In this document: piece after piece, positions 1 through 64,000 of the stretch | How the letters are laid out: each line of letters starts with the position of its first letter | Numbering within the stretch: position 1 is the first letter of the stretch | Virus record (IMG/VR): IMGVR_UViG_3300044974_001280 | Span: 124,001-188,000 of that record | Strand: one strand, 5' to 3' | Length of the DNA: 64,000 bases | Notes under the pieces: model-generated | What the model saw: only the letters and a program-made list of their open reading frames with translations | Told to the model about the DNA's origin: nothing | Database searches by the model: none | Made by a program: the position numbers and the translations under genes

Positions 1-1
1 G

Positions 2-862
2 GAATTTTTCGAGGACGTGGATGCTGTTTTTGTGGACGAGTGTCACCATTCCAATTCAGTTTCCATCAAAAAAATTCTATCCAAATGCATGCACACGGGG
101 TGGAGATTTGGTCTAACCGGAACCTTGACCAATCGGTCTTCTGCCGATCACCTGACCATCCAGCAGTATCTGGGCCCCGTGTTGGTCGAGATCTCTCCTG
201 ATTTTCTTTTTCGGAACGACCACGCCACCCCTGTTTCTATTAAGGTTGTGATCCTCGATTGGCTAGATCAGGAGATCAAGGATAAACTTGCCCAGTTGAA
301 ATTCTCTGCCCAGAATTTAGAGGGCAACGACATCTACAACATCGAAAGAAAATTGGTGATAGAGAGTGAAAAAAGAATTTCATATATCGTTGATTTTATT
401 TCGAAAACATCCAAGAACTCCCTGGTGCTTTTTCAGTCCGTAAAGGATGAATACGGAAAGCAAATCTGGAATAGACTGAGAGAAATAGATAGTACGAAAG
501 AGGTTTTCTACGTGGATGGAGACACTGATGAAAAATTAAGGGAGGAATACAAAGAGAGAATGAAGGACGGAGAAAATAAGATTCTGGTAGCAACCTTTGG
601 TACATTTTCAACTGGAATTTCGATCAACAATCTTCATAACATTTTCTTGGTTGAATCATACAAAAGCGAGGTTTTGATCAAGCAAAGTCTGGGCAGGGGT
701 ATGAGAAAAATGGAGGGCAAGGAGAAAGTGAACGTAATCGATTTTGTGGATGACTTTTCTACTCCTAAATACCTTAACTACCTGATGAAACACGGGGACG
801 TTCGAATGCAAATTTATAAGAAAGAGAAATTCAAATACAAAGTCTTCAAGGTTAAATTGTGA
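2..862 (+). CDS. uvsW: UvsW-like SF2 DNA helicase (5' truncated by window)
   Basis: DECH Walker B, GLTGT motif III, TFSTGI motif V, QSLGRGMR motif VI; T4 UvsW-like layout; frame open from base 2. Confidence 0.85.
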   Translation, partial: EFFEDVDAVFVDECHHSNSVSIKKILSKCMHTGWRFGLTGTLTNRSSADHLTIQQYLGPVLVEISPDFLFRNDHATPVSIKVVILDWLDQEIKDKLAQLKFSAQNLEGNDIYNIERKLVIESEKRISYIVDFISKTSKNSLVLFQSVKDEYGKQIWNRLREIDSTKEVFYVDGDTDEKLREEYKERMKDGENKILVATFGTFSTGISINNLHNIFLVESYKSEVLIKQSLGRGMRKMEGKEKVNVIDFVDDFSTPKYLNYLMKHGDVRMQIYKKEKFKYKVFKVKL

Positions 863-871
863 ACAAGTTGG

Positions 872-879
872 GATATATA
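872..879 (+). promoter_or_regulatory. GATATATA putative late promoter
   Basis: Recurrent intergenic octamer, 18 nt upstream of ATG 898. Confidence 0.7.
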
Positions 880-897
880 AATCAAAAAATCAGATTT

Positions 898-1452
898 ATG
901 ACTCCCAGATTAAAAAACTTTTCCATGTTTTCTGAGGCAATAAACAGAGAAAGAAGCAGGTTTAGATCCAATTTTGATAAAGAGGACGATTGGAGTAAGT
1001 TCGAAGAAATAGAGAGAAGGATAGAGGATCGATATTCAAGAAAAGAATCGGAAACGGGAATTGGTGAATTTTCAGATTCGGGAGCCAGAGCAAGATTTCA
1101 AGCTATGGCAGAAGATCCGAGTGGAGCTCCGCTAAGATTGGTCCGAATGGGCCTGTCCCTTGTTCAGAAGGTGGCTAAATCTATTGTTGATGTTTTTAAA
1201 ATGCCTTTTAGAGGTGGGGATTCTCTGGAGAGTCTTAAGAGACAAAAGAAAGATATGCTAGAAAAATGGGGTGAAACCATTACAAAAAGTGGCAGAAACA
1301 CAAGAGAAGACTATGAGGATTTCTATAGTAGAGCCTACGATAGTGGCAGAAGAACATTTGGAGATGATTTTGATCTAGATTCTCCCAGCTCTGAAGAAGG
1401 CAGGGTGTATTCAAGTTACATTAAAGGGGCCAGAAGATTTTACGATATTTGA
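898..1452 (+). CDS. Hypothetical protein with capsid-targeting-like N-terminus
   Basis: Starts MTPRLKNFSMFSE, downstream of GATATATA. Confidence 0.65.
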   Translation: MTPRLKNFSMFSEAINRERSRFRSNFDKEDDWSKFEEIERRIEDRYSRKESETGIGEFSDSGARARFQAMAEDPSGAPLRLVRMGLSLVQKVAKSIVDVFKMPFRGGDSLESLKRQKKDMLEKWGETITKSGRNTREDYEDFYSRAYDSGRRTFGDDFDLDSPSSEEGRVYSSYIKGARRFYDI

Positions 1453-1454
1453 GC

Positions 1455-2387
1455 ATGATTTATACCTACACACAATATATGGAATTAAATGAAGGAGGGG
1501 CTGCTATTGGCAGTTCTAGAAAGATCCGAGAGGATGAAGTGGCCAAAACTTTGACCCACTTAGGGGAAGCCCTTTTTCCCTTGCTGGGCGATGGAAAATT
1601 AAACAGGGACTTTTTGCTCATTGGCAGCATTGGAAAAAAAGAAAGTCCAGATGACACTTCCGGGGACGTGGATTTGGGAGTTTCTAAACCCTTCCTGGCC
1701 CAAAAATGGGGTGTTCCTGAATCCAAGGTGTTGGATGTAATGACCGAGAAACTGAAGGACCAACTCCCCGACATTTTGGGTTACAAACCGGAGATCAAAA
1801 TGTTTAAAGGGATCAACATAGTCAGCGTTGAATGGCCCATTGAGGGGAACATCAAGAACGGCACGGTTCAACTTGATCTGATTCCAATTGCGGATATGGA
1901 TTGGGCTAAATTTATTTTTTACTCCCCGGACCAGAGAAAAAAAGAATCCAAGTATAAATCTGCCCACAGGAATTGGCTTTTCCAGGCCATTCTTTCGGCC
2001 TTGAAGGATGTAGATTCCGTTGATAAAGAAGGGCAAATCATGGATTATACTGGGTATGTTCTCAAACTAGGAGATGGCGTTTATAAGAATCGTAAGACCT
2101 ATCGGGGAGCAACAAAAAGACTCTCCCGACCTAAAATTTTAGAAGATAGCACCTTTCTAGTCACCAGGGATCCTCAAAAGATGCTAGATCTACTTTTTGG
2201 TTCTGGTGTTAGACCGAGTGATGTTAAGACCTTCGAGGATGTCTGGTCTTTAATAAAAAAACCGACTTTTATCCATGCCGATAAACTACAATCTATAGTG
2301 GAAGATTTTGTCAGATACTTAGAGAGAACCAATCACGACATTCCTTGGGAAATAAAAAAACTGGTTAGTAATGAACGTTTTCCCTAA
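1455..2387 (+). CDS. Pol-beta superfamily nucleotidyltransferase-like protein
   Basis: LIGSIGKK...SGDVDL (GS...DxD) and a third Asp in VQLDL; N-terminus MIYTYTQYMELNE. Confidence 0.6.
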   Translation: MIYTYTQYMELNEGGAAIGSSRKIREDEVAKTLTHLGEALFPLLGDGKLNRDFLLIGSIGKKESPDDTSGDVDLGVSKPFLAQKWGVPESKVLDVMTEKLKDQLPDILGYKPEIKMFKGINIVSVEWPIEGNIKNGTVQLDLIPIADMDWAKFIFYSPDQRKKESKYKSAHRNWLFQAILSALKDVDSVDKEGQIMDYTGYVLKLGDGVYKNRKTYRGATKRLSRPKILEDSTFLVTRDPQKMLDLLFGSGVRPSDVKTFEDVWSLIKKPTFIHADKLQSIVEDFVRYLERTNHDIPWEIKKLVSNERFP

Positions 2388-2802
2388 TCTTTTCTACACC
2401 ACTTTGGATTTCTTGCTGGAAGGAGATGGAATAGAATCCATCTTTAAACACCCCGAAGTCATTTTGTTTAGGACAGTGCTGGGTTTAAATGGTTCTGTCA
2501 TGGCCAATTCAACCGGAGATTACGAAGTTCAGATTGGAGATGAAATTATCTACACGATGGAAAAATCAGTCTACGATTTGATCAATTTTGGTTTTTCTCC
2601 TCCTCCTTTATCCGTTTATGTTCCCTTGCTCTTAATGACCTGGAACTCACCATTACATGATAAATCTAAATTAATTATTGGCAAAATTCTCAATAGTCTT
2701 CTTTTTTTGGAGTCCAGAGGATATGTTGATTTTGAACTTCAAGAATACGGTCCTTTATCTTTTTTTCCAAATTTTCCAACAAGTTTTCCTCCCCATAAAT
2801 AA
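2371..2802 (+). CDS. Hypothetical protein
   Basis: 143-aa ORF filling the operon gap. Confidence 0.55.
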   Translation: MNVFPNLFYTTLDFLLEGDGIESIFKHPEVILFRTVLGLNGSVMANSTGDYEVQIGDEIIYTMEKSVYDLINFGFSPPPLSVYVPLLLMTWNSPLHDKSKLIIGKILNSLLFLESRGYVDFELQEYGPLSFFPNFPTSFPPHK

Positions 2803-2810
2803 TTCATACC

Positions 2811-4760
2811 ATGTCTGGCATTAATCATCTATACGATCTTTACCACAAAAAAGGAGAAAATTTTATCAATTCTCTTTTCAGGGAATTTGTTACCATCAAT
2901 GAAAAGATGGATGGTTCTGCCTTTAGTTTCGAGAGGGATCAAGAGACTGGGAATTTCAAATTTTATCGGCGGGATCAAAGGAATCCAATTACCCTAGTTG
3001 ACCGTACTTTGATGAAATACTATGAGAAACCTATTTCTTATATCACGAGTCTTCCCCCTCACATTATAGAGAGAATCCCCAGAGGCTGGAGATTTGGCCT
3101 AGAGTATTTCGCCAACACCCAGCCAGTTGAAATAGTCTATGATCGGGTGCCCAAAAATAATCTGATTCTTTCTTACATTCATCAAATGGCGCCGGGAGGC
3201 AAAGTCGCCAGAACCCTTCAAAAGAAAGAAAAGCTGGACGAATGGGCTGATCTTTTGGGAGTGGAAAGAAGTCCTATTATTTTTCAGGGCCTGCTTCAGC
3301 CCGATCAAAAAGTTGCCTTGATGGAATTTTTGTCTACCCCCTTCAAAGAGCTAACCCGAAAATTTTCCACTCAAAGTTTCGTGAGGTTTATCATCTCGGT
3401 CCTTAACCCAGCTTTAGAGAAAACTGCTCTGAACGATAACCTGGATAAAGATGTGGAGGGAATCGTGTTTAGGTTTGGTCATCCGGATAGAGAAAGCGAA
3501 ACAGTTTTAGCCAAGATGGTTGATCCCATCTTCACGGAGTTGGCCAAGGAAAAGACCCAACAACAGATGGAAAGAAAACCCAGTGATTTTCTGGGTCTGA
3601 CCCTTTTGGACGTTATGAACTACATTCTCCAAAAGGGGGTAAAATCTTTCGAAACAGAAGGGGATTCTGAGGAGGAAAGATACATCTCCTATATGTCGGA
3701 CGTGTTTGCCAAGTTTCTGAGTCAGTACTCGGAGAAGTATAAAGGCACTGATTTTGATGAACCTGATTATCTGAAGAAAGAAGAATTCAGATTGAACAAA
3801 CAACTCATTTCGGACAGGAGAGTTCTAAAATGGGTCGAAGAAGACCCGGCCTTTGAGTCCTTGTTCAAGTTGATGCTCAATTCATTCAGAAAAATCAAGA
3901 CTCGAGCTTCGGGACTGGTAAAAGCCGGTACTTTAGAACAATTCAATCTACTAGTTCAGAAAATCAAAAATTATGTGGCCAAGAAAAAAATCAACGAGCA
4001 AGAAAAACAAGATTTTACGAGCTTCCTCGAATTCAAGAAAATAAATTCTCCTTCCGTAGATTATCTCAGAGAAGAACTTGATGACAATGAAGAGGAAGAA
4101 AATCCTCTCTTTTCCTTCGACGAATTCATTTCCAAGTTAGAGACCATCGATCAAAAACACGAAGAATACCTAGAGCAACGGGAAGAAAACACGGTTGAAG
4201 AAGCAGAAGAAAAATCTACGGGGAAAAAGGAGGAGAAAAACATCAATGTGATGCTCGGACGATTCCAACCTTTCCATCTGGGACATTTGAAGATGGCCCA
4301 AGAGATGAAGAAAAAAAACGATTTTCCTGTTTTTGTTGTGGTCGTTTATCCAGGTCACAACAGAAATAAAAATTCCCCATTTAATGAAGAGATTATCAAG
4401 CAGTACATGGATTCCTTGATGGAAGCTTATCCAGAAGACTTTGCCGGTTACAAGATTGTCAAATTGGGTCTATTGGGTTCAGTTGTTAATAGATTGGTCG
4501 AAGAGGGCTACATCCCTCATCTGGTGGGATCTGGAGAAGACAGGGCGGATGATTACGGTAAACAGTTTGAGTACATTAAAAAAACAGAGCTGCACGATAA
4601 ATTACCTTCTGATTTCGCTCTTCACGTCAGTAAAAGATCCATGTCTGCCACAGAGGTGAGGACAAAATTGAAGGAAGGCAATTTTACAGCTGCCAAAAAA
4701 ATGTTACCTAAAGCTGTTTTAAACAATTACGAGATTTTGAAGTCCGCTTTGAAAGAATAA
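2811..4760 (+). CDS. RNA-ligase-like nucleotidyltransferase fused to an HxGH cytidylyltransferase/NMNAT-like domain
   Basis: EKMDGS (KxDG motif I), EGIVFR (IV), LAKMV (V); acidic linker; C-terminal GRFQPFHLGH and SATEVR. Confidence 0.65.
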   Translation: MSGINHLYDLYHKKGENFINSLFREFVTINEKMDGSAFSFERDQETGNFKFYRRDQRNPITLVDRTLMKYYEKPISYITSLPPHIIERIPRGWRFGLEYFANTQPVEIVYDRVPKNNLILSYIHQMAPGGKVARTLQKKEKLDEWADLLGVERSPIIFQGLLQPDQKVALMEFLSTPFKELTRKFSTQSFVRFIISVLNPALEKTALNDNLDKDVEGIVFRFGHPDRESETVLAKMVDPIFTELAKEKTQQQMERKPSDFLGLTLLDVMNYILQKGVKSFETEGDSEEERYISYMSDVFAKFLSQYSEKYKGTDFDEPDYLKKEEFRLNKQLISDRRVLKWVEEDPAFESLFKLMLNSFRKIKTRASGLVKAGTLEQFNLLVQKIKNYVAKKKINEQEKQDFTSFLEFKKINSPSVDYLREELDDNEEEENPLFSFDEFISKLETIDQKHEEYLEQREENTVEEAEEKSTGKKEEKNINVMLGRFQPFHLGHLKMAQEMKKKNDFPVFVVVVYPGHNRNKNSPFNEEIIKQYMDSLMEAYPEDFAGYKIVKLGLLGSVVNRLVEEGYIPHLVGSGEDRADDYGKQFEYIKKTELHDKLPSDFALHVSKRSMSATEVRTKLKEGNFTAAKKMLPKAVLNNYEILKSALKE

Positions 4761-4799
4761 AACAAAATTCTAGAGATATATAACATAAAACAATCCACA

Positions 4800-5333
4800 G
4801 TGAAAGTTATTCTTCCTTATTCTCAATTCATTACCCAGCTAAATGAAGCCGATGGGTTTGGAACCTTGCCCTTTCTCTTTAAGAAAGACGGGGATCTATG
4901 TTACTATTTTTTCCAGATAGACAAAGAAAAAGGAGACCAGCAAGGTTATGTTTTTTTGATTGGCAAATACTCCAGATTTGAAAATATGGAGGGTCCAAAA
5001 AATTCTTATGCCGTCATTAATCTCAACCAGATCGAGCCCGAGGTGATCGAAGACATTGCAATTGAGAACACCAAGAATTTACCCGAAGCTAACTCCAATA
5101 AATTTAAACTTAAGGGAGGAGAATTGGCGAGGCTCTACAAGCAGATTGGCAAATGTCTTTTGAATTACTTGGAGAAAAACCCAAAAACAATCAGAATAGT
5201 GGATGAGATGAATCAAAATCTAGTTCTGAATAACTACGAGGAGTACGCTAGATCTATGTTAATTTCGATCCTAGGTGATGAATGGCATTTGCAACCCGGA
5301 TCTAGAAAAGGAGTTTACGTCTTGAATCGCTAG
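4800..5333 (+). CDS. Hypothetical protein with capsid-targeting-like N-terminus
   Basis: MKVILPYSQFITQLNE; GATATATA at 4775-4782. Confidence 0.65.
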   Translation: MKVILPYSQFITQLNEADGFGTLPFLFKKDGDLCYYFFQIDKEKGDQQGYVFLIGKYSRFENMEGPKNSYAVINLNQIEPEVIEDIAIENTKNLPEANSNKFKLKGGELARLYKQIGKCLLNYLEKNPKTIRIVDEMNQNLVLNNYEEYARSMLISILGDEWHLQPGSRKGVYVLNR

Positions 5334-5340
5334 TTTTGAT

Positions 5341-5368
5341 GAAACTTTTTCTTATACTATTCTATAAT
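5341..5368 (+). promoter_or_regulatory. GAAAC-N17-TATAAT putative early/middle promoter
   Basis: Member of a recurrent GAAA(C/T)-N17/18-TAnAA class. Confidence 0.55.
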
Positions 5369-5386
5369 AAATAAAAATTATCTATT

Positions 5387-5566
5387 ATGGAAGCTTTTCA
5401 AGAAATTAAAAATCTCATCTCTCAAATTGAACCTGAATTCCAGAAATTCACTGAAAAAGGAAATAAAGCCGCTGGTACTCGGGTAAGAGTTGCAATGCAA
5501 GAACTGAAAAAACTTGCCCAGCAGATCAGAATTGATATACAAGATCAAAAATCCAAGGCAGCTTAG
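5387..5566 (+). CDS. Histone H1-like Hc1 family protein (59 aa, absent from ORF track)
   Basis: Translates MEAFQEIKNLISQIEPEFQKFTEKGNKAAGTRVRVAMQELKKLAQQIRIDIQDQKSKAA; KGNKAAGTR signature; promoter before, terminator after. Confidence 0.8.
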   Translation: MEAFQEIKNLISQIEPEFQKFTEKGNKAAGTRVRVAMQELKKLAQQIRIDIQDQKSKAA

Positions 5567-5586
5567 AATTTTCTTCTTTATTTTAG

Positions 5587-5611
5587 AAAGCAGTCTTCGG
5601 ACTGCTTTTTT
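5587..5611 (+). terminator. Rho-independent terminator
   Basis: AAAGCAGTC-TTCG-GACTGCTTT followed by T run. Confidence 0.85.
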
Positions 5612-5649
5612 GTGGTACATCATTTGGATATATACAAAAAAAAAATTCT

Positions 5650-6993
5650 ATGAACTCTATTATTAAATTCTCTGATTATATTTTAGAAGAAGAAATGAGT
5701 CGAAAGGAGAGGAGACTGCAAAGAAGGGAAGAAAGATTAGAAAAAAAACTCGATAAAATCGGAAAAAAAAGAGGAGGGGATTCTCCAGTCCTGGGTGATC
5801 AAGAAGAAAGCCAAAAACGTTTGAGTACGCCCTTTTATCAAATTAAGGGCAAAGAATTACCTATGGAGCAAAAAATCGACATTAACGGTCAAAGTGTTGA
5901 ACCATACGGGATAGCAAACAATGTTATGAATACCTGGATCGAAGAAGTCAAAACTGAAACCCTAGACAACATCGATTCCAAATATAAAGTGGCTATTAAG
6001 GCTCTAATCGAAAGGTCACTCAATAAGATTTTTCCTATAGTGTCTAAGTACTTTATTCCGTCTGTCAAATTTGATGGTAAGCCTATTATTGAAGAAACTA
6101 AAATCGAGCCTAAAGAATTTTGGCTCCAGGTTTGGCCCCAAATCTGGAAAGAAATGAATGCAGTAGAAAGGGGGATTGTTAAAAGTATGACCTCCTTAAG
6201 AGAAGAAACTACCTATGACCAATTGATAGAAATGGTGGGTAAGGCTTTATCGGATGAGGAATTCTCAGGATACAATGAAGTTGTGTCCGAACAATTATCG
6301 AACTTATTGGAACTTTTTGGCTTGGCTTTTTCTACGACTTTCAAAGACAAGGCAGTGGAAGTTTCCCAAGAAATGATGGGAAAATTGGTCACGGATCTAA
6401 ATGCAAAAGGAGCAAAAATCAATTTCAAGTCCTCTCAAAAATCTAAAGGGGGTCAGCAAGAATTGGAAAATGTTGACCTTGGCAAATCATCAAAAGAAGT
6501 TTGGGCCGAAACAATCGTTAAACAAATAGAAGAATTCAGAAAACTTTTAACTTCAGAAGAAGATAATAAAGGAGAAAAAGATCAAAAATATAAAGAAGAA
6601 GAAGAAGTAAAAGATATAAAATTTCCTTCGTCAATCAAAACAAAGGAAGATTTGAAAAAATGGGCTTCCAGTTTAAGCTCCGATCAAAAACAAGTTCTAT
6701 TGGGTGCCTTGGGATTTAGTGAAGTTAAAAAAGAAGACTCAGAAGGAAAGGACTCGGGAGGATCTGGATCCGTCCAGTCAGCAGGCAGCGGAGGAAAAGA
6801 AGTCTTAAAAAGAGGAATGAAGTCTGAGGAGGTCGGTAAACTCCAGGATGCATTGGGCATGACAAATTTAGGAACCCAAAGAACTAATTTTGGTCCTAAA
6901 ACTGAACAGGCTGTTAAGGAATTTCAAAGGAAAAAAGGTTTGGTGGATGATGGAATAGTGGGACCTAAAACTAGAGAGAAACTTGGAATATAA
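5650..6993 (+). CDS. Protein with C-terminal peptidoglycan-binding domain
   Basis: LKRGMKSEEVGKLQDALG...FGPKTEQAVKEFQRKKGLVDDGIVGPKT; N-terminus MNSIIKFSDYILEE; GATATATA 5627-5634. Confidence 0.75.
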   Translation: MNSIIKFSDYILEEEMSRKERRLQRREERLEKKLDKIGKKRGGDSPVLGDQEESQKRLSTPFYQIKGKELPMEQKIDINGQSVEPYGIANNVMNTWIEEVKTETLDNIDSKYKVAIKALIERSLNKIFPIVSKYFIPSVKFDGKPIIEETKIEPKEFWLQVWPQIWKEMNAVERGIVKSMTSLREETTYDQLIEMVGKALSDEEFSGYNEVVSEQLSNLLELFGLAFSTTFKDKAVEVSQEMMGKLVTDLNAKGAKINFKSSQKSKGGQQELENVDLGKSSKEVWAETIVKQIEEFRKLLTSEEDNKGEKDQKYKEEEEVKDIKFPSSIKTKEDLKKWASSLSSDQKQVLLGALGFSEVKKEDSEGKDSGGSGSVQSAGSGGKEVLKRGMKSEEVGKLQDALGMTNLGTQRTNFGPKTEQAVKEFQRKKGLVDDGIVGPKTREKLGI

Positions 6994-7039
6994 CAGAAAC
7001 AAAGCCCATTCGATCTGCTAAAAATTGAAAAAAAATCTT

Positions 7040-7246
7040 ATGTCTTACTACATTGCAAAAGTACAATTTGAGTCAGGTGATAACAAAAAAAATGGAGATC
7101 CTGTTATGATTAAATCCGAATTCTTAGTAGAGGCAGAGTCTGTGCTCGAGGTGGAGCACAAAGTTGCTTCACACCTCTCTGGAATATCCGGTTTTTTTGA
7201 AACCACTCAGATCACCAAATCAAAAATAGAAGCCGTGATAGGCTAA
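7040..7246 (+). CDS. DUF4494-like small protein
   Basis: YYIAKVQF...K.EFLVEAES..E.E pattern resembles Bacteroidota DUF4494. Confidence 0.5.
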   Translation: MSYYIAKVQFESGDNKKNGDPVMIKSEFLVEAESVLEVEHKVASHLSGISGFFETTQITKSKIEAVIG

Positions 7247-7263
7247 AAAAGAATCAATAGATC

Positions 7264-7833
7264 ATGACACGTCAAAACCCATTTCAGTCTCGAAAATATC
7301 TCAACGAATCCGATCAAAAATTAAATCGAGATCCGGAGATGACCCACGAGGCTGAAACGGGTTCTTATATTCCTCCCCAGTCTCCAATTGCTATTCAGCC
7401 GGGGGATAAAGGGTTTGAGATAGTGGGAAAAGCCTACAATAAGTGGTTGTGGACATTTCCAGAGTGGAAAAAGAAATCCTCTAAAATCATTAATCCTGCC
7501 GCCAACTGGAATTTGAACAGCAAACCGATGACAGCTGCTCAGATCAAGAAAAAAATGAAGGGACTGTATCTTAAAGAAGGTGCGACGAATTTAGAGTTTT
7601 TGAAAGGAGGCAAATCGGATAAACTGACAATTTTAGATATAGCTCTTAAACACTCCGGTAAAAATTCTTCATCTTTATCAGAAATTCTAGATCATTTAAC
7701 TCAACAGCTAGTGGACGGAGTTTTTGTCGAGATGGAACACACCCAAAGACCACAGCAGGCCAGGGAAATTGCCATGGATCATCTCTACGAGGATCCAAAC
7801 TACTACATCAAACTAAAAAAAATAGAGGGTTAG
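7264..7833 (+). CDS. Hypothetical phage protein with DUF5661-like C-terminus
   Basis: GVFVEMEHT...AREIAMDHLYEDPNYYIKLKKIE. Confidence 0.55.
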   Translation: MTRQNPFQSRKYLNESDQKLNRDPEMTHEAETGSYIPPQSPIAIQPGDKGFEIVGKAYNKWLWTFPEWKKKSSKIINPAANWNLNSKPMTAAQIKKKMKGLYLKEGATNLEFLKGGKSDKLTILDIALKHSGKNSSSLSEILDHLTQQLVDGVFVEMEHTQRPQQAREIAMDHLYEDPNYYIKLKKIEG

Positions 7834-7842
7834 CAAACGACT

Positions 7843-8160
7843 ATGAAACACATCACTGTTTATGAATCTTGGTCCAGGGGGAGAACAGTAGAATTAGAAT
7901 CCACCCGGAATCGGGCAAAGATCACTCTGACTCTTCAAGGTTCAAGAATAGAAAGCATCGACAATCCTAGAGGCATGAGATTTCCCTGGTCAGTCGGACA
8001 AAACATCAATCGCAGTTTAGAAACCTGGGCTTGTAACAACGGCTTCACCATCAACGGAGAAGATCCTTGTCCAGAAGAAAAAATCTTCGGAGTCAAAACT
8101 TCCCAGGTGCCTAAAGGCCACGAGTGGAGGATGCTTTTTCCGAATAAATTTAGAAAATAA
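7843..8160 (+). CDS. Hypothetical protein
   Basis: MKHITVYESW targeting-like start. Confidence 0.6.
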   Translation: MKHITVYESWSRGRTVELESTRNRAKITLTLQGSRIESIDNPRGMRFPWSVGQNINRSLETWACNNGFTINGEDPCPEEKIFGVKTSQVPKGHEWRMLFPNKFRK

Positions 8161-8204
8161 GATCACCGCGGGACCTCCCGAATAACAAAAAAACAAAAAA
8201 ACAA

Positions 8205-8633
8205 ATGCCAGCAGTTTCAAGAGCACAGCAATCTTTCATGGGTCAGGCTTGGGCCTTAAGAACAGGACAACTGAAGTTGAAGGATATAGATCCTAGATAC
8301 AGAAAAGCCATTAAGGAAATAGCAGACGGAGAAATGACCAACAAGGAGTTGGAAAAATTTGCCTCCACTAAATCTAAAAAACTCCCTCATTATGTAAAAG
8401 AAGAAGAAGTAAACGAGGATGAAATCTCAGAAAAAGGAATTCCAGTGGCGGGTGCTACTTCTCCTTTGATTGGATCCAAGAAGGTTCCCAGCTTTTCTCC
8501 TGGTATCAGCCCCGGGGGAGGCATTAAACCTATCATTCCGCATCTGAACCCAGAAGCAACCAAAACTAAAAAAACAATGTCTAATTTGGTTGACTACAGA
8601 GATTACATCAAGAGCAAGAAGAAGAAAAAATAG
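8205..8633 (+). CDS. Hypothetical protein (DUF3008-like N-terminus)
   Basis: MPAVSRAQQ...ELEKFASTKSKKLP; C-terminal LVDYRDYIK. Confidence 0.55.
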   Translation: MPAVSRAQQSFMGQAWALRTGQLKLKDIDPRYRKAIKEIADGEMTNKELEKFASTKSKKLPHYVKEEEVNEDEISEKGIPVAGATSPLIGSKKVPSFSPGISPGGGIKPIIPHLNPEATKTKKTMSNLVDYRDYIKSKKKKK

Positions 8634-8634
8634 C

Positions 8635-9048
8635 ATGAGATTCCTGCTCGAATATGAAGACTACGATCCTCGGGAAGAATATCTAACCGATACCCGTAGG
8701 AGTCTTTCTCTTGGAGGCATCAGGAAATCTGACATTTATCAAAAAATTCTGGATCTGGGCTTTGTTGAGCAGCATTCTCTTCAACAGGGTCTCAACAACA
8801 CCCTTAAATTTTTTCGTCCTGATCAGGAATCTTTAGAGCCAGGTGAGGAGAAAATCTTCTATACAATCCATCCCACAGGCATTGTTAGAAGATACAATCC
8901 GAAAGTTGACGACACAATTCCCGAGGGATTTGGAAATGAAATCAAAAAATTTCCGGGGCCTTTTACTAAACCGGCCGACTATCTCAGAGCCCTTAATTAC
9001 CTGTATTATTATTTAAAAAGGAAAGAAATGAGAGGAAACTTTAGATAG
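8635..9048 (+). CDS. Hypothetical protein
   Basis: Starts MRFLLEYEDY directly after the previous stop. Confidence 0.6.
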   Translation: MRFLLEYEDYDPREEYLTDTRRSLSLGGIRKSDIYQKILDLGFVEQHSLQQGLNNTLKFFRPDQESLEPGEEKIFYTIHPTGIVRRYNPKVDDTIPEGFGNEIKKFPGPFTKPADYLRALNYLYYYLKRKEMRGNFR

Positions 9049-9085
9049 TTTTTGAGATATATACTAAAAATTTAAACTCTTTTTT

Positions 9086-9325
9086 ATGTCCTGTGGATGC
9101 GGCAACAATCAAAATTTGAATCAAATTCTGACCGAAAGACAAGAGATTCAGTCTAGCGACGACCCCTATGTGGGCAAGAAGGTCAGACACACGAGTGGTA
9201 AAATTTTATCAATCCAATCTCCCATTAAAGATGTCAATGGGATGGTCATCGGCTATATTGCCATCGAAGATCCAAATCGAACTGTCAGGATTTTCGCCAA
9301 AGACGTCTCAGAAATATTAGCATAA
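9086..9325 (+). CDS. Hypothetical protein
   Basis: MSCGCG start; GATATATA at 9056-9063. Confidence 0.6.
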   Translation: MSCGCGNNQNLNQILTERQEIQSSDDPYVGKKVRHTSGKILSIQSPIKDVNGMVIGYIAIEDPNRTVRIFAKDVSEILA

Positions 9326-9329
9326 ACCC

Positions 9330-9806
9330 ATGAAAAACACCTATTTTCCAACAGGCAATTCGACTCAAGGTTACGCAGTTGTGTGTCTAGAAGATCTCTC
9401 TGACGAGATGCCTTTTTTCGAATCAGAATGTTCTGGTTCAGACAGCATTCTAGAGAGACTGGCCGATTGGATGCACGAAAATGAATACTGTGCAGAAACA
9501 TGGCAAGCCGAAAAGTTTGTTCAAGATTCTGGCTATCCCGACTACGATCTAAGTGAAAGTGAGGGTGCCTTTGCCACCTTGAACGCTACTCCTGGCATGG
9601 GAGCGGTCACCCCTCCTGAAGGACCTGGTACGAACCAAAATTTTTACGATCCTGCCAAACAGGGCTCAGGCGATAAATTTCCCAGTCTGAAAGTTGGAAC
9701 TCCAGCCGCCCAATCCACGAAAAAGAAAAAAACTGGAAGAACGTCCAACCCGATTCAATCCTTCAGTGACTTTATCCAGATCATGAAAAAATTTCAAGGC
9801 AAATAA
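9330..9806 (+). CDS. Hypothetical protein
   Basis: C-terminal IQSFSDFIQ targeting-like motif. Confidence 0.6.
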   Translation: MKNTYFPTGNSTQGYAVVCLEDLSDEMPFFESECSGSDSILERLADWMHENEYCAETWQAEKFVQDSGYPDYDLSESEGAFATLNATPGMGAVTPPEGPGTNQNFYDPAKQGSGDKFPSLKVGTPAAQSTKKKKTGRTSNPIQSFSDFIQIMKKFQGK

Positions 9807-9807
9807 C

Positions 9808-9888
9808 GACAAATTGTCTTAAAAAACCTGGGAAAGGGTGACAAAATTTCGATTATCCTCGTAAATTTCTTTTTGGTACAAAGATTGA
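9808..9888 (+). promoter_or_regulatory. Putative sigma54-type (-24/-12) promoter with upstream palindrome
   Basis: GACAAATTGTC palindrome 9808-9818, related TGACAAAATTTC 9839-9850, TGGTACAAAGATTGA 9874-9888 (GG-N10-GA). Confidence 0.4.
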
Positions 9889-9913
9889 TTAGCAGTGATT
9901 AAAAAAAATCACT

Positions 9914-10270
9914 ATGAAAACTATGTACTATTACCACCCCTTGGAAATGATGGAGAGAATCCTCGGCAACGATCTTAAGATCGTCGAAAATCTGGACTAT
10001 AAAGTTTCAGAACAAGAGGATGCCTTCGAAGCCCAATTCAAAATGCCAGGTTATAAACAGAGCGAAATCCTGGCAGAGGTCAGCGACAATATTCTGACCC
10101 TGCAGGCAAAATCTGACACCAATCCCTGGTCATCTGAAATTTCTAAAAAGTTCAAACTTCCAAACTCTGTTCAAGGTCAAAAGACGGAGGCAAAACTTCA
10201 GGACGGAATTCTCCACCTTAGAATCCCCAAAAGAAAAGAGTCTCTGACTAAAAAAATTGAAATTTTATAG
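9914..10270 (+). CDS. Small heat shock protein (Hsp20/alpha-crystallin)
   Basis: MPGYK...FKLP...AKLQDGILHLRIPK...KIEI. Confidence 0.9.
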   Translation: MKTMYYYHPLEMMERILGNDLKIVENLDYKVSEQEDAFEAQFKMPGYKQSEILAEVSDNILTLQAKSDTNPWSSEISKKFKLPNSVQGQKTEAKLQDGILHLRIPKRKESLTKKIEIL

Positions 10271-10293
10271 CCTTCAGAAGTTCCTTTTTAGGC

Positions 10294-10322
10294 AAGCCCG
10301 GCTGAACTAAGCCGGGTTTTTT
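10294..10322 (+). terminator. Rho-independent terminator
   Basis: AAGCCCGGCT-GAACTA-AGCCGGGTTT followed by T run. Confidence 0.8.
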
Positions 10323-10335
10323 GTATGTTTGCTCT

Positions 10336-10728
10336 ATGAGAGAAAGACTTATTCAAGAAGATTATGTAGAAGAACCCTGGAGAATGCTGGTCTGCTGCAT
10401 TCTTCTTAACCAGACCTCAAACCAGCAAGTCCGAAAAGTGCTCCCTGACGTTTTTTCTTTCGTGCCCGATCCTGACACTGCCGTAAATTGTGATGTTGAT
10501 CAGCTGATTCAGTTGATCAAAAGCACCGGCTTTTCTCGGGTCAAAGCCCAAAGAATTATTCAGATGAGCCACAAATGGCTAGAGGGGTTTCATCAAGTTT
10601 CAGAACTGCCAGGTGTGGGCAGATATGCCCACGACTCCTGGAAAATTTTCATCCAAAAAATGAGAGATCTAGAGGTGACCGATAAAAAATTGGCCAAGTT
10701 TTTAGAGGAGGTTCGGTTGGATATATAA
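10336..10728 (+). CDS. MBD4-like HhH-GPD DNA glycosylase
   Basis: LIQE...PWRMLVCCILLNQT, HhH LPGVGRYAHDSWKIF, DKKL. Confidence 0.8.
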   Translation: MRERLIQEDYVEEPWRMLVCCILLNQTSNQQVRKVLPDVFSFVPDPDTAVNCDVDQLIQLIKSTGFSRVKAQRIIQMSHKWLEGFHQVSELPGVGRYAHDSWKIFIQKMRDLEVTDKKLAKFLEEVRLDI

Positions 10729-10731
10729 GAG

Positions 10732-12429
10732 GTGGGCAATGTCATTAAATCCCAGATAGTTACCAGGGACACCAAAAATTTACTCAACTACACAACTTGG
10801 GTAGCTGGGAATAGCTCAGCTACTGGTTTCTCCAGAAATGGCGGGGCAGCAGAGAATCTACTGGTAAACGGTCTGGACCCTTGGGGCAACGAAACGGTTT
10901 TGTGGTTGTCACTACCCGACGGAGGTGGAAATGATGACGGAGGTTGGAACACGACAAATTTTTCTATAGATCACACTAAGCTCTATCGTTTTTCTGTGTG
11001 GGTAAAAAGGACAGTGTATGTGGAGGGTCGGTTCTATTTTGGAACAAATGGATTTGGTTCTACTAATGGAGTTTTAAGTCGTTCCACCGGAACAAACAAC
11101 ACTAACCCCTATTTTTGGACGTCGTCTGATCCGCCAACTACAGCCGAGATGCCTAACAGCACCTGGATTTTAGTGGTTGGACACGTTTGGCCATCTGGAT
11201 CGGGGACTGGAGCTAACAAACCAGAATCTGGCAGATATACTATTGGCTTGGGTAGATATGCTGGTATTTCTCTAGATTTCGTCTGGCGAACAGAATCTAC
11301 CCAGGCTAGACACAGAACTTATCTATACTATGCAGAGAGCAACTTACCTAGACAATATTGGTGTTACCCTAGAGTCGATATTGTAGATGGAACCGAGCCT
11401 ACCATAGCCCAATTATTGGGCGGATATGGCGCTTTGTCTTCTGTCTCTCTCCAAAAAAGCAATTTTTTATTAGGCCCTTCGGATACTGTTTCCTATTATG
11501 AAACATCACAGGGTGGGTATTGGAACGGTATCCTTCCGGCTTCCGGTGGTTACACGATTTATCTGGGTAATCCTGCCACAGCGGGGGCTTCTGCCTCACC
11601 CCCTGTTATTTACACTGCATCAAGCGGTAATGATTTAGTGACTGTGTCTGGCGTTGTGTTCAGAAATACTTTTAGTTCAGCCAGCGACGTATTGAGCTGG
11701 GCTGCTCCTCAGAACGACATTCTGATCGTTAACCGAGAATACGAGCCGATAGTTACTTCCGGTTTGGTACTAAATCTAGATGCGGGATTTACCCCTTCTT
11801 ATCCCACGACTGGAACAACCTGGTACGATCTGAGTGGGAATGGATTTAATGGCACTTTAGTTAACTCTCCAACTTATTCTTCGAATGAAGGAGGAATAAT
11901 CACATTCGATGGGATCAATGACTACGTGGAAATAGCGGACGCGACAAGTTTGAATTTTGGAACCGGAGGTTTTACAATTCTTATGTGGGTGGGTGGAATA
12001 CCTTCTTATCCTGGTTCCGCTAAAACTATAATTAGAAAGGGAAGCAGATTCGACGGTAACGTGGCGGGATGGTCTATTGTATGGGCGGGAAGTCCTCAGG
12101 ATTTGTATTTTATTATCAGCAGTTCTACGGCAAGACTGGAAGGAAGAACAAGTCCAAATGGTGGTTTGAACGGCTGGAGTGGATATAAATTAATTGGTGT
12201 CCAAAGAAGTGGAACCAATTGGAATCAAATCAACAACACCACAGTTACAACTTTAGGAACATTTAGCGGAGATGTAAACAACACATTGCCGATCACAATT
12301 TCATACAATTCACAGTATGCGTCATATCTAAATCAACAGGTTGGTATGACCTTGATTTACAATAGAGCTCTTAGCTCAGCTGAAATTACACAAGTTTACA
12401 ATGCCACAAAAGCCAGATATGGCTTATAA
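10732..12429 (+). CDS. Virion-associated lectin-like (LamG/ConA) domain protein
   Basis: G/T/S-rich; IVTSGLVLNLDAG...WYDLSGNG...FDGINDYV...IYNRALS..EI..VYNATKARYGL; GATATATA 4 nt upstream. Confidence 0.75.
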   Translation: MGNVIKSQIVTRDTKNLLNYTTWVAGNSSATGFSRNGGAAENLLVNGLDPWGNETVLWLSLPDGGGNDDGGWNTTNFSIDHTKLYRFSVWVKRTVYVEGRFYFGTNGFGSTNGVLSRSTGTNNTNPYFWTSSDPPTTAEMPNSTWILVVGHVWPSGSGTGANKPESGRYTIGLGRYAGISLDFVWRTESTQARHRTYLYYAESNLPRQYWCYPRVDIVDGTEPTIAQLLGGYGALSSVSLQKSNFLLGPSDTVSYYETSQGGYWNGILPASGGYTIYLGNPATAGASASPPVIYTASSGNDLVTVSGVVFRNTFSSASDVLSWAAPQNDILIVNREYEPIVTSGLVLNLDAGFTPSYPTTGTTWYDLSGNGFNGTLVNSPTYSSNEGGIITFDGINDYVEIADATSLNFGTGGFTILMWVGGIPSYPGSAKTIIRKGSRFDGNVAGWSIVWAGSPQDLYFIISSSTARLEGRTSPNGGLNGWSGYKLIGVQRSGTNWNQINNTTVTTLGTFSGDVNNTLPITISYNSQYASYLNQQVGMTLIYNRALSSAEITQVYNATKARYGL

Positions 12430-12433
12430 CTCT

Positions 12434-12760
12434 CTATTTACTTTCCGTTTTGGCCTTGCCAGATAGAGTCTCATGAATTCTCTGTTTTACGTACTTTAGC
12501 ACTTTCTTAGAATCTTTGTGGTCTTTTGAAAGCATTTTTTGAAATTCTTCTTCCTCTGCTAACTCGTCTAGATACGAATACAAGTCAGTTGTGTTGTAGA
12601 GATCGTCAACTACCTGGGGCATCTGAGTGTAGGCTGGACGATAATTTCTGGAGTTAACGTTGTCTTTATACCAATCACCTGGCACTACCACACTCCCTGG
12701 AGCGAAGGCGCTCCAGCTTTCGGATAAAAATTTTTTGAAACTTTTAATACGGGGGGTCAT
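12434..12760 (-). CDS. Hypothetical protein with capsid-targeting-like N-terminus
   Basis: Probable start MTPRIKSFKKFLSE at 12760, GATATATA on minus strand at 12766-12773. Confidence 0.65.
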   Translation of the reverse strand: MTPRIKSFKKFLSESWSAFAPGSVVVPGDWYKDNVNSRNYRPAYTQMPQVVDDLYNTTDLYSYLDELAEEEEFQKMLSKDHKDSKKVLKYVKQRIHETLSGKAKTESK

Positions 12761-12806
12761 ATGTGTATATATCCAACTGGAGAAGACAAAAATTGACTTC
12801 GTAATT

Positions 12807-14210
12807 ATGATCATTGATATAGAAAATAAAGGGACTGGTTTAACGGTCTCTACTTTTTCAAAGGAGGGGAATGTTGAATTTGTCAACATTGAAATTCCTG
12901 AGGAAGAAAGATTCGTGTGGGAAATTTGTTCAGCTAGCGATAGGGCCAGAGACACTGTTTGGAAAAATTGGGACGGCAAGCCCATCAAGAAAGTCAAAAA
13001 TCAAAAGTACGACAAATACCGAATAGTTCAACTGTTAGAAGAGAGTGATCGGGATCTAACTGCACCTCTTTGGGAATCTCAAACCCCGAAAAAATATTTC
13101 GTGGACATTGAGGTCGAGATGACTGATGAGCTAGGTGATTCTTTGGACACCTCAAGTGCCAAAAATAGGGTCTTGTCGATCGGTATTGCCACTGACAGAT
13201 GTAAACTGATTGTGTTGGGTTTGGATGAGTTAACCCCCGAGGCACAGGCACAGATTCATGAAGAAGTGAACACCTACCTCGGCAAGATGGGTGATGAATG
13301 GTCTTTCAGATACATGAAATTCGAGTCCGAGTATGATATGATGTACACTTTTTTCAAAGACATTGGAGCCAAAATGTCTCTGATCACCGGCTGGAACTGG
13401 TTTGGTTACGACTGGCCCTATTTGCTTAATCGAGCCAAAAGGCTGGGCATCGATCCCAAGATCATGTCACCCTCTAAATATCTCATCGGTCAGAACCAAA
13501 TTCCGGTTCACTTGCAGATGGTCGACTATCTGGAAATCTACAAAAAATGGGATAGGGTTATCAAAATCAAAGAAAGTAATCGACTGGATTATGTGGCAGA
13601 AAAGGCAACGGGTCTCAAGAAAATTCACTATGATGGCTCTCTCCGAACCTTGTACCAATCAGATTTCAAAAAGTTTATTCTTTACAACGCCATTGACTGT
13701 GCCCTGGTCCATTACATCGATAAAAAATTGGGCACTCTCCTGACTTATTTTAAGATTGCCTGTCTCAACGGGGTCGAGATCGGCAGGGCTTTATCCCCTG
13801 TTTGGTCTACGGAAGTCATTATGCTCCGAAAATTCTTGGCTCGGAAGCAAGTTTTTGTAAATCTCCGCAAAGAAGAAAACCACATCAAATTCACGGGTGG
13901 CTATGTCAAAGAACCCATCCAGGGTCTGCACGAATGGGTTGCCTGTTACGACTTTGCTTCCCTATATCCGAACACAATAGTTCAGTGGGGTCTGTCCCCA
14001 GAAGTTTTCAAGGGTAAGAACATATCTCACTCCCAGGACTCCTGGACCAAAACCTCTTCAGGTTCGTTCTTTGGAGGTGACGACGAGGAGCCCATTCTGA
14101 AATCGATCATTAAAGATCTCTATGCCCAGAGAAGATCGACCAAAGATAAAATGTTGCAATTGCAGATTGAAATTGACAAAATAGAGAAACAATTAAAAAA
14201 CTTAACGTAG
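12807..14210 (+). CDS. Family B DNA polymerase, N-terminal subunit (3'-5' exonuclease, motif A, first fingers helix)
   Basis: ExoI VDIEV, ExoII GWNWFGYDWPY, ExoIII YNAID, GGYV, DFASLYP; ends before motif B. Confidence 0.9.
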   Translation: MIIDIENKGTGLTVSTFSKEGNVEFVNIEIPEEERFVWEICSASDRARDTVWKNWDGKPIKKVKNQKYDKYRIVQLLEESDRDLTAPLWESQTPKKYFVDIEVEMTDELGDSLDTSSAKNRVLSIGIATDRCKLIVLGLDELTPEAQAQIHEEVNTYLGKMGDEWSFRYMKFESEYDMMYTFFKDIGAKMSLITGWNWFGYDWPYLLNRAKRLGIDPKIMSPSKYLIGQNQIPVHLQMVDYLEIYKKWDRVIKIKESNRLDYVAEKATGLKKIHYDGSLRTLYQSDFKKFILYNAIDCALVHYIDKKLGTLLTYFKIACLNGVEIGRALSPVWSTEVIMLRKFLARKQVFVNLRKEENHIKFTGGYVKEPIQGLHEWVACYDFASLYPNTIVQWGLSPEVFKGKNISHSQDSWTKTSSGSFFGGDDEEPILKSIIKDLYAQRRSTKDKMLQLQIEIDKIEKQLKNLT

Positions 14211-14284
14211 AAAATTTCAGACCGCAGGGGACTATTTAGATATATAGTCTACTCATTCAAACAGACCTAAAAAACTTTTAAATA

Positions 14285-14767
14285 ATGACAAACCTCAATT
14301 TTCAGACTTGTGCCCATTTAGAGATCAACAACAATTATCAGGAATTAAGAGACCAGGGGGAAGACGCTCTAGCTCTAATTTTTAACCTCCAAAAATCAAT
14401 CCAGGAAGAAGTCTACGGGTACAATTTTGAGGAGATTCAATCTTCGATCAAGAAGTTAAAAGAGTTTATCGACTGGAATGAAGAAGCCATTAGAGACGAG
14501 GATCGGGAATTACAAAACGCCTTGACTGGAATTCACACCTACCCAGCCTGCTGGAAACCCTGGAAGTCCAAACACGCGGAAGCAATGTCCAGATCTCTGG
14601 CTGATTTGACCGAAGATGAACTGAAAGAATTAAGGTACGAATGGATAGATAAACTCCATTTTATGATGAATGAGGCTATTGCCCTGGGTTTAACTCCGGA
14701 ATCCATCACCAATTATTACGTGGCCAAGAACAGACACAACATCGAGAGGCAGGCCAATAATTATTAA
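14285..14767 (+). CDS. T4 gp56-like dCTPase/dUTPase (all-alpha NTP pyrophosphatase)
   Basis: CAHL near N-terminus, WKPWK, EWIDKLHFMMN, KNRHNIERQANNY. Confidence 0.8.
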   Translation: MTNLNFQTCAHLEINNNYQELRDQGEDALALIFNLQKSIQEEVYGYNFEEIQSSIKKLKEFIDWNEEAIRDEDRELQNALTGIHTYPACWKPWKSKHAEAMSRSLADLTEDELKELRYEWIDKLHFMMNEAIALGLTPESITNYYVAKNRHNIERQANNY

Positions 14768-14833
14768 AAAAAACAACCATCCACTTCACTCTAGGGAGAC
14801 CTATCTGTGGAGAAAACCAAAAAAATAACCACC

Positions 14834-16114
14834 ATGCACAATTCAGAAGAAATTCTTCCCAGCGAAAGTCACTTCGTCATTAAGAGAAGTGGGGACAAAG
14901 TTCCTTTCGAAACCCAGAAAATAGAACAGGCGGTCGTCAAGGCAATGCGGAGCGTTAATACAGTGGATCCTGAAATGGCGGCCAGAATTGCAAGATTGAC
15001 CAAAAAAAGCCTCTTTAGAGGTGACAAGAACAGGGTTCCTCACGTAGATGAGGTTCATGATATGGTGGAGAACAAACTGATGGACAACAATCTGAATGAG
15101 GTTGCCAAGGAGTACATCATCTACAGGGCAAAGCACCAACCAAACCTTTTCTCAAAACGCATCAATCTTAAACCTTACGAGTACCCAGAGTTAGTGGAAT
15201 ACGTAGATGCGATCAGGCATTCCTATTGGGTTCACACAGAATTCAATTTCACTTCGGATATTCAGGATTTTAAGGTTTACCTGTCAGAACCAGAGAGGTC
15301 GGCCGTGCAGAGGGCGATGCTGGCCATTTCCCAGATCGAGATTGCAGTTAAAACTTTTTGGGGTGATCTATACAAGAGAATGCCAAAACCGGAGATTGGG
15401 AGTGTCGGTGCAACCTTTGCCGAATCTGAGGTGAGACACGCCGATGCCTATTCCAATCTCATTCAGGTTCTCGGCTTAAACTCCGAATTTGAGAATTTGC
15501 TCGAAGTACCCGCCATCAGAAAAAGAATTAAATATTTGGAGAAATCTATCTCAAATTCAAAATCTGTCGACAACAGAGACTATTTTGAATCCATTGTCCT
15601 TTTTTCGATGTTTGTTGAAAATGTCTCTCTCTTCTCCCAGTTTCTGGTTATTCTTTCTTTCAATAAACACAAGAACATGTTGAAAGGAATTAGCAATGCC
15701 GTAGAGGCAACCTCGAAAGAAGAAAACATCCACGCAGAATTTGGTTTTGATCTGGTGAATTTGATTAAAAAAGAGAATCCTTCTTGGTGGACTCAGGACC
15801 TGGTTGAGGACCTCATTGATGCCACCTTTGAAGCCTATGAAGCAGAGCTTGAAATTGTAGAATGGATTTTCGAAGCAGGAGATCTCGATTTTTTAAGCGC
15901 GGTCGAAACTGTTGAGTTTATCAAACATCGGTTTAATCTTTCTCTGAACGCCATAGGCATTCAAAATATCTTTGAGGTCAAAGAGAATCTGCTAGAAAAA
16001 ACAGAGTGGCTGAATGATGAAATTTTGACCACTAAGCACACCGACTTCTTCAATAAAAGATCCATTAATTACAGCAAAAAATCTAAATCAATTACCGTTA
16101 ACGACTTATTCTAA
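14834..16114 (+). CDS. nrdB: Class I ribonucleotide reductase beta subunit with N-terminal ATP cone (class Id-like)
   Basis: VIKRSG ATP cone; SQIEIAVKTFW, ESEVRHADAY, ENVSLF, EENIH; C-terminal DFF...Y. Confidence 0.9.
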   Translation: MHNSEEILPSESHFVIKRSGDKVPFETQKIEQAVVKAMRSVNTVDPEMAARIARLTKKSLFRGDKNRVPHVDEVHDMVENKLMDNNLNEVAKEYIIYRAKHQPNLFSKRINLKPYEYPELVEYVDAIRHSYWVHTEFNFTSDIQDFKVYLSEPERSAVQRAMLAISQIEIAVKTFWGDLYKRMPKPEIGSVGATFAESEVRHADAYSNLIQVLGLNSEFENLLEVPAIRKRIKYLEKSISNSKSVDNRDYFESIVLFSMFVENVSLFSQFLVILSFNKHKNMLKGISNAVEATSKEENIHAEFGFDLVNLIKKENPSWWTQDLVEDLIDATFEAYEAELEIVEWIFEAGDLDFLSAVETVEFIKHRFNLSLNAIGIQNIFEVKENLLEKTEWLNDEILTTKHTDFFNKRSINYSKKSKSITVNDLF

Positions 16115-16129
16115 AAAAAATAATTATTT

Positions 16130-17839
16130 ATGACAGGGGACAGAAAACCTTTCGACTGGATCAATTGGGAATCCATGACTTTTCTCAAAAGGGGCTATTT
16201 AGCCGAGCATGAAGATCCCGGGGTCCGGGTAAAAGTCATTGCCGATCATGCAGAAAAATTGCTGGGCATGCCCGGATTTTCCGACAAATTCTTTGATTAT
16301 ATGGGCAGAGGATGGTACTCCCTTTCCTCTCCAGTTTGGGCTAATTTTGGGAAAAAAAGAGGTCTCCCCGTTTCTTGCTTTGGTTCTCATCTAATGGACA
16401 ATATCGAGTCTATCCTGTATACCCAAGGAGAAGTAGGTGAAATGAGCAAGATGGGAGGAGGAACTTCAGGTTATTTTGGCAACATCAGAGGTCGAGGAGC
16501 CACGGTCAGTGATAACGGCCACGCCCCAGGGGCAGTCCACTTCATGAACCTTTTTCAGAGTGTGGTGGACAACATCTCCCAGGGCTCGACCAGAAGAGGC
16601 AGATTTTCACCTTATCTGCCCATCGACCATCCGGACATTCTGGAGTTTTTAGACATCGGAACCGAGGGATTTCCCATTCAGGATTTGACCCACGCCGTGA
16701 CGGTCTCTGACGACTTCATGACCAAGATGACCTTGGGAGATCAGGAAAAAAGAGCGGTGTGGGCTAAAGTCATTCAGAGAAGAGGGGAGATAGGTTATCC
16801 CTACATCATGTTTAGCGATACCATGAACTCCAAGTCACCGGATGTTTATCGGGATAAAGATCTTAAAATTTCCAATTCTAATCTTTGTTCTGAGATTGCC
16901 TTGCACAATTCTGATGACGAATCTTTTGTTTGTGTTCTGTCCTCGATGAATTTACTTCATTACGACGAATGGAAAGGCACAGATGCAGTTCAAACCATGG
17001 TCTATTTCTTGGATGCCGTGGTAACGGAATTTCTGACCAAAATAGATAATCTGAGGCAGGACGGCACAGTGGAAGGACAAAGAGCATTCTTTTATTTGTC
17101 TAGAGCCTACAATTTTGCCAAAAGACAGAGAGCTCTGGGTCTAGGTGTATTGGGCTGGCATTCCTTGCTTCAATCCAAATCTCTGCCCTTTGACTGCAAA
17201 GAGAGTGCCCAGTTGAACGTGGAGGTTTTCAAATACATCAAAGATGAATCCTATGCTGCTTCTAGGCAGCTAGCCACCATCTTCGGAGAACCCGAAATGC
17301 TCGTTGGATACGGCCGGAGAAATGTGACTCTGAATGCCATTGCTCCCACCACATCTTCTGCCTTTATTCTAGGCCAGGTTTCTCAGTCTATCGAACCAAT
17401 TTGGTCCAATTGTTTTGTTAAGGATGTCGCCAAGATCAAGGTCTCAATCAAGAATCCGGTTTTGAGAAAATTGCTAGTTGAACTGGATAAAGACACCAAA
17501 TACATCTGGGACAGCATCAAAAAGCACGATGGATCTGTCCAGCATTTCGATTGGTTGACTGACCATCAGAAAGAAGTGTTCAGAACTTTCTCCGAGATCA
17601 ACCAGGCGGCCATTATCAACCAGGCGGCTGTGAGACAGGATTACATCGATCAAGCTCAATCTCTCAATCTGATGATTTCTCCTGAAATGCCAACCAAAGA
17701 CGTGAACAGACTTCTGATCGATGCCTGGAAGCTCGGGATTAAAACTTTGTACTACCAGCATTCTATGAACTCTGCCCAGGCTTTTTCCAGAAAAAAATTA
17801 AATTTAAACGATCTTCAGTGTGTTGCCTGTGAATCTTAA
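16130..17839 (+). CDS. nrdA: Class I ribonucleotide reductase alpha subunit (no ATP cone)
   Basis: SCF, NLCSEI, APTTSS, TLYY, C-terminal CVAC. Confidence 0.95.
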   Translation: MTGDRKPFDWINWESMTFLKRGYLAEHEDPGVRVKVIADHAEKLLGMPGFSDKFFDYMGRGWYSLSSPVWANFGKKRGLPVSCFGSHLMDNIESILYTQGEVGEMSKMGGGTSGYFGNIRGRGATVSDNGHAPGAVHFMNLFQSVVDNISQGSTRRGRFSPYLPIDHPDILEFLDIGTEGFPIQDLTHAVTVSDDFMTKMTLGDQEKRAVWAKVIQRRGEIGYPYIMFSDTMNSKSPDVYRDKDLKISNSNLCSEIALHNSDDESFVCVLSSMNLLHYDEWKGTDAVQTMVYFLDAVVTEFLTKIDNLRQDGTVEGQRAFFYLSRAYNFAKRQRALGLGVLGWHSLLQSKSLPFDCKESAQLNVEVFKYIKDESYAASRQLATIFGEPEMLVGYGRRNVTLNAIAPTTSSAFILGQVSQSIEPIWSNCFVKDVAKIKVSIKNPVLRKLLVELDKDTKYIWDSIKKHDGSVQHFDWLTDHQKEVFRTFSEINQAAIINQAAVRQDYIDQAQSLNLMISPEMPTKDVNRLLIDAWKLGIKTLYYQHSMNSAQAFSRKKLNLNDLQCVACES

Positions 17840-17852
17840 CGAGTTATGTTTG

Positions 17853-17860
17853 GATATATA
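17853..17860 (+). promoter_or_regulatory. GATATATA putative late promoter (leaderless transcript)
   Basis: Only 4 nt before ATG 17865. Confidence 0.65.
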
Positions 17861-17864
17861 GCAC

Positions 17865-18497
17865 ATGGATTTAGTTAAGAATTTCTCAGATTTTTTAATA
17901 GAAAGAGAATTGCCGGATTCTCAAGGAAAAATTCTAGTTGTGATGGGACCTCCGGGATCAGGTAAAGGAACTTTTTCCGAAAAACTGGCAGATAGGCAAG
18001 GCTTCCACCACATTTCAACCGGAGAATTGCTCAGGAAATCAAAAAACCCGGAGATCAAGAAAAAAGTTGAACGGGGTGATTTCATCGACGATCAGACAGT
18101 TGTAAAGATGATCCGGAGGGAACTGAAGAAAATTGATCCTGATGATGGGATCATTATTGACGGATTCCCCCGGACCGTTAAACAAGCCTCTCTGTTAGAT
18201 TCTTTGCTCGGAAAAATGGGCTTGGGCCTGAGCCACACCATCTATCTGGATATAGACGAAGAAACGGCCAAAGGCAGAATTACTGCCAGGGCGGAAAGAG
18301 AAGACCGGAAGGACGACAAAGATCCAGAGGTGGTGGCTAAAAGATTCAGAGACTATGAAGAAAAAACTGCACCCCTGATTGATCTCTACACAAAAAACAG
18401 AAAACTGAAAAAATATAATGCCGCCAAAGGTAGCGAGAGCGTTTACAAGAAGATCGTGAAGGCCTTAGAACTAAACCGGACCCCTGATTCAGAATAA
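17865..18497 (+). CDS. adk: Adenylate kinase with capsid-targeting-like N-terminal extension
   Basis: GPPGSGKGT, HISTGELLR, DGFPRT, short LID R.DD; N-terminus MDLVKNFSDFLIE. Confidence 0.9.
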   Translation: MDLVKNFSDFLIERELPDSQGKILVVMGPPGSGKGTFSEKLADRQGFHHISTGELLRKSKNPEIKKKVERGDFIDDQTVVKMIRRELKKIDPDDGIIIDGFPRTVKQASLLDSLLGKMGLGLSHTIYLDIDEETAKGRITARAEREDRKDDKDPEVVAKRFRDYEEKTAPLIDLYTKNRKLKKYNAAKGSESVYKKIVKALELNRTPDSE

Positions 18498-18520
18498 TTT
18501 TTCAGTTCTAATTTTTTTCT

Positions 18521-19210
18521 ATGTCTGCCTACAAGTTTTCCTTGGTTGATGATTTCATCGATAAGTTTAAGAATTCTCTGACCCATAAATCTAAAACATC
18601 CACCTCGGATCGGAATCATCTTGAAGAGATTGCCAAATTTTTAGAAACACGGTGGTTGTCTCTGGGGATTGAAATTTCTCCCTATCGGGTTTCTTTGAGT
18701 AGAAATCCCGTGGTCTACCTCAAGTCCAAGAATTTCACCTCGGTCGACCATATGCTCTCCCAGTTGGAGGATATCCTGAAAGGACAGCGGATTGTATTCA
18801 AAAGACACAAGTATCCCGGTTGTTACCCTATCTTTTCTCTTTACAATCCCTCCATCCCTTCTTTACTGGCAAGTAAATCCCACAGTTTATTGACTTTGAC
18901 CTCTCATGGCAACTCCAGAAAACCCTGTTTTAAATTAGAACTTCTTCAAGATCATCAAGTGGTCAAGATTCTGGATGTCCAAATCAGCAACTTGAGGGCT
19001 GTTATCTGGACTGGTAATAAAATGGCAAAGATGAACTTTGAATCTTCTTCCGACCAGAAGTGTGTTTCACTTGAACCGCAGGATCTAGTTCAAAATCTAG
19101 AGTTGATGGCTCACACCAAAGAAGGAAATTGGAAGATGGAGGCGGATTTTACCTTTTATGCAGGTAGAGGCCTCATGCTTCAAAAGATTAGAGATATCAA
19201 GCGAGTGTAA
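18521..19210 (+). CDS. Hypothetical protein
   Basis: 229-aa ORF. Confidence 0.55.
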   Translation: MSAYKFSLVDDFIDKFKNSLTHKSKTSTSDRNHLEEIAKFLETRWLSLGIEISPYRVSLSRNPVVYLKSKNFTSVDHMLSQLEDILKGQRIVFKRHKYPGCYPIFSLYNPSIPSLLASKSHSLLTLTSHGNSRKPCFKLELLQDHQVVKILDVQISNLRAVIWTGNKMAKMNFESSSDQKCVSLEPQDLVQNLELMAHTKEGNWKMEADFTFYAGRGLMLQKIRDIKRV

Positions 19211-19295
19211 ACCTCTTTGAGAAAAAATTCTCACTTTTTATTCGTCATTCCTGAAATTTTTTCTCTTCCTAGAATATAATGAGAAATAATTTTCT

Positions 19296-20540
19296 ATGCC
19301 TGAAATTCTGCCAGAAACTGATATTTTTCCAGCTTCACAAGTATCTTCTTCTATCAAACCTAAAGACCCCCGCCAAACATATTCTCTCTGTCTGGTTATG
19401 ATCGTCAAAGACGAGGAGGACACCATTAGAAAATGTCTTACACACGTTGCCCCTTTTATTTCTTATTGGGTCATCTGTGACACAGGTTCCTCTGATAACA
19501 CGGTTCAAGAGATCGAAACTACCATGCAGGATCTAGGAATTCCAGGGGAGCTCCACCACAGGCCTTGGGTTAATTTCGAGGTGAATAGAACAGAAAGCCT
19601 GGAACTCTCCAAAGGAATTTGTGACTACAGATGGATCATTGATGCCGACGACACCTTTACAAACCTTAAACCTGGCACCAATCCTTTCATGGATTTGCCT
19701 GCCGATATAGATTGCTTTCAACTGCAGTATAAATTGAACTCATTGCAGTATTTTAGGGCCCAGATAGTCAGATCTGACCAGGATTGGGTTTATCGGGGAG
19801 TTCTCCACGAGTATTTAGAGCTTCCCGGCAAGGCACCTCTAGTTCAAGCTCAAATACCTGGTGATAGGTGTCTGGTCAATGCTAACATTTCTCCTTTGAA
19901 AAGAGCATCTTCATTGGAAGAAAAATATTCCAAAGATGCGGATATTCTACTTCAGGCTCTGCAGGAAGATCCCAACAACACCCGGTACATGTTTTATCTC
20001 GCCCAAAGTTATCGGGATTCTTCCCAGCACGAAAAATCTCTGACCTGGTATCAAAAAAGAGTTGACGCCGGAGGCTGGCCTGAAGAGGTTTACTACTCGA
20101 TGTACATGATAGGCAGGATCAAAGAAAAACTGGGGCATCCGATTGAAGAAGTTATTACCGCCTATTCTAAAGCCTGGGAATTCCGGCCCGAAAGGTTGGA
20201 GGCAGTTTTTCACTGCATGAGAAAATTAAGGGAGCAAAACAGATGGATTCTATCTTTCACCTACGGAAGCATGGCCCTAAAAAATCCAGGCACCCAAGAT
20301 ATCCTCTTTGTGGAACCTGAAGTTTGGCAGTGGAGACTGCTGGATGAATATTCATTGGCCGCCTTCCAAACCGGAAATCCAGAGATCTCCTACGAGAAAA
20401 TGAAGGCTGTGGTTGAAATGCCAGCTTTTTCTAGCCTAAATCTCCAAGAACAGCAAAGGATCAAAAGAAATTTGGATAATTTCAGGGGAGCGGCAGCCCA
20501 AAAATTAAAAATACAGCAAGAACAGGCAAGAAACAAATAA
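19296..20540 (+). CDS. GT2-family glycosyltransferase with TPR domain
   Basis: LCLVMIVKDE, DTGSSD, DADD, GVLHE; TPR-like C-half; GAAAT-N17-TATAAT at 19253-19280. Confidence 0.85.
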   Translation: MPEILPETDIFPASQVSSSIKPKDPRQTYSLCLVMIVKDEEDTIRKCLTHVAPFISYWVICDTGSSDNTVQEIETTMQDLGIPGELHHRPWVNFEVNRTESLELSKGICDYRWIIDADDTFTNLKPGTNPFMDLPADIDCFQLQYKLNSLQYFRAQIVRSDQDWVYRGVLHEYLELPGKAPLVQAQIPGDRCLVNANISPLKRASSLEEKYSKDADILLQALQEDPNNTRYMFYLAQSYRDSSQHEKSLTWYQKRVDAGGWPEEVYYSMYMIGRIKEKLGHPIEEVITAYSKAWEFRPERLEAVFHCMRKLREQNRWILSFTYGSMALKNPGTQDILFVEPEVWQWRLLDEYSLAAFQTGNPEISYEKMKAVVEMPAFSSLNLQEQQRIKRNLDNFRGAAAQKLKIQQEQARNK

Positions 20541-20546
20541 AAAATT

Positions 20547-20861
20547 ATGAAAAAAATTGTAGTGACTTTATTCCTATTGGCGTTCACTTGTGTGTTTTCG
20601 GCGAATGCACAATCGGTAGATTCTTGCGAAATTGTTAATCCTATAGAGAATGAGGATTCTCTTTTAGCATATACTATTTCTTCAAGTTCATTAGTCCCGT
20701 CCGATTCTATTTTTTCTAAGAATATAAATATGCAACCTAAAAAAGAAAAATTTTTAAACAAAAAAAGAATTGTTATTTTGTCATCCCTTGTAGTTCTACA
20801 GGTGGCTTTTGGTTTTGATCCTAAGTTTACCGCGATTAATTTGGTCTGGCTCCTTTTTTGA
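20547..20861 (+). CDS. Exported/membrane protein
   Basis: Signal peptide MKKIVVTLFLLAFTCVFSANAQ and hydrophobic C-terminus. Confidence 0.6.
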   Translation: MKKIVVTLFLLAFTCVFSANAQSVDSCEIVNPIENEDSLLAYTISSSSLVPSDSIFSKNINMQPKKEKFLNKKRIVILSSLVVLQVAFGFDPKFTAINLVWLLF

Positions 20862-21301
20862 TGCAGGATAAGATTTTACATAGCATGGAAATGCTTTCCA
20901 TGTACCCAGTAAAAAAATCAGATCTAGGATTTCACGGTAATTTGTTCGGAGGTCAGCTCCTGAAGTGGATAGATGCTGCTGCTGCTGGATACGCCATGCA
21001 GTTGTGCGACACTCCCCGAATGGTGACTGTCTCCATTGATAAGTGCTTCTTTGAAAAACCAGCTCGAGAAGGTCAGTTGCTTAAAATTTACGGGCTGCCA
21101 TCACAAATAGGAAACTCCTCTATCACTCTCTATGTTGAAGCTAGAGCCCACAATGTTTATACGGGTGAGCAGAGATTAATTCTAAGAACCCACATCAGAT
21201 TTGTTAGAATAGACGAGGACGGTAATTCGATCCCTATTTCAGAAAGAGCTAGAATCAGGATTCAGACTCTAATGACGTCAAATTCCGATTCAGTTTCTTG
21301 A
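20858..21301 (+). CDS. Hotdog-fold acyl-CoA thioesterase (YciA-like)
   Basis: DLGFHGNLFGGQLLKWID, VTVSID...F.KP, GNSSI. Confidence 0.85.
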   Translation: MMQDKILHSMEMLSMYPVKKSDLGFHGNLFGGQLLKWIDAAAAGYAMQLCDTPRMVTVSIDKCFFEKPAREGQLLKIYGLPSQIGNSSITLYVEARAHNVYTGEQRLILRTHIRFVRIDEDGNSIPISERARIRIQTLMTSNSDSVS

Positions 21302-21560
21302 CCGAGATCCTGAGATCGGAAGTTCCCTGAATCAGTCTGTGCCACACGCCTTGGGGAATAAGTAATTCGTGCTCCCCTATTTCCCGAGGTAGATCGTTGT
21401 CCAACTGAATCAACCAGTCGTTTTCTTCGAGAGCCCTCACCAATCGATCTTCTAGATCAATGTGCCAATGAAGTTCGGATCTGTCTGTTTTAGCAGAAAA
21501 GAATCTTTCGTAGGTGCTTTCCTCGATCTGTTTTTCTGAAAAAGGTCTAGACTCTACCAT
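21255..21560 (-). CDS. Cupin-like small protein
   Basis: WHIDLEDR...IPQGVWHRLIQG. Confidence 0.55.
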   Translation of the reverse strand: MVESRPFSEKQIEESTYERFFSAKTDRSELHWHIDLEDRLVRALEENDWLIQLDNDLPREIGEHELLIPQGVWHRLIQGTSDLRISVKKLNRNLTSLESES

Positions 21561-22117
21561 GGACTTGAAGATTTAATGCCCAGTAGTTTTCTGTATCTTG
21601 ACACGTTACAGGACCAGTATCTGGCTTTCCATTTGGGACCTGGGTTATCACAATTGTGTCTTGCTCTAAAAGATTTTGATCTCTGAGGATCGTCATTTCT
21701 TATTCTCATACCTGGCTGGCCGAATCTAACTAGAACGACGTTACCAGACTCGTTTTTAGTGTAAACCCCAAATTTTCTAGGAGCACCCGGGGTTCTGAAA
21801 GGTTTGTTCAGAGAAACCTTCCTGCCCTTATATTCTGCCTCGTGCAGATCCTCTTCAGGGAGAGGTAAATCCAGCCACACCTCTTTCCCTTCAAAGATTC
21901 CCCTTCGGCCCAGTTCGGTGCTAATCAAAAAAGTGTCGTCGTCGTCTAATTCAATCGAATTTGATTCCCAAAGGCGTCTAGTCTCATCTATTACCCCGTA
22001 CCAGGCTTCGGAGCCAATTCTAAAGACGCTAGTGGCTAGAGTCAGATCATTTTGGAGGTGATATTGCAGATTTTCACTGATCTGATCCCTAAATTCTCCG
22101 AAGTTCAGTATTTTCAT
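21554..22117 (-). CDS. Conserved large-phage protein
   Basis: EAEYKGRKV...VRFG...SFRARHNC...ARYWSC; N-terminus MKILNFGEF..ISE. Confidence 0.65.
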   Translation of the reverse strand: MKILNFGEFRDQISENLQYHLQNDLTLATSVFRIGSEAWYGVIDETRRLWESNSIELDDDDTFLISTELGRRGIFEGKEVWLDLPLPEEDLHEAEYKGRKVSLNKPFRTPGAPRKFGVYTKNESGNVVLVRFGQPGMRIRNDDPQRSKSFRARHNCDNPGPKWKARYWSCNVSRYRKLLGIKSSSPW

Positions 22118-22125
22118 TTTTTTTT

Positions 22126-23007
22126 TTATTTTTTTACTTCGTAAGTTTCAATTCTTTTGGCCAGCTCTTTTGCTCTGTTCCCCACTTGCTTGGCCCAGGT
22201 TGAATTGAGCATCTCTTGGGAAGCCAATTTGTAATTCATGTTTTGGATGTGAGATAAGAATTTTTTGAATTCGGACAGGCCCGACTTTCCGAGGTTGAAT
22301 GCCATTTCTATCAAAACACATTGTACCGGTAAGGGCTGTTGACCCAAATCAGGAACCAGAGATTTGGCATCTTCGATAGCTTTATCCACGTCTTTTTTAA
22401 ACAGAATCTGAATTTGACTGTCATTCAATTTCTCTTTTCCCGACCTGATTAATTTTGGATTGGCCCCAATTTCCTTTAACCTGGTATCTGCATCCGATCT
22501 TTCTAGATTCATTCCAATTCCAATTGATAGATTTTTTCTAGAGTCCCGGTAAATTTGATATTTAATACCCTCGTGCAATTTAATGCTTTCTTCCGCGGTT
22601 CTTCTAACTTTTTCGTCCTTCAAACGAGATTCTTCTTGTTTTTGTAAGAAGTCATTTGTGACTTTCAATTGATCCGTGTGTTTTTTTATTTCATCGATTA
22701 TTTTCTGATCAAAAAAACCTAACTCGGAATTAATAAGGGATCCAACACTTCTATATGAATAAACGGCTGGAAATTTAGCAAAAATGGCATCAATTTCCCC
22801 CAGAGTTTTCAAATCAGGAATTTCTAATAAAGTTTTCAGCAACAGTTCTTCGTCCGTTCCTAGACCTTTGATGGATTTTTCCAGTAAATTTGCCAATTCA
22901 ACTGGGCTTCTTCGACCCATTTTTTCCAGAACTAAATCTAAATTAAAGGAACTATTCAAGTTGCTAAAATCTCTGAAGTTTTGAATCCTTCTTATTTTTT
23001 CTTTCAT
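22126..23007 (-). CDS. GH24/T4-type lysozyme with N-terminal annexin-like repeat
   Basis: HEG...YRD...SIGIGMNL, EMAFNLG, EMLNSTWAKQVGNRA; N-part KGLGTDE...SEL. Confidence 0.8.
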   Translation of the reverse strand: MKEKIRRIQNFRDFSNLNSSFNLDLVLEKMGRRSPVELANLLEKSIKGLGTDEELLLKTLLEIPDLKTLGEIDAIFAKFPAVYSYRSVGSLINSELGFFDQKIIDEIKKHTDQLKVTNDFLQKQEESRLKDEKVRRTAEESIKLHEGIKYQIYRDSRKNLSIGIGMNLERSDADTRLKEIGANPKLIRSGKEKLNDSQIQILFKKDVDKAIEDAKSLVPDLGQQPLPVQCVLIEMAFNLGKSGLSEFKKFLSHIQNMNYKLASQEMLNSTWAKQVGNRAKELAKRIETYEVKK

Positions 23008-23038
23008 TATCTATATATACTTTACCTATGTTATATCT

Positions 23039-24142
23039 CTAGACAATCCCGTCCTTCCAGGGATCGACGTAGCCCAATTTGGTCTTCAGGGCCTTAATGA
23101 CCCGAAGCTGCTCAGGACTGAGTCTCTGTTCGATCTCCTGTCTCTGCTCCTCCCAGCCTGACTTATCCCAGAGGTCTGCCAGCTGCAGGAGCACCTGGCC
23201 GTCTTTCTTCAGGTCTCCCTTCAGTTTCTGCAGCCAGAAGCCGGCATCGAACATGGGCAGGGTCACAATCAGGCTCCGGGCTTCGCTATCTCCAGTGGCC
23301 AGAATCTTGGTCCAGCCCAGGGGATTCCATGCCCCACTTTGGAGTGTGAAAGAGTCGCACCGGAGAATCCCACCCACCGTCTGTGGTGCCCCGACCAGGG
23401 AGGTCAGCCGGTTATTGTCGCAGTAGAAATTCCCACCCACCGTCTGAGGTGCCCCGGCCAGGGTCGTCAGCTGGTTGTAGGAACAGGAGAAATACCCATC
23501 CACCGTCTGGGGTGCCCCTGCCAGGGAGGTCAGCTGGTTGCCGGAACAGGAGAAATTCCCACCCACCTTCTGGGGTGCCCCTGACAGGGAGGTCAGCTGG
23601 TTTCTGGAACAGGAGAAATACCCACCCACCGTCTGAGGTGCCCCGACCAGGGTCGTCAGCTGGTTGTAGGAACAGAAGAAATGCCCATCCATCGTCTGAG
23701 GTGCCCCGGCCAGGGTCGTCAGCTGGTTGTAGGAACAGTCTAAATCCCCATCCACCGTCTGGGGTGCCCCGACCAGGGTCGTCAGCCGGTTGCCGCCACA
23801 GTAAAAATGCCCATCCACCGTCTGAGGTGCCCCGACCAGAGAGGTCAGCTGGTTTCTGAAACAGGAGAAATCCCCACTCACCTTCTGGGGTGCCCCTGCC
23901 AGGGAGGTCAGCTGGTTGACGGAACAGTAGAAATTCCCACTGACATGTCCGAACGAGATGCCCTGTAAGCTCTTTAATCTTTTACCCCCACAAGCAAAAC
24001 TTCCCTTTACATCCACTAGCCCTGTCTCTGGGTTGACCGACCAGGTCCCTTGCGTGTATTTGGTCAGGAAAGTCTTTTGCTTTTGGGTCAGATCTGAAGT
24101 CTTCCGGGCTTCGAACAGGGAAAAGGATTGGAGGTGTTTCAC
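23039..24142 (-). CDS. LRR-like repeat protein, paralog 1 (9 modules of 21 aa)
   Basis: Modules xFxCxxNxLT(S/T)LxGAPQ(T/K)VxG; GTG start 5 nt after GATATATA (24148-24155). Confidence 0.85.
   Translation of the reverse strand: MKHLQSFSLFEARKTSDLTQKQKTFLTKYTQGTWSVNPETGLVDVKGSFACGGKRLKSLQGISFGHVSGNFYCSVNQLTSLAGAPQKVSGDFSCFRNQLTSLVGAPQTVDGHFYCGGNRLTTLVGAPQTVDGDLDCSYNQLTTLAGAPQTMDGHFFCSYNQLTTLVGAPQTVGGYFSCSRNQLTSLSGAPQKVGGNFSCSGNQLTSLAGAPQTVDGYFSCSYNQLTTLAGAPQTVGGNFYCDNNRLTSLVGAPQTVGGILRCDSFTLQSGAWNPLGWTKILATGDSEARSLIVTLPMFDAGFWLQKLKGDLKKDGQVLLQLADLWDKSGWEEQRQEIEQRLSPEQLRVIKALKTKLGYVDPWKDGIV
23369..23935 (-). repeat. Nine tandem 63-bp coding repeats
   Basis: Recurrent ...caccgtctg(a/g)ggtgcccc...cagg...gtcagc unit. 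Confidence 0.9.
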
Positions 24143-24156
24143 GCCCTTATATATCT

Positions 24157-24939
24157 CTAGACAATCCCGTCCTTCCAGGGATCGACGTAGCCCAATTTGG
24201 TCTTTAGGGCCTTGATGACCCGAAGCTGCTCAGGACTGAGTCTCTGTTCGATCTTCTGTCTCTGCTCCTCCCAGCCTGGTTCATCCCAGAGGTCTGCCAG
24301 CTGCAGGAGCACCTGGCCGTCTTTCTTCAGATCTCCCTTCAGTTTCTGCAGCCAGAAGCCGGCATCGAACAGGATCACAATCAGGCTCCGGGCTTTGCTA
24401 TTTTTTTTGGCCAGAATCTCGGTCCAGCCCTGGGGATTCCATTTCCCACTTCGGACTTCGAAAGAGTCGCAGTAGAAACCCTCCCTCACCGTCTGGGGTG
24501 CCCCGGCCAGGGTCGTCAGCTGGTTTCTGAAACAGTAGAAATCCCCATTTACCGTCTGGGGTGCCCCGACCAGGGAAGTCAGCTGGTTGCCTTGACAGTA
24601 GAAATCCCCACCCACCGTCTGGGGTGCCCCGGCCAGGGTCTTCAGCTGGTTGCCGCCACAGAAGAAACTCCCACCCACCGTCTGGGGTGCCCCGGCCAGG
24701 GTCGTCAGCTGGTTTCTGAAACACCAGAAATCCCCACTGACATGTCCGAACGAGATTCCCCGCAGAGACTTCAGTCTTTTGTAACTACAGTCAAAATCTC
24801 CTTTCACATCGACCAGACCGGTCTGCTGGTTGACCGACCAGGTCCCTTGCGTGTATTTGGTCAGGAAAGTCTTTTGCTTTTGGGTCAGGCCTGAAGTCTT
24901 CCGGGCTTCGAACAGGGAAAAGGATTGGAGGTGTTTCAC
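24157..24939 (-). CDS. LRR-like repeat protein, paralog 2 (4 modules)
   Basis: Same N- and C-caps as paralog 1; GATATATA at 24944-24951. Confidence 0.85.
   Translation of the reverse strand: MKHLQSFSLFEARKTSGLTQKQKTFLTKYTQGTWSVNQQTGLVDVKGDFDCSYKRLKSLRGISFGHVSGDFWCFRNQLTTLAGAPQTVGGSFFCGGNQLKTLAGAPQTVGGDFYCQGNQLTSLVGAPQTVNGDFYCFRNQLTTLAGAPQTVREGFYCDSFEVRSGKWNPQGWTEILAKKNSKARSLIVILFDAGFWLQKLKGDLKKDGQVLLQLADLWDEPGWEEQRQKIEQRLSPEQLRVIKALKTKLGYVDPWKDGIV
24481..24732 (-). repeat. Four tandem 63-bp coding repeats
   Basis: Same unit as 23369-23935. Confidence 0.9.
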
Positions 24940-24952
24940 GCCTTATATATCT

Positions 24953-25936
24953 CTAGACAATCCCGTCAAAGTCTTTCCAGGGATTGACGTAGCCCAATTT
25001 GGTCTTTAGGGCCTTGATGACCCGAAGCTGCTCAGGACTGAGTCTCTGTTCGATCTCCTGTCTCTGCTCCTCCCAGCCTGACTTATCCCAGAGGTCTGCC
25101 AGCTGCAGAAGCACCTGACCGTCTTTCTTCAAGTCTCCCTTCAGTTTCTGCAGCCAGAAGCCGGCATCGAACATGGGCAGGGTCACAATCAGCCTCCGGG
25201 CTTTTCTATCTCCAGTGGCCAGAATGGCCAACCAGCCCTGGGGATTCCATTCCCCACTCCGGAGTTTGAAAGAGTCGCAGAAGAAATACCCACCCACCGT
25301 CTGAGGTGCCCCGACCAGGGTCGTCAGCCGGTTGTGGGAACACCAGAAATCCCGACCCACCGTCTGAGGTGCCCCGACCAGGGAGGTCAGCTGGTTGTTG
25401 TCGCAGTAGAAATTCCCACCCACCGTCTGAGGTGCCCCGGCCAGAGAGATCAGTCGATTGCCGGAACAGCCGAAACTCCTATTTACCTTCTGAGGTGCCC
25501 CGGCCAGGGTCGTCAGCTGGTTGCCGGAACAGTCGAAAACCCCACCCACCGTCTGAGGTGCCCCTGCCAGGGAGGTCAGATGGTTGCCTTGACAGAAGAA
25601 ACTCCCACACACCGTCTGGGGTGCCCCGACCAGGGAGGTCAGCTGGTTGTTGTCGCAGGAGAAATACCCACCCACCGTCTGGGGTGCCCCGGCCAGGGAG
25701 GTCAGATCGTTGCCGGCACAGGAGAAATTCCCACTGACATGTCCGAACGAGATGCCCGATAGAGACCTCAGTCCGCTGTAACTACAGTCAAAATCTCCTT
25801 CCACATCGACCAGACCGGTCTGTCGGTTGACCGACCAGGTCCCTTGCGTGTATTTGGTCAGGAAAGTCTTTTGCTTTTGGGTCAGATCTGAAGTCTTCCG
25901 AGCTTCGAACAGGGAAAAGGATTGGAGGTGTTTCAC
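24953..25936 (-). CDS. LRR-like repeat protein, paralog 3 (7 modules)
   Basis: Same caps; GATATATA at 25941-25948. Confidence 0.85.
   Translation of the reverse strand: MKHLQSFSLFEARKTSDLTQKQKTFLTKYTQGTWSVNRQTGLVDVEGDFDCSYSGLRSLSGISFGHVSGNFSCAGNDLTSLAGAPQTVGGYFSCDNNQLTSLVGAPQTVCGSFFCQGNHLTSLAGAPQTVGGVFDCSGNQLTTLAGAPQKVNRSFGCSGNRLISLAGAPQTVGGNFYCDNNQLTSLVGAPQTVGRDFWCSHNRLTTLVGAPQTVGGYFFCDSFKLRSGEWNPQGWLAILATGDRKARRLIVTLPMFDAGFWLQKLKGDLKKDGQVLLQLADLWDKSGWEEQRQEIEQRLSPEQLRVIKALKTKLGYVNPWKDFDGIV
25289..25729 (-). repeat. Seven tandem 63-bp coding repeats
   Basis: Same unit as 23369-23935. Confidence 0.9.
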
Positions 25937-26047
25937 GCCTTATATATCTGTTATACCTCCCTGAATAGCACCACCTCGAAACCTTAAAAAATTCTGTCAT
26001 AGAAGACTTTCAATTGCATTTATGTTTTACATTTACACTTCTACACC

Positions 26048-27835
26048 ATGACTATCCAACCCAGCAAAAAAATCCAGGTCCTTAGCGACTTCGAGCACAT
26101 ATTAAAAAGGCCTACTATCTACGTTGGCTCCGTTAAGTTATCGGAGGAAATGATTCCTTCGGTAGAAAGCGATAAAATTTGTCTGGTCCCTAAACAAATT
26201 TCAGTTGGGATGTACAAACTCTTTGACGAAGTCTTTTCCAACTGTGTGGATGAAGCCAAACGCATGAAAAAATCCATGCCCTGGATAAAAGTTTTTGTGG
26301 ATCCAATTCGAAACTCAGTGACTATTACTGACAGCGGAGGAGGTTTTGTTGATGGATCTCAAATTAACGAAAAGAGCAAAATGAGCAACATCCAGACTGC
26401 TGTTTCTATGCTCAGAGCTGGTTCTAATTTTGACAATGAGGGCACCTCTGAAACTCTGATTGGTACCAACGGAATGGGGGTTAGTTTAGTCAATGCTCTG
26501 TCATCTTTCTTTTCAATTCACACCACTAACACTAAAGAATCCTACCGTCAGGAATGGAAGAATTTTAAATCCAGCAAACCTGAGGTTCTGCCCAGGCAGA
26601 CGGAAGAATTAGGTACTTCAGTGTCTTTTGTGCCTTTAGAAACAATTTTTGATGGGTGCCGATGGGATCGCCAAATTCTTCATTCCATCCTGATTCTGAA
26701 GAAAAGAGTCTTAGAATCTGAAGCTCACACCCGAAAAATCGACATTGAGTTTCACTGGGGACCCGAAAGAATTTATATTACAACCGATGTTCTCCACCAG
26801 TTATCTTATAAGAATTCACTGGGGGAAATTTTAATCTGGGAAAAAACGGAGAATTCGGGGTCGTTAGCTTTTGTAAACAGTGCCATGTGTACAGGGATCC
26901 ACCAGAAGATTATTCTGGATCTCATCAACGGAGAACTCGAGGATTCTTTGGGTCATCACTTCTACGATTTTTGCTTAATTCTGAACCTACCCCCCGCCTT
27001 AGTAAAGTTCGGGGACCAGAACAAAACCAAATATGTGACAAAGCGGGAAGAGATTGAAAGGCTTATTACTGATTCGTTTGAACCTCAAATCAAAAAATTT
27101 TTTTCCACACCTCTTTTCAAAAAAATCAGAGATAAGGTTGAAGAAAGAAAAAAAGACACGGCCCTCAAAAAAATCAGGAAAGAGAAAAAATCAATTAATA
27201 TCAAATTCTCTCATAAGTATTTTCCGCCTAACTCTAGAGTAGCAGAAAATATTTTTATTGTTGAAGGTCTATCGGCCATGGGCAGTATTCTTCAGAAAAG
27301 AAGCCCTGCCCGGGACGGTGTTTATGCACTGAAAGGCAAGATCAAAAACGCCAGAAATCTGTCCGACCTCTCAGATAACAAAGAGATATTGGAATTGATG
27401 CACATCCTGAATCTGGACCCAGGATTAGACTCAGGCCAATGCCCCTACCAAAAAATCATTATCGCCACCGATCAGGATCCTGATGGATCCCACATTACTT
27501 CCCTTCTCATCTCCCTCTTTCACAACTGGTTTCCCTGGGTTATTGCCAAACGTATGCTTTATATTCTAGAAACACCCTTGGTTACCTCTGGTGACAAGCA
27601 GAAAGAGTATTTCTATTCTCTGGCGGAGTATAAAGAGGCTAGCTCCAAGAAGAAAATGTCCAACATCAGATATCTTAAAGGTTTAGGTTCTCTATCTTTG
27701 GACGATTGGGATTATGTCATGAAAAATAAAAGAATAGTTGCCATTGTGGGAGATAAGAAATCTAAACAAATGCTCGAAATGGCTTTCGGTAATTCTTCAG
27801 AGCTTCGTAAGAACTGGTTGCAAAATAAAATCTAA
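26048..27835 (+). CDS. Type II topoisomerase ATPase/TOPRIM subunit (gp39+60/GyrB-like)
   Basis: HILKRP..YVGS, EVFSNCVDE, GSNFD, GTNGMG, VEGLSA, LKGKI, DQDPDG, YLKGLGS. Confidence 0.9.
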   Translation: MTIQPSKKIQVLSDFEHILKRPTIYVGSVKLSEEMIPSVESDKICLVPKQISVGMYKLFDEVFSNCVDEAKRMKKSMPWIKVFVDPIRNSVTITDSGGGFVDGSQINEKSKMSNIQTAVSMLRAGSNFDNEGTSETLIGTNGMGVSLVNALSSFFSIHTTNTKESYRQEWKNFKSSKPEVLPRQTEELGTSVSFVPLETIFDGCRWDRQILHSILILKKRVLESEAHTRKIDIEFHWGPERIYITTDVLHQLSYKNSLGEILIWEKTENSGSLAFVNSAMCTGIHQKIILDLINGELEDSLGHHFYDFCLILNLPPALVKFGDQNKTKYVTKREEIERLITDSFEPQIKKFFSTPLFKKIRDKVEERKKDTALKKIRKEKKSINIKFSHKYFPPNSRVAENIFIVEGLSAMGSILQKRSPARDGVYALKGKIKNARNLSDLSDNKEILELMHILNLDPGLDSGQCPYQKIIIATDQDPDGSHITSLLISLFHNWFPWVIAKRMLYILETPLVTSGDKQKEYFYSLAEYKEASSKKKMSNIRYLKGLGSLSLDDWDYVMKNKRIVAIVGDKKSKQMLEMAFGNSSELRKNWLQNKI

Positions 27836-27846
27836 AACCTTCTATC

Positions 27847-28773
27847 TTGAGACACGGCTACTGCTGCATCAATCTAACTCTGGGTGAAACTCAGGGCCAA
27901 CCCCGGATTACCACCAACAGGTCAATGGTGAAAAAAACATTTCTGGCCAAAGGACTGGACTATGTGTCTGAACTGGCTTTGGCCAATTGCAGAGATCTAA
28001 TTCAAATCATTAAATGGAACAATCAGCAGGGGGTAAGAATGTATCGAATGTCCTCTGATATTTTTCCCTGGTGTAGTGAATACGAGTTTTCAGATCTACC
28101 TGGGTTTGCCGAGATCAAATCTTTTTTGCAAATGGCGGGAGAAGAGGCCAAAATGGGGGATCAAAGACTAACTTTCCACCCTTCCCACTTCGCAGTTCTG
28201 GCATCCAAACAAGACTCAGTGGTTCGGGCTGCCCAAAAAGATCTTAGGCAACACGCAGAAATTATGGATTTGATGGGTTTAGATCAGTCATATTTCTACC
28301 CCATTAACATCCACGTCAACACTTCCCAGCCTACGAAAGAAGAAGCAGCAGAGAGATTCTGCCGACAGGTAGAGCTCACTCCTCCTAATGTCAGAAAAAG
28401 ATTGGTAGTGGAGGTGGATGACAAGAAGTCTGGCTTTCACGCCGAGGATCTTTTTAGGCTGGTTCATCAGAGAGTAGGGATTCCCATTACCTTCGACTTT
28501 CTTCATAATCAATGTCACCCCTCTGCTCTCTCCGAAGAAGAAGCCCTTAAGCTCTGCTTCTCTACCTGGCCGGCTGGAACAGTGCCCGTAGTTCACTTCT
28601 CTTCTTCCAAAAAGAAGTACGAAGATGCCCAGGCAAGAGAGGTTGCCCACTCAGATTGGATCTATGAAAGTGTGGCTCATTACGGATTAGAGATAGATAT
28701 AGAATTCGAGGTCAAAATGAAAGAACTTGCTCTCTTAGCCTACCTCAGAGATTTTCCTTTCATTCTCCCATGA
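27847..28773 (+). CDS. uvsE: UV-damage endonuclease
   Basis: GYCCIN, YRMSSD, LTFHP, INIH, EVDD, FDFLH, HFS, HSD, EVKMKE. Confidence 0.9.
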   Translation: MRHGYCCINLTLGETQGQPRITTNRSMVKKTFLAKGLDYVSELALANCRDLIQIIKWNNQQGVRMYRMSSDIFPWCSEYEFSDLPGFAEIKSFLQMAGEEAKMGDQRLTFHPSHFAVLASKQDSVVRAAQKDLRQHAEIMDLMGLDQSYFYPINIHVNTSQPTKEEAAERFCRQVELTPPNVRKRLVVEVDDKKSGFHAEDLFRLVHQRVGIPITFDFLHNQCHPSALSEEEALKLCFSTWPAGTVPVVHFSSSKKKYEDAQAREVAHSDWIYESVAHYGLEIDIEFEVKMKELALLAYLRDFPFILP

Positions 28774-28808
28774 AATTTTTTAGTCAACCTGTCATATAAA
28801 ATGCACTT

Positions 28809-29069
28809 ATGAAAAAAATAGAACCAATAGACCTCCAAAAATTCCAGGAATTTGAGCAAGAAATTCTCCAACTTGAAGTTCCCCGTGTCAAGTACACTCC
28901 AGATTTAGAAATTCAGGCCGAAGTCAGAAGACAGGTCCTAGCTGAGAATTTCGGGGAAGAGAAGCTGGCCGAAGTTTTGGCTGCAACTGGATTCGAAGCC
29001 CGAGATCTAGGAGTAGATCACCTCTTTTTTCAAGTTAACAAAACCCTTCAAAATACCCTGGCCCAGTGA
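28809..29069 (+). CDS. Hypothetical protein
   Basis: 86-aa ORF after a GAAAT-type promoter. Confidence 0.55.
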   Translation: MKKIEPIDLQKFQEFEQEILQLEVPRVKYTPDLEIQAEVRRQVLAENFGEEKLAEVLAATGFEARDLGVDHLFFQVNKTLQNTLAQ

Positions 29070-29410
29070 GCAGTTTTACTAGAAACTTCGATTTGTCCGG
29101 TTGGGGATCTTCCTTTGAAGATCATCCACAACACGCCGTGCTGAAGAAAAATATCGATCGGGCAGTCCACGATATTTTTCTTCAGGCTCTGAGAGAGCAA
29201 CACAATGAATTCTTATCAATTTTCGAGTCCGAGAATAAAATCGAAGACTTTGTCAGCAGAACTCTGAAATATTGGGAGGAGGAAGAAAAATATGAAATTT
29301 GCGCCGAGATTCAAAAATTAAAAACGCAGGTCATTCAGAAATGGAAGGGGATGCCTCTCATAGATAAAACACAGGCCAAAAAATTAAGGGATTTTTTACA
29401 GGGTCTTTAA
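29066..29410 (+). CDS. Small protein with UVR-like motif
   Basis: [20 protein letters not shown]. Confidence 0.6.
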
Positions 29411-29415
29411 ACTGT

Positions 29416-30459
29416 ATGAAGAATTATTATCAAATTCTTGGGGTGACCAAAGAATCTACTCCGGAGGAAATCAAAAAGAATTACCGAAAGCTAGCTCTTC
29501 AATACCATCCAGATAAAAACAATCAGGATCCTGCTGCCGCCGAAAAATTCAAAGAAGTTTCTGAAGCCTATGAGGTTCTAAGCAATCCCCAAAAAAAGTC
29601 TCAATATGATCGGCCTGCGTCCCCATTTGGAAATCATCCTTTCCAGGGAGGAAGAGGACCATTCCAATGGGGATTTGGAGATCTTTTTAACAATTTTAAT
29701 AATAATACTACCTATAATGGAGGTATAAGAAGGGGCAAAAATATCACCGCAAAACTCCAGGTGACTCTAGAGGAGAGCATCAAGGGTTCTAAGAAGATCG
29801 TTAACATCTTTAGAAGATTGCCCTGCAATCCCTGTCAAGGAACTGGAGCTAAAGACGGTAAAATTAGAATCTGCCCTGCTTGCATGAGTTTGGGTTTCAT
29901 TAAAAAGGTCGTCAATACTGGATTTGGTCAAATGTCGATCGATGAAACCTGCTATACCTGTTCGGGGATCGGTGAGATAGCGGAAGAGCTTTGTATCTAT
30001 TGTACAGGATCTGGCACCATCAGAAAAACAGATCAGGTTGAAATAAAAATTCCCGCTGGATCCGTCTCTGGGATTTCTTTTAAACTGGATGGCAAAGGTG
30101 ATTTTGATAAAGTACCTTGCGATCCTGGGGATCTGATCGTCGTTGTAGAAGATATGGACCATCCATTTTACAAAAGAGATGGCATTAATTTAATCTGCGA
30201 CTGCGAGATCAACTTTGTTCAGGCTTGCCTTGGGACTGAAGTCAAAATCCCGAGTCTGGAAAATCCTGATCGTGAATATAAAATTTCTATTCCCCCGGGC
30301 ACGGATCCTGGTAAAATATTGAGACTGGCGGGGAAAGGTGTTCCTGAATTTAACACTGATTTTAGAGGAGATCTTCTGGTGAGAATTAAACTGCTAATTC
30401 CCAAGGAGCTGGATGAAACTCAGCGGGAATTTCTGGCTACATATCAAAAAATATTTTAA
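29416..30459 (+). CDS. dnaJ: Molecular chaperone DnaJ
   Basis: J domain with HPD, G/F region, four CxxC zinc-finger repeats, C-terminal domain. Confidence 0.95.
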
Positions 30460-30460
30460 G

Positions 30461-30823
30461 ATGTTTATTTATTCTTTTATAGGCTGGGGAATCACCAATC
30501 TTTTAGTCAATGGGTCTATTTTTGATGATATCAGAAATTACCTTCTCGTGATGCACCCTAAGTTGGGTAAACTCCTCACCTGTATGCAATGCTCTGGGTT
30601 TTGGGTAGGTGTACTTCTGGGTCTTTTTAATTTTGCCGGAATCATTGAGAACCCTTGGTCCGATTTTTTTCAATTTCAAGGGGAAACGGCAGGCAAAATC
30701 AGGCATTTTATAGAATTTTTGCTCCTTATTTTCACCTCGGGCGTTTGGATCAGCGGAGTGAGTGTCATCTTCAACACCCTCCTGATAACTTTTGCCAAAA
30801 TGGGAATGAAAAAAGAACTATAA
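30461..30823 (+). CDS. Membrane protein (DUF1360-like)
   Basis: Hydrophobic helices with LLTCMQCSGFW. Confidence 0.55.
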   Translation: MFIYSFIGWGITNLLVNGSIFDDIRNYLLVMHPKLGKLLTCMQCSGFWVGVLLGLFNFAGIIENPWSDFFQFQGETAGKIRHFIEFLLLIFTSGVWISGVSVIFNTLLITFAKMGMKKEL

Positions 30824-30849
30824 GGGATATATAAAGAAAAAAATCCCTC

Positions 30850-31920
30850 ATGAAATCATCTAAAGTTCTGAATTTTCAAGATTTTCTCGGTCTGTCAACG
30901 GACAGAATAACAGAGAATGAAAAAATTCAGGATATTTTAAAAGATGCCATTGGGGAAGTTGCCCCACTGATTCCCAAAACAGGGGGAGAAAGCGGTGGTC
31001 TAAAAGAACCAATTATCAAGTCAGGTAAAGATTTACAGAATATGTTTTGGTCTACCAGTATGGGCAAGAGATTTTTAGAAAAAACGGATGAAGATTATCG
31101 AAAGCAGATGTCCGAGAAAGGTCTCCTAGACAGCAAATATTTATCTGATGAAGGAACTGGATCAAGAAATGCACCTTCCGGCAATATCTCAAAGGAAAAA
31201 GAATTGCAAGATATGCTCGATAGAATGGGAATGGGAAAAAGTGGAGATATAGATTTCGGTAAGTTACCAGACGGAGGATCTTACGAATTTAGTGAGGCCA
31301 AAGAAATGGATTGGAGTGATCTCAGCCAACTATTGAAAAAAGAAGGAATCAAGTACCCGTCCGATAAATACACTCTTGTTGCTCTGAGAAACAACCTGGT
31401 GGTGAAGAAAAAAATGCCCAATCGTTTCACCGATGCACTTTTCTTACTAGGTCCCGACTCCAATAAAACAGTCCAATTTTATCCAGCCACCACCACACCT
31501 GGGCCAGCCTTTATGGTAAAAAGTTATCGGAATTTAATGGCTAGTAGGGGCAATGCTTCCGGCATTAACCCCAAGGGGCTAGCCATCATTCAACCGGGTG
31601 TTTATACCTATAAATTGGGTAAGCACAAAGGGAAAGAGGATGCATTAATCCAGGCAGAACCAGTCACGGTTCATAGATACACGCCAGTCGATTCTGAAAG
31701 TCAGGCAACATTTAAAACTTTTTCACCGGGCAATGAAGAAAAAGGTGAATTTGGAATCAACATTCATCAAGGAGCTGATATAGATACCGTCGATAACATT
31801 AGCAGTGGCTGTCTTGCCACCCAGTACAAAAAAGACATGAAAGAGATCATCAAGAAATTGAAAGATGCCGGCCAAGATCAGATCGAATTGGTTCTTTTAG
31901 ATCTAGATTCAATTAATTAA
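30850..31920 (+). CDS. Putative YkuD/L,D-transpeptidase-like murein-acting protein
   Basis: ATTTPG...PGVY...GINIH...SSGC; N-terminus VLNFQDFL; GATATATA 30826-30833. Confidence 0.5.
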   Translation: MKSSKVLNFQDFLGLSTDRITENEKIQDILKDAIGEVAPLIPKTGGESGGLKEPIIKSGKDLQNMFWSTSMGKRFLEKTDEDYRKQMSEKGLLDSKYLSDEGTGSRNAPSGNISKEKELQDMLDRMGMGKSGDIDFGKLPDGGSYEFSEAKEMDWSDLSQLLKKEGIKYPSDKYTLVALRNNLVVKKKMPNRFTDALFLLGPDSNKTVQFYPATTTPGPAFMVKSYRNLMASRGNASGINPKGLAIIQPGVYTYKLGKHKGKEDALIQAEPVTVHRYTPVDSESQATFKTFSPGNEEKGEFGINIHQGADIDTVDNISSGCLATQYKKDMKEIIKKLKDAGQDQIELVLLDLDSIN

Positions 31921-31977
31921 CGGCTCAAGGGGAAACTTCTTATCTGCAGGGCTGCTACAATCTGAAAAATTAAAATC

Positions 31978-33342
31978 TTGAAAGTACTTAGTATCACAGA
32001 GCAGATCGAAACCCAGTATCGTGAATATGCCCTGTACGTCCTGCAATCCAGAGGTATACCTAATTTTTATGATTCATTGACCCCGGTCCAGAGGATCGTA
32101 CTAGAAAACAGCCCAGCTATTTTTCAAAAAACCATCGGCTTGGTAGGGGAGGTTATTCGAACTGGCAGATATCACCACGGAGATTCTTCAATCGCCGGAG
32201 CGATCTCTAAATTAGCCAGACCCTTTGGGTGCTCAGGGTCCCTGTTGGAAGGGGATGGTTTTTTTGGTTCTCCTGTCAATCCCAATCCCTCTGCTCCTAG
32301 GTACACCTCAGTCAGGGTCAATCGGGGCATCAAAGAAATCATCTTTAAACACTACGATCTGAATGAAAAGAACGAGGAAGGGGGTTTTGATTGGTTGCAC
32401 ATTGAAACCCCTATTGGACTTTTAACCCACATTGTGGGGATTGCCGTCGGATACAGAAGCAACATTCTACCGAGAAAACTAGAAGACATTCAAGAATTTT
32501 TAGAAGGCAAGAACAAGATTCTTAAACCACATTTCAAAGATTTTGGAGGCAAAATTTTCAAATACGAAGATCAGGATAACGTGTGGCTGCTCGAAAGCGG
32601 ATTTGAGGTTCAACCCGAAAAAAAATCGATCCGAATCTTTGATCTTCCTCCAGTTATGAGATATGATTCTTTCATGGATAAATTATTGACTAAACTGGAA
32701 AAAATGGGCAAGGAATACAGGTTGGGTAACAATTCGCAAAGTAAATGTGATCTGACTCTCACCTTCTCGAAACTTTCGGCACCAGAATTTTCTGTCATGA
32801 CGGACGCAGTTAAAAAGATGACCCAGATTATTGTTAAAGAAGATGTTGTTTTTATCAAAGACGGAGCAGTACGCCAATATTCTTCAATTAAAGAATACCT
32901 GGGGGAATTTGCGGTGCATCTGGAGGACCTAAAACTTAAAAGATTCATGAAAGATGAAAAGGATCTAACCCATGAGTTGGCCTATTTAGAGGCCAAACTC
33001 AAATTCCTAATCTACATGAGTCAAACTAGAAGAAAGAACGATGAGATTTCCCAGTTTCTAACCCAGTTTTCTAAAGAAATTGCAGGAAGACTTTCCTCTA
33101 TCCAATTGATTAAACTCTCCTCGAATCACATCCAAGAGACAGAGCAAGAAATCAAAGAGATCAAGTCTCGCCTTCAATCCACCAAAAAGGCAATCCAACA
33201 GCAACAAAAAGCAGTTGCCCAGATTAAAGCGACCCAGAAAAAAGGAGCGGCGGTGTTACTGGCAGGTCCAACCCAGACTGCTTTTAAATTATCAGATGCA
33301 GAGATAGAAATTTTTACCCCTAGCGACGAGGAACAAGAATAA
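31978..33342 (+). CDS. Type II topoisomerase breakage-reunion subunit (gp52/GyrA-like)
   Basis: R.IP...D.LTPVQR, YHHGDSS, SAPRYT catalytic Tyr, GIAVGY. Confidence 0.9.
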   Translation: MKVLSITEQIETQYREYALYVLQSRGIPNFYDSLTPVQRIVLENSPAIFQKTIGLVGEVIRTGRYHHGDSSIAGAISKLARPFGCSGSLLEGDGFFGSPVNPNPSAPRYTSVRVNRGIKEIIFKHYDLNEKNEEGGFDWLHIETPIGLLTHIVGIAVGYRSNILPRKLEDIQEFLEGKNKILKPHFKDFGGKIFKYEDQDNVWLLESGFEVQPEKKSIRIFDLPPVMRYDSFMDKLLTKLEKMGKEYRLGNNSQSKCDLTLTFSKLSAPEFSVMTDAVKKMTQIIVKEDVVFIKDGAVRQYSSIKEYLGEFAVHLEDLKLKRFMKDEKDLTHELAYLEAKLKFLIYMSQTRRKNDEISQFLTQFSKEIAGRLSSIQLIKLSSNHIQETEQEIKEIKSRLQSTKKAIQQQQKAVAQIKATQKKGAAVLLAGPTQTAFKLSDAEIEIFTPSDEEQE

Positions 33343-33349
33343 AACACCT

Positions 33350-34018
33350 ATGTCTTACCTAAATCACAACATTCCAACCCTCACCTGTTTTATCAGAAAT
33401 GAATTCTTATTCAATCACGAAAAAGGACACGGGGATCTAACCCTAGCCGATGTTCATTCGGTGGCATCTATTCAGAAAAGAGTTCCTCTCTTCGAGGCAT
33501 TTCTAGAAAATGGGGTTAACTGGACCCGCCGGCCCATTCATGCCTTTTGTTGGCACCGTCAGGCCGAAGTTCTTCCCCTCAGTGAACACATGTACTGGGA
33601 CTGTTTCAGTTCTTACATTGACGTCCAGGTAAGAGAAAGGCTGTCGGGTCTCAGGGCCGATCTGATTTCGATCACGGGGCTCAAAAGGCAGGGTGTCTAT
33701 CTATTTACCTTGGACTGGTCCCACGAAAACAGAAGTGTTCTAGACACCAATTTCTCAGAAACCCCCGAACACAAGTGCGGACACGTTTTTAAAATGGACA
33801 ATGGTAATTTCTTTATCTACCCCAACAACAGAATCATCTGGATGGATAATGCCTGGACTTTTAACCGGATTGATAAAAATCCCGGCTACAAGATCGACAT
33901 GAGGGTCTATTCTATCGAAGGGAATGGTAAATATGAAACAGACTACCATTACTTCACAAATTTCTCAGAAAAAAAATCAGATTCTCTTTGCGATGCATCG
34001 AAAGAATCCTCCATCTAA
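33350..34018 (+). CDS. Conserved hypothetical phage protein
   Basis: YLNHNIP...RNEFL...EHKCGH...DNGN...PNNR. Confidence 0.65.
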   Translation: MSYLNHNIPTLTCFIRNEFLFNHEKGHGDLTLADVHSVASIQKRVPLFEAFLENGVNWTRRPIHAFCWHRQAEVLPLSEHMYWDCFSSYIDVQVRERLSGLRADLISITGLKRQGVYLFTLDWSHENRSVLDTNFSETPEHKCGHVFKMDNGNFFIYPNNRIIWMDNAWTFNRIDKNPGYKIDMRVYSIEGNGKYETDYHYFTNFSEKKSDSLCDASKESSI

Positions 34019-34044
34019 ACCCTATAATAAAAAAATCTAAATCC

Positions 34045-34806
34045 ATGAAAATTAGAGTAACCAGCACGAGTAATTTCATCCTTTTTCTCAAGAAGCTAAA
34101 AGTCGTCGACCGAAGCGTCTTGCTAGAATTAACAGAAACGGATCTTTTTTGTAAAGTTCACACCCCCGATAAATCTGTCATGAAATTCTCCAGAATTCCC
34201 ACTAATCTTATTTTTGATTCCTTAACTGAATTTTCAGCCCTTAAGTGTGACAGAATTAAAATAGGTCTGCTGGATATTACCAGACTGATGGATAGCTTCC
34301 GCTATTTTAGGTCGGAGGAGGAAGTTTTTTTACACCTGGAAATTGCCACTATTGATGATGAGTGTGTCGCAACGGAATTAAAATTGATCTCCCCCTCTCT
34401 GAAAATAAGGATCAAATGTGCTGATCTATCTTTGCTTTCTTATGTGGAGGATTCCATTTCTGATCTGGTTCAAAGTCAAGAAGATGCCTTGGCCAGTTTC
34501 AAATTTTTTGTTTCTGATTTCTCTTCTGTTTCTTCCCTCTGTGGAATGGAGTCCAACTCCGAAGAGCTGCTAAACTTCTCACTTCACTCGGACTACGTCA
34601 GAGTTATCGGAGAATCTTTTGACTATAAATTGACTATTGGAAGCTCTGACATAGATTGTGCCAAGCCCTTAGATGCTTCGATTTACAAATCACATTTGAA
34701 CTATGTAGATCCTGAATCATGCATTTGCTTCTTCCATGAGAACAGAATAGTCTTTGCCTCTGATCAAACCCCTACTTCCACCGCTATCGGCATTATCGAA
34801 AAGTAG
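34045..34806 (+). CDS. Probable DNA polymerase sliding clamp (gp45/PCNA-like)
   Basis: About 250 aa acidic alpha/beta pattern, early-type promoter, near polymerase and topoisomerase genes; no diagnostic motif. Confidence 0.45.
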   Translation: MKIRVTSTSNFILFLKKLKVVDRSVLLELTETDLFCKVHTPDKSVMKFSRIPTNLIFDSLTEFSALKCDRIKIGLLDITRLMDSFRYFRSEEEVFLHLEIATIDDECVATELKLISPSLKIRIKCADLSLLSYVEDSISDLVQSQEDALASFKFFVSDFSSVSSLCGMESNSEELLNFSLHSDYVRVIGESFDYKLTIGSSDIDCAKPLDASIYKSHLNYVDPESCICFFHENRIVFASDQTPTSTAIGIIEK

Positions 34807-35608
34807 AGAAATATCCCCTCATATTGCTCAGAATTTTCACTTTTTTCTTCGTATTGAGATCTAGAACTTTTTCTAGCTCCCGTCTGAAATTGGCAACTTC
34901 TGGATATTCCCAAAACATAGCTAGATCCACCATGCGATCTGGATTATCGACAATATAATTCTTCAAGAAATTTACATCTAAAAAAGGAAGGGTTGAAATC
35001 AGAGCTTCAATACGGGTAAAATTTTTGGATTTAGCTTCTTCTAAGGCTTGTATCCAACCTAGATAATTCCATTTACCTTCATTAAAATCGACCAAATCGG
35101 AGTAAAAACCTTTCTTCAATTTAACTGGAGCTCCTACCAAACTGGTTAAGGGATTACCAAAGGCCAAGTACTGCCCACCAACTTCAACAGGACCCCCAAC
35201 TAGATCTTTAAGATTGTTGTTGTTGCAAGAGAAATTCTTCCCTATTTTAGTAGGTCCTCCCTGCAAGGAGGTCAAAGAGTTATCGCTACAGTTGAAACTT
35301 CCTTGAACTTCTTGTGGAAATCCCTCTAGATCTTGAAAAAAATTTCTAGTGCAATAAAAAACCCCGGTCACCTTGCCAAATCCGATCCCCTTGAAAATAT
35401 CAATTTCCCGGGTCTGATTAAAAGGTTCAGAAAGATAAAAATTGCCTGTGATGTCCACCCTGTCAGTTTTCCTGTTCATTTCCCAGGTGCCAACAACGTG
35501 TTTATTTAAGATTTCTGTTTGCTTTCTGGACAATCTTGTGCCAGCTGCCCGATCTCCTTTTTTTGCCTCGAAAATTTTAAAACTTTGAATGGGGTTCTCC
35601 TTTTGCAT
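34793..35608 (-). CDS. Divergent LRR-like repeat protein, paralog 4
   Basis: Four xFxCxxNxLxxLxGxP modules and similar caps; IQSFKIFEA N-terminus; GATATATA 35613-35620. Confidence 0.75.
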   Translation of the reverse strand: MQKENPIQSFKIFEAKKGDRAAGTRLSRKQTEILNKHVVGTWEMNRKTDRVDITGNFYLSEPFNQTREIDIFKGIGFGKVTGVFYCTRNFFQDLEGFPQEVQGSFNCSDNSLTSLQGGPTKIGKNFSCNNNNLKDLVGGPVEVGGQYLAFGNPLTSLVGAPVKLKKGFYSDLVDFNEGKWNYLGWIQALEEAKSKNFTRIEALISTLPFLDVNFLKNYIVDNPDRMVDLAMFWEYPEVANFRRELEKVLDLNTKKKVKILSNMRGYFSTFR

Positions 35609-35671
35609 CAATTATATATCTAGGAATGGAAACAAACCAGCCTTCTAGCATAAAATAAACACAATCAAAAA

Positions 35672-36826
35672 ATGTCGTACGAAAATTTGTCCCAATCAGA
35701 ACTGCTTCAGAAAAAAGAAGAACTGACCGCTCTGAAAAACGAATATAAGAATGAAGAACAGGCGATCAAATTGACCATGAATTCTATCTATGGTTCGATT
35801 GGGAACAGTTATTTTGTGTGTTTCAACCACGAGGTAGCAGAAGCCGTTACCCTTCAGGGTCAGGATATGATTAAATATTCGGAGAAGATAGTCAACCGGT
35901 ACTTCCACGATTTTTGGCACGAGGACGTAGAACTGCACGAAAAATTAGGTCTAACTGAGGTTAAAAGAGTGGCCAAACCCCTTGTCATTTACTCTGATAC
36001 TGATTCCAACTATGTTACCTTTGAGGAAGTCGTTGCTTCCTGTGATTGGCAGGGTGATCCCAAAGAACTTATTCTTGCCATTAACGATTTAAGGCTGAAA
36101 AACTACATCAAAAAATGTTTTGATCTTTACTCTAAGAAATGGAACACTGAAAACTACCAGGACTTTGAACTTGAAACAATCTCAAAGAATGCTATTTTCT
36201 TGGGTAAGAAAAAATATGTCACCAATCAAGTCTATGCCGACGGGATACACTCGGATCCTCTGACTTTTATTAAAACAACAGGGGTAGAAATGATCAAGGG
36301 AGGAACCCCCACTTTTGTCAGAGAAAAACTTCTTTATTTGACGAAGTATATTCTGTCTGTGGGTAAAAACTTCAACCTTAGAGAATTTGTTCAGGAGTTA
36401 AAGAGCATTAAAAAAGATTTCAAGGCCCAAGAAGCCGAGCAGATCTCTCTCGCAATATCGGTTAACAACTACGAAAAATTCATCCTGAATGACACGACAA
36501 AACTCGAGGTGAGCAAGTCCTGTCCGATTCACGTTAGAGCCTCCGCTTTCCATAATTTTCTGCTAAACAACTCCAAGTACAAAGAGAAATATCCTCTTCT
36601 GAGATCTGGAGATAAAGTCAGATTTTATTTCGTGCCGGTTAGATCCGAGGCAGAGAACAACGTCTTTGCCTATTCCCAGGGTAATTTTCCCTATGAATAC
36701 GCACCCCCAGTCAACTACGACGAACAGTTCACCAAAACAATTCTAGATCCTATTAACAGATTTATCGAAGTAATGGGCTTTCACCCAATCAGTCCAAATC
36801 TTTTCATGATCAACACTCTTTTTTAA
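35672..36826 (+). CDS. Family B DNA polymerase, C-terminal subunit (motifs B and C, thumb)
   Basis: KLTMNSIYG, VTLQGQ, YSDTDS, KKKY, TTGVE. Confidence 0.9.
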   Translation: MSYENLSQSELLQKKEELTALKNEYKNEEQAIKLTMNSIYGSIGNSYFVCFNHEVAEAVTLQGQDMIKYSEKIVNRYFHDFWHEDVELHEKLGLTEVKRVAKPLVIYSDTDSNYVTFEEVVASCDWQGDPKELILAINDLRLKNYIKKCFDLYSKKWNTENYQDFELETISKNAIFLGKKKYVTNQVYADGIHSDPLTFIKTTGVEMIKGGTPTFVREKLLYLTKYILSVGKNFNLREFVQELKSIKKDFKAQEAEQISLAISVNNYEKFILNDTTKLEVSKSCPIHVRASAFHNFLLNNSKYKEKYPLLRSGDKVRFYFVPVRSEAENNVFAYSQGNFPYEYAPPVNYDEQFTKTILDPINRFIEVMGFHPISPNLFMINTLF

Positions 36827-36829
36827 CTT

Positions 36830-37012
36830 ATGGGTTACCACCACACAATTTTACCCGATCCTGATACTCTGAGCAAAATCAGGGAAAATTTGGGGGATGA
36901 TTCAAAATTCCTCCAACTGTACTGGTACTCTCCTGATGCTGTTCTAGGTTCTGAGTCCTCTTTGTCCTACCTCCGTCAAATTTTAGAAAAGCATGAACAA
37001 GTACCAGTTTGA
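36830..37012 (+). CDS. Hypothetical protein
   Basis: 60-aa ORF immediately after the polymerase stop. Confidence 0.5.
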   Translation: MGYHHTILPDPDTLSKIRENLGDDSKFLQLYWYSPDAVLGSESSLSYLRQILEKHEQVPV

Positions 37013-37244
37013 AGATATTGCGGATGAAGAATTCGAGGCATATTGCCAGTATATGGACGAGACCTACCATCTGTTAGAAGAAAACCGTTTTTTGTTTATA
37101 AGTGATAAAAGTCTCTCCCCTTCTTTCAAATGTGAGAGGTTGGAAGAGCTGGTTGATTTCTTCACTTTGGAGGAACAGTACGAGAAATGTGCAGTGCTTC
37201 ACAAAATCAGAATAGCGGTGGAAATCGAATTCTTGATGCAGTAA
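36993..37244 (+). CDS. Small protein with UVR-like motif
   Basis: LVDFFTLEEQYEKCAVLHKIR. Confidence 0.6.
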   Translation: MNKYQFEDIADEEFEAYCQYMDETYHLLEENRFLFISDKSLSPSFKCERLEELVDFFTLEEQYEKCAVLHKIRIAVEIEFLMQ

Positions 37245-37301
37245 ACCATCTAATTTTTTCAGAGTTCTAGATATATAGAACATCTAAAAAAAATTCTCTG
37301 G

Positions 37302-38768
37302 ATGAATTCACTACCCGCCGTGTTAAATTTTTGCAACTTCTTGAACGAATCTAAAGAAGAAAAAGGAGTTGAACTCCTGATCCTCTCAGGCACGGTAAAA
37401 CCCAGTCCGACGTCCAAATCCTTCCTGGAGGAATGCCAAAAAAGGGGTATCCCTTGTTACGTTGTCAACATCAACAATGTGCAGCTTGAAAAAATCTATA
37501 ATGGACATCTACTCCGGGAGACCTCAGGGGACAAAAGAGAAATTTTCATAAATCCTGATGTGACCGCTATTATTCCTAGACGAGGGGTTATTTCCAATTC
37601 TCTGACCAAACAGATCATGAGAGAATTAGAAGCATCCCGTTATTTCTGTGTCAATTCTCTGGAATCTATCGAGGTGTGTGAGAGTAAATTCTTAACCTCA
37701 AAGGTGTTGGAAGAGAATGAACTTCCAGTTCCCAGATATGCCCTGGTGAACGGGGAAGAAAATCTGGATACTGCCTTGGAACAAATAGGTGGTCAGTTTC
37801 CTGTAGTAATGAAGTTGCTCTCGGGCACTCAGGGCATTGGGGTTTCAATTGTTGATTCTTACGCCTCTCTGAAATCTGTGTATCAAACGATTGCCAAATT
37901 GGATCCCGAAAAGGAAATTCTTATTCAGGAAAAAATTGACTCGAACTTTGATTTGAGAATTCAGGTCATCCTCAAAAGATTTGACCCTTTAATCACCAAA
38001 CCAAGCAATTGCATTATTCTTGGATCCATGAAAAGAGAAGCAGTAAAAAAGGATTTCAGAACCAATTACTCTCTAGGAGGTAAAGTTTCTGCCTATAATA
38101 TAGATGATAAAATTGCCGATTTAGCCTGTCGGGCTGCTAATTCTGTCGGTAGCCATTGGTGCGGGGTAGACATCATGATCGATAAAAAAACGAAAGAGCC
38201 GTATATTCTGGAGGTTAATTCCTCGCCTGGAACAGAAGGCATCTCTCAGGCCATAGGAAGACCCATTGTGGGGGACGTCATCGATTATGTCATCAATAAA
38301 AAGAATTGGATCTACTCTAGGATGGAGGTTGGTTATTTAGAGACGATTGAGATCCCAGAGATAGGAAAGCTTGTTGCCAAATTCGACACTGGAAATGGCT
38401 CCAGTGCCTCATCGATTCAGGCAGATGAAACGAAAGAAGTAGGAAATCAGCTGAAGTGGAAAATCGGGGGCAAAGAATTTACCAGCGACATTGTTGGTTA
38501 CACCGATACGGAAGTGGGTAGAGATAAAAGCAAGAGACCTATTATTCTGCTAGACGTCATGCTCAACGGGGTAAAGATCTCGGATGTAAAAGTTGCTCCC
38601 ACGGATAGGGTCCAAAAAAGCACTCCATTCCTGGCCAGCAGAGGCCTGATGAAAAAAATGGGGGTAATGGTTAATCCACACAAAGCCTTTGTCGTCACCG
38701 AGGAGATTAAAGGTTATAGACCTTTGAAAGCCAAAGGCAAACCCCATCTTGGCATTGAATTTTCTTAA
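37302..38768 (+). CDS. RimK-family ATP-grasp ligase fused to a retropepsin-like (RimB-type) protease
   Basis: FPVVMKLLSGTQGIGV, IQE, DLR, FRTNYSLGG, GVD, LEVNSSPG; C-terminal AKFDTGN; N-terminus VLNFCNFLNE. Confidence 0.85.
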   Translation: MNSLPAVLNFCNFLNESKEEKGVELLILSGTVKPSPTSKSFLEECQKRGIPCYVVNINNVQLEKIYNGHLLRETSGDKREIFINPDVTAIIPRRGVISNSLTKQIMRELEASRYFCVNSLESIEVCESKFLTSKVLEENELPVPRYALVNGEENLDTALEQIGGQFPVVMKLLSGTQGIGVSIVDSYASLKSVYQTIAKLDPEKEILIQEKIDSNFDLRIQVILKRFDPLITKPSNCIILGSMKREAVKKDFRTNYSLGGKVSAYNIDDKIADLACRAANSVGSHWCGVDIMIDKKTKEPYILEVNSSPGTEGISQAIGRPIVGDVIDYVINKKNWIYSRMEVGYLETIEIPEIGKLVAKFDTGNGSSASSIQADETKEVGNQLKWKIGGKEFTSDIVGYTDTEVGRDKSKRPIILLDVMLNGVKISDVKVAPTDRVQKSTPFLASRGLMKKMGVMVNPHKAFVVTEEIKGYRPLKAKGKPHLGIEFS

Positions 38769-38795
38769 AGATATATAAACCAAATAATAAACAAC

Positions 38796-38978
38796 ATGGC
38801 AAAAGCAGATAAAAGTGAAAAAATTCAGGTTCTCCTGTCATCTGAAGATCTGGAAGAACTTGGCAAAAAGATCTCAAAGCAAGCTCTAACCAAGGGCGAT
38901 CCTCCGGTTTCTATTTCTCACTACGTTAGAAAATTGATTCGGAGAGACCTGGGCAGAAGCACAACCTCCGACGATTGA
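38796..38978 (+). CDS. Ribbon-helix-helix-like small DNA-binding protein
   Basis: KIQVLLS...SISHYVRKLIRRDL; GATATATA 38770-38777. Confidence 0.5.
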   Translation: MAKADKSEKIQVLLSSEDLEELGKKISKQALTKGDPPVSISHYVRKLIRRDLGRSTTSDD

Positions 38979-38986
38979 TTCTAGGA

Positions 38987-39481
38987 TTATTTCCTAGTTT
39001 TTTTAATAAAATCTTTGAAACTTAGGATTGGGGTTCTTTCATCCGATGAAGATTCTTCGTCCTCTTCATCTTCTTCGTCCTCTTCTTCGTCCTCTTCTTC
39101 GGAATCTTCATCTCCGAGAAAAGGTTCAGTTAGCATTTCCTCTTCTTCGTAATCTGTTTCATCTTCATCATCATCTTCATCATCTTCATCATCTTCATCA
39201 TCATCCTCGTCATCGACTTCGCTATATTCTATACTCTGGACCTCTTCTTCTTCGTCGCTCTCCTCTTCGTCCTCTTCCCCTTTGTCTTCTTCTCTTTCAT
39301 CCGGATCCTCTTCCTCATCTGATGAAATTTGGAAATCGATTGTACCCAGATCTTCTGGTTCTTCAGAAGGATCTTCTATTTCTTCGGGAGAAATTTCCAC
39401 TTCAGCTTCTTCTATTTCAAATTCCGAAGTTGAATCCTGAAGGTAAAAATCTTTGTCTTTTTCTGCTAAAGAAGTTTGCAT
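38987..39481 (-). CDS. Highly acidic Asp/Glu-rich protein
   Basis: Long D/E tracts encoded by GA(T/A)-type triplet repeats; C-terminal ILSFKDFIKK. Confidence 0.7.
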   Translation of the reverse strand: MQTSLAEKDKDFYLQDSTSEFEIEEAEVEISPEEIEDPSEEPEDLGTIDFQISSDEEEDPDEREEDKGEEDEEESDEEEEVQSIEYSEVDDEDDDEDDEDDEDDDEDETDYEEEEMLTEPFLGDEDSEEEDEEEDEEDEEDEESSSDERTPILSFKDFIKKTRK

Positions 39482-39500
39482 AGTTTTTGGTTTTTAATTC

Positions 39501-39512
39501 AGATATATATCT
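39501..39512. promoter_or_regulatory. Palindromic bidirectional GATATATA promoter
   Basis: AGATATATATCT perfect palindrome between divergent genes. Confidence 0.65.
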
Positions 39513-39516
39513 CACT

Positions 39517-39843
39517 ATGTATAAGAAAAAAATTCTAGAATTCGACGATTTTGTTTCAAATCTGTCTCTCAGTGAAGTCCAACAGGAAGAAATCAAAGAT
39601 TTCGTTAAAAAATACGAAAAATACATGAATTTTCATGACACGGGAGATTTTGAATCTTCTTTAGATGAATTAGTTAAAGATGTGATGACCCACTTTAACT
39701 TTCCCTCTTCTAAAAAAGAAGACGTTCAGAATTTCATTCAGAGTCTTCAAACTCTGTCTGATGGTATGTCAGTTATTATGTCCCCGGGTCCTGAAATTAT
39801 CTACCGGACCAATCCCGATATGACCCAAACAATTGTTTACTAA
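39517..39843 (+). CDS. Hypothetical protein with capsid-targeting-like N-terminus
   Basis: MYKKKILEFDDFV...LSE. Confidence 0.65.
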   Translation: MYKKKILEFDDFVSNLSLSEVQQEEIKDFVKKYEKYMNFHDTGDFESSLDELVKDVMTHFNFPSSKKEDVQNFIQSLQTLSDGMSVIMSPGPEIIYRTNPDMTQTIVY

Positions 39844-39853
39844 AATAAATTAT

Positions 39854-40150
39854 ATGAACTTATCAACTATTACTTCCGAAGATTTTACTGAATTAACCCT
39901 GCTCGATTTTTGGGCTGAATGGTGCGGCCCTTGTAGAATGCTCCATCCTATTCTGGACCAAATCAAGACCAAAAATCCAGACCTAGTCATCCACAAAATC
40001 AACGTAGACGAGAACAGAGAAACTGCCATTGAATTTGGGGTTAGATCTCTCCCGACCGTACTGCTCATCAAAGACGGTCAAGAAGTAGAAAGAGCTACGG
40101 GCTTAAAAAACCTCGACCTCTATCAAAAATTAATTGACACTCATTCTTAA
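39854..40150 (+). CDS. trxA: Thioredoxin
   Basis: DFWAEWCGPC, VRSLPT. Confidence 0.95.
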   Translation: MNLSTITSEDFTELTLLDFWAEWCGPCRMLHPILDQIKTKNPDLVIHKINVDENRETAIEFGVRSLPTVLLIKDGQEVERATGLKNLDLYQKLIDTHS

Positions 40151-40163
40151 AAAAAAAGACTTT

Positions 40164-40694
40164 ATGAAAAATATTATCTCTTACGACAATTTTACTCCAG
40201 AATCTTCTGATCCTTTACAGGAGGGATGGAAAGATGCCGGCTATGGCTACAAAAGGTACCAACCCCCAGGCATGTTACAAACCATGAAAAGAAAAACAAA
40301 AAGCCTGTTTGGTATTGAATCAAGCAAGGATCGGGAAAGATTAGGACAAATTTACAAAGAAATTGAAAATCCTCCCTATCAAGGTTATATCTCCAACGTC
40401 AGAGACATCAGTGGAGAATATCCGGCTTTAATTTGCCATCTGGGACCTAGAAATCTGTCTGTTATGTGCGATCCACAAGACCCTTCCATCAGATGGGGAG
40501 GAAGTGAATTGGATTTGGCGGATATCGATGATGAATGCCAAAGACTTTATCGTTTCATCAAAAAGCACATGGACCTGACTGAAAATACACATTCTCCAAC
40601 GGACAACACCATCAAAGATCCTAAAAACATGTACTCTTCCTACCCAGGTGTAGGTGGGGTGAGTAACCGAACAGTCAACCGTTCTCTGATTTAA
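40164..40694 (+). CDS. Hypothetical protein with capsid-targeting-like N-terminus
   Basis: MKNIISYDNF...LQEG. Confidence 0.6.
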   Translation: MKNIISYDNFTPESSDPLQEGWKDAGYGYKRYQPPGMLQTMKRKTKSLFGIESSKDRERLGQIYKEIENPPYQGYISNVRDISGEYPALICHLGPRNLSVMCDPQDPSIRWGGSELDLADIDDECQRLYRFIKKHMDLTENTHSPTDNTIKDPKNMYSSYPGVGGVSNRTVNRSLI

Positions 40695-40701
40695 AGGGAT
40701 A

Positions 40702-41028
40702 TTAAGAGTGAATAGGAGGTTCTTCGAAATCATCAGCGTTTCGAGAAACCTCCTTTTTTTCTTTCTGGATTTCGGTCATGATGTACCCGGCAATCGCAAA
40801 TTCGATCCCCGCCCAGATGGCAACATCAGAGGCAGACAATTCAGAGTGTTTTTCTAACATCCAGAAGATCATGCCCCATTGCCCAATAACAAAAGCCAAA
40901 CTAGATTCTATTCTTTTCTTTGAAAAAAAAGATTTCTTGGGACTGTACATGTAAACTAGCTCTCGGCAGAGCCAAAACATTTTGACCCTAATTGTGCCGA
41001 AAAATTTCTGTAGATCTTTCATTCCCAT
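40702..41028 (-). CDS. Small two-helix membrane protein
   Basis: Two hydrophobic segments and charged C-tail; holin-like topology possible. Confidence 0.5.
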   Translation of the reverse strand: MGMKDLQKFFGTIRVKMFWLCRELVYMYSPKKSFFSKKRIESSLAFVIGQWGMIFWMLEKHSELSASDVAIWAGIEFAIAGYIMTEIQKEKKEVSRNADDFEEPPIHS

Positions 41029-41297
41029 TCAACATAATAACCCCCGCCAAATGATGTTCCGTGTTCCATCTGTCTGCCTCTGTTTTCTGTCCAATCCAAC
41101 CAATCTAGTCTATCTGCTGAATTGGCAAGTTCCAATAGACAATTAGCTAATTCCTGACCTTTTTCATCCCCCATAATTTTTTTCAATTTGTTTTTTATCT
41201 CGGGTAACTGCAAGATTTTTTTGGTGTTCTTTGCTTCTCCCTGGCCAATCAAATTCAGCATCTTCCTTTTCTCTGTTTCTGACATGAATTTATCCAT
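41019..41297 (-). CDS. Hypothetical protein
   Basis: 92-aa ORF in the clp operon. Confidence 0.5.
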   Translation of the reverse strand: MDKFMSETEKRKMLNLIGQGEAKNTKKILQLPEIKNKLKKIMGDEKGQELANCLLELANSADRLDWLDWTENRGRQMEHGTSFGGGYYVEWE

Positions 41298-41305
41298 AGT
41301 AAAAT

Positions 41306-42322
41306 TTATTTTATGTAATCAGAGATTTCCATCATTTTATCAAAATCTCCCTCCTCGTCGGCCTTTCTGTATTCCCTTTTTAGTTCTTCTTGGGACATAC
41401 TAGCGTAATCTTTGGTGATCTGTGATTCTGAACCACTTGGGGATTTGGCAGCTTGTCTGGCTTTCCATGCTGCTAATTTCCTTTCATACTCAGCCTTATC
41501 GGCTCTATCCTGCTCCAGCCAGGCATCTCTGGCTTCCACCCTCTCAATGACTACATCAATCAATTCATCGATTTTTTTTCTGGCTTCTGGAGTTTTTCTA
41601 AAAATTCCTGTCATCAGAGGTAAAAATTCAGCCGTGGGTAAATTCTCTGGATCCACCATATATTTCCAAAGTTCCTCTCTCAAATTAGAATATTTGATGA
41701 CCTTGGGATTCTCAAAGATAAATTTTCTTAGATCTTCGGCCATTTGAGGACCATATCTCCATTCGTCCGGTTCGTCTATCAATCCGAATTGATCTTCAAT
41801 AGCCTTGGCTAGTTCAGGGTCATCTGGTACTGCAGACATTGACATAACCCTCCAAATTCCTTTGACTGCCTCATGAATCAGCATGCTGAAATCCGCTCCT
41901 AAAGCTTTAATTACTGGTTTAGAATCCGGTCGAGGTCTGTTTTTTTGTCTTGTTTTTCTAAAGCTGTCATCCAACATCCTCCTTATTTCTGGTCCCTGTA
42001 CTAGTTTAATTTCAAGCTTTATGTCGTAGTAATCAATGAGGGGCTTGTATAGATCTGTAATTATTTCTCTTGCTAGATCTTCTAGCTCCTTTTCATACCC
42101 TCTAGAAAGTTGCTGGGATCTCGAAAAATTTCCCATCAACTGGCTAACGGCTTGGCTGATTCCTTGCGGGGATCCCTCGGGAGTTTTCCCGATGCCGAGT
42201 TTTTCTTTAGCTCTTCTCGTGACATCCTCTAGGTAGTCGGGGGGAATACTCACCATGTCTTTAACCCTAATAGCCTCATTAAAGGATGCAAAATTCTTTG
42301 TGAAATTGGCTTTTAGTGACAT
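41306..42322 (-). CDS. Hypothetical protein with HExxK motif and C-terminal UVR-like helix pair
   Basis: LIHEAVKG; C-terminal LKREYRKADEEGDFDKMMEI; N-terminus NFASFNE. Confidence 0.6.
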   Translation of the reverse strand: MSLKANFTKNFASFNEAIRVKDMVSIPPDYLEDVTRRAKEKLGIGKTPEGSPQGISQAVSQLMGNFSRSQQLSRGYEKELEDLAREIITDLYKPLIDYYDIKLEIKLVQGPEIRRMLDDSFRKTRQKNRPRPDSKPVIKALGADFSMLIHEAVKGIWRVMSMSAVPDDPELAKAIEDQFGLIDEPDEWRYGPQMAEDLRKFIFENPKVIKYSNLREELWKYMVDPENLPTAEFLPLMTGIFRKTPEARKKIDELIDVVIERVEARDAWLEQDRADKAEYERKLAAWKARQAAKSPSGSESQITKDYASMSQEELKREYRKADEEGDFDKMMEISDYIK

Positions 42323-42326
42323 ATTC

Positions 42327-44792
42327 TTAGTAAAATGGTTTTCTTTTTTTGAGTTCTGATATGTACCTTTTGATCACATCCATCTCTGAAGCTTTTTTCT
42401 TTATTGCTTGGGGTCCAGGAGCATGAGAAGGAACTTTAATTCGTGGTGCAATTGACGGATGAGGAGTTATTCTTCGGACCGGTTCTGCATCTGGATCAAA
42501 ATCCTCATCCTCATCTTCATCCTCACTGGGTGTAGGTTTAGGAGTAGGCTTAGGCTGTGGTTTAGGCGTAGGTTTAGGCAGTGGTTTAGGCAGTGGTTTA
42601 GGCAAAGGAGCTGGTTTTCCCTTTTCCTCTTCTTTCTCCCTTTCTGTTTCCGCCTCGTCTAATCTATCGCTAAATTCTGAAAAACTATTGATTCTTCTAG
42701 GACTTGTAGATTCGAACAAAGAAAAACTTTTGTGGATTTTTCTGAGTCTAGATTCAGATAACTCTGAAATTTTCTTTCCGTTAATGACTAACTCATCTGC
42801 CAAGGAATCGTAATCAATTTTGAGGTTGGATCCTTCCTCAATCTCTTCCTCGATTATAAAATTGGCTAGAGGGTCCTTGATATATTTCTCCACTGCTCTT
42901 CTAAGGGGTCTAGCCCCATATTCAGGGTCAAATCCGTGTTTAAGTAACAACTTGTAAACCGAAGTTCCCCAAGTCAGATTAATGTCTTGGGTATTTTTAA
43001 TCCTATCTGCCACCTTCTCGAGCTCTTTTTCTGCAATCTTTTTTATTGATTCTTGGTCTATTGACTGAAAAATAACAATATCATCTATTCTATTAATAAA
43101 TTCGGGCGAAAACTCTTTTTTGATCGCTGCATCGACTCTTGCTTTGATTTCCTCAGGTGATTCTGCTCCAGTCTGTTTTGTTTCATCTTCTGGTTCATCT
43201 TTAACCAAAAAACCAATCGCTTTTCTGGGTTCCTTTGATTTAACCTTTTTAGATCCTGTTTTTGATCCCACATTAGAAGTCATGATAATAACACAGTTTG
43301 TAAAGTCAACCGTTCTCCCTTGCCCGTCCGTCATCCTTCCATCTTCTAGCACCCCTAGCAGGGATTGTATAACTTGAGGGTTTGCTTTTTCGATCTCATC
43401 TAGCAAAATTACCGAATAAGGGTTTCTTCTGACTTGCTCTGTTAGTTTGCCTCCTTCCGAATAACCTACATAACCGGGAGGTGATCCAAACAATTTAGAT
43501 CCTGTATGAGCCTCCGAATATTCATTCATATCAATCCTAATCAATTTAGATTCCCTAGATCCAAAAAGCTCCTCAGCCAATTTTTTCACCAAATAGGTTT
43601 TACCTGTCCCAGTAGGGCCCACGAATAAAAATACCCCTTCAGGTCTATTAGGGTCTTTAAGACCCGACCTGTTTCTTTTAATTGTTCTAACAACGGTCTC
43701 TACCGCCTCGTCTTGACCGATAACTTTTGATTTCAGTCTGCTTGACATTCCTTTTAGGATTGCCTTACTGCCCTTTTTCATCGTTTCAACAGGAATCCCT
43801 GTTTTATCTGCCACTAGTTTTTCCACCATTTCTTTAGTGACGGTAATTTTAGGTCCCATTTGACCTTTCGCAGCCATTTTTTCAAGCCGACTCTCTATCT
43901 TTTCTTTTTCATCTGATAGATCTGCAGCAGCATCATAGTCACCTTCTGCCGTCTTTTGCCTGATCCGGTCTAGGAGTTCTAAATTTTTCTTTTCTAGATT
44001 CGCAACCTCCGCATCCGGGGCATTTTTAATGCGAATTCGTGCACCGGATTCGTCCATCAAGTCGATAGCTTTATCTGGCAAAAATCGGTCTTTAATATAC
44101 TGCTTAGATAGTTTATAAAAGGATTCTAAGGCTTCTGGTGAATAATTAACATGATGCCAATCCCCATATTTTTCTTGGATTTCTCTAAGTATTTCCATGC
44201 ATTCCTCGTAGGTAGGCTCTTCAACTTTGATCGGTTGAAATCTTCTTTCCATGGCTCCGTCTTTCTCAATAGTTTGACCATATTCACTATAAGTGGAACC
44301 ACCGATCATATGAAGTTTGGCTTTAGCCAAAAAGGGTTTGAGTTCATCGTAACTTGCTTTAGGTAGAGAATGGAGTTCGTCCACAAAAATAATCAAGTTA
44401 TCTTCCTCAATTTCACGGGCCAAAAGGGGTAAATAACCTCCATTAACTATTTTTTTAAATGCCCAGGTCAAATCTATTAACTTTTTCCCCTTTAAAAAAC
44501 CGGGACATTTATCGCTTGCCATTAAAAGAGCAAGCTTATCCACAATAGCGGTTTTTCCAACGCCCGGCTCTCCAACCAAAACTGGATTATCCTTGGTTTT
44601 CCTGGCCAGAATGCGAAGCAACTGTTCCAATTCCTTATCCCTTCCAATTACTTCATTTATCTCTCCCTCCTTCGCTGCTTTGGTCATATCCTCACCGTAT
44701 GCTTGCCAAAGCTTTTCATCATCTGGGACTTTTAGTTCTTCCTCAGATTCGAATAATCTTAATTTTTTGTAATTCTTGGATATTCTTTTCAT
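42327..44792 (-). CDS. ClpC/ClpA-like Hsp100 AAA+ ATPase lacking the Clp N-domain
   Basis: GEPGVGKT/FVDE, RFLPDKAID, UVR-like M domain, GPTGTGKT, PPGYVGY, LLDEIEKA, IGF loop, GARPLRR. Confidence 0.9.
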   Translation of the reverse strand: MKRISKNYKKLRLFESEEELKVPDDEKLWQAYGEDMTKAAKEGEINEVIGRDKELEQLLRILARKTKDNPVLVGEPGVGKTAIVDKLALLMASDKCPGFLKGKKLIDLTWAFKKIVNGGYLPLLAREIEEDNLIIFVDELHSLPKASYDELKPFLAKAKLHMIGGSTYSEYGQTIEKDGAMERRFQPIKVEEPTYEECMEILREIQEKYGDWHHVNYSPEALESFYKLSKQYIKDRFLPDKAIDLMDESGARIRIKNAPDAEVANLEKKNLELLDRIRQKTAEGDYDAAADLSDEKEKIESRLEKMAAKGQMGPKITVTKEMVEKLVADKTGIPVETMKKGSKAILKGMSSRLKSKVIGQDEAVETVVRTIKRNRSGLKDPNRPEGVFLFVGPTGTGKTYLVKKLAEELFGSRESKLIRIDMNEYSEAHTGSKLFGSPPGYVGYSEGGKLTEQVRRNPYSVILLDEIEKANPQVIQSLLGVLEDGRMTDGQGRTVDFTNCVIIMTSNVGSKTGSKKVKSKEPRKAIGFLVKDEPEDETKQTGAESPEEIKARVDAAIKKEFSPEFINRIDDIVIFQSIDQESIKKIAEKELEKVADRIKNTQDINLTWGTSVYKLLLKHGFDPEYGARPLRRAVEKYIKDPLANFIIEEEIEEGSNLKIDYDSLADELVINGKKISELSESRLRKIHKSFSLFESTSPRRINSFSEFSDRLDEAETEREKEEEKGKPAPLPKPLPKPLPKPTPKPQPKPTPKPTPSEDEDEDEDFDPDAEPVRRITPHPSIAPRIKVPSHAPGPQAIKKKASEMDVIKRYISELKKRKPFY
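42529..42610 (-). repeat. 12-bp tandem repeats encoding a PKP(L/T/Q) linker
   Basis: ggtttaggcagt-type units. Confidence 0.8.
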
Positions 44793-44896
44793 AAATTTTT
44801 TTTACATTTGCACTATATATTCATTCTCGTAAACGGTTCCGTTCCATCTCAGAGAAAAATTCGGGGTTTTTTAGAATGATGAAATATATAAAAAAT

Positions 44897-45336
44897 GGGG
44901 CTGAAAGGAATCGACTGGAGGCATAAGTTCTTTGACATGATGCAGGCGGTGCTAGCTTTGGAAGCACCTAAATATCCTAAGTACTTCTTAAATGGCGAAA
45001 ATCCATTTTTTGCTTTGGCTGGACTAGGTTCAGCGGAGCCGGTTGAAGTTGCCTTGGCAGCCTAAACCTCGGGGGGTGACACCCAGGAACAGAAAGTCAC
45101 GAGGGTGGGAAAAAGGGTTAACAGTACCACACAATCCGTCGATCCTCAGTAACCCTGCGGGCTCCGGTCCAATACCCTTCAGATCGCTGTAGGGATCGAT
45201 GATGTGGATTATCTCCTATCACAGTCAAAAACTAGGAGGTAAAGATTTGTCTGTTTAGAAAAATGGACTAAGCCTGTGAACGAGTTTCATGGAATTACCT
45301 AGCAGGACGGCGGTTCGAATCCGCCCAGCTCCACCA
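44897..45336 (+). ncRNA. ssrA: tmRNA
   Basis: 5' GGGGCTGA...TCGAC pairs with 3' CAGCTCC-ACCA (G3:U alanine determinant), T-arm GGCGG-TTCGAAT-CCGCC, internal tag frame 44994-45065 GENPFFALAGLGSAEPVEVALAA*. Confidence 0.95.
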
Positions 45337-45366
45337 AAAGTTTGTCGTAAGACAAACTTTTTTTTT
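45337..45366 (+). terminator. Rho-independent terminator of tmRNA
   Basis: AAAGTTTGTC-GTAA-GACAAACTTT followed by T run. Confidence 0.85.
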
Positions 45367-45399
45367 GAAACTTTTGTGTAATTTCTTATAGAAATTCGA

Positions 45400-45846
45400 A
45401 AGGCGTAGTTCTGCTTCAAAAAAAATTAAAAATTATGGCAATACTTTATTTTCTTTTAGGTGCGCTTACCGTGGTGGTCTTGGTCACCGTGGCGGGTGTG
45501 TTTAAGATGAATTCGGATTTAGACCGAAAAATCAGAACCAAAATCTCCGACCACATCGAATCGGTCATGAAAGAGATTGAAATTACAAGGAACAATTTAC
45601 ACTCCGATGATTCTTACATCCACAATCGGATCGATGAAGTTCTCGACGAAATCAATAAACGAGAAGAAGTCGGAATCAGATCGGGAAGAGAACAATTTGA
45701 ATCTCTACAAAAGCAGTTGGATTCCAGATGCGATAAGCTCTGGGCTCAGGTGAATGCAAATTACGAGTTGAGCCAAATGAGGTTCAACGATATTTCAAAC
45801 AAAAAAAATTCCCAGACAGAGGGATAAAATCGCAGAACTACGCCTT
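45400..45846. repeat. Perfect 15-bp inverted repeat bracketing one gene
   Basis: AAGGCGTAGTTCTGC (45400-45414) and GCAGAACTACGCCTT (45832-45846). Confidence 0.85.
45435..45827 (+). CDS. Membrane-anchored coiled-coil protein
   Basis: N-terminal TM MAILYFLLGALTVVVLVTVAGVF then heptad-rich region. Confidence 0.7.
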   Translation: MAILYFLLGALTVVVLVTVAGVFKMNSDLDRKIRTKISDHIESVMKEIEITRNNLHSDDSYIHNRIDEVLDEINKREEVGIRSGREQFESLQKQLDSRCDKLWAQVNANYELSQMRFNDISNKKNSQTEG

Positions 45847-45858
45847 GAATTATTTATT

Positions 45859-46839
45859 ATGAATTATCCATTTAAAAAAATTTTCATTATAAATTGTTTT
45901 CCTTCTAGTGACTACCATTTACAAATTCTGAAAGAATGTATTGTCAGACTCAAGGGGCTTGACTACAAACTGATGGTTGTTTCACATTTACCTCTGCCCC
46001 TTGATGTGCAGAAGGAAATAGACTATTTTATTTATGATTCAGAAAATCCACTCTTAGGATCCCATTCATTCAGTTGGTTTGCTAATTCTTTTATTAAGGC
46101 AACTCTGTGGAACATAGGTCACATGCTTGCTATCTGTAAAAATATGGACACTAGTATTTCTGCCGCCCACCGAATGGGCTATGAGTATTTCTATTTTTTG
46201 GAATGTGACAATTTAATTTCTGAAAAAGATCTTTCTACTTTTGATAATTTTCTGCAAGAAATGATTCATGCCGAAAAAAAAATGATCTTTCATAGATACC
46301 AATTTAACGAGGGTTACAATTATCACACTCTCTTGTTTGGAGGAAATGCTGAATATTTTGTGCAGAAAATCAAATTACCCACAAATTATGATGCCTATCA
46401 TGCCTTTAATATCACTGGTATTCTCGAAAGAGATTTTTATGAGCATTTGGGTGTAAATGAATCTGATTTTTTGATTAAGGAATGTTACGAAGATGGTGCT
46501 ATGGAAGGATTTAGAACTAGCGAGATGAATAGAATTTCCGCTATTGGGATAGTGTGTGAAGTCCTCCCATCTCAAACTGGCTACTATCTTTTTTTAATGA
46601 ACAACACCTCAAGAGAAATAATATATTACGTCGGAGAGAATCAAATTGTTCTTACACTTGGGGGTTATTGGTACTGCCCAGCCTCTGAAAAAATGGAAGT
46701 TCGAATCGTGGATGGCAAATATTCCTTAGAAAAAAGATTCGAATTGACCGAAGAGAACGAAAAGTTTTACAGTGCCAAAGGATTTTTAGAACTGTATGAG
46801 TTTGCAGATTTAAACGGCGGATATGGTTCTATCTATTAA
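45859..46839 (+). CDS. Putative glycosyltransferase-like protein
   Basis: VSHLP...YFIYD..N N-terminus shared with 51922 and 56052; ECD motif. Confidence 0.4.
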   Translation: MNYPFKKIFIINCFPSSDYHLQILKECIVRLKGLDYKLMVVSHLPLPLDVQKEIDYFIYDSENPLLGSHSFSWFANSFIKATLWNIGHMLAICKNMDTSISAAHRMGYEYFYFLECDNLISEKDLSTFDNFLQEMIHAEKKMIFHRYQFNEGYNYHTLLFGGNAEYFVQKIKLPTNYDAYHAFNITGILERDFYEHLGVNESDFLIKECYEDGAMEGFRTSEMNRISAIGIVCEVLPSQTGYYLFLMNNTSREIIYYVGENQIVLTLGGYWYCPASEKMEVRIVDGKYSLEKRFELTEENEKFYSAKGFLELYEFADLNGGYGSIY

Positions 46840-46853
46840 TTTAATATCTCTTC

Positions 46854-47060
46854 TTACAGGCCATTCAATCTGGAGATCTCCTGTTTTAGCTGCGAAACCA
46901 CCAAAGTGTGATGCTCTTCTAATTTTTCCAGCTCTTTATTTAGATCTTCTACATGAGCTTTTAACCGACCGAGAATTTCACTCTTTTTCTCAGGGTCTTG
47001 GTTCAGCTCCAGATCTAGAATTAAATTCTTGATCCGATTGGTCCACTTGTTAACTTCCAT
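46854..47060 (-). CDS. Small coiled-coil protein
   Basis: 68-aa ORF with A-rich upstream region. Confidence 0.5.
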   Translation of the reverse strand: MEVNKWTNRIKNLILDLELNQDPEKKSEILGRLKAHVEDLNKELEKLEEHHTLVVSQLKQEISRLNGL

Positions 47061-47148
47061 TGTTTTTTTTTACAAATTTAAGAAATAATTCGAAATCATT
47101 TCTTTCTTTTTCATAAAAGGTCCATATTTAATTTGACTGACAAATCTC

Positions 47149-47535
47149 TTGGAACCACCTATTATATATCATGTACCCTCCTGCGATGAGTGCAACATCC
47201 CTAAAGGATGGGGTCATGAGGTTGTCTTCGAAAATAACGAACTGTATTGTGGAAAACTTCTATGTTTTAAGGGAGGAGCCAAATTTTCAATGCACTATCA
47301 TTTGATCAAAGATGAAACTTGGTACGTAAAGGAAGGCACTTTTATTTATCGGTATATAGACACCCGCAACGCAGAAGTGGTTGAAAAAAATTTAATAGAA
47401 GGTGATTCGGTCAGACAAATGCCCGGCCAACCACATCAACTGGAAGCAATAACGGATGGGATAATCTTCGAGGTTTCCACCCAACACTTTGACGAGGATT
47501 CTTATCGTGTTTGGAAAGGTGATTCACAAAAATAG
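47149..47535 (+). CDS. Cupin, sugar-isomerase-like
   Basis: KGWGHE...YCGKLL...SMHYH..KDETWY...PGQPH...EVST. Confidence 0.75.
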   Translation: MEPPIIYHVPSCDECNIPKGWGHEVVFENNELYCGKLLCFKGGAKFSMHYHLIKDETWYVKEGTFIYRYIDTRNAEVVEKNLIEGDSVRQMPGQPHQLEAITDGIIFEVSTQHFDEDSYRVWKGDSQK

Positions 47536-47552
47536 AAATTGAGTAGAGAAAA

Positions 47553-48338
47553 ATGAGCTCCGTTACCGTCATAATTCCAAATTACAACTTCTCTGAATTT
47601 CTTGATACGACTCTTTTTTCCGTTTTTTCGCAGATCACCAATTTCGACGTGCAAGTATTAGTGGGGGATGATTCTTCTCAAGATCAGAGCGCTGGTATTT
47701 TAACACGGTTCAAAAAATTTTACGGGCAGGACAAATTCGACTTTTTTATCAACACAGAAAATAAGGGAGAAGTAGAAACAGTTAAAAGATTACTTTCTAA
47801 AGCTAAAGGAAATTATATAGCCTATCTTGATGGTGATGACTATTGGATAGATCCTTATAAATTACAGAAACAATTTGATTTTCTTGAGAGTAATCCAGAA
47901 TTTTCCGCGTCTTCTACCGGTTATTTAACTTTAGAAGGAGAGTATGGATTTTGTCCACATCCAGAAGGAGATTTATTTTTTGGAGTTCCCGAAGAATTTA
48001 TGGATAAAAATTTCACCTCCCCTGAATTTATTTCTACCGGCAGGAACTGTGTATATGCATCCTCCCGTTTTTTTAGAAATTATGAGGATCTTTTTCAGCC
48101 TTACTTTTTCGAATTTCCGTATTCAGATTGGCCCATGAATTATGAATTAAGCTTAAGGGGTAAGATTAACTACGATCATTACCCTAGCTACATTTATAGG
48201 AAACATTCGAATTCTTTAACTCATCCTAAAGAAATAGAAAAAGTGGATGAAACAAGTGAAAAAGAATGGCTTGATCAAAAGTCCCTGATTTTTACCAGGA
48301 GAAAAGAAGAATTTCAGAAAAATCAGAATAAACAATAG
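47553..48338 (+). CDS. GT2-family glycosyltransferase
   Basis: VIIPNYN, GDDSSQD, YLDGDDYW...KLQKQ. Confidence 0.9.
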   Translation: MSSVTVIIPNYNFSEFLDTTLFSVFSQITNFDVQVLVGDDSSQDQSAGILTRFKKFYGQDKFDFFINTENKGEVETVKRLLSKAKGNYIAYLDGDDYWIDPYKLQKQFDFLESNPEFSASSTGYLTLEGEYGFCPHPEGDLFFGVPEEFMDKNFTSPEFISTGRNCVYASSRFFRNYEDLFQPYFFEFPYSDWPMNYELSLRGKINYDHYPSYIYRKHSNSLTHPKEIEKVDETSEKEWLDQKSLIFTRRKEEFQKNQNKQ

Positions 48339-48343
48339 AATCA

Positions 48344-48592
48344 ATGGAGACGAAAAATCACATTATTAATTCTCTCAAAAAAAGGCATCAGCTTTACACT
48401 GGATTACACGATGAGCAAATTAAGAAAGATCACCTCTGGGTGCTGAACCATCCCTTAAAAGGCTCGGTTAAAAAAGAATGGACTGATTTTGGGGTAAATT
48501 TAATTATGGCTGAAATGGGCTTGGATCAGAGATCCGCCGAGATTGAGATGTCTTTCTTGGAGCAAGAGTACGAATCTTTAGCCTCTAGATAG
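48344..48592 (+). CDS. Hypothetical protein
   Basis: 82-aa ORF. Confidence 0.5.
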   Translation: METKNHIINSLKKRHQLYTGLHDEQIKKDHLWVLNHPLKGSVKKEWTDFGVNLIMAEMGLDQRSAEIEMSFLEQEYESLASR

Positions 48593-48635
48593 GTTCACGA
48601 CACCCAGATTGGATATATAAAGGAAAAAATATCCA

Positions 48636-49223
48636 ATGCTATCAAGAATTTTACTTTTTGTCCTTTTTTTTCCTTTTTGTACATATTCACAAAGAGCATC
48701 TGTAGCGGTTAATGCGGGGGAATACTCTCTCGTTTACTCTGAAATATATCAGCAACCTCTAGAATTATCATACTCGGTCAGATGTACTGCGGCAAAGGAG
48801 AGCAGACAAGGATTGGATTTTTACCGGGTTGATTCCATCATTACCTCTGATCATGCGGATTACGAAAAGAATATCTGGGACAAAGGGCACCTAGCCCCGG
48901 CGGCTACTTTCAGTTGTTCTAAGGAGTCACTAGTAAGAACTTTCTCCTACCTCAACTGTGCTCTCCAACACCAAGATTTAAATCGGGGGGTTTGGAGAAT
49001 TTTAGAGGCCAAAGAGAGACAATTGGTAGCAGAATTTCATCAGGTCGACGTTCTCATTAAACTAGATTTTTCAGGGTCTCCTGAAAAATTAAGTACGGGA
49101 GCAACAGTTCCAACTGGTTTTTGGAAAATCCTAACCATCGACAAGAAAGAAAAAATAACTTATTATTTTCCAAATCGTAAGCCGGCCTTTACAGATCCTA
49201 AAAAATTTCAAATAGCAAATTAA
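48636..49223 (+). CDS. Secreted DNA/RNA non-specific endonuclease (NucA/His-Me finger)
   Basis: Signal peptide; DKGHLAP, N...Q...LNRGVW..LE, VPTGFWK; GATATATA 48612-48619. Confidence 0.85.
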   Translation: MLSRILLFVLFFPFCTYSQRASVAVNAGEYSLVYSEIYQQPLELSYSVRCTAAKESRQGLDFYRVDSIITSDHADYEKNIWDKGHLAPAATFSCSKESLVRTFSYLNCALQHQDLNRGVWRILEAKERQLVAEFHQVDVLIKLDFSGSPEKLSTGATVPTGFWKILTIDKKEKITYYFPNRKPAFTDPKKFQIAN

Positions 49224-49288
49224 AAAATTTGAAACCTTGTTGGTGATTCAATATATAAAGAAAGTTAAAACAAAAAACAAAAAAAACA

Positions 49289-49450
49289 ATGACAAAATCC
49301 CTGCTTACGCTCGCTCTCATTTCCATCCTAAGCTCCTGCGGTCCTGTAGTAGAAACTACAACTGATGAACCGGCAGTAGTTGAAGAAACCACTCCAGTTG
49401 ACACTACAACAGAAGCTACCGCCCCTGTTGATACAGTTTCAGCTCAATAA
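49289..49450 (+). CDS. Small lipoprotein (53 aa, absent from ORF track)
   Basis: MTKSLLTLALISILSS-C lipobox followed by T/E/P/V-rich tail; promoter before, terminator after. Confidence 0.7.
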   Translation: MTKSLLTLALISILSSCGPVVETTTDEPAVVEETTPVDTTTEATAPVDTVSAQ

Positions 49451-49464
49451 GATTTCTTCTCTTC

Positions 49465-49488
49465 AACCCAGCTTCGGCTGGGTTTTTT
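49465..49488 (+). terminator. Rho-independent terminator
   Basis: AACCCAGC-TTCG-GCTGGGTT followed by T run. Confidence 0.85.
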
Positions 49489-49513
49489 GTGATTAATTTA
49501 CAAATTTGAACTT

Positions 49514-50146
49514 ATGCATAGATCAGAAGTGATCAATCAGATTATCAGTACCAAAAAATTTAGCACCTACTTGGAGATAGGAGTAAGATGGCCTGAGGAT
49601 TGTTACGATTTAATTCAATGCGAAGAGAAATCTGGGGTCGATCCAGGTCTAGAAAATCCTGAAAATCCGGTCAAGTATCCGTTTACCTCTGATGAATTTT
49701 TTTCCAGGCTAGAAAATAATCTGTTGGATTTACCTCCTGATTATGAGTGGGATCTTATTTTTATCGACGGATTACACCTTTCTTACCAGGTAGAAAAAGA
49801 CATCTTAAATTCTTTGAATCACTTGACAGAAGAGGGAGTTATAGTTCTTCATGATTGTGATCCTTTTATGTATGAAGTAAATTACATTCGGGTCATCGAA
49901 GATTATCTTGGAGTAGCATGGAATGGAACAGTTTGGAAAACTATCTATAAGTTAAAGGCAACCAGGCCAGATCTGAATATTTGTACTGTTAATACCGACG
50001 AAGGTGTTGGACTGATCAAAAGGGAAAGCCAAGAGCTCGTTCCTTTCGATAACCCATATTTTGAGTATAAAATTTTCCAGCAAAATAGAACCAGAGATTT
50101 GAATTTAATTTCCCCTGAAAAAATATCTTCCTGGATTTTAGATTGA
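49514..50146 (+). CDS. Class I SAM-dependent methyltransferase (Methyltransf_24-like)
   Basis: YLEIGV, GVDP, DLIFIDGLH, IVLHD. Confidence 0.8.
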   Translation: MHRSEVINQIISTKKFSTYLEIGVRWPEDCYDLIQCEEKSGVDPGLENPENPVKYPFTSDEFFSRLENNLLDLPPDYEWDLIFIDGLHLSYQVEKDILNSLNHLTEEGVIVLHDCDPFMYEVNYIRVIEDYLGVAWNGTVWKTIYKLKATRPDLNICTVNTDEGVGLIKRESQELVPFDNPYFEYKIFQQNRTRDLNLISPEKISSWILD

Positions 50147-50206
50147 AACTTAAAATCCATCGAAAACTAATTCAGATTAGGCCGTATAATTTGAAAATTC
50201 ATCCCA

Positions 50207-50983
50207 TTGAAAACATTTCAAAAGCCCTCACAAGCCATCAAGTGGGCTAAGGAAAAATTGATCGATCACGGATATGTCGTACAGACCGAGAGATGGCAGG
50301 GTATACCTTCCCCTGACGACATGTGGGAAACCTTAAATACTTCTTTCTCTATGTTTGTCCCCCACACACTCGAAGAACTACGTGATGAGGTCAGACCTAA
50401 TCTTCCCTGGGCGGACGATCATTTTGAAGAAAGAATCGGGGGCCAGCCGCTGAATCCACCTCCTTCTAACGAATGGTGGCCTTTCAACCAAAAGAAGAAT
50501 TCCCAATTCAAAACAGAGGAGAAATTTTCTCACACTTATCCAGAAAGACTCTGGCCTAAATTTGCATCAGAAGAACCCAATTCGACCATGTTTGGCATTA
50601 GGTACAACTACGGTGACTTTGGTGATGTGATTGATTTGTTGGCAAGAGAACCTTTCACTAGACAGGCTTTTCTGCCCCTGTGGTTCCCGGAAGACACTGG
50701 ATCTGTCCACGGGGAACGAGTTCCTTGTACAATCGGCTATCATTTTATGAGAAGAGCGGATTATCTACACATCGTGTATTACATCAGGTCCTGTGACTAT
50801 CTCCGCCACTTTAGAGACGATATCTATATGGCTTGTCGGAAAGTTTTTTGGGTTCTAGAAAAATTGAGGGAAAGAAATCCCGAATCCTGGGGCGAGGTTA
50901 AACCTGGATTTTTTACCATGCACATCACTTCTTTGCATTGTTTCAATAAGGAGAAAGAAGTTCTAAGACAAAATAATAAATAA
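50207..50983 (+). CDS. Thymidylate-synthase homologue, probable dCMP hydroxymethylase/methylase
   Basis: TRQA, VPC catalytic Cys, RSCDYLRHFRDD, ITSLH. Confidence 0.75.
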   Translation: MKTFQKPSQAIKWAKEKLIDHGYVVQTERWQGIPSPDDMWETLNTSFSMFVPHTLEELRDEVRPNLPWADDHFEERIGGQPLNPPPSNEWWPFNQKKNSQFKTEEKFSHTYPERLWPKFASEEPNSTMFGIRYNYGDFGDVIDLLAREPFTRQAFLPLWFPEDTGSVHGERVPCTIGYHFMRRADYLHIVYYIRSCDYLRHFRDDIYMACRKVFWVLEKLRERNPESWGEVKPGFFTMHITSLHCFNKEKEVLRQNNK

Positions 50984-50990
50984 AAAAATT

Positions 50991-51920
50991 ATGATCTCTC
51001 TAAATCACATTTTACCGGATAGAAACGGGATAGACTTTACCAGTCATTTTGACGAGGAAAGGGAAATTGTAATTAAGTTTATAGATTCTCACACAAGATT
51101 GTGTTATTGGGGTGACATAATTAATGTTTTTCCCAAATGTTCATACTGGGTAGCATATAGCGGTAGAATCACAAAATTTATCACTTTTGTAGTAGAGGAT
51201 TTGCAAACTGGAGAAATCCTACTCGAAGTTTGTGATTACTCAGATACTTTTAGGCATGATATAAGAAATTTGGACCCAAAGAACAGGTTGAAAAATATAG
51301 GAAGTAATCTTTCAAAAAAAGACTTAGTAACAGGGCTTGTACTTTGGGAGATTTTTTTAAGTGGGGAATACAACCACGAACATTGTAAAGTGGAACCTGG
51401 AGATGTTGTTGTTGATATTGGGGCAAACATCGGTTTCTTTTCCTTTTTTTCGATTACAAAAGGAGCTGCACAAGTTCACTCGTTTGAACCAGACCCCAAG
51501 CTATCAAGTTTTATTCAAACAAACTTCGGTGATTTGCCAATTCATGTCCACAATTTAGCTGTGTGGTCGGAAAAAAAGGATTTGAAACTAAATATTCATG
51601 AGTCAAGTGTTTTGAATTCAGTTTCTGTTTCGTTCGATCACACCGATGAAAGTGTTTTTTGTCAAGGAGTTGTCCTGGAAGAATGGGCAAAAGAAAATGA
51701 GGTAAAAATAGATTTTTTAAAAATAGACTGCGAGGGAGGTGAATGGGAAATTTTTCCAAACATGAGCTCTGAATTTTTAAAGTCTATACCAAAGATAGTT
51801 TTGGAATATCATATTCATCCTCCGGATCAATTATTGCTTATCTTTTCAGAAAATGGATTTCAAACACACCACACTGGAAATATGATCTGGGCTTGGCAGA
51901 ATAAAAAGATCTTGTCTTAG
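50991..51920 (+). CDS. FkbM-family methyltransferase
   Basis: DIGANIG, SFEP, LKIDCEGGE, LEYH. Confidence 0.85.
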   Translation: MISLNHILPDRNGIDFTSHFDEEREIVIKFIDSHTRLCYWGDIINVFPKCSYWVAYSGRITKFITFVVEDLQTGEILLEVCDYSDTFRHDIRNLDPKNRLKNIGSNLSKKDLVTGLVLWEIFLSGEYNHEHCKVEPGDVVVDIGANIGFFSFFSITKGAAQVHSFEPDPKLSSFIQTNFGDLPIHVHNLAVWSEKKDLKLNIHESSVLNSVSVSFDHTDESVFCQGVVLEEWAKENEVKIDFLKIDCEGGEWEIFPNMSSEFLKSIPKIVLEYHIHPPDQLLLIFSENGFQTHHTGNMIWAWQNKKILS

Positions 51921-51921
51921 C

Positions 51922-53043
51922 ATGAATTCTGATAATTTAATAGGAGAAAAAATATCAGATAAAAAGTTCTGTGTCATCATAGATGCATATCCCCAAACCA
52001 CGGAGGAACAAGAAATTCTTCTGGCCAATCTAAAAATTTTTCAACAAAATGAGATAGACGTTCTTTTAACTAGCCACCATCCATGTACTCCCGAGATTAT
52101 TGAAAACACTACTTATTTTATTTTTGAAAGGAAAAACAATTATCATTTCCTTGATTCAGACATTCTAAATTACAATCTAGAGGGAATACAAAATCCAGTT
52201 TACCTGAAATACATTCAAATAGGAAATGAAATGTTTAGAGACCATTTGGTTGTTACCGGTTGGTCGGTTTCCATTGTCTCCCAATTTGTTAATTCGATTA
52301 AATTTTTGTGGTCAAAGGGATATGAATTTGCCTTTTATTTTGTTGGAGATTTCAAATGTCCGGATAATATTCAACAAAAATTCTCTGAAATTTTTTCGAA
52401 TTTAGGGGAGCACAAAAATTACTTTATAAAAAATAATCCAAATTTTAGTAGCTGGTATTGCCCACACCTTTTTGGGTTTACTTTGGACGAAAGTTTGATT
52501 CAAAAAATTCCAAATCTCGATTTTTCGGATAATTCCAATTTTCAAAAGATTTTTCCCAATTGTGGTCTTGAAGATGTGATGCTAAAACTTTTTGGCGGGG
52601 ATAATAATCTAGTTGATGAACATTCCGAGATGGATAAATTTTTCGGATTCGGAAATTGGAATACAGTAAGTTCGATCATAAAACCTGGGCCAAGCGCTTT
52701 ACATTTCACCACAACTTCTTCACTATTCTGGAAGGAAGATCTATCGGATTGTTATTTACTTTTAAATGTTGAACCAGGTTGCCCTTGTAATGAAGTCAGC
52801 TTCTCCATTAAGATTATTACTGAAAATTCAGAAGAAATTTTCCATCGCGAAATAATTCTAGGAAAGGGAGGGTGGTACAAAGAAAAATTGAATGATTTGT
52901 TTGTAGATGGGGACTCTGTAGTTTTCACAAAAAAATTACATAATATAGAAGATGAAACATGTCAATTCACAGATTCTATAAAAATTAAAAGAGAAAACTT
53001 GTCTAAATATGCTTTGGTAAAAAATTACTATAAAATCGAATGA
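51922..53043 (+). CDS. Putative glycosyltransferase-like protein
   Basis: LTSHHP...YFIFE..N; paralog of 45859. Confidence 0.4.
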   Translation: MNSDNLIGEKISDKKFCVIIDAYPQTTEEQEILLANLKIFQQNEIDVLLTSHHPCTPEIIENTTYFIFERKNNYHFLDSDILNYNLEGIQNPVYLKYIQIGNEMFRDHLVVTGWSVSIVSQFVNSIKFLWSKGYEFAFYFVGDFKCPDNIQQKFSEIFSNLGEHKNYFIKNNPNFSSWYCPHLFGFTLDESLIQKIPNLDFSDNSNFQKIFPNCGLEDVMLKLFGGDNNLVDEHSEMDKFFGFGNWNTVSSIIKPGPSALHFTTTSSLFWKEDLSDCYLLLNVEPGCPCNEVSFSIKIITENSEEIFHREIILGKGGWYKEKLNDLFVDGDSVVFTKKLHNIEDETCQFTDSIKIKRENLSKYALVKNYYKIE

Positions 53044-53810
53044 AAAGAAAAGAAATAAGTGTTATAATGCCGGTCTACAATTATGCTTATTTTTTAGATC
53101 GTGCTTTTTTTTCCGTTTACGTGCAAAAAATCGACTGCAATATTCATTTTATAGCCTGCGATGACTGTTCTACAGATCAAAGTCTGGCTATTTTACACAG
53201 ATTAAAAAATTTTGAAAACGAAAATTTTAAAATTTCGATATTTTCCAATAAAGAAAACAAAGGATTTATAGAAACCGTTATTTTTCTTCTCAAAAATTGT
53301 TCAACTTCTTATGTTGCTTATATAGACCCAGATGATTATTGGATAGATCCATATAAACTAAAAAAACAATTTGATTTTTTAGAAAATAATCCTGATTTTT
53401 CTCTCGTTAGCACTGGATATTTGATTAGTGAAGGAAGAAAATTGGTTCCCTCGGCGGATGGGAGCTTTTGGATTGCTGCTATGACAGAGTATAACTCCGT
53501 TTTACATCCAATTAGTGACGGAGAAATTGACAAAAAACTTTTACATCATAGTAACTTGTGCTACTCATCATCAAGATTTTTTAGAAATTTCACTGACATT
53601 GATTTAAGTTATGTTAAAAATAAGCATTTCATAGATTGGGCTACCAATTTTGAATTATCTCTTCGCGGTAGAATAGGATATCTTGATTATCCATCATTTG
53701 TTTATGAAAAAAAAGAAGATTCAATGTCATCTAAAGCTCAAACTGAAATAACAGAAAAAGATTTAGATGAAATTAAATCGATTTTCAATCAAAAATTTCA
53801 TAATTTTTAA
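53040..53810 (+). CDS. GT2-family glycosyltransferase
   Basis: VIMPVYN, DDCSTD, YIDPDDYWIDPYKL; paralog of 47553. Confidence 0.9.
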   Translation: MKRKEISVIMPVYNYAYFLDRAFFSVYVQKIDCNIHFIACDDCSTDQSLAILHRLKNFENENFKISIFSNKENKGFIETVIFLLKNCSTSYVAYIDPDDYWIDPYKLKKQFDFLENNPDFSLVSTGYLISEGRKLVPSADGSFWIAAMTEYNSVLHPISDGEIDKKLLHHSNLCYSSSRFFRNFTDIDLSYVKNKHFIDWATNFELSLRGRIGYLDYPSFVYEKKEDSMSSKAQTEITEKDLDEIKSIFNQKFHNF

Positions 53811-53821
53811 ATTTTTTAAGA

Positions 53822-54982
53822 ATGAAAAATATTCAATTATTCAAACCTAAGTTCAGAACATCAGAAATCTGGGAACATATGCAAGAGTGTATGGAAATAG
53901 GATGGACAGGTTTAGGTTTTAAAACTCAGCAGATTGAAGAAGAATGGAAAAAATACACCGGATTTAAGCATGCGCATTTTCTAAATTCGAACACCTCTGG
54001 TTTGCATCTTGCCTTAAAAATTTTAAAAGACGCCAATAAATGGAAAGAAGGAGACGAGATTATCACGTCCCCCTTAACTTTTGTGTCTTCAAATCACGCA
54101 ATAATGTACGAAAGACTGAGACCAATCTTTGCAGACGTAGATGAATTTCTATGTCTGGATCCAAAATCAGTAGAATCAAAAATCACCAAAAAAACCAAAG
54201 CTGTTTTATTTGTGGGAATTGGGGGTAATGCCGGGAGGTTCGATGAAATAGTAAATTTTTGCCAACGCAAAGGCCTTAAAATTATTTTAGATGCCGCACA
54301 TATGGCTGGAACCTGGATAAAAAACAAAACAGAGGTTGGTGTTGGTTACTCGAAAGATCATGTTGGTTTAGATGCTGATGTTTCTATTTTTAGTTTTCAG
54401 GCGGTCAAAAATCTTCCGACCGCAGATTCGGGAATGATCTGTTTCAAGAATGAAGATTATGACGTATTAGCCAGAAAATTATCTTGGCTTGGAATTTCTA
54501 AAGACACTTACCAAAGATCACACGACAAAGGAAGTTATAAATGGGAATATGATCTCGTTGATGTTGGTTTCAAATATCATGGTAATTCTATGATGGCTTC
54601 GATGGCTTTAGTTGGTTTGAAATATCTTGAAGAGGATAACACCAGAAGAAGAGAAATCTGCCAAATGTATGAAAAGTCATTTCAATCTGCAGGCATCCAG
54701 TCAGTTAAAGTTTCTCCGTACACAGAACTTTCTTCTAGGCATTTGTATCAAATTGTTGTGGAAGAAAGAAACAAAACTATGGAATTTTTAAATATTCGTG
54801 GGATATATCCAGGAGTTCATTATCGTGATAATACCCATTATGATATGTACAAATCACAATTTGGGTTGAATCCGAATTCATTGAACCTGAGCGAGAAAAT
54901 TATTAGTTTACCTTTACATTTATTTTTAACCGATGATGATATTGAATTTGTGATTCAAAACGTTATCGAATCACAAAAATAA
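53822..54982 (+). CDS. DegT/DnrJ/EryC1/StrS PLP-dependent sugar aminotransferase
   Basis: SNTSGLHLAL, GDEII, DAAH, FSFQAVKNL...SGM. Confidence 0.9.
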   Translation: MKNIQLFKPKFRTSEIWEHMQECMEIGWTGLGFKTQQIEEEWKKYTGFKHAHFLNSNTSGLHLALKILKDANKWKEGDEIITSPLTFVSSNHAIMYERLRPIFADVDEFLCLDPKSVESKITKKTKAVLFVGIGGNAGRFDEIVNFCQRKGLKIILDAAHMAGTWIKNKTEVGVGYSKDHVGLDADVSIFSFQAVKNLPTADSGMICFKNEDYDVLARKLSWLGISKDTYQRSHDKGSYKWEYDLVDVGFKYHGNSMMASMALVGLKYLEEDNTRRREICQMYEKSFQSAGIQSVKVSPYTELSSRHLYQIVVEERNKTMEFLNIRGIYPGVHYRDNTHYDMYKSQFGLNPNSLNLSEKIISLPLHLFLTDDDIEFVIQNVIESQK

Positions 54983-54987
54983 CATTT

Positions 54988-55392
54988 ATGACCATTCGCG
55001 AATTTCAGAAGGGAGATGAAGCTGGATTACTGGAAATCTTGAAGGAGACCTGGTACATCACAGAAATACAAGAAAACGTTTTATCTGAATGGATGACAAA
55101 TAATTACAATTTTGTTGCGGTTGAAGAACAAGAAATCATAGGAACAATTACACTCCATCTCCAAAGAAAATTAATCCGAAATGGCGGGTTAGCAGGATTC
55201 ATTGAAGATGTGGCGGTGAAAGAAAAATTTAGAGGTAATAAAATTGGTTTTTTATTGGTTCAAAAAGCTTTGGAAAAAGCCAGGGATCTTGGATGTTATA
55301 AGGTTATTCTATCCTGTTTCGATGAGAGAATTAATTTCTATGAAAGATGTGGATTTTTCAGGGAGTGCAATACTATGAGAGTGGATCTTTAA
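54988..55392 (+). CDS. GNAT acetyltransferase, glucosamine-6-phosphate N-acetyltransferase (GNA1)-like
   Basis: KLIRNGG..GFIEDVAV...RG.KIG, GCYKVIL, FYERCGF. Confidence 0.8.
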   Translation: MTIREFQKGDEAGLLEILKETWYITEIQENVLSEWMTNNYNFVAVEEQEIIGTITLHLQRKLIRNGGLAGFIEDVAVKEKFRGNKIGFLLVQKALEKARDLGCYKVILSCFDERINFYERCGFFRECNTMRVDL

Positions 55393-55402
55393 AATAAAAA
55401 AA

Positions 55403-56044
55403 ATGAACAATTCATACAACTTAAATTTAGATGGTATCATGGATGGACATCTAAAAACTTTATATAGAGGAATTATAACTGAAAAATCCCCATTTGATTA
55501 CGTAATGTATCAAATGATAATTAATGAAATAAGACCCGATTTGATAATAGAAATAGGGACTAATTATGGAGGATCGTGTCTGTATTTGGGTGATATTTTA
55601 AATAATATAGGTAAAGGTATGGTTCATACTGTGGATATTCAGGATGAAACTTTTTTATCAAATTCCGAAGAAAAGAGGGGTTTGATTAATCGACATCCAA
55701 GAATTCAGAGATTCTTGGGAGGTTATCAAGAATACAACTTGGATTATGCATCCTCATTTAAAAAAATTATGTTGATTGAAGATGGGTCACACAACTATAA
55801 CGATGTTTTGTCTGTGATGAATAAATTCAAAGATTTAATCAGCGAAGATTCCTATATGATCGTTGAAGACGGAACTGTGAATTGGATGGGCATCGAAAAA
55901 AACTATGACGGAGGTCCTCTTAGAGCGATAGAAGAATTTTTACCACAAAATCCACAATTCGAAATAGATAGAAAATGGTGTGATTTTTATGGTTACAATG
56001 TCACTTTTAATCCAAATGGATATTTAAAAAAAATTAATTTTTAA
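55403..56044 (+). CDS. CmcI/cephalosporin-hydroxylase-family O-methyltransferase
   Basis: KSPFD..MYQ, PDLIIEIGT..GGS, EDGSH, IVED, NPNGYL. Confidence 0.85.
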   Translation: MNNSYNLNLDGIMDGHLKTLYRGIITEKSPFDYVMYQMIINEIRPDLIIEIGTNYGGSCLYLGDILNNIGKGMVHTVDIQDETFLSNSEEKRGLINRHPRIQRFLGGYQEYNLDYASSFKKIMLIEDGSHNYNDVLSVMNKFKDLISEDSYMIVEDGTVNWMGIEKNYDGGPLRAIEEFLPQNPQFEIDRKWCDFYGYNVTFNPNGYLKKINF

Positions 56045-56051
56045 AAGAATT

Positions 56052-56978
56052 ATGAAAAAATTAGTTTTAATTAGTTCTCATTGTGATTCAGAAGAAAAAA
56101 GAAAAGTTCTAAAAATTAATTTGGAACTTTTAAGGCAAATAGACACATCTATTTTGCTTTATTCGTCTATTCATCTGGAAAGAGACATTCTAAACTTAGT
56201 TGATTTTTATTTTTTCAACCCAAATAACCCATTAAAAGAGGATTCTTCTAACCTTTTTTGGAAAGAAGAATTTTTTGGAGCGAAAAAAATTAAATTTTAC
56301 AGATTTTGGAGAAATAACCGTTTTGCTGGGTTTTCTCAGGTTCTGAAATTAGTTCAACTTGCAAGGATTCTAAATTATGACATGAATTATTTTATGCTAT
56401 ATGATTTGGTCATCGATAATCAAATTTTAAATTTCATCAAATACAAAAACCAAGAATCTTTTTTTGCTTTTAGAACAACCGAAAATGGAAAAAAATTAAT
56501 TAATGATTGTGCTTCCCAATTTTTTTCCGTCTCACAATCAAAATTAGAAAATCTAGAATCTGAATTTATTTGGGAAAGATGTTTGGAGTTTGATTGTGCG
56601 GAACACTTTTGGGCAGATCTTGCCCAAAAAATTAATGTTTCAATTAACAGGGATTTTATTATCGAAGATCATATTTACACTTTTCGTAATTGGCACGAAG
56701 ATTTTTACAATTATTCTCCCTGGCAGGAATTCAAAATTTATTTCTCCAAAAATGTTGGCACCGCAGATCCCCAACACTGTTTGGTTTACGATGTGAAACA
56801 ACCCTTGGAAATCTTTATAAGAAAGGATAACGATATCCAAAAGATGACAATATCAGAGTTCCAACAATTTGAGATTGATCCTAGTTTACAAAAATTCGAG
56901 TTTTGGAGAAATGGTAAAATTTTTGACGTTTTGGATCAAGCCGAAAAGTTTCCAGGAGGAGGATGGGAATTTGTATGA
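56052..56978 (+). CDS. Putative glycosyltransferase-like protein
   Basis: N-terminus related to 45859 and 51922. Confidence 0.4.
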   Translation: MKKLVLISSHCDSEEKRKVLKINLELLRQIDTSILLYSSIHLERDILNLVDFYFFNPNNPLKEDSSNLFWKEEFFGAKKIKFYRFWRNNRFAGFSQVLKLVQLARILNYDMNYFMLYDLVIDNQILNFIKYKNQESFFAFRTTENGKKLINDCASQFFSVSQSKLENLESEFIWERCLEFDCAEHFWADLAQKINVSINRDFIIEDHIYTFRNWHEDFYNYSPWQEFKIYFSKNVGTADPQHCLVYDVKQPLEIFIRKDNDIQKMTISEFQQFEIDPSLQKFEFWRNGKIFDVLDQAEKFPGGGWEFV

Positions 56979-57964
56979 AAAGAGCTTTTATTACACATGC
57001 CACTGAAAATTATCTAGACATAGCCAAAAATTTAGCTACAAGTATAGAACTCTTCTCTAAATTTCCTATTATTGTTTGCGGTGTAAATTGCTCTCCTGAT
57101 GCGTCCCTTTTCTTTAAAGGACTGGAAAAAGTTATCTTTAGAAATTTAGATCTAGAACTGGATGAAGACTACCTAGATAATTTTACTCATCAAGCTAATG
57201 GTAATTTTTACGTTACCAGAGAAAATCCAAAAATTTATAAAATTTTATGTGCTAAGACTATGGCTATGCAGCTGGCTTTAGAAGAAGGTTTCGAAGAGCT
57301 CTGCTACTTAGATTCGGATTGTATAGCTTCTCCTATAATCGACGAAATGTTCGATTGGATGCCCATCGTAAAAGACTACCCAGTTTGCACGGAGGGCATT
57401 CATCAATATATGATCATAGTCGAGCCAAATGGGTTTGAAAGAGGAAATCCATTTGAAGGGTGCTGGCCAAAGGCCGATTTAACCAAAACCCTAGAATGGC
57501 CTTTAATGCAATTTTTAGAAATGCCTGCGGAATCTAGGGGAACCTACAGAACAACCAACGTTATACTCTGTAATTCATCTTGTTTGAATTTTGTTAAAAC
57601 ATGGAGGGAATTCTGTTTTCTGCTTCCCAAATTGAAAATTAGTTTATCTAGGGTTGCCGCTTTTCACGAAGAGACAATCTACAACGTTTTATCGTGGAAA
57701 AAAACCAACGAAGGATTTCCACTATGCTATATAAATTTAAGAGATGGGATCAACACGGTTTGTCATTTTTATGAAGAGGGACATCCAGGATTTTCCACCT
57801 GGATGTCGGAGGAAAATAAGGACTATTCTCTTAATTTTTATAGAATTCCTCCTTCTAAAAGGGACATCAAGGTTCTCCACGGCGAGAAAAGACCGGAAGA
57901 ATTTCTGAAAATTTTAGATTATTTGAAACATCTCCAGCAATCTAATTATTTTAACACTTTATAA
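56975..57964 (+). CDS. Putative GT-A fold glycosyltransferase
   Basis: YLDSD DxD motif, EETIYN, LHGEK. Confidence 0.6.
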   Translation: MKRAFITHATENYLDIAKNLATSIELFSKFPIIVCGVNCSPDASLFFKGLEKVIFRNLDLELDEDYLDNFTHQANGNFYVTRENPKIYKILCAKTMAMQLALEEGFEELCYLDSDCIASPIIDEMFDWMPIVKDYPVCTEGIHQYMIIVEPNGFERGNPFEGCWPKADLTKTLEWPLMQFLEMPAESRGTYRTTNVILCNSSCLNFVKTWREFCFLLPKLKISLSRVAAFHEETIYNVLSWKKTNEGFPLCYINLRDGINTVCHFYEEGHPGFSTWMSEENKDYSLNFYRIPPSKRDIKVLHGEKRPEEFLKILDYLKHLQQSNYFNTL

Positions 57965-57965
57965 C

Positions 57966-58700
57966 ATGGATCTTTCTTTGGTTGTTCACACGTGTGATTC
58001 GTACCATCAGTTTTGGTTTGGTATGTTGTATTCCTTAGACCTGTACTGGGATTTTGAAAAAATCCCTGTTTATTGGGCATCCGAAGAACGGAATGTCAAG
58101 GATTTTGAACTTTCGTGCAGGGGTCACCTCTTCAAGCCTAACTCCGCGATGCAAAGCATTTTGACCGGAAAGACGGATAAAAATGGATTTTCCACCAGAA
58201 TGAAAAAAACCTTATCCGAAATTACCTCAAAATGGATCATTTATCTCCAGGAAGATATGTGGCTAAAATCTTCTTTTCCCTATCCCGTTTTAGAACAACT
58301 TTTGCTGTTCGCAGAAGTCCAAAAGGCGGAATCCATCAAGATTCACACCAAATTACACTATTACGATGCCTACCGCCTAGATCCTACCCCTTACGTCATT
58401 AACAAGGTTAGGATCATGAAGCACAGTCAAGGAGAAAATTATCTCCACTCTCATAATGCAACTATCTGGAATAGAGAGTACTTAATCCAAAACATTGTTG
58501 ATGGAGAAGATCCCTGGACAAACGAGGTTGAAGGGTCTAAAAGAATGAGCAGCAAAGTTCACAATCATTATCACTATAACGTCCACTGGTATTCCCAGCC
58601 TGGAGTTTGTGATAAGGGCCAACCTTCAGCAGAGTATTACCTTATGGGTCCTATTTTAGATGACCTAATGAGCATGAAATTATCGTCCGAAAAATTTTAA
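57966..58700 (+). CDS. Putative glycosyltransferase
   Basis: TCDSY...W, YLQED, ATIW, PW..E. Confidence 0.55.
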   Translation: MDLSLVVHTCDSYHQFWFGMLYSLDLYWDFEKIPVYWASEERNVKDFELSCRGHLFKPNSAMQSILTGKTDKNGFSTRMKKTLSEITSKWIIYLQEDMWLKSSFPYPVLEQLLLFAEVQKAESIKIHTKLHYYDAYRLDPTPYVINKVRIMKHSQGENYLHSHNATIWNREYLIQNIVDGEDPWTNEVEGSKRMSSKVHNHYHYNVHWYSQPGVCDKGQPSAEYYLMGPILDDLMSMKLSSEKF

Positions 58701-58711
58701 AAATAAACAGC

Positions 58712-58993
58712 ATGCAAATCCCCCCTAAAAGAATCAGAAAGCCAGAGGATTCTCTGATGAAACATTATCAGGAACAATACGTCAGAAATCAAAACAAGTG
58801 GATTCGAAGATCCAAACTCTTGCCAGAACACTTAGATCAAGAATTTCTATTGGAAGGTGAAAAATACTGTCTTCGGGGTAGTACCAGTCCCGTTCAAGTT
58901 GTGGTTGAAAAAAAATCCACCTCCGAATACTTTATCATGTCCATTGATCCCGTTACAAAATCAATTTTAGGAGAGCCAGAAGTTGAAGATTAA
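58712..58993 (+). CDS. Hypothetical protein
   Basis: 93-aa ORF. Confidence 0.5.
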   Translation: MQIPPKRIRKPEDSLMKHYQEQYVRNQNKWIRRSKLLPEHLDQEFLLEGEKYCLRGSTSPVQVVVEKKSTSEYFIMSIDPVTKSILGEPEVED

Positions 58994-59224
58994 GATTCTT
59001 ACCACCTCGCCCAGAACACATCTGGAAGTTTGTTCCCTTATTAATCTTCATAAGGTTGAAATCTTAGAAAACAAATTTGATGAAGAAGGATTTTATAGTT
59101 TTTTTTTACTAGAAAGTCTACCTATCTACGTTGATGATTTTATTCTAATTCCCGACATAAAAGTTCACTGGAACAAGGAAATCCAGTAAAAAATGAGTCC
59201 TGATGCAGATATATAATCTCAGTT

Positions 59225-59626
59225 ATGGAAACTCAAAAACCGATTTCAGAGATCATCAGGGAGGTTTTACAGGATGAATTAAACTCTATGAGGGAAAGAT
59301 CTCCAGGCCACGATCTAAGGATCATCCAGATCAGCATGGAGGAACTCAAAGCAGCTCAGTCTGAAATGAAAAAAGATCTCTCGGAGCTAAAGAAAAAACT
59401 TCTGGATCCAGATGATGGTGTGATCGTCAAAGTAAACGAAAACACCAAATTCAGACTAGAACAACAGAGACAGAAGGAGAAAGATGAGGTTGAATACCGG
59501 AACCTCTTACTAGAACACTCTGACCTCATGAAGTGGAAAGGGGGGATCACCAAAGCTATGTGGATCTTTTTCACCACTTTGGTTGGGATTTTAGCAAAAA
59601 TCTTTTTCCTATCTGATACAAATTAA
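59225..59626 (+). CDS. Coiled-coil protein with C-terminal TM helix
   Basis: LLDPDDGVIVKVN; C-terminal AMWIFFTTLVGILAKIFF; GATATATA 59208-59215. Confidence 0.6.
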   Translation: METQKPISEIIREVLQDELNSMRERSPGHDLRIIQISMEELKAAQSEMKKDLSELKKKLLDPDDGVIVKVNENTKFRLEQQRQKEKDEVEYRNLLLEHSDLMKWKGGITKAMWIFFTTLVGILAKIFFLSDTN

Positions 59627-59635
59627 AAAAACACC

Positions 59636-59821
59636 ATGTCAAATCCACAAACAGTTGCTCCAGACCCTAAACACACCACCGACGATAATTTCGTCAAGTG
59701 GTACGATCAAAGGGCTTACAGTTCGAAAGTTGGCTCTCTGGGTATGAAGCAGGCCACGGTTGGTAAGCTCATGAAGTTTGAAGAGTTCAAAAAGACTTTC
59801 TCGAGCCTCCAATCTAAATAA
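59636..59821 (+). CDS. Small protein with C-terminal targeting-like motif
   Basis: LMKFEEFKK. Confidence 0.55.
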   Translation: MSNPQTVAPDPKHTTDDNFVKWYDQRAYSSKVGSLGMKQATVGKLMKFEEFKKTFSSLQSK

Positions 59822-59913
59822 TTTTTCTTTACAATTTCTTTCAATACCCTTGAAAAATTGAAATTTTTTGAATTTTTGGGCTATAAACAGGAGTTCATTA
59901 AAACAAATTTAAC

Positions 59914-60966
59914 ATGAAATTAAAATTGGAGTATGTTTGGTTAGATGGATATCAACCCGAACCAAATTTGAGATCAAAAGTAAAGATTTTCGATTATACC
60001 CCGTCAAATCTGAACACTCTTTCGCCCCAACACGCAAAACCTAGACCAGAAGAACTTCCAGAATGGTCTTTTGATGGAAGTTCCACCCGGCAGGCTGAAG
60101 GTAATTTCTCAGATTTGATTCTAAAACCAGTGAGGGTTTATGCAGATCCTCTCAGAATGGGCTTTTGCTATCTCGTAATGTGTGAGGTTCTAAATCCAGA
60201 CCGCACCCCACATTCTTCCAATACTAGAGCCTTGATCGGAAAGGATTCTCATGCTCTTTGGTTTGGGTTTGAGCAAGAGTATGTGCTCAGGTGGTTCAAT
60301 AAAAATAGTAATCGGCCGGTAGGATTTGAAAATTTCAACCCACCCGAGTCTCAGGGCAAGTATTATTGTTCAGTCGGTCATCCTTATTCCGCTGGCAGAA
60401 ATATTTCAGAGGAACATTTGGATGCCTGTCTTTCTTGTGGCATTCAGATCACAGGCACCAATGCCGAAGTGATGCTCGGTCAGTGGGAATATCAGGTTTT
60501 TGGCCAGGGAGAACAGACGGCCGCAGATGATCTTTGGATATCTAGATTTTTGCTCATGAGAATTGCAGAAAATTACCAGATCAAAGTTGACTTTCACCCC
60601 AAGCCCATGGGAGCAGAGGAAGATTGGAACGGATCAGGAATGCACACCAATTTTTCAAATAATAGAATGAGAGAAACAGGAGGGGAAGAATTTTTTAACA
60701 GCATTTGTCAAGTGCTGGAAAAAACCCACGATGTTGCTATTTCCCTCTATGGATCGGACAATCATCTGAGACTTACCGGCAAGCACGAAACCCAAAGCAT
60801 TTCGAAATTCAGTTGGGGTGTAAGTGATAGAGGAGCATCAATCAGAATACCCATTTCTACCTCTGATAAGTGGTTGGGTTATCTTGAAGACAGGAGACCA
60901 GGATCAAATGCGGATCCTTATAAAATCACCAAATATCTCTCCAACTCTCTCGAGGAATTAGAATAA
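59914..60966 (+). CDS. glnA: Glutamine synthetase (type II-like)
   Basis: LEYVWLDG, WSFDGSST, FGFEQEY, NAEVM.GQWEYQV, HPKP...WNGSGMHTNFS, RLTGKHET, DRGASIRIP, YLEDRRP. Confidence 0.95.
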   Translation: MKLKLEYVWLDGYQPEPNLRSKVKIFDYTPSNLNTLSPQHAKPRPEELPEWSFDGSSTRQAEGNFSDLILKPVRVYADPLRMGFCYLVMCEVLNPDRTPHSSNTRALIGKDSHALWFGFEQEYVLRWFNKNSNRPVGFENFNPPESQGKYYCSVGHPYSAGRNISEEHLDACLSCGIQITGTNAEVMLGQWEYQVFGQGEQTAADDLWISRFLLMRIAENYQIKVDFHPKPMGAEEDWNGSGMHTNFSNNRMRETGGEEFFNSICQVLEKTHDVAISLYGSDNHLRLTGKHETQSISKFSWGVSDRGASIRIPISTSDKWLGYLEDRRPGSNADPYKITKYLSNSLEELE

Positions 60967-60975
60967 ACTAAATTC

Positions 60976-61287
60976 ATGTACGATTCCCACCCGCCGTTCA
61001 AAGAAGCACTTCAGTTCAAAGATAAAGACAGATTTTGGGAACTCTTCCGTGAAAAGATTACCGAAGCTGTAGAACAAAGGTATAATTTCGCAGTTCTTTT
61101 TACGATGGGTCAAGATTTCAACACGGATGGTCCCAGCTATTCCGTAATCATTGAGAAAAAAGACTATGAAAAATTCCTTGTCAACTGCCAACTCTGGAAC
61201 GAAAGGACTGAAAATTACGAGGCGTGTGGGCAAATAAAAAAAACTTTACAACTTCTAAAAAAATGGAAAACTCAGGATTTAGACTAA
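60976..61287 (+). CDS. Small protein with UVR-like motif
   Basis: WNERTENYEACGQIKKTL. Confidence 0.6.
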   Translation: MYDSHPPFKEALQFKDKDRFWELFREKITEAVEQRYNFAVLFTMGQDFNTDGPSYSVIIEKKDYEKFLVNCQLWNERTENYEACGQIKKTLQLLKKWKTQDLD

Positions 61288-61487
61288 TCAGTTCACACTA
61301 CTTGAACGATATGAGAATAGAAAAGGGTGACATCTTAAGAGAGAAATCTTCCCAAAAAACTGTCAAGGTATTGAATGTACTTAAAAATAATGAAGGGAAA
61401 GTGGAGTTACTGGTGGAATATAATGCTCCAGGCTCTTTTGGAGTGCCCTTTCAAAAATCGCCGGATAGCTTTCAATTTCTGACCTAA
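61263..61487 (+). CDS. Hypothetical protein
   Basis: Short beta-rich ORF. Confidence 0.45.
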   Translation: MENSGFRLISSHYLNDMRIEKGDILREKSSQKTVKVLNVLKNNEGKVELLVEYNAPGSFGVPFQKSPDSFQFLT

Positions 61488-61582
61488 AAAATTCTGGCAA
61501 GAAAGATTGCTGTAAATTGTCTTTTGCACTTTAAACTCAGAAAATTCATTCTGGTCAAAACATATATACTTCTGAATCAGAA

Positions 61583-61825
61583 ATGAAAAATCATCAGAAT
61601 ATAGACCGATTGAATAGGGCTTTAGAAGTCTATAGTGACATCGTAAAATTTGGCGAGAAAAGTCTTGCCTTTTCCCAGCGGGAAGAATGTATTAAAGTTT
61701 TAGAAGATTTCGAGGAATATGAAAAATGTATGGATCTTCATCAGATCCACCCAGTAGAGCGCACCCAGTCTAAACTGAAAAAAAATGATTCAGAATTTGA
61801 AAACCGAACCGAGGATAGAGCGTAA
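61583..61825 (+). CDS. Small protein with UVR-like motif
   Basis: VLEDFEEYEKCMDL. Confidence 0.6.
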   Translation: MKNHQNIDRLNRALEVYSDIVKFGEKSLAFSQREECIKVLEDFEEYEKCMDLHQIHPVERTQSKLKKNDSEFENRTEDRA

Positions 61826-62057
61826 GGTGTACGAAAAAGCCTTATCTAGAATGGAAAAAATGGGCAGCAGCGCCATTAACCATCCTCATCTTCTCGAAAA
61901 GAGAGAAGACATTAAAGCTAGTTTGTTGAGATACTATGAGTCGACAGAGGAGTATGAAAAATGTCAGTACATCACAAACTTTTTCGCCAAGCTGGAGAAA
62001 GATATTCTACTCAGTCAAATTTTAACCTTGACCAAAGAATCAAAAACCGAGAAATAA
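61785..62057 (+). CDS. Small protein with UVR-like motif
   Basis: LLRYYESTEEYEKCQYI. Confidence 0.6.
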   Translation: MIQNLKTEPRIERKVYEKALSRMEKMGSSAINHPHLLEKREDIKASLLRYYESTEEYEKCQYITNFFAKLEKDILLSQILTLTKESKTEK

Positions 62058-62111
62058 TTAGCCGGGATAGAAACAGTTTTAAGATTTACACTACAGTAAA
62101 AAAATTTATTC

Positions 62112-63647
62112 ATGAGTCAAATTTCACTCAAGGACCTAGCCGAAAAATTCTCAGAGGAAATCTGGTCTTTACACGGTCAAGGTTTTTCTCATACTGAGAT
62201 AGCCAAAAAATTGGTTTCCGAAAAATTTCTAAATCTGGGCACTTCGGCCATTGATTCTTTTAGAAGAGCAATCTCTGCCAAGCTGTCAGAAGAATTACCG
62301 GAAGATGTTCTAAGACAATCGATCGAGGAAAAATTCAGGCAGGAGGAAATTCCTCCTTCTATGGAATTAGAAATCGACAAAGAGGAGGAAAAAATAGCCC
62401 GGTCTGCCTACAAAAAATACAAGCACAACACCAACTACTACTATGATGAGGCAAAAGATCTCTATATAGTGTACATCAAGAACAAAGCCTATCGATTTAC
62501 CGGCACCATCATTAGGGACATGAAATCCCGTTATTCTTCTCTGACCGGCAGTGCAGAAACCATCAACGAAATCTGTCGGAATTTCGAAATACCTAGAAAC
62601 ATATTTACCGCCCTTAAATCTATTCTGGGCTGGACCCACGACTCCGAACCCTATACCGACGAAGAAATGTTCGTCCGAGACGAGGAAGAGATGGTTTCAG
62701 ATGCTCTACAAAAAAGAAAATTTTCATTCTTCCAGAAATACACCCGGCAAGAGGAAAAAATGATCAAAGAGGCAGCCTCAAATTGGTGGGCTTTTAAGGG
62801 TCTGGTTATCAATCCTTTGGCCGAAAAATTATCCCAGGTTTTTGCCCAGTACGAGGTTCCTAAATTGACCCTGCCTCCCGGAGAACCTCATTCCCTCGTT
62901 ATTTCTCCCTTTGATCTGCACTACGGGAAATATGCCTGGTCAGGAGAGGTGAGGGATGAATACAACCGTCAAATGGCCCGGGATTTATTACTCGGAAAAA
63001 CTGCCTCCATCTTGTCCGATGTTGTTAAGTATCAGATTGAGAAAATTATTATTCCTGTAGGATCCGATTTTTTTCATGTTGATACCCTCGGTGGAACCAC
63101 GACCAAAGGCACACCTCAGGACTGCGATGGTACTTTTATCCAGATCATGGTGGAGGGCCAGCAACTGATGGTAGAATTCATCGATATCCTGAGAGGGGTG
63201 GCTCCCGTTGAGATTTTATTAACTGCGGGCAATCACGACTTCAAACTTTCTCATGTTCTTTTGGAGTATTTGGGAGCCTATTATAGGAGCTGTGAAGATG
63301 TAGAGGTGATTAAATGTCATAAATTCCGTCAGTACTACGAATACGGTGAAAATCTCATGGGATTCACGCACGGTGACGGAACCAAACTTTCAGAGCTTCC
63401 TTACCTTATGGCCAGAGAAGCTCCTGATTTTTGGTCCAGAACCAAACACAGATTCTTCTTTACTGGACACCTGCATCATGAGATGGTGAAGGACTTCAAT
63501 GGGGTGAAGGTTTATCAAATGCCGAGTCTGTCTGGTTCTGATAGATGGCATCACCAACACGGGTTTGAAGGATCCAATAGAGCTCTTCAAGCCTATCTGA
63601 TTCATCCCTCCGAAGGCATGAAAATAACTTTTGTTGCCTCAGTTTAA
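62112..63647 (+). CDS. Calcineurin-like metallophosphoesterase with long N-terminal (HTH-like) region
   Basis: DLHYG, GSDFFH, GNHD, HGD, GHLH; GAAAC-N17-TACAGT promoter at 62070. Confidence 0.85.
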   Translation: MSQISLKDLAEKFSEEIWSLHGQGFSHTEIAKKLVSEKFLNLGTSAIDSFRRAISAKLSEELPEDVLRQSIEEKFRQEEIPPSMELEIDKEEEKIARSAYKKYKHNTNYYYDEAKDLYIVYIKNKAYRFTGTIIRDMKSRYSSLTGSAETINEICRNFEIPRNIFTALKSILGWTHDSEPYTDEEMFVRDEEEMVSDALQKRKFSFFQKYTRQEEKMIKEAASNWWAFKGLVINPLAEKLSQVFAQYEVPKLTLPPGEPHSLVISPFDLHYGKYAWSGEVRDEYNRQMARDLLLGKTASILSDVVKYQIEKIIIPVGSDFFHVDTLGGTTTKGTPQDCDGTFIQIMVEGQQLMVEFIDILRGVAPVEILLTAGNHDFKLSHVLLEYLGAYYRSCEDVEVIKCHKFRQYYEYGENLMGFTHGDGTKLSELPYLMAREAPDFWSRTKHRFFFTGHLHHEMVKDFNGVKVYQMPSLSGSDRWHHQHGFEGSNRALQAYLIHPSEGMKITFVASV

Positions 63648-63661
63648 AAAAAAATAAACAA

Positions 63662-64000
63662 GTGGAAGAAACTGGAATTTATCATCTGGATCTGATCAGT
63701 ACCTGTCAGGTCAACCCCGAATCTTTGGCGAGGTTCTTACAAAAATTGAAAAAATTAGACATTCCCCCTGAGATGAAAGAAGCTGTTTCCGAGTCCTCTG
63801 TTATTGGTAAGTCTGGTAAATTGGAGATCTACATTGATGAAGGTGAAATCGAGATGTCCAATGCAGAGGAGTTTTTTGAGTGTGTCACAAAGGTGGAAAA
63901 AGAACTGTGCGAATTTGCAGACCATTCTAAAATCATTTGGACTTACAATTTTCCATTCTATTCCAAAGGATGGAAAAAAAATAAATACGAATGGGAAATT
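63662..64000 (+). CDS. Hypothetical protein (3' truncated by window)
   Basis: GTG start after A-rich leader; frame open to the window end. Confidence 0.5.
   Translation, partial: MEETGIYHLDLISTCQVNPESLARFLQKLKKLDIPPEMKEAVSESSVIGKSGKLEIYIDEGEIEMSNAEEFFECVTKVEKELCEFADHSKIIWTYNFPFYSKGWKKNKYEWEI

What the first reader, a model, noticed from the sequence alone, without database searches (positions are those of the whole stretch)
23039..25936. Variable-LRR gene array: fixed caps, shuffled 63-bp modules, hypervariable binding face
Seen: three tandem genes with nearly identical 69-aa N-caps and C-caps hold 9, 4 and 7 modules of xFxCxxNxLT(S/T)L(A/V)GAPQ(T/K)VxG. Scaffold codons are almost invariant while the x positions vary strongly (NFYCSV, DFSCFR, HFYCGG, DLDCSY, YFSCSR, DFWCFR, SFFCQG, VFDCSG, DFWCSH and others), often with aromatic residues. 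Sub-module blocks recur across genes in new combinations: CFRN in genes 1 and 2, CGGN in 1 and 2, CQGN in 2 and 3, NFYCDNN in 1 and 3. The region is GC-rich (36/60 at 23401-23460) against a much more AT-rich background. A diverged fourth paralog lies at 34793-35608. Established: those positions form the concave ligand-binding sheet of LRRs, and lamprey VLRs diversify by module assembly between constant caps. Inference: a recombination-driven repertoire of protein binders, late-expressed and tagged for packaging, possibly injected inhibitors of variable host defence proteins.
Basis: partly seen in the sequence, partly recalled or inferred. Interest (0 to 1): 0.85.

Follow-up and report, generated by a model that had tools for sequence, protein, structure and literature searches.

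The report
Hypervariable LRR gene arrays in jumbo phage
An uncultured 267-kb phage carries at least 13 small leucine-rich-repeat genes whose predicted binding face changes quickly by recombination and selection, probably a set of binders aimed at variable host molecules, though the target is unknown.

Summary
Three tandem minus-strand genes (367, 260 and 327 aa) each have a 69-aa N-cap, then 9, 4 or 7 modules of 21 aa (63 bp), then a helical C-cap of about 108 aa.

- **Variation.** It sits at module positions 1, 3, 5, 6, 8 and 20. There pN/pS is 3-4, against 0.36 for scaffold positions.
- **Fold.** AlphaFold gives a confident LRR solenoid (pLDDT 90.5).
- **Population.** The array is identical in five assemblies of one population. 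In a relative whose flanks are 99.7-100% identical, it is only 83-86% identical and has a different module number.
- **Recombination.** One metagenomic allele is a clear mosaic, with a breakpoint inside a module.
- **Copy number.** The same genome holds a second array of at least 6-7 genes and further paralogues.
- **Distribution.** Arrays of up to 13 such genes occur in many uncultured large phages, and all members are unannotated.
- **Mechanism.** No reverse transcriptase or template repeat was found, so this is not a DGR. Nothing suggests VLR-style somatic assembly. It is an inherited multigene family diversified by in-register recombination and selection.
- **Leader.** A conserved, disordered 12-residue N-terminal leader ends in L-F-E|A/S and resembles the T4 capsid-targeting sequence. 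Unrelated ORFs also carry it. Packaging and ejection are therefore plausible but unproven.
- **Unknown.** The target and the host.

The parts
24953..25936 (-). LRR gene g3 (327 aa, GTG start). Leader 25901-25936; N-cap 25730-25936; 7 modules 25289-25729; helical C-cap plus stop 24953-25288.
   Evidence: AF2 model pLDDT 90.5.
24157..24939 (-). LRR gene g2 (260 aa). N-cap 24733-24939; 4 modules 24481-24732; C-cap plus stop 24157-24480.
23039..24142 (-). LRR gene g1 (367 aa). N-cap 23936-24142; 9 modules 23369-23935; C-cap plus stop 23039-23368.
34793..35611 (-). Diverged paralogue g4 (272 aa, 4 recognisable modules). It has the genome's own GC, a related leader and the same upstream motif.
25940..25949 (-). 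AGATATATAA motif 3-4 nt before the start codon of g3. The same motif lies at 24943-24952 (g2), 24147-24156 (g1) and 35612-35621 (g4).
   Evidence: 21 matches in the window against 5.3 expected.
22126..23007 (-). Co-oriented downstream gene (293 aa) with a C-terminal lysozyme domain and an N-terminal tag of the same type (I-x-x-F-x-x-F). It is absent from the syntenic locus of relatives.
21255..22117 (-). Two conserved small genes (187 and 101 aa) that end the minus-strand block. They are present in relatives with or without LRR genes and so mark the insertion hotspot.

Best explanation
**What it is.** The three genes belong to a phage-specific multigene family with at least 13 members in this 267-kb genome. 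Each protein is small, basic and lacks a signal peptide. Its parts, in order:
- a 12-residue disordered leader;
- an N-cap;
- a solenoid of 2-11 cysteine-ladder LRR modules of 21 residues;
- a six-helix C-terminal domain of unknown fold.

**How diversity arises (shown).** Diversity is inherited. In-register homologous recombination and gene conversion act between the 63-bp modules and between paralogues. This changes module number, makes hybrid modules and moves modules to new positions. Positive selection then keeps the solvent-facing residues different while the scaffold stays uniform, even at synonymous sites. The three genes are also compositionally foreign, so they were probably gained by horizontal transfer into a variable slot between conserved core genes.

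**What the proteins do (inferred).** They act as a panel of binders with different specificities for variable host molecules. The most likely targets are host proteins met inside the cell, in takeover or counter-defence.

**How they are delivered (inferred).** The leader works like the T4 capsid-targeting sequence. The proteins would be loaded into the prohead, trimmed after the conserved Glu, and ejected with the DNA.
For: **Anatomy and fold**
- (pLDDT 90.5, pTM 0.84).
- Foldseek's best matches are short bacterial LRR domains and viral LRR proteins.

**Selection**
- Across 66 modules from 11 close paralogues, pN/pS is 3.8 at positions 1, 3, 5 and 6. It is 0.36 at scaffold positions, 0.54 in the N-cap and 0.75 in the C-cap (the window alone).
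- The variable residues are mostly D, S, N, Y, G, F, W, H and R.
- In the model, short strands fall on module positions 2-3 and 18-19. Positions 1, 3, 5 and 20 alternate with the buried F2, C4 and V19.

**Variation among relatives**
- L018 is 99.7-100% identical in the topoisomerase flank. It is 83-86% identical in the array, with indels and 6 modules in place of 7.

**Recombination**
- The allele P0001/L092 matches g3 modules 1-4 at 251 of 252 nt.
- It switches at about nt 20 of module 5, ends in a g1-like C-cap and has 5 modules.
- Near-identical modules sit at different ordinal positions.

**Family size**
- A second array and further paralogues lie in the same genome.
- More than 3360 relatives exist in metagenomes.
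- IMG/VR holds 412 matching stretches, with up to 13 tandem genes per locus.
- The family is practically absent from 185,579 representative bacterial and archaeal genomes.

**Accessory island**
- It is absent at this locus in L005-L012 and arranged differently in L004.
- GC3 is 0.23-0.28 above the neighbouring genes.

**Leader**
- The consensus is M-K-H-L-Q-x-F-x-L-F-E-[A/S]. E11 is present in 59 of 61 members, and the leader is disordered in the model.
- Ten unrelated ORFs carry it. Among them are a CX5R phosphatase-like protein and an HExxH protein. Three of the ten also share the family's C-terminal tail.
- The T4 capsid-targeting sequence is MKTYQEFIAE (10.1101/2021.01.19.427310).
- The T4 head protease cuts after L/I-x-E, first shown at a Glu-Ala bond. 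Residues 4 and 7 of the targeting sequence target, and 8 and 10 direct processing (PMC9026906).
- T-even internal proteins are a diverse set of anti-restriction proteins that share only that leader (PMC3012670).
- A related N-terminal tag is enriched among window ORFs: 15 of 86 against 4.5 expected. Two of them are cell-wall-hydrolase-domain proteins.
- The LRR proteins have pI 8.4-9.3.
Against: **Function and delivery**
- No target, virion proteomics, transcript data or cleavage evidence exists.
- No prohead protease or head gene lies in the window or in the roughly 45 kb of other sequence read from this genome. The T4 analogy therefore rests on a 10-12-residue resemblance.
- The array sits among replication and nucleotide-metabolism genes, not structural genes.

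**Population sampling**
- The array is invariant in five assemblies. Their flanks are also identical (one SNP in 17.8 kb), and the samples may come from one site. This limits what can be said about the rate of change.

**Assembly**
- All variant alleles come from short-read metagenome assemblies. Paralogues share stretches of about 250 identical bases in the C-cap, so some arrangements (L018, L092) could be partly chimeric. Their module sequences are nonetheless absent from the window genome's known arrays.

**Method**
- pN/pS among repeats within and between paralogues is not a comparison of orthologues.
- High GC3 is not a family-wide property. The difference from neighbours has both signs across phages.
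Confidence: 0.45

Rival explanations
1. **Virion-surface adhesins or host-range determinants.** The LRR proteins dock on the capsid, collar or fibres through the conserved leader or the C-terminal tail. They bind variable host surface structures or environmental polymers. The arrays give the phage several alternative specificities.
For: - LRR domains on accessory fibres have been proposed as host-recognition elements in phage Goslar (10.64898/2026.04.21.720040). The same was proposed for a vibriophage tail-module protein (PMC10945359).
- The second array lies next to a 1075-aa beta-propeller/Laminin_G_3 protein that matches a virion structural PHROG.
- Conserved termini around variable middles are typical of modular fibre adaptors.
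- Hypervariability fits an arms race at the cell surface just as well.
Against: - The proteins are small and predicted to be monomeric. They have no recognisable fibre, baseplate or decoration domain.
- The window array lies among replication genes. The cultured Vibrio phage homologue sits next to a DnaB-like helicase.
- One buried cysteine per module, with no disulphide-type caps, suits a cytoplasmic protein.
- Thirteen or more receptor-binding proteins of one fold would be unusual.
Confidence: 0.2
2. **Intracellular binders that are not packaged.** The proteins are made after infection and bind host or competitor-phage proteins. The shared N-terminal tag serves something else: co-regulation, chaperone or Clp-ATPase recognition, or localisation.
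For: - The evidence for a diversified binder is the same.
- The genomic setting is among early- or middle-type genes.
- The phage encodes its own DnaJ and a ClpB-like ATPase.
- The tag also occurs on an ATP-grasp enzyme and other ORFs that need not be virion proteins.
Against: - The leader ends in the exact L-x-E|A/S form that T4-type head proteases use. It is disordered and separable.
- Two peptidoglycan-hydrolase-domain proteins carry the tag. That is most easily explained if tagged proteins travel with the virion.
Confidence: 0.25
3. **Programmed hypermutation or assembly.** This would be either a diversity-generating retroelement or a VLR-like cassette assembly that rewrites the modules during the phage's life cycle.
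For: - Variable codons are mostly NNT or NNC with a fixed third base, which looks superficially like DGR output.
- The architecture has constant caps and variable modules.
Against: - No module-like template copy lies outside the genes.
- No YxDD-bearing ORF lies in the window. None lies in L093, L094, L016, L018 or L001.
- There are 66 different modules in 11 genes, far more than one template could serve.
- Exceptions at non-A positions occur (TGG, CAA, AGA, AGG).
- The arrays are identical in five assemblies.
- All copies are complete genes separated by 10-14 bp, with no bank of partial cassettes.
Confidence: 0.03
4. **Neutral repeat turnover.** A horizontally acquired repeat family expands and contracts by slippage and decays under relaxed constraint, with no adaptive binding repertoire.
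For: - The genes are compositionally foreign.
- Tandem repeats are inherently unstable.
- Contigs often break in the arrays.
Against: - All copies examined are intact ORFs.
- Scaffold pN/pS is 0.36, so scaffold positions are under constraint.
- Variation is confined to six positions, with pN/pS above 3.
- The family is conserved across hundreds of phage contigs.
Confidence: 0.05

Closest known systems
T-even phage internal proteins (IPI/II/III, Alt) and their hyperplastic locus
   Same: - Both are diverse cargo proteins that share only a short N-terminal leader. The leader has hydrophobic or aromatic residues at positions 4 and 7 and ends in L/I-x-E.
- Both loci differ between close relatives.
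- Both sets of proteins are basic.
- Both fit an arms-race logic (PMC3012670, PMC9026906).
   Different: - Here the cargo is an LRR solenoid family with more than 13 paralogues and internal module turnover.
- The leader is one residue longer.
- Cleavage, packaging and a head protease are not shown.
- The phage is only distantly T4-like: its topoisomerase is 30% identical to those of isolates.
Tandem LRR protein loci of Flavobacterium psychrophilum (PMC10392669)
   Same: - Both are tandem arrays of LRR genes with conserved ends, variable repeat number and localised hypervariable positions.
- Both show recombination signatures and differ between strains.
   Different: - Those are bacterial cell-surface proteins with a signal peptide and a type-9 secretion C-terminal signal. 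Their arrays are interspersed with gene fragments.
- Here the genes are phage-encoded, lack a signal peptide and have different caps. They are tightly packed, 10-14 bp apart, with no fragments.
Lamprey and hagfish variable lymphocyte receptors
   Same: Both have constant N- and C-terminal parts around a variable number of LRR modules. Both concentrate diversity on the concave sheet.
   Different: - VLRs are assembled somatically from cassette banks into an incomplete germline gene.
- Here every copy is a complete inherited gene, and no somatic variation is seen.
Cysteine-ladder 21-residue LRRs of the Listeria internalin J type, and the short LRR domains of bacterial type-III-secreted LRR effectors
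   Same: - The repeat is 21 residues long.
- A cysteine replaces the third scaffold leucine in every module.
- These are the nearest sequence model and the nearest solved folds.
   Different: - The score is far below the family cut-off (56 against 1700 bits).
- There is no signal peptide or cell-wall anchor.
- There is no E3-ligase domain. The C-terminal domain has no fold match.
Expanded repeat-protein families of giant viruses (LRR, FNIP/IP22, ankyrin)
   Same: Both are large paralogous families of repeat binders in big viral genomes. They are structurally similar by Foldseek.
   Different: - Their hosts are eukaryotic and their repeat classes differ.
- They lack the shared leader and C-terminal domain.

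Membership tests
Leucine-rich repeat superfamily | Tandem repeats with the LxxLxLxxN-type scaffold, including a conserved Asn | tested here: met
   All 66 modules have F2, C4, N7, L9 and L12 (F2 in 65 of 66).
Leucine-rich repeat superfamily | Curved solenoid fold with one strand per repeat on the concave side | tested here: met
   AF2 pLDDT is 90.5, with regular short strands in every module. Foldseek probability is 1.00 to solved LRR domains, though E-values are only 1.5e-3 and weaker.
Leucine-rich repeat superfamily | Match to a curated LRR profile above its cut-off | tested here: inconclusive
   Pfam LRR_4 scores 27.5 bits against a cut-off of 27 for g1 only. g2, g3 and g4 fall below it.
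Diversity-generating retroelement target | A reverse transcriptase and a template repeat near the variable region | tested here: not met
   There is no module-like copy outside the genes. No YxDD ORF lies in the 64-kb window or in five related loci. The rest of the 267-kb genome was not read.
Diversity-generating retroelement target | Variation restricted to template adenines and visible within a population | tested here: not met
   Changes occur at non-A positions. The arrays are identical in five assemblies.
VLR-type somatic assembly | An incomplete receptor gene flanked by banks of partial LRR cassettes | tested here: not met
   All copies are complete ORFs separated by 10-14 bp.
T4-type capsid-targeted internal proteins | An N-terminal leader of about 10 residues ending in L/I-x-E and shared by otherwise unrelated proteins | tested here: met
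   See the leader consensus. Ten non-LRR ORFs carry it. For the T4 comparison see 10.1101/2021.01.19.427310 and PMC9026906.
T4-type capsid-targeted internal proteins | Cleavage by the prohead protease and presence in the mature head | not testable with these tools
   This needs virion mass spectrometry on an isolate.
T4-type capsid-targeted internal proteins | A prohead protease and T4-like head genes in the same genome | not tested
   The structural region of the 267-kb contig was not reached. The parts read hold none.
Flavobacterium-type surface LRR arrays | A signal peptide and a type-9 secretion C-terminal domain | tested here: not met
   The N-terminus is a polar leader with no hydrophobic stretch. 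The C-terminus is a helical domain with no known family.
NEL-type LRR E3-ligase effectors | A C-terminal novel-E3-ligase domain after the LRR | tested here: not met
   The C-cap (111 aa as modelled) has six helices. It has no Pfam, PDB-sequence or PDB-fold match.
Known anti-phage defence proteins | Match to a PADLOC model | tested here: not met
   None of the seven proteins of the block gave a hit.

The most novel reading that the evidence does not exclude
Large uncultured phages carry an inherited 'repertoire' of LRR binders. Each has a different concave face. Each carries a capsid-targeting-type leader, so the whole panel is preloaded in the head and injected with the DNA. On entry it neutralises whichever variable host defence proteins the cell holds. 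This would be a virus-side counterpart of an innate immune receptor family. The same leader and tail system would also deliver enzymes such as phosphatase-like, metalloprotease-like and cell-wall hydrolase proteins.
Probability: 0.25. Interest if true: 0.9.

Novelty: new variant of a known kind. Interest (0 to 1): 0.7.

Why it matters
**Scale of the gap.** The family is large: more than 3360 proteins, in hundreds of phage contigs, and about 5% of this genome. It is phage-specific and entirely unannotated. Neither cap has a Pfam family, and the C-terminal fold has no match.

**What it would add.**
- It shows the hallmarks of a molecular arms race in a compact scaffold. If the targets are host defence or surface proteins, it would be a new and widespread class of phage counter-defence or host-range factor.
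- It is also a natural library of small, cysteine-ladder LRR binders.
- The shared leader and tail on unrelated cargo could define the injected or virion-associated proteome of a whole group of uncultured jumbo phages from sequence alone.

**A practical point.** These arrays are a frequent cause of contig breaks in phage metagenome assemblies.

Tried and rejected
**Hypotheses rejected**
- *DGR.* No template repeat and no reverse-transcriptase motif were found.
- *VLR-like cassette bank.* No partial copies exist.
- *Assembly artefact.* The array is identical in five assemblies.
- *GC-biased gene conversion as a general cause of the high GC3.* Across 64 loci the GC3 difference has both signs. 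Horizontal acquisition is preferred for this phage.

**Searches that found nothing informative**
- megablast of 10 kb against 50,697 phage records found no match.
- Pfam, NCBIfam and PADLOC gave nothing for the caps.
- PDB sequence and fold searches with the C-cap gave nothing.
- Sigma-70 promoter and terminator scans were at chance level.
- Two scans of 185,579 bacterial and archaeal genomes gave one 3.5-kb MAG contig, probably phage.
- Literature searches for phage LRR arrays, LRR ejection proteins and the Vibrio phage homologue gave nothing specific.
- The review of LRRs in dsDNA viruses (Arch Virol 2021) is not held.

**Not reached**
- One step along the contig was an attempt to reach the head genes. 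It found only more family members and unannotated genes, so I stopped.
Full report
**1. What is there**

The finding's coordinates hold three tandem ORFs on the minus strand: g1 23039-24142 (367 aa), g2 24157-24939 (260 aa) and g3 24953-25936 (327 aa). They are separated by 10-14 bp. Each has three parts:
- a 69-residue N-terminal part;
- 9, 4 or 7 modules of exactly 21 residues (63 bp);
- a C-terminal part of 107-111 residues.

Tandem Repeats Finder reports the three 63-bp arrays with scores 361-815. A fourth paralogue, g4 (34793-35611, minus strand), is 38% identical.

**2. The genome**

- The window belongs to a 267,006-bp contig of an uncultured phage.
- The window encodes a split type II topoisomerase, ribonucleotide reductase, family B DNA polymerase pieces, UvdE, DnaJ, a ClpB-like ATPase and sugar-modifying enzymes.
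- No cultured phage is close. megablast finds nothing, and the topoisomerase is 30% identical to those of T4-like isolates.
- Only 2 of 41 well-defined genes have a Shine-Dalgarno core, and their upstream regions are 79% A+T. From general knowledge of translation initiation, this points to a Bacteroidota-like host. This is an inference.

**3. Fold**

- With a 24-sequence alignment, AlphaFold2 gives a confident model of g3 (pLDDT 90.5, pTM 0.84). Residues 1-13 are disordered. A helix and a hairpin follow, then a regular solenoid with short strands at module positions 2-3 and 18-19, then six helices (232-325).
- Foldseek's best solved matches are the short LRR domains of bacterial secreted LRR proteins (probability 1.00, E 1.5e-3 and weaker).
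- The best viral matches are LRR proteins of giant viruses and of uncultured tailed phages.
- Every module has a cysteine where classical LRRs have the third leucine. The only curated model hit is the cysteine-ladder internalin J model, far below its cut-off.
- Modelled alone (pLDDT 83.8), the C-terminal domain has no fold match (best E 2.0) and no PDB sequence match.

**4. Where the variation lies**

- *Entropy in the window.* Among the 20 window modules, positions 1, 3, 5 and 6 carry 2.2-2.4 bits. Positions 8 and 20 carry 1.3-1.9 bits. Most scaffold positions carry none, and five scaffold codons are identical in all 20 copies.
- *Wider set.* I added the close paralogues from the same genome and from a strain-level relative. 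This gives 11 distinct genes and 66 modules, all different at the protein level.
- *Selection.* Pooled Nei-Gojobori values give pN/pS of 3.8 at positions 1, 3, 5 and 6. The values are 0.36 at scaffold positions, 0.54 in the N-cap and 0.75 in the C-cap.
- *Residues.* The variable residues are mainly D, S, N, Y, G, F, W, H and R.
- *Surface.* Positions 1, 3, 5 and 20 alternate with the buried F2, C4 and V19 on the strands. Positions 6 and 8 flank the ladder asparagine. By the standard LRR geometry this is the concave face and its ascending edge.

**5. Is the array variable in nature?**

- *One population is uniform.* Five assemblies carry the array without a single difference: three IMG/VR contigs and two NCBI assemblies. 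Their flanks are also identical, with one SNP in 17.8 kb. This rules out misassembly and ongoing hypermutation. It says little about evolutionary rate.
- *A close relative differs.* Contig L018 comes from a different study. It is 99.7-100% identical through the topoisomerase gene but only 83-86% identical in the array, with indels. The gene in the g3 position has 6 modules with different variable residues. The next gene has another C-cap type.
- *A mosaic allele.* In L092 (P0001), modules 1-4 equal g3 modules 1-4 at 251 of 252 nt. Identity stops about 20 nt into module 5. The gene has 5 modules, and its 3' end is g1-like.
- *Modules at new positions.* Near-identical modules occur at different ordinal positions. 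g3 module 7 is 96.8% identical to module 1 of a gene in the second array.
- *More distant relatives.* With the same gene order, they have either two LRR genes in another arrangement (L004) or none at this locus (L005-L012).
- *Caveat.* All alleles come from short-read assemblies, so some arrangements may be chimeric. The module sequences themselves are new.

**6. More copies**

- The 267-kb contig begins inside a second array. A 40-kb contig from another sample shows at least six complete tandem genes there, with 6, 5, 11, 5-6, 6 and 6 modules. They have the same caps and the same high GC.
- Two further members lie 8 kb away.
- The genome therefore has at least 13 members.
- Contigs often stop in these arrays. 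Examples are L014, a 3.7-kb contig and the 267-kb contig. By my count, about 21 of 73 IMG/VR loci do so too.

**7. The wider family**

- More than 3360 proteins match at E<=1e-3. All are called hypothetical.
- IMG/VR holds 412 matching stretches. Tandem arrays reach 12-13 genes per 13 kb.
- The C-terminal domain defines 135 clusters among 1.84 billion representatives. It is always at the C-terminus and ends in a conserved tail of the type D-L-x-x-L-G-F.
- Two scans of representative bacterial and archaeal genomes found one short MAG contig.

**8. Composition**

GC3 is 0.57-0.76 in g1-g3, caps included, against 0.36-0.44 in neighbouring genes. g4 has the genome's own composition. Across 64 loci the GC3 difference has both signs. 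I therefore read the excess here as horizontal acquisition, not as a general effect of recombination.

**9. Mechanisms excluded**

- No module-like template lies outside the genes, and no reverse-transcriptase motif occurs in the window or in five related loci. Together with point 5, this rejects a DGR.
- There is no bank of partial cassettes, so VLR-type assembly is not the mechanism.

**10. The leader**

- *Consensus.* The first 12 residues follow M-K-H-L-Q-x-F-x-L-F-E-[A/S]. The Glu is present in 59 of 61 members, and A or S follows in 57.
- *Shared with other proteins.* In the fetched phage loci the same leader heads ten ORFs with unrelated bodies. Among them are a CX5R phosphatase-like protein and an HExxH protein. 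Three of the ten also end in the family's C-terminal tail.
- *Enriched in the window.* An N-terminal tag of the form hydrophobic-x-x-F-x-x-F/Y occurs in 15 of 86 ORFs, against 4.5 expected. Both proteins with cell-wall-hydrolase domains carry it.
- *The T4 precedent.* The T4 capsid-targeting sequence is MKTYQEFIAE (10.1101/2021.01.19.427310). The T4 head protease cuts after L/I-x-E. Residues 4 and 7 target and 8 and 10 direct processing (PMC9026906). T-even internal proteins are a diverse anti-restriction set that share only that leader (PMC3012670).
- *Status.* The resemblance is striking but short. Packaging, processing and ejection remain inference.

**11. Verdict**

*Shown*
- This is a phage-specific LRR multigene family arranged in tandem arrays.
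- Module number and variable face differ between close relatives.
- Recombination breakpoints lie inside modules.
- The variable positions bear a strong signature of diversifying selection.

*Inferred*
- The proteins are binders for variable host molecules.
- They are delivered through a capsid-targeting-type leader.

*Unknown*
- The target, the timing of expression and the host.

The closest analogues are the T-even internal-protein locus (for its logic) and the Flavobacterium psychrophilum LRR loci (for its genetics) (PMC10392669). It is a member of neither.

Noticed in passing
L016:1-6100, L017:1-2090, L093:16400-22566 (start of the same 267-kb contig): A second tandem array of at least 6-7 LRR genes has the same caps and GC 0.56-0.58. 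The 267-kb contig and several others begin or end inside it.
   Followed up: partly
window, 21 sites, e.g. 4774-4783, 10719-10728, 30825-30834, 37269-37278, 48611-48620, 59207-59216: The motif AGATATATAA (up to 1 mismatch) occurs 21 times against 5.3 expected. It lies 0-37 nt upstream of ORF starts. These include every LRR gene and two virion-structural-like genes (window 10732-12429 and L093:10001-13228). It could be a phage promoter or an initiation signal. For the LRR genes the spacing would fit leaderless transcripts.
   Followed up: partly
window ORFs 859-1452, 5650-6993, 17865-18497, 21554-22117, 22126-23007, 30850-31920, 37302-38768, 39487-39843 and the four LRR genes: An N-terminal tag of the form hydrophobic-x-x-F-x-x-F/Y occurs right after the start in about 12-15 of 86 ORFs (4.5 expected). 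Two cell-wall-hydrolase-domain proteins and an ATP-grasp enzyme carry it.
   Followed up: partly
L038:5333-5986, L040:4017-4670, L040:4686-5354, L034:8867-9613(-), L089:2231-2857: Non-LRR ORFs in other phage contigs carry the same 12-residue leader. Three also end in the same C-terminal tail (A-D-L-G-E-L-G-F). One has a CX5R phosphatase motif, with weak DSPc and Y_phosphatase3 hits. One has HExxH.
   Followed up: partly
window 28237-29436: A second mosaic patch covers UvdE and the small genes after it. It is only 86-90% identical to the strain-level relative L018, while the surrounding sequence is 98-100% identical. Recombination with diverged relatives therefore also occurs outside the LRR array.
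   Followed up: no
whole window (41 ATG genes of at least 130 aa): Only 2 of 41 genes have a GGAG/GAGG core upstream. The leaders are A-rich (79% A+T, with many poly-A runs). This suggests a host that initiates translation without Shine-Dalgarno pairing, such as Bacteroidota.
   Followed up: no
window 12660-14210 and 35672-36826: Two separate ORFs 21 kb apart both match family B DNA polymerase. One matches PHROG DNA polymerase and the other a partial Pfam DNA_pol_B. The polymerase appears to be split, like the topoisomerase II (26048-27835 and 31978-33342).
   Followed up: no
window 51000-58000: A low-GC island (0.29-0.35) holds sugar-modification genes: a DegT/DnrJ aminotransferase, an FkbM methyltransferase and glycosyltransferases nearby. 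This may serve DNA or virion glycan modification.
   Followed up: no
proteins P0015, P0019, P0057, P0120 and others: A second architecture uses the same 21-residue modules. These are 510-640-aa proteins with an N-terminal domain of about 300 aa (some hit PF14284), 8-12 modules and only a 27-aa C-terminus. One is annotated from an Alphaproteobacteria MAG.
   Followed up: no
IMG/VR loci L022-L091: By my count from the table, about 21 of 73 loci have the LRR match within about 1.3 kb of a contig end. This is far more than chance, so these arrays are a common cause of assembly breaks in large-phage metagenomes.
   Followed up: partly
window 59914-60966 and 42327-44792(-): The phage encodes a glutamine-synthetase-like protein and an 821-aa ClpB/ATP-dependent-protease-like ATPase. 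A DnaJ homologue lies at 29416-30459.
   Followed up: no

What the first reader, a model, noticed from the sequence alone, without database searches (positions are those of the whole stretch)
29066..62057. Family of small UVR-motif proteins: candidate Clp adaptors
Seen: five otherwise unrelated 80-115 aa proteins share E-x-Y-E-x-C-x-x-(I/L) after an amphipathic helix: [11 protein letters not shown] (29066), LEEQYEKCAVL (36993), RTENYEACGQI (60976), DFEEYEKCMDL (61583) and STEEYEKCQYI (61785). Related motifs occur in the phage ClpC M-domain (AEGDYDAAADL) and at the C-terminus of its downstream gene (EEGDFDKMMEI). Established: the UVR helical hairpin (E.FE.AA.LRD) dimerises with other UVR domains, is present in the ClpC M-domain and McsA, and M-domain contacts control ClpC activation. 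Inference: each protein couples a different N-terminal substrate-binding part to a UVR handle that docks on host or phage ClpC, giving a modular targeted-degradation toolkit.
Basis: partly seen in the sequence, partly recalled or inferred. Interest (0 to 1): 0.75.

Follow-up and report, generated by a model that had tools for sequence, protein, structure and literature searches.

The report
Phage family of UVR-like EEYEKC hairpins
Five small genes of an uncultured 230-kb lake phage belong to a large, unannotated, apparently virus-only protein family whose C-terminal helical hairpin looks like a diverged UVR motif of the ClpC/McsA kind, but whether it docks on the Clp protease is still only a hypothesis.

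Summary
All five ORFs exist as described. The motif E-x-Y-E-x-C-x-x-[IL] occurs exactly five times in all six frames of the whole 230,445-bp phage genome, only in these ORFs, against 0.08 expected.

It is more than a shared motif. It is the core of a ~35-residue helical hairpin, with consensus L..hI.[YF]FE..EEYEKCA.LKKI. The hairpin ends small proteins (45-215 aa) whose N-termini are unrelated.
- Orthologues at 44-65% identity keep the motif invariant.
- Related phages carry 3-6 copies each.
- An exhaustive profile search finds 105 clusters at 50% identity, and a word-indexed search finds 1,352 clusters at 90% identity.
- More than 120 IMG/VR contigs carry the motif. No member has a Pfam, PHROG or PDB annotation.

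The UVR reading is partly supported.
- Pfam UVR is not reached.
- Profile-profile comparison aligns the hairpin in register with real UVR domains, best with the ClpC/McsA subtype (P 4e-4, probability 36%).
- Intermediate members exist (EEYEKCSILRD scores 17.5 bits on Pfam UVR).
- The same phage group also encodes small proteins that do pass Pfam UVR, with the same layout.

The Clp-adaptor function is untested. A close relative with six copies has no phage ClpC in its 88%-complete record, and the phage has no ClpP. The host is unknown.

The parts
29066..29410 (+). Family member A (114 aa). The motif E-K-Y-E-I-C starts at 29285. It sits directly upstream of the phage DnaJ gene.
   Evidence: Orthologues at 44-53% identity keep the order UvdE - (orf86, not found in one relative) - A - DnaJ in four relatives.
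36993..37244 (+). Family member B (83 aa). The motif starts at 37173. It lies after the PolB fragment and a 60-aa ORF.
   Evidence: Orthologues are found in three of four relatives.
60976..61287 (+). Family member C (103 aa). The motif starts at 61210. It consists of a helix, a beta-hairpin and the helical hairpin, and lies directly after glutamine synthetase.
   Evidence: AF2 pLDDT is 79.9, with the hairpin formed by H61-77 and H81-100. There are 64 clusters of homologues, none annotated.
61583..61825 (+). Family member D (80 aa). The motif starts at 61712. It overlaps E by 41 nt.
61785..62057 (+). Family member E (90 aa). The motif starts at 61947. It is predicted to be all-helical (four helices).
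   Evidence: AF2 pLDDT is 83.7, with H40-53, a loop at 54-56 and H57-88.
42327..44792 (-). Phage ClpC-like AAA+ ATPase (821 aa). It has no Clp_N domain, a degenerate UVR motif at the M-domain tip (GDYDAAADLSD), an AIGF ClpP-docking-type loop and a Pro/Lys-rich acidic tail. It is a candidate partner only.
41306..42322 (-). 338-aa gene downstream of the ClpC-like gene, with a C-terminal UVR-like ending (EEGDFDKMMEISDYIK). It is a candidate partner only.
   Evidence: It is conserved, with its C-terminus, next to the ClpC-like gene in relative G001.
29416..30459 (+). Full-length DnaJ (J domain, zinc-finger domain and C-terminal domain). It is the conserved downstream neighbour of member A.

Best explanation
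The five genes are paralogous only in a ~35-residue C-terminal module, a helix-loop-helix hairpin with the near-invariant core F-E-x-x-E-E-Y-E-K-C. This module defines a large, unannotated family that appears restricted to phages, found mainly in low-GC aquatic phages, many of them large.

The module is most likely a diverged UVR-type hairpin. Its tip (EEYEKC-A) differs by one residue from EE[FY]EKAA. In 13 Bacillota genomes that heptapeptide occurs only at the ClpC M-domain tip and in McsA.

Shown: the family is real and under selection, the hairpin is predicted with confidence, the N-terminal parts vary, and the link to UVR is remote but in register.

Inferred: the hairpin acts as a protein-protein docking or pairing surface, as UVR hairpins do, and brings different N-terminal parts to one common partner or to each other. 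A Clp/Hsp100 M-domain or McsA-type hairpin of the host is the leading candidate partner, but the partner is not identified.
For: Motif statistics.

Conservation: orthologues at 44-65% identity keep E-x-Y/F-E-x-C invariant, and relatives have 3-6 copies.

Size of the family:
- 105 clusters at 50% identity with E <= 1e-3; nearly all are 45-215 aa with the module at the C-terminus.
- 1,352 clusters at 90% identity.
- More than 120 IMG/VR contigs carry the DNA pattern, against about 3.5 that I estimated by chance.

Structure: AF2 predicts the hairpin in two paralogues, with block-mean pLDDT of about 83-96 over it.

Link to UVR:
- hhalign against 36 real UVR domains scores 15.3 and runs gapless over 31 columns, pairing YEKC with FE.AA. 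Column shuffles give mean 5.6 and maximum 9.1.
- Against the ClpC/McsA subtype the score is 17.8 (P 3.7e-4, probability 36%). Against UvrB/UvrC it is 14.9, and against TPR_1 it is 10.8.
- Bridging members exist: EEYEKCANIRD, and EEYEKCSILRD, whose only Pfam hit is UVR (E 0.0035, 17.5 bits).
- Atlas neighbours with any Pfam family carry UVR.
- Contigs with family members also carry small UVR proteins that pass Pfam and have the same layout.
- EE[FY]EKAA hits 7 of 7 times inside ClpC or McsA UVR sites.

Literature: the F, R and D residues of this motif make the ClpC M-domain head-to-head contacts, and the F is needed for MecA binding (PMC5699869). Five UVR-domain proteins are trapped by chloroplast CLPC1 (PMC8889267).
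Against: - Pfam UVR is not matched by the five proteins, the genome or 104 representatives.
- HMMER in both directions gives at most 7 bits, and hhalign probability is only 17-36%.
- Real UVR subtypes match each other at P 4e-13, so this family is far outside normal UVR variation and convergence is possible.
- The R and D contact residues of the ClpC tip are mostly K-K.
- Fold searches return only generic helical bundles, TPR and MIT.
- In the models the hairpin is part of one compact domain (pTM 0.68-0.70). Its hydrophobic face may therefore be occupied within the molecule.
- There is no binding, expression or host evidence. No RNA run was listed.
Confidence: 0.55

Rival explanations
1. Each protein is a Clp adaptor or regulator: the hairpin docks on the M-domain of the host or phage ClpC and delivers whatever the N-terminal part binds, or it opens the resting state.
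For: - The tip motif is one residue from the ClpC/McsA-specific EE[FY]EKAA, and the best profile match is to the ClpC/McsA subtype.
- The M-domain tip residues are the known contact and MecA-binding site.
- UVR proteins are CLPC1 interactors in plants.
- Clp-type ATPases occur in this phage, in relative G001 and in 4 of 30 fragmentary contigs that carry the motif.
- The phage ClpC-like protein has an IGF-type loop.
Against: - G002 (219 kb, 88% complete) has six copies and no Clp ATPase in the record. A 97%-complete 59-kb phage also has none.
- The genome has no ClpP.
- The phage's own M-domain tip (GDYDAAA) is less like the family motif than bacterial ClpC is.
- The R and D contact residues are missing.
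- There is no similarity to MecA, ClpS or other adaptor families.
- The host, and whether it has ClpC, is unknown.
Confidence: 0.2
2. The hairpin is only a stable structural cap reused by many unrelated small phage proteins. Its likeness to UVR is convergent, and there is no common partner. The members have diverse, unrelated functions.
For: - The models show the hairpin within one compact domain together with the N-terminal elements.
- S/T-x-E-E before the helix is a classical helix-capping pattern (my own knowledge).
- Statistical support for UVR homology is weak.
- Fold searches are generic.
Against: - Six consecutive residues, four of them charged, are near-invariant across more than 100 clusters whose other parts are unrelated. 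That is more than a fold usually needs.
- Bridging sequences with the full UVR signature exist.
Confidence: 0.15
3. The hairpin pairs with the UVR domains of host UvrB or UvrC and interferes with or redirects nucleotide excision repair.
For: - UVR domains mediate UvrB-UvrC pairing (the Pfam/InterPro description quoted in PMC8889267).
- The genes sit among replication and repair genes: UvdE, topoisomerase II, PolB and an Mre11-like exonuclease.
- hhalign against the UvrB/UvrC subtype scores 14.9, P 0.002.
Against: - The match is weaker than to the ClpC/McsA subtype.
- The tip has E-E where UvrB/UvrC have L-[ED].
- The location among early and replication genes is typical of many small phage genes.
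Confidence: 0.05
4. The invariant cysteine is functional. It could form a metal bridge, a disulfide or a redox switch between two or more hairpins, in the manner of a zinc hook or CsoR.
For: - Cys is present in 139 of 139 hits even when its column is neutralised in the profile.
- A weak shape match to CsoR-type metal repressors (TM 0.47/0.55).
Against: - There is only one conserved Cys and no conserved His per protein.
- The Cys occupies the position of the equally invariant first Ala of FE.AA, on the hairpin's inner face, so a packing role is enough to explain it.
Confidence: 0.05

Closest known systems
UVR domain (Pfam PF02151), ClpC M-domain / McsA subtype
   Same: - A helix-loop-helix of about 35 residues with the same spacing of hydrophobic positions.
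- A gapless, in-register profile alignment.
- An aromatic-Glu pair at the start of helix 2 and a small residue at +3.
- The tip EEYEK is identical to many McsA and ClpC sequences.
- It occurs at the end of small proteins with varied partner domains.
   Different: - Cys replaces the first Ala.
- R-D at +7/+8 is mostly K-K.
- An aromatic residue (F/Y) replaces Ala at -6.
- It is below every Pfam and HMMER threshold, and hhalign probability is at most 36%.
- It was found only in viral or metagenomic sequence.
Small phage proteins and BFN(DUF151)+UVR proteins that pass Pfam UVR, on family-bearing contigs (L239, L242, L245)
   Same: - They lie on contigs that also carry family members, and have the same layout: a variable N-terminus and a C-terminal hairpin.
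- Their tips are similar (ETENYEIAALIRD against RTENYEACGQIKK).
   Different: They keep A-A and R-D and pass the Pfam cut-off (22.7-36.6 bits). The family in the window does not.
ClpC adaptors (MecA, McsB/McsA, ClpF, phage SPO1 Gp53)
   Same: They are small proteins proposed or shown to act on ClpC. MecA contacts the same M-domain tip residue, F436.
   Different: There is no sequence or fold similarity to any of them, and binding has not been tested. SPO1 Gp53 is cited from my own memory only.
TPR / MIT helical hairpins
   Same: They are antiparallel helix pairs with a G/E-D/E-Y-E/D-x-A turn, and they top the non-significant Foldseek lists.
   Different: The hhalign score is lower (10.8, 12 columns, out of register), there is no Pfam TPR hit, and the unit is single rather than repeated.

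Membership tests
UVR domain (Pfam PF02151) | Reaches the Pfam gathering score (21.5 bits) | tested here: not met
   No hit at E <= 10 for the five proteins or the whole genome. None of 104 representatives appears under UVR at E <= 1 among the families listed. The best family member elsewhere scores 17.5 bits.
UVR domain (Pfam PF02151) | Helix-loop-helix hairpin of about 35 residues | tested here: met
   AF2 gives H40-53, a loop and H57-88 in E, and H61-77, a loop and H81-100 in C, with block-mean pLDDT of about 83-96 over the hairpin. These are predictions, not solved structures.
UVR domain (Pfam PF02151) | Signature [FY]-E-x-A-A-x-[LIV]-R-D | tested here: not met
   The Y/F-E pair and the L/I at +6 are kept. 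A-A becomes C-A or C-x, and R-D is K-K in the largest share of 316 sequences carrying [YF]E.C. Only 6 of the 316 keep R-[DE].
UVR domain (Pfam PF02151) | Profile-profile similarity to real UVR domains | tested here: inconclusive
   hhalign scores 15.3-17.8, P 1.5e-3 to 3.7e-4, probability 17-36%, in register. Shuffles reach at most 9.1 and TPR scores 10.8. Real UVR subtypes score 49.7 against each other.
UVR domain (Pfam PF02151) | Pairs with another UVR hairpin | not testable with these tools
   No multimer prediction or binding assay was available.
Clp/Hsp100 adaptor proteins | Binds ClpC (N-domain or M-domain) and changes its activity or substrate choice | not testable with these tools
   This needs pull-downs, ATPase assays and degradation assays.
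Clp/Hsp100 adaptor proteins | Homology to a known adaptor family (MecA, ClpS, YjbH, McsB) | tested here: not met
   No such Pfam family at E <= 10 and no PDB sequence match for the family profile.
Clp/Hsp100 adaptor proteins | Co-occurs with a Clp ATPase in the same phage | tested here: inconclusive
   A Clp ATPase is present here, in G001 and in 4 of 30 fragments. None was found in the record of G002 (six copies, 88% complete) or of a 97%-complete 59-kb phage. The host ClpC cannot be assessed.
TPR | Matches TPR profiles, with repeated 34-residue units | tested here: not met
   No Pfam TPR hit. hhalign scores 10.8 over 12 columns. The unit is single.

The most novel reading that the evidence does not exclude
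The EEYEKC hairpin mimics the tip of the ClpC/McsA-type UVR hairpin. By inserting into M-domain contacts it would either release the host ClpC from its resting state or tether the variable N-terminal part, and whatever that binds, to the unfoldase. Large aquatic phages would then carry a multi-copy, exchangeable set of natural targeted-degradation adaptors or Clp deregulators.
Probability: 0.17. Interest if true: 0.85.

Novelty: new variant of a known kind. Interest (0 to 1): 0.6.

Why it matters
If the hairpin is a UVR-type docking surface, this would be a large group of UVR-like proteins for which I found no annotation or description, and they are phage proteins. There are more than 1,300 sequence clusters, several copies per genome, and each copy has a different N-terminal part.

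That would give a concrete, testable entry point into how large aquatic phages take over host proteostasis or repair. It would also provide a natural set of small tags for recruiting proteins to an AAA+ machine.

Even without a known function, the family deserves a domain entry. It currently leaves thousands of phage ORFs labelled 'hypothetical'.

Tried and rejected
Searches that found nothing:
- Pfam and PHROG scans of the five proteins gave nothing above threshold. The only lead is a weak hit to phrog_13627, of unknown function.
- A PDB sequence search with the family profile found nothing.
- Foldseek against PDB and AFDB, and VIA-wide, returned only generic helical matches, none of them specific or significant.
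- BFVD returned only uncharacterised proteins of uncultured phages.
- tblastn of three members against 50,697 cultured-phage records gave no real hit.
- A profile search of Pelagibacter phage HTVC008M, Prochlorococcus phage P-SSM2 and Synechococcus phage Syn9 found nothing.
- Cluster look-ups gave no organism names, and short contigs gave little context.
- No RNA run was listed.
- Literature searches for phage UVR proteins and for the role of the McsA UVR domain found nothing relevant.

Technical failure: the search for related loci with the five-segment alignment failed because it had no conserved 7-10-column stretch.

Readings rejected:
- TPR, because its profile score is lower and out of register.
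- A chance motif, on the statistics and the orthologue conservation.
- Dependence on the phage's own ClpC, because G002 has six copies and no Clp ATPase in its record.


Full report
**Setting**

The window is bases 124,001-188,000 of a 230,445-bp IMG/VR virus record with 39.8% G+C, estimated 85% complete by CheckV. Near-identical sequence is held by at least 20 lake-water metagenome runs, and no RNA run was listed. The region encodes a T4-like replication and repair set:
- topoisomerase II subunits, UvdE, a clamp-like protein, a PolB fragment and an Mre11-like exonuclease;
- a full-length DnaJ, a glutamine synthetase, a RimK-like ATP-grasp enzyme and a ClpC-like ATPase.

**The observation**

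The five ORFs and their quoted peptides are present. E.YE.C..[IL] occurs five times in all six frames of the whole genome, only in these ORFs and always in their C-terminal third. Composition predicts 0.08 occurrences, and shuffles gave at most 1. The N-terminal parts are not detectably similar to each other. An HMM built from the five motif segments finds only these five in the genome, plus a marginal sixth with Ala in place of Cys at G000:44599-45135.

**It is a real family under selection**

Related IMG/VR contigs hold orthologues of C, D and E in tandem at 48-65% identity, and orthologues of A and B at 35-53% identity in conserved gene order. E-x-Y/F-E-x-C is invariant in every one. Relatives have 3-6 copies each.

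An exhaustive profile search of 1.84 billion representatives found 105 with E <= 1e-3. One of these is a spurious repeat protein. Nearly all the rest are 45-215 aa, with the module about 20 residues from the C-terminus and with diverse N-termini. The consensus is L..hI.[YF]FE..EEYEKCA.LKKI.

A word-indexed search with 36 short members found 1,352 clusters at 90% identity, from JGI, ENA, Logan and Tara data. None of the top 120 has a Pfam domain or an informative name. Those loci have a median G+C of 31%, and many are 11-34%-complete pieces of 40-75 kb, which implies very large genomes.

With the Cys column neutralised in the profile, all 139 hits in about 1.2 Mb of phage DNA still carry Cys. 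No cultured phage was found to carry a member.

**Structure**

AlphaFold2 was run with orthologue alignments.
- E: mean pLDDT 83.7, pTM 0.68, with helices 13-30, 34-38, 40-53, a loop at 54-56 (T-E-E) and helix 57-88.
- C: mean pLDDT 79.9, pTM 0.70, with a helix, two strands, helix 61-77, a loop at 78-80 and helix 81-100.

In both models the hairpin belongs to one compact domain. Fold searches gave only generic or uncharacterised matches.

**Is it a UVR domain?**

By the family's own yardstick it is not. There is no Pfam UVR hit for the five proteins, for the genome, or among the families listed for 104 representatives.

I collected real UVR domains from UvrB, UvrC, ClpC and McsA of bacterial genomes. 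HMMER in either direction gives at most 7 bits, although the three best-ranked targets of the family HMM are McsA, McsA and ClpC.

Profile-profile comparison gives a weak but specific signal.
- Against 36 UVR domains the score is 15.3 (P 0.0015). The alignment runs gapless over 31 columns at low stringency and pairs YEKC with FE.AA.
- 100 column shuffles gave a mean of 5.6 and a maximum of 9.1, and the reversed profile scored 6.7.
- Against the ClpC/McsA subtype the score is 17.8 (P 3.7e-4, probability 36%). Against UvrB/UvrC it is 14.9.
- A TPR_1 control scored 10.8 over 12 columns, out of register.
- The two real UVR subtypes score 49.7 against each other.

Four further lines point the same way.
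- Some members keep the rest of the signature. EEYEKCANIRD occurs in six related sequences, one of them seen on 44 contigs, and EEYEKCSILRD occurs in another. That protein scores 22.9 bits on the family HMM, and its only Pfam hit is UVR (E 0.0035, 17.5 bits, profile positions 3-33 of 36).
- For three paralogues, the nearest atlas clusters that carry any Pfam family carry UVR. A structural neighbour of C (TM 0.69/0.67 over 91 residues) is a viral cluster in which 13% of members pass Pfam UVR. The tool calls these scores leads only.
- Contigs that carry family members also encode small proteins that pass Pfam UVR and have the same layout. One has the tip ETENYEIAALIRD, and another is a BFN(DUF151)+UVR protein. 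Three of their Clp ATPases also pass.
- The heptapeptide EE[FY]EKAA occurs seven times in 13 Bacillota genomes. All seven fall inside ClpC or McsA UVR sites. I assigned these from ORF sizes and operon spacing, so the assignment is an inference.

I conclude that the module is probably (about 0.7) a diverged UVR hairpin closest to the ClpC/McsA kind. It is not a member of the family as currently defined.

**Function**

Nothing here tests binding. In S. aureus ClpC, residues F436, R443 and D444 are positions 0, +7 and +8 of this motif. [quoted passage not shown] In chloroplasts, five UVR-domain proteins are enriched in CLPC1 traps (PMC8889267).

Several findings count against a simple version of the idea.
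- The family lacks the R-D pair.
- The phage's own M-domain tip, GDYDAAADLSD, which aligns with NEEFEKAAALRD, is less like the family motif than bacterial ClpC is.
- Relative G002 has six copies but no Clp ATPase in its 88%-complete record, and a 97%-complete 59-kb phage also has none.
- The phage has no ClpP and no DnaK.
- The host is unknown.

Other leads are the conserved pairing of member A with DnaJ (one clade only) and the position of C, D and E upstream of the Mre11-like exonuclease.

I therefore commit to a UVR-type docking or pairing hairpin that carries variable N-terminal parts, with a host ClpC/McsA-type hairpin as the leading but unproven partner.

**Novelty**

I found no annotation or description in Pfam, PHROGs, PDB, BFVD names or the paper library. 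It is a new variant of a known kind of module.

Noticed in passing
window 42327-44792 (-): The phage ClpC-like ATPase lacks the Clp_N domain and has an AIGF loop of the ClpP-docking type. It ends in a tail of about 160 aa with PKP repeats and an acidic run. Neither ClpP nor DnaK is found in the 85%-complete genome.
   Followed up: partly
window 41306-42322 (-): The 338-aa gene just downstream of the ClpC-like gene is conserved with it in relative G001 at 54% identity. This includes a C-terminal UVR-like ending (EE.DF....h.D[FY]hK). It has no known family and is a better positional candidate for a ClpC partner than the five small genes.
   Followed up: partly
window 34793-35611 (-): This 272-aa gene is on the minus strand within a long run of plus-strand genes. 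It has repeated F.C..N.L.SL.G.P units and no Pfam hit. It is absent from four relatives, where the clamp-like gene and PolB are adjacent, so it looks like a strain-specific insertion.
   Followed up: partly
window 29416-30459 (+): A full-length DnaJ (J domain, CXXCXGXG zinc finger and C-terminal domain) sits in a conserved unit UvdE - (orf86, not found in one relative) - member A - DnaJ - orf136 in four relatives.
   Followed up: partly
window 61583-62057 (+): Genes D and E overlap by 41 nt. D has a tail about 11-15 residues longer than its 65-69-aa orthologues, which end before E starts.
   Followed up: no
G000:C1:44599-45135 (outside the window; locus L232): A 178-aa ORF ends in ...KAISQEKYEIAQKIQEILK. 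This is an Ala-type UVR-like hairpin resembling the Pfam-positive phage UVR tips (ENEEYEIASQIRD). It has no significant Pfam hit.
   Followed up: partly
locus L239 (G026:C1:59740-62832): A 178-kb contig that carries the family encodes a 196-aa protein ending in a UVR domain that passes Pfam (36.6 bits). I judged its N-terminal part to be bifunctional-nuclease (DUF151)-like by eye and did not test this. If so, it shares the architecture of the plant CLPC1 interactors UVR2-4.
   Followed up: no
window 35672-36826 (+), 37302-38768 (+), 59914-60966 (+): The PolB ORF covers only part of the polymerase profile, so the gene may be split. The RimK-like ATP-grasp has an extra C-terminal region of about 150 aa. 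A 350-aa glutamine synthetase is also encoded.
   Followed up: no
window 33350-34018 (+): The 222-aa ORF between topoisomerase subunit A and the clamp-like gene lies elsewhere in relative G002, next to the RimK-like gene. It was not found in three other relatives, which points to a local rearrangement.
   Followed up: no

What the first reader, a model, noticed from the sequence alone, without database searches (positions are those of the whole stretch)
41019..45336. Divergent tmRNA / remodelled ClpC locus: a phage-encoded tag-and-degrade module
Seen: tmRNA and a ClpC-like gene are transcribed back to back from about 100 bp containing two AATATATA boxes. The ATPase has no Clp N-domain (about 30 aa with a targeting-like peptide precede NBD1). 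NBD1 pore loops are degenerate (no GAKYRG; second loop deleted), while NBD2 GYVG and a ClpP-docking IGF loop are intact. A roughly 150-aa tail contains two more targeting-like motifs and a PKP linker. Established: IGF/L loops mark ClpP partners, and tmRNA tags route stalled products to Clp proteases. Inference: the phage supplies its own ribosome rescue plus an adaptor-independent or UVR-adaptor-controlled unfoldase, possibly packaged, that redirects host ClpP. No clpP or smpB is in this window.
Basis: partly seen in the sequence, partly recalled or inferred. Interest (0 to 1): 0.75.

Follow-up and report, generated by a model that had tools for sequence, protein, structure and literature searches.

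The report
Phage tmRNA beside remodelled ClpC unfoldase
A large lake-water phage carries its own ribosome-rescue RNA (tmRNA) right next to a stripped-down, phage-specific version of the ClpC protein-unfolding motor; both genes are real, but they are neighbours only in this phage's closest relatives, so a coupled "tag-and-degrade" unit is plausible and unproven.

Summary
A full-length tmRNA lies at 44897-45336 (Rfam 72 bits). Its tag has 23 residues and ends in ALAA. It lies 104 bp from a divergently transcribed 821-aa ClpC-like gene (42327-44792, minus strand). That protein has no Clp N-domain, and both pore loops of the first ATPase ring (D1) are deleted. All ATPase motifs, the GYVG loop of the second ring (D2) and the ClpP-docking IGF loop are intact. 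It also has a 160-aa tail.

The record is a T4-type jumbo phage from lakes. A composite of about 266 kb holds no clpP, smpB or tRNA.

New findings:
- The ATPase defines a conserved phage clade, always followed by two genes that are a split form of a widespread ~500-aa phage protein of unknown fold.
- The two AATATATA boxes belong to a genome-wide promoter-like motif.
- The "targeting-like" peptide recurs at the N-termini of other phage proteins and resembles T4 capsid-targeting propeptides.

The tmRNA-ATPase adjacency holds only in relatives at least 92% identical. A 56% relative with the same flanking genes lacks the tmRNA. Related large phages do carry ClpP-SmpB and ClpP-SmpB-tmRNA clusters.

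Verdict: observation confirmed, interpretation partly supported, a new variant of known kinds.

The parts
44897..45336 (+). One-piece tmRNA gene (ssrA), full length, with encoded CCA
   Evidence: Rfam RF00023 at 72.1 bits over model positions 1-374. The G3:U acceptor pair and T-arm are read from the sequence. The gene is identical in two sibling viral records.
44994..45065 (+). Tag reading frame of the tmRNA: 23 codons plus UAA, ending ALAA
   Evidence: Translation. The resume codon is placed by the Rfam alignment. A 93%-identical variant in a metatranscriptome run keeps Leu8 through a double change (UUG to CUU) and shows A14V and P16S.
44883..44890 (+). Promoter-like box AATATATA; its TATATA ends 6 nt before the first base of the tmRNA
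   Evidence: Sequence. It is one of 46 intergenic TATATA boxes, most lying 4-30 nt upstream of gene starts. It is conserved in the 92% variant L037 although the flanks have diverged.
45336..45369 (+). Intrinsic-terminator-like hairpin plus T-run directly after the CCA
   Evidence: Terminator scan: 11-bp stem, 4-nt loop, T-run. Sequence.
44814..44821 (-). Promoter-like box AATATATA, 21 nt upstream of the ATPase start codon
   Evidence: A GATATATA-type box sits at a similar distance upstream of the ATPase gene in L037, L007 and L017.
42327..44792 (-). ClpC-derived double-ring AAA+ ATPase, 821 aa, with no N-domain
   Evidence: phmmer against PDB ClpC, E 1e-150. Pfam AAA_2, AAA_lid_9 and ClpB_D2-small. 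PHROG 4871. It belongs to a distinct clade, P0001-P0016.
44700..44792 (-). N-terminal 31 residues that replace the Clp N-domain; contains LFES at residues 13-16
   Evidence: Alignment A1; coordinates.
44334..44456 (-). Central-channel region of the first ATPase ring (D1), with pore loop 1 (KYRG) and pore loop 2 both deleted
   Evidence: Gaps of 8 and 7-8 residues relative to ClpC, shared by all aligned clade members. Both loops are still present in the N-domain-less ClpC-like protein of the related phage G013.
43464..43475 (-). GYVG pore loop of the second ATPase ring (D2)
   Evidence: Invariant in alignment A1; coordinates.
43209..43220 (-). AIGF, the ClpP-docking loop; aligns to the VGF loop of B. 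subtilis ClpC
   Evidence: alignment. G527 and F528 are invariant across the clade.
42330..42806 (-). Clade-specific C-terminal tail (residues 663-821): LFES and SFSEF motifs, proline-rich PKP repeat, acidic run, conserved basic terminal helix
   Evidence: Alignment A1 shows that the tail motifs are conserved in the aligned clade members and absent from cellular ClpC; coordinates.
41306..42322 (-). Partner gene 1 (338 aa), 4 nt downstream of the ATPase; corresponds to the N- and C-terminal parts of a widespread ~500-aa phage protein
   Evidence: Conserved directly downstream of the ATPase in every clade locus examined. The profile search gives 508 hits. BLASTP against P0127. AF2 model pLDDT 89.9 with no named fold match.
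41019..41297 (-). Partner gene 2 (92 aa); corresponds to the internal domain of the same ~500-aa family, now a separate gene
   Evidence: Conserved in the clade. Aligns to residues 146-234 of P0127. The A8 consensus contains the QGEAKNTK segment.

Best explanation
The window lies in a jumbo phage from freshwater lakes, with a composite length of about 266 kb and a T4-type head protease and terminase. The locus holds two separate functional units that share a 104-bp divergent control region. Each unit is driven by the phage's own TATATA-type promoter box. The same box precedes virion genes, so expression is probably late (inference).

Unit 1 is a complete one-piece tmRNA. Transcription probably starts at or very near its mature 5' end and stops at a hairpin right after the CCA. 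It would be charged by the host alanyl-tRNA synthetase and would need host SmpB and EF-Tu, because the phage has no smpB. It would release stalled ribosomes and add a 23-residue tag ending in ALAA. That is the canonical C-terminal signal for host ClpXP-type degradation.

Unit 2 is an operon of three genes. The first is a phage-specific ClpC derivative. The other two together make up a split copy of a common ~500-aa phage protein. The ATPase keeps every ATP-binding and hydrolysis motif in both rings, the ClpC-like middle region, the D2 GYVG pore loop and the ClpP-docking IGF loop. It most likely forms hexamers that dock on the host's ClpP and thread substrates with the D2 ring alone. Some relatives bring their own ClpP. 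Substrate choice has moved from the lost N-domain and D1 pore loops to the new C-terminal tail, and perhaps to the two partner proteins.

The two units are neighbours because the tmRNA was inserted into this intergenic region in one recent lineage. Any functional link runs through ClpP and proteostasis in general, not through a dedicated coupled machine.

Shown here: gene identities, motifs, clade conservation, the synteny pattern, and the absence of clpP and smpB. Inferred: ClpP docking, D2-only threading, late timing and dependence on host SmpB.
For: tmRNA identity and anatomy. It is identical in sibling records from other lake samples. A variant tag in a metatranscriptome keeps Leu8 through a two-base synonymous change.

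Phage nature and size. No clpP, smpB, tRNA, clpS or second Clp ATPase in G000 plus G001.

ATPase: homology and motifs. Sixteen homologues form a separate score group (687-1606 bits against 564 or less for cellular ClpC). All aligned members share the N-domain loss, both D1 deletions, an invariant GF in the docking loop and the tail.

A genuine ClpP plus SmpB pair lies 2 kb upstream of the ATPase in L011, and a ClpP-like gene lies 7 kb upstream in L009.

The gene trio is conserved in all clade loci, while the surrounding genes are not.

Promoter motif: 46 intergenic TATATA boxes in the 6% of the genome that is non-coding, and boxes upstream of the ATPase in relatives.

Insertion scenario: L017 has the same neighbours without a tmRNA.
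Against: - No biochemical evidence exists for ClpP binding or for unfolding activity.
- With both D1 pore loops gone, the protein may not thread substrates the way ClpC or ClpA does.
- The host is unknown, so the host ClpP and SmpB are assumed, not shown.
- Landing next to the only Clp ATPase among about 255 genes has roughly a 1% chance under random placement. A selected functional link therefore cannot be dismissed.
- The record is not closed, so a small missing part could still hold clpP or smpB.
- Reads from the RNA library do not prove transcription.
Confidence: 0.55

Rival explanations
1. The tmRNA and the ATPase form a dedicated tag-and-degrade module. The phage tmRNA marks nascent chains with a phage-specific long tag, and the remodelled ClpC reads that tag directly and feeds the chains to the host's ClpP.
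For: - The two are immediate divergent neighbours sharing one control region with the same promoter box type.
- The chance of such adjacency is about 1%.
- Long tags of 20-25 residues recur in related phage tmRNAs, which hints at a phage-specific degron.
- The ATPase cassette lies near ClpP-SmpB in L011.
- ClpP-SmpB-tmRNA are contiguous in G016/G017.
- Complete large phages that carry SmpB usually also carry ClpP, a Clp ATPase and a tmRNA.
Against: - The adjacency is absent in the 56% relative with otherwise identical neighbours, and near the ATPase gene in the 66% relative, whose contig ends 0.8 kb upstream.
- In G008 the tmRNA lies 78 kb from ClpP-SmpB, and no ClpC-like gene is found there.
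- The tag ends in ALAA, which host ClpXP would already recognise (established knowledge).
- In ClpA, tag recognition involves D1 channel loops (from memory). Those loops are deleted here.
- Records with the ClpP-SmpB pair mostly lack this ATPase clade.
Confidence: 0.15
2. The ATPase is a virion (head-internal or ejected) protein or a head-assembly factor. The LFE-S type motifs at its N-terminus and in its tail would be capsid-targeting or prohead-protease cleavage sites. It would be loaded into proheads and trimmed at both ends, like T4 Alt, and would act either in head maturation or immediately after injection.
For: - The phage head protease belongs to the T4 gp21 family (Peptidase_S77, 33.5 bits). 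That family cleaves after Glu in motifs such as ITE or LTE, and T4 Alt is processed at both its N- and C-terminus (PMC5694885).
- Three tandem leucine-rich-repeat paralogues (23039-25936) and a 272-aa protein (34793-35611) start with the same kind of peptide, SFSLFEA or SFKIFEA.
- Related phages have several ORFs that start MKH-x-KLFE-x-F.
- LFES occurs 8 times against 1.8 expected. The sites include the head protease/scaffold protein, the 833-aa protein next to it and the N-terminus of a 300-aa protein.
- The operon uses the promoter box shared with virion genes.
- The tail motifs are conserved across the clade.
Against: - LFES also occurs in the terminase and twice in an asparagine synthase, which are not expected in heads.
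- No virion proteomics exists.
- The invariant ClpP-docking loop argues for a cytoplasmic protease partner.
- The N-terminal motif of the ATPase is weakly conserved (L-x-E-S only) in more distant clade members.
Confidence: 0.15
3. The ATPase works without ClpP, together with the split ~500-aa partner. The partner may be a zincin-like (pseudo)peptidase or an adaptor. The set would then be a self-contained unfoldase-plus-partner machine, or a disaggregase for phage assembly.
For: - The operon is tight (4-nt spacing) and the trio is conserved across ATPase identities of 45-92%.
- H150, E151, K154 and E184 are invariant in 102 homologues. This is a gluzincin-like spacing with Lys in place of the second His.
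- Weak structural similarity to M32 metallocarboxypeptidases and DUF885 over about 170 residues (Z 4.2-4.8).
- An ESM Atlas lead to a 'putative metalloprotease' cluster (score 0.87).
Against: - All the structural and Atlas signals are below the tools' own reliability limits.
- The ~500-aa family is widespread in phage records that show no ClpC-like gene.
- HExxK is not a known zinc site.
- Conservation of the IGF loop is hard to explain without ClpP.
Confidence: 0.1
4. The tmRNA is a passenger or a decoy. It would be either a recently captured gene with no role, or an RNA that titrates host SmpB and blocks host trans-translation instead of performing it.
For: - The phage has no smpB.
- The tmRNA is a recent insertion.
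- ARAGORN does not recognise it.
- A tRNA-like-domain-only tmRNA fragment in mycobacteriophage DS6A has been discussed as an SmpB titrator (PMC4131195).
Against: - It matches the full model, with an intact tag frame ending ALAA, its own promoter box and its own terminator.
- A distantly related phage (G008) carries a homologous tmRNA with a similarly long tag ending AYAA. That indicates a maintained phage lineage, not a fresh capture.
- No cellular genome among 185,579 species matched a 21-base signature of it, apart from one chance hit.
- The variant tag shows a synonymous double change.
Confidence: 0.05

Closest known systems
ClpC / MecB of Bacillus subtilis and ClpC1 of mycobacteria (class I Clp/Hsp100 unfoldases that partner with ClpP)
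   Same: Two AAA+ rings with intact Walker A and B motifs, arginine fingers and sensor motifs. A short middle region of ClpC length. The D2 GYVG pore loop. The (V/I/L)GF ClpP-docking loop at the homologous position. About 42-46% identity over residues 32-662.
   Different: No Clp_N domain, which is where MecA, McsB and phospho-arginine substrates dock. Both D1 pore loops are deleted. There is a 160-aa C-terminal extension with conserved motifs. It scores far below the NCBIfam equivalog cut-offs for ClpB, ClpA and the others. It is encoded by a phage and followed by two phage-specific genes.
Clp-family genes already noted in jumbo and huge phages (ClpP, ClpS, ClpA, ClpX; Iyer et al. 2021, PMC7824862)
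   Same: A phage-borne Clp-type ATPase of sporadic distribution, proposed to act as an unfoldase or translocase or to redirect host proteolysis.
   Different: That survey does not describe this clade's combination of N-domain loss, D1 pore-loop deletions, conserved tail and split partner genes. GenBank phage records hold only hits of about 42% identity that lack the tail.
Phage-encoded tmRNAs (mycobacteriophage Bxz1 group, Bacillus phage G, huge phages, marine phage Melnitz)
   Same: A complete ssrA in a lytic-type large phage. The ideas of ribosome rescue and of tagging proteins for recycling have been proposed before (PMC4131195, PMC7162821, PMC9004378).
   Different: It is a one-piece tmRNA with a 23-residue tag, in a genome with no tRNA and no SmpB. 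ARAGORN, the tool used in the published surveys, misses it, along with 8 of 12 related phage tmRNAs tested here.
T4 internal proteins and Alt: capsid-targeting N-terminal propeptides cleaved by the gp21 prohead protease
   Same: Short shared N-terminal peptides on otherwise unrelated or paralogous proteins, ending in hydrophobic-x-Glu. A gp21-family protease is present in the same genome. Alt is trimmed at both ends (PMC3012670, PMC5694885).
   Different: Here the motif also sits inside the tail of an AAA+ ATPase. No proteomic evidence exists. The resemblance of the peptide to the T4 targeting sequence itself rests on my memory of that sequence.

Membership tests
ClpC-type Clp/Hsp100 ATPase (ClpP partner) | Two AAA+ modules with intact Walker A and Walker B motifs | tested here: met
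   GEPGVGKT and FVDELH in D1; GPTGTGKT and LLDEIE in D2. All are invariant in the clade.
ClpC-type Clp/Hsp100 ATPase (ClpP partner) | N-terminal Clp_N (Clp repeat) domain | tested here: not met
   No PF02861 hit. Only 31 residues precede D1. The domain is absent in all 16 clade members, while the cellular hits carry it.
ClpC-type Clp/Hsp100 ATPase (ClpP partner) | D1 pore loop 1 with the aromatic KYR(G) motif, and D1 pore loop 2 | tested here: not met
   8-residue and 7-8-residue deletions at both sites in every aligned clade member. Both loops are retained in the G013 phage homologue.
ClpC-type Clp/Hsp100 ATPase (ClpP partner) | D2 pore loop GYVG | tested here: met
   Residues 440-443, invariant.
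ClpC-type Clp/Hsp100 ATPase (ClpP partner) | ClpP-docking (I/V/L)G(F/L) loop in D2 | tested here: met
   AIGF at 525-528 aligns to the ClpC KYVGF segment. G and F are invariant in the clade. Actual binding is not testable here.
ClpC-type Clp/Hsp100 ATPase (ClpP partner) | Short coiled-coil middle domain with a UVR-like motif | tested here: inconclusive
   The region (residues 258-309) aligns to ClpC without large gaps. PF02151 is neither scored for the query nor precomputed for clade members.
ClpC-type Clp/Hsp100 ATPase (ClpP partner) | Score above a curated equivalog cut-off (NCBIfam ClpB, ClpA, ClpV, ClpK, ClpG) | tested here: not met
   Best scores are 620 bits against a cut-off of 1232 (ClpB) and 559 against 993 (ClpA).
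tmRNA (RF00023, one-piece) | Covariance-model score above the gathering threshold over the whole model | tested here: met
   72.1 bits against 47, model positions 1-374.
tmRNA (RF00023, one-piece) | tRNA-Ala-like acceptor with a G3:U pair, a T-arm and a 3' CCA | tested here: met
   Read from the sequence: 5' GGGGCUG pairs with CAGCUCC, followed by ACCA; the T-arm is GGCGG/CCGCC.
tmRNA (RF00023, one-piece) | Internal open frame from a resume codon to a stop, ending in a hydrophobic degradation signal | tested here: met
   23 codons ending ALAA plus UAA. The resume codon follows the Rfam alignment.
tmRNA (RF00023, one-piece) | Cognate SmpB available | tested here: not met
   No PF01668 match in G000, G001 or G002. 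Host SmpB would be needed. The host is unknown.
Conserved phage 'tag-and-degrade' gene module (tmRNA linked to a Clp ATPase) | The linkage of the two genes is conserved across related phages | tested here: not met
   Present only in identical siblings and the 92% variant. Not seen in any other clade locus examined: L007/L008, L009, L011/L012 and L017 and G004/G005; L007 and L008 hold only about 0.8 and 0.1 kb upstream of the ATPase. L013-L016 were not scanned for tmRNA. L017 keeps both flanking genes.

The most novel reading that the evidence does not exclude
The remodelled ClpC is a packaged, injected unfoldase. The shared FxLFE-type peptides would target it to the prohead, together with the leucine-rich-repeat paralogues, where the gp21-type protease trims it at both ends. 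On infection it would enter with the DNA and immediately capture host ClpP. The phage tmRNA would meanwhile tag host nascent chains with a phage-specific long degron that this ATPase, or its split partner, reads. This would be a virion-delivered takeover of host proteolysis and ribosome rescue.
Probability: 0.06. Interest if true: 0.85.

Novelty: new variant of a known kind. Interest (0 to 1): 0.5.

Why it matters
Phage tmRNAs and phage Clp components are each known, but their roles in infection have never been tested. This locus offers four things.

1. It defines a well-delimited, conserved phage family of ClpC-derived motors that have lost both the adaptor-binding N-domain and the D1 pore loops while keeping the ClpP-docking loop. 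That is a natural experiment on which parts of a double-ring unfoldase are dispensable.
2. The conserved tail motifs recur at the N-termini of other phage proteins. This points to a short targeting or recognition peptide system that can be tested directly.
3. Related large phages carry ClpP-SmpB and ClpP-SmpB-tmRNA clusters. This strengthens the idea that big phages rebuild the link between ribosome rescue and proteolysis.
4. Most of these phage tmRNAs are invisible to ARAGORN, so published counts of phage tmRNAs are probably too low.

If ClpP docking is confirmed, the protein would also be a compact, adaptor-independent ClpP activator of practical interest.

Tried and rejected
- ARAGORN on the window and on the rest of the genome found no tmRNA or tRNA. 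In relaxed mode it mis-places the 5' domain and the tag. The Rfam result was used instead.
- A single-protein scan of viral contigs with the ATPase found no close relatives because the chosen patterns were too specific. The 338-aa partner was a better probe.
- BLASTN of the tmRNA against GenBank phages gave no match.
- Host identification failed. A 21-base tmRNA signature scanned across 185,579 species genomes hit only one stretch, inside an ORF and not a tmRNA. The Bacteroidota-like 'GEN' start of the tag and a SusC-like gene on a relative's contig are hints only.
tmRNA absence in those relatives is therefore known only within the sequence held, up to 10 kb each side.
- AlphaFold on the partner with 8 sequences was unusable (pLDDT 59). 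With 102 sequences it was good (89.9). Foldseek against PDB, BFVD and AFDB clusters, and VIA-align wide, gave no reliable named fold. Pfam, PHROGs and NCBIfam gave nothing for either partner gene or for nine long homologues.
- I considered that the tmRNA might be an attachment-site remnant or host DNA at a prophage border. This was rejected: the gene is full length, lies 62 kb from the nearest end of the record, sits between phage genes that are syntenic in relatives, and is identical in three independent lake assemblies.
- I considered that the record might be bacterial. This was rejected on the virion, protease, terminase and polymerase hits and on the near-uniform gene orientation.
- The RNA-library contigs cannot prove transcription and are used only for the variant tag.

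Full report
WHAT THE RECORD IS

The window is bases 124001-188000 of a 230,445-bp IMG/VR virus record, linear, with a CheckV completeness estimate of 85%. Nearly all of its roughly 255 ORFs point the same way. It encodes:
- virion structural proteins;
- a head-maturation protease of the T4 gp21 family (Peptidase_S77, 33.5 bits) and a T4-type large terminase;
- a DNA polymerase.

A sibling record, G001, is 100% identical over the last 1.5 kb of this record and runs 35.7 kb further. The composite is therefore about 266 kb. Near-identical DNA is present in at least 19 lake-water or freshwater sequencing runs. This is a freshwater jumbo phage. It is not a bacterial fragment or a prophage border.

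CHECK OF THE OBSERVATION

The tmRNA. Rfam places a full-length tmRNA at 44897-45336 (+) with 72.1 bits against a gathering score of 47. The sequence shows a tRNA-Ala-type acceptor stem with a G3:U pair, a T-arm and an encoded CCA. The frame at 44994-45065 gives a 23-residue tag, GENPFFALAGLGSAEPVEVALAA. ARAGORN misses the gene at default settings.

The ATPase. The 821-aa ORF at 42327-44792 (-) aligns over residues 32-662 with B. subtilis ClpC residues 166-797 (E about 1e-150).
- It has no Clp_N domain.
- The D1 segment that holds the KYRG pore loop is replaced, leaving an 8-residue gap.
- A further 7-8 residues are missing after Walker B, which removes the second D1 loop.
- Walker A and B of both rings, GYVG and an AIGF loop at the position of the ClpC VGF ClpP-docking loop are intact.
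- The tail (residues 663-821) carries LFES, SFSEF, a proline-rich PKP repeat, an acidic run and a basic terminal helix.

The control region. The two genes diverge from 104 bp that hold one AATATATA on each strand.

THE BOXES ARE PART OF A GENOME-WIDE MOTIF

TATATA occurs 46 times in the 6% of the genome that is intergenic. It is usually preceded by (A/G)GA and usually lies 4-30 nt upstream of a start codon. The genes that follow include the head protease and other genes of the structural region.
- The box on the ATPase side lies 21 nt before the ATG. A GATATATA-type box sits at a similar distance in relatives with 92%, 66% and 56% identical ATPases.
- The box on the tmRNA side ends 6 nt before the first G of the tmRNA. 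Transcription would therefore start at or next to the mature 5' end.
- A hairpin with a T-run follows the CCA directly.

By analogy with the T4 late promoter TATAAATA (my own knowledge), and because virion genes share the box, I infer late expression. This has not been shown.

THE ATPase DEFINES A PHAGE CLADE

A search of 5.8 billion proteins returns 16 proteins of 755-826 aa. They cover the query end to end at 45-92% identity and score 687-1606 bits. After them the scores drop to 564 or less for cellular ClpC, which carries Clp_N and UVR domains.

In the alignment, all clade members share these features:
- a short MKR-type N-terminus;
- both D1 deletions;
- the invariant G-F of the docking loop;
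- the tail motifs: F-x-LFES, then a basic-I-x-T-F-E-x-F motif, a proline-rich linker and a conserved basic C-terminal helix.

A more distant phage, G013, has a 658-aa ClpC-like protein that also lacks the N-domain. It still has both D1 pore loops and has no tail. The pore-loop loss and the tail gain are therefore specific to the clade, and the word 'remodelled' is apt. GenBank phages hold only hits of about 42% identity without the tail.

THE TWO DOWNSTREAM GENES

In every clade locus examined, the ATPase gene is followed within a few bases by a gene of about 340 aa and then one of about 91 aa. A profile search with the 340-aa family finds 508 proteins, most of them 450-550 aa long.

Pairwise comparison with one of these, P0127, shows how the pieces fit:
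- the 338-aa protein matches its residues 2-130 and 272-512;
- the 92-aa protein matches its residues 146-234.

The two genes are thus a split form of one common phage protein.

With 102 homologues AlphaFold gives a confident, mostly helical model (pLDDT 89.9). Foldseek finds no named relative in PDB, BFVD or AFDB clusters. VIA-align finds only weak matches (Z 5.2 or less). Among them are M32 metallocarboxypeptidases and DUF885 over about 170 residues.

H150, E151, K154 and E184 are invariant. This looks like a gluzincin HExxH...E site with Lys in place of the second His. I treat that as a lead only. More distant homologues of this family occur in phage records without any ClpC-like gene.

IS THE tmRNA-ATPase LINKAGE CONSERVED?

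No.
- The adjacency is seen in two essentially identical sibling records and in a 3-kb contig whose ATPase is 92% identical.
- In L017 the ATPase is 56% identical. The divergent neighbours are the same as in the window (130-aa membrane-type protein 85% identical, 310-aa protein 48% identical). The intergenic region is only about 120 bp and holds no tmRNA.
- L007/L008, L009, L011/L012 and L002 have no tmRNA within the sequence held. L002 is a viral contig whose ClpC-like gene is only 39% identical.
- Between this phage and L009 or L011, only the three-gene cassette is syntenic.

The simplest history is a recent insertion of the tmRNA, with its promoter and terminator, into the divergent control region.

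WIDER PATTERN

The broader idea nevertheless finds support.
- In L011 a genuine ClpP (231 bits against an NCBIfam ClpP model, below that model's curated cut-off of 361; the Pfam CLP_protease family is on record for the gene) and a genuine SmpB (157 bits, above its cut-off) are adjacent genes 2 kb upstream of the ATPase cassette. L009 has a divergent ClpP-like gene 7 kb upstream.
- ClpP-SmpB pairs recur in G006 and G008 and in 5 of 42 viral loci found with SmpB.
- In G016/G017, ClpP, SmpB and a tmRNA are contiguous.
- Among SmpB-bearing records that are at least 90% complete, 4 of 4 have ClpP, 3 of 4 have a Clp-type ATPase and 4 of 4 have a tmRNA-type hit.
- G008 carries a tmRNA homologous to the window's, with a tag of similar length ending AYAA. 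Other phage tmRNAs in this set also encode 20-residue tags.

The tmRNA therefore belongs to a phage lineage of long-tag tmRNAs and is not a fresh host capture. ARAGORN detects only 4 of the 13 tested.

This phage has a reduced set. It has a tmRNA and one Clp ATPase. The roughly 266 kb held contains no SmpB, ClpP, ClpS or tRNA.

THE 'TARGETING-LIKE' PEPTIDE

- Three tandem leucine-rich-repeat paralogues (23039-25936, minus strand) start with an identical peptide containing SFSLFEA.
- A 272-aa protein (34793-35611, minus strand) has SFKIFEA near its start.
- The ATPase has LFES at residues 13-16 and SFSLFES in its tail.
- Related phages have ORFs that start MKH-x-KLFE-x-F.
- LFES occurs 8 times against 1.8 expected. 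The sites include the protease/scaffold protein and its neighbours, but also the terminase and an asparagine synthase.

gp21-family proteases cut after Glu in hydrophobic-x-Glu motifs. T4 internal proteins share a capsid-targeting propeptide. T4 Alt is trimmed at both ends (PMC3012670 and PMC5694885). Packaging of the ATPase is therefore a legitimate hypothesis, but it is untested.

EXPRESSION

One metatranscriptomic run holds near-identical contigs over parts of the ATPase gene and a 93%-identical tmRNA fragment. In that fragment the Leu8 codon has changed at two positions and still encodes Leu, and two other tag residues are conservatively replaced. This is weak support for selection on the tag peptide. 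It does not prove transcription.

MECHANISM AND VERDICT

Most likely (0.55) the locus holds two independent units that share a promoter region.
- One is a tmRNA that depends on host SmpB. It frees ribosomes and adds an ALAA-ended tag.
- The other is a ClpP-docking ClpC derivative that threads substrates with its D2 ring only. Its substrate selection has moved to the tail and perhaps to the split partner.

The rival readings are:
- a dedicated coupled module (0.15);
- a packaged or assembly-related ATPase (0.15);
- a ClpP-independent machine with the partner (0.1);
- a decoy or passenger tmRNA (0.05).

Phage tmRNAs (PMC4131195, PMC7162821, PMC9004378) and phage Clp genes (PMC7824862) are already known. 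The specific remodelled ClpC clade, its split partner and the shared peptide motif appear not to have been described. I rate the finding a new variant of a known kind, with interest 0.5.

Noticed in passing
window 23039-25936 (minus strand): Three tandem paralogues (367, 260 and 327 aa) with weak leucine-rich-repeat hits sit in a locally GC-rich stretch (0.55 against about 0.40). They share an identical N-terminal peptide of about 30 residues (MKHLQSFSLFEARK...). Each has a TATATA box only 4-5 nt upstream of its start, which would make their mRNAs nearly leaderless.
   Followed up: partly
whole genome; e.g. window 4777, 9058, 14241, 37272, 48614: A genome-wide promoter-like motif, (A/G)GA-TATATA. 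There are 46 intergenic copies, mostly 4-30 nt upstream of starts, with no obvious -35 element. It is reminiscent of the T4 late promoter.
   Followed up: partly
window 37302-38768 (+): A RimK-like ATP-grasp protein (Pfam RimK 114 bits; the PHROG is annotated as a ribosomal protein S6 modification enzyme) lies 6 kb from the tmRNA. It may be a second translation-directed gene in a phage that has no tRNAs.
   Followed up: no
window 41019-42322 (minus strand): The 338-aa and 92-aa genes are a fission of one ~500-aa phage protein family. The excised internal domain has moved downstream as its own gene. The family has 508 detectable members, no annotation and no solved fold.
   Followed up: yes
window 45435-45827 (+) compared with L017:8710-9102: The 130-aa predicted membrane protein next to the tmRNA is 85% identical to its counterpart in a phage whose ATPase is only 56% identical and whose next gene is 48% identical. 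That is unusually strong conservation for a small protein of unknown function.
   Followed up: no
G016:C1:59623-61242 (locus L058 about 7319-9073); also G017: A contiguous ClpP-SmpB-tmRNA cluster in another large phage. tmRNA lies within 40-700 nt of SmpB in several further records (G033, G035, G041, G042).
   Followed up: partly
loci L097-L107, L050 and the window: ARAGORN at default settings detects only 4 of 13 phage tmRNAs that Rfam scores at 51-86 bits. ARAGORN-based surveys of phage tmRNAs are likely to undercount them. The tags that were detected are long (20-21 residues).
   Followed up: partly
L029-L031, L033-L035 (viral contigs): Six other viral contigs share the identical 32-nt 3' tRNA-like end of this tmRNA, but they carry permuted (two-piece) tmRNAs set in tRNA arrays.
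   Followed up: no
G000 plus G001 extension (L019-L028, L108, L109): No tRNA gene is found anywhere in the roughly 266 kb, although a tmRNA is present. Relatives such as L011 carry arrays of about 20 tRNAs.
   Followed up: partly
G000:C1:99591-110927 (outside the window): A single ORF of 3,778 aa lies in the structural region, flanked by several ORFs of 1,200-1,400 aa.
   Followed up: no
L015:16123-17004: A SusC/TonB-dependent-receptor-type gene (CarboxypepD_reg plus outer-membrane beta-barrel) lies on the same 50-kb contig as a clade member. It could be a Bacteroidota host hint, an auxiliary gene or a chimeric assembly.
   Followed up: no
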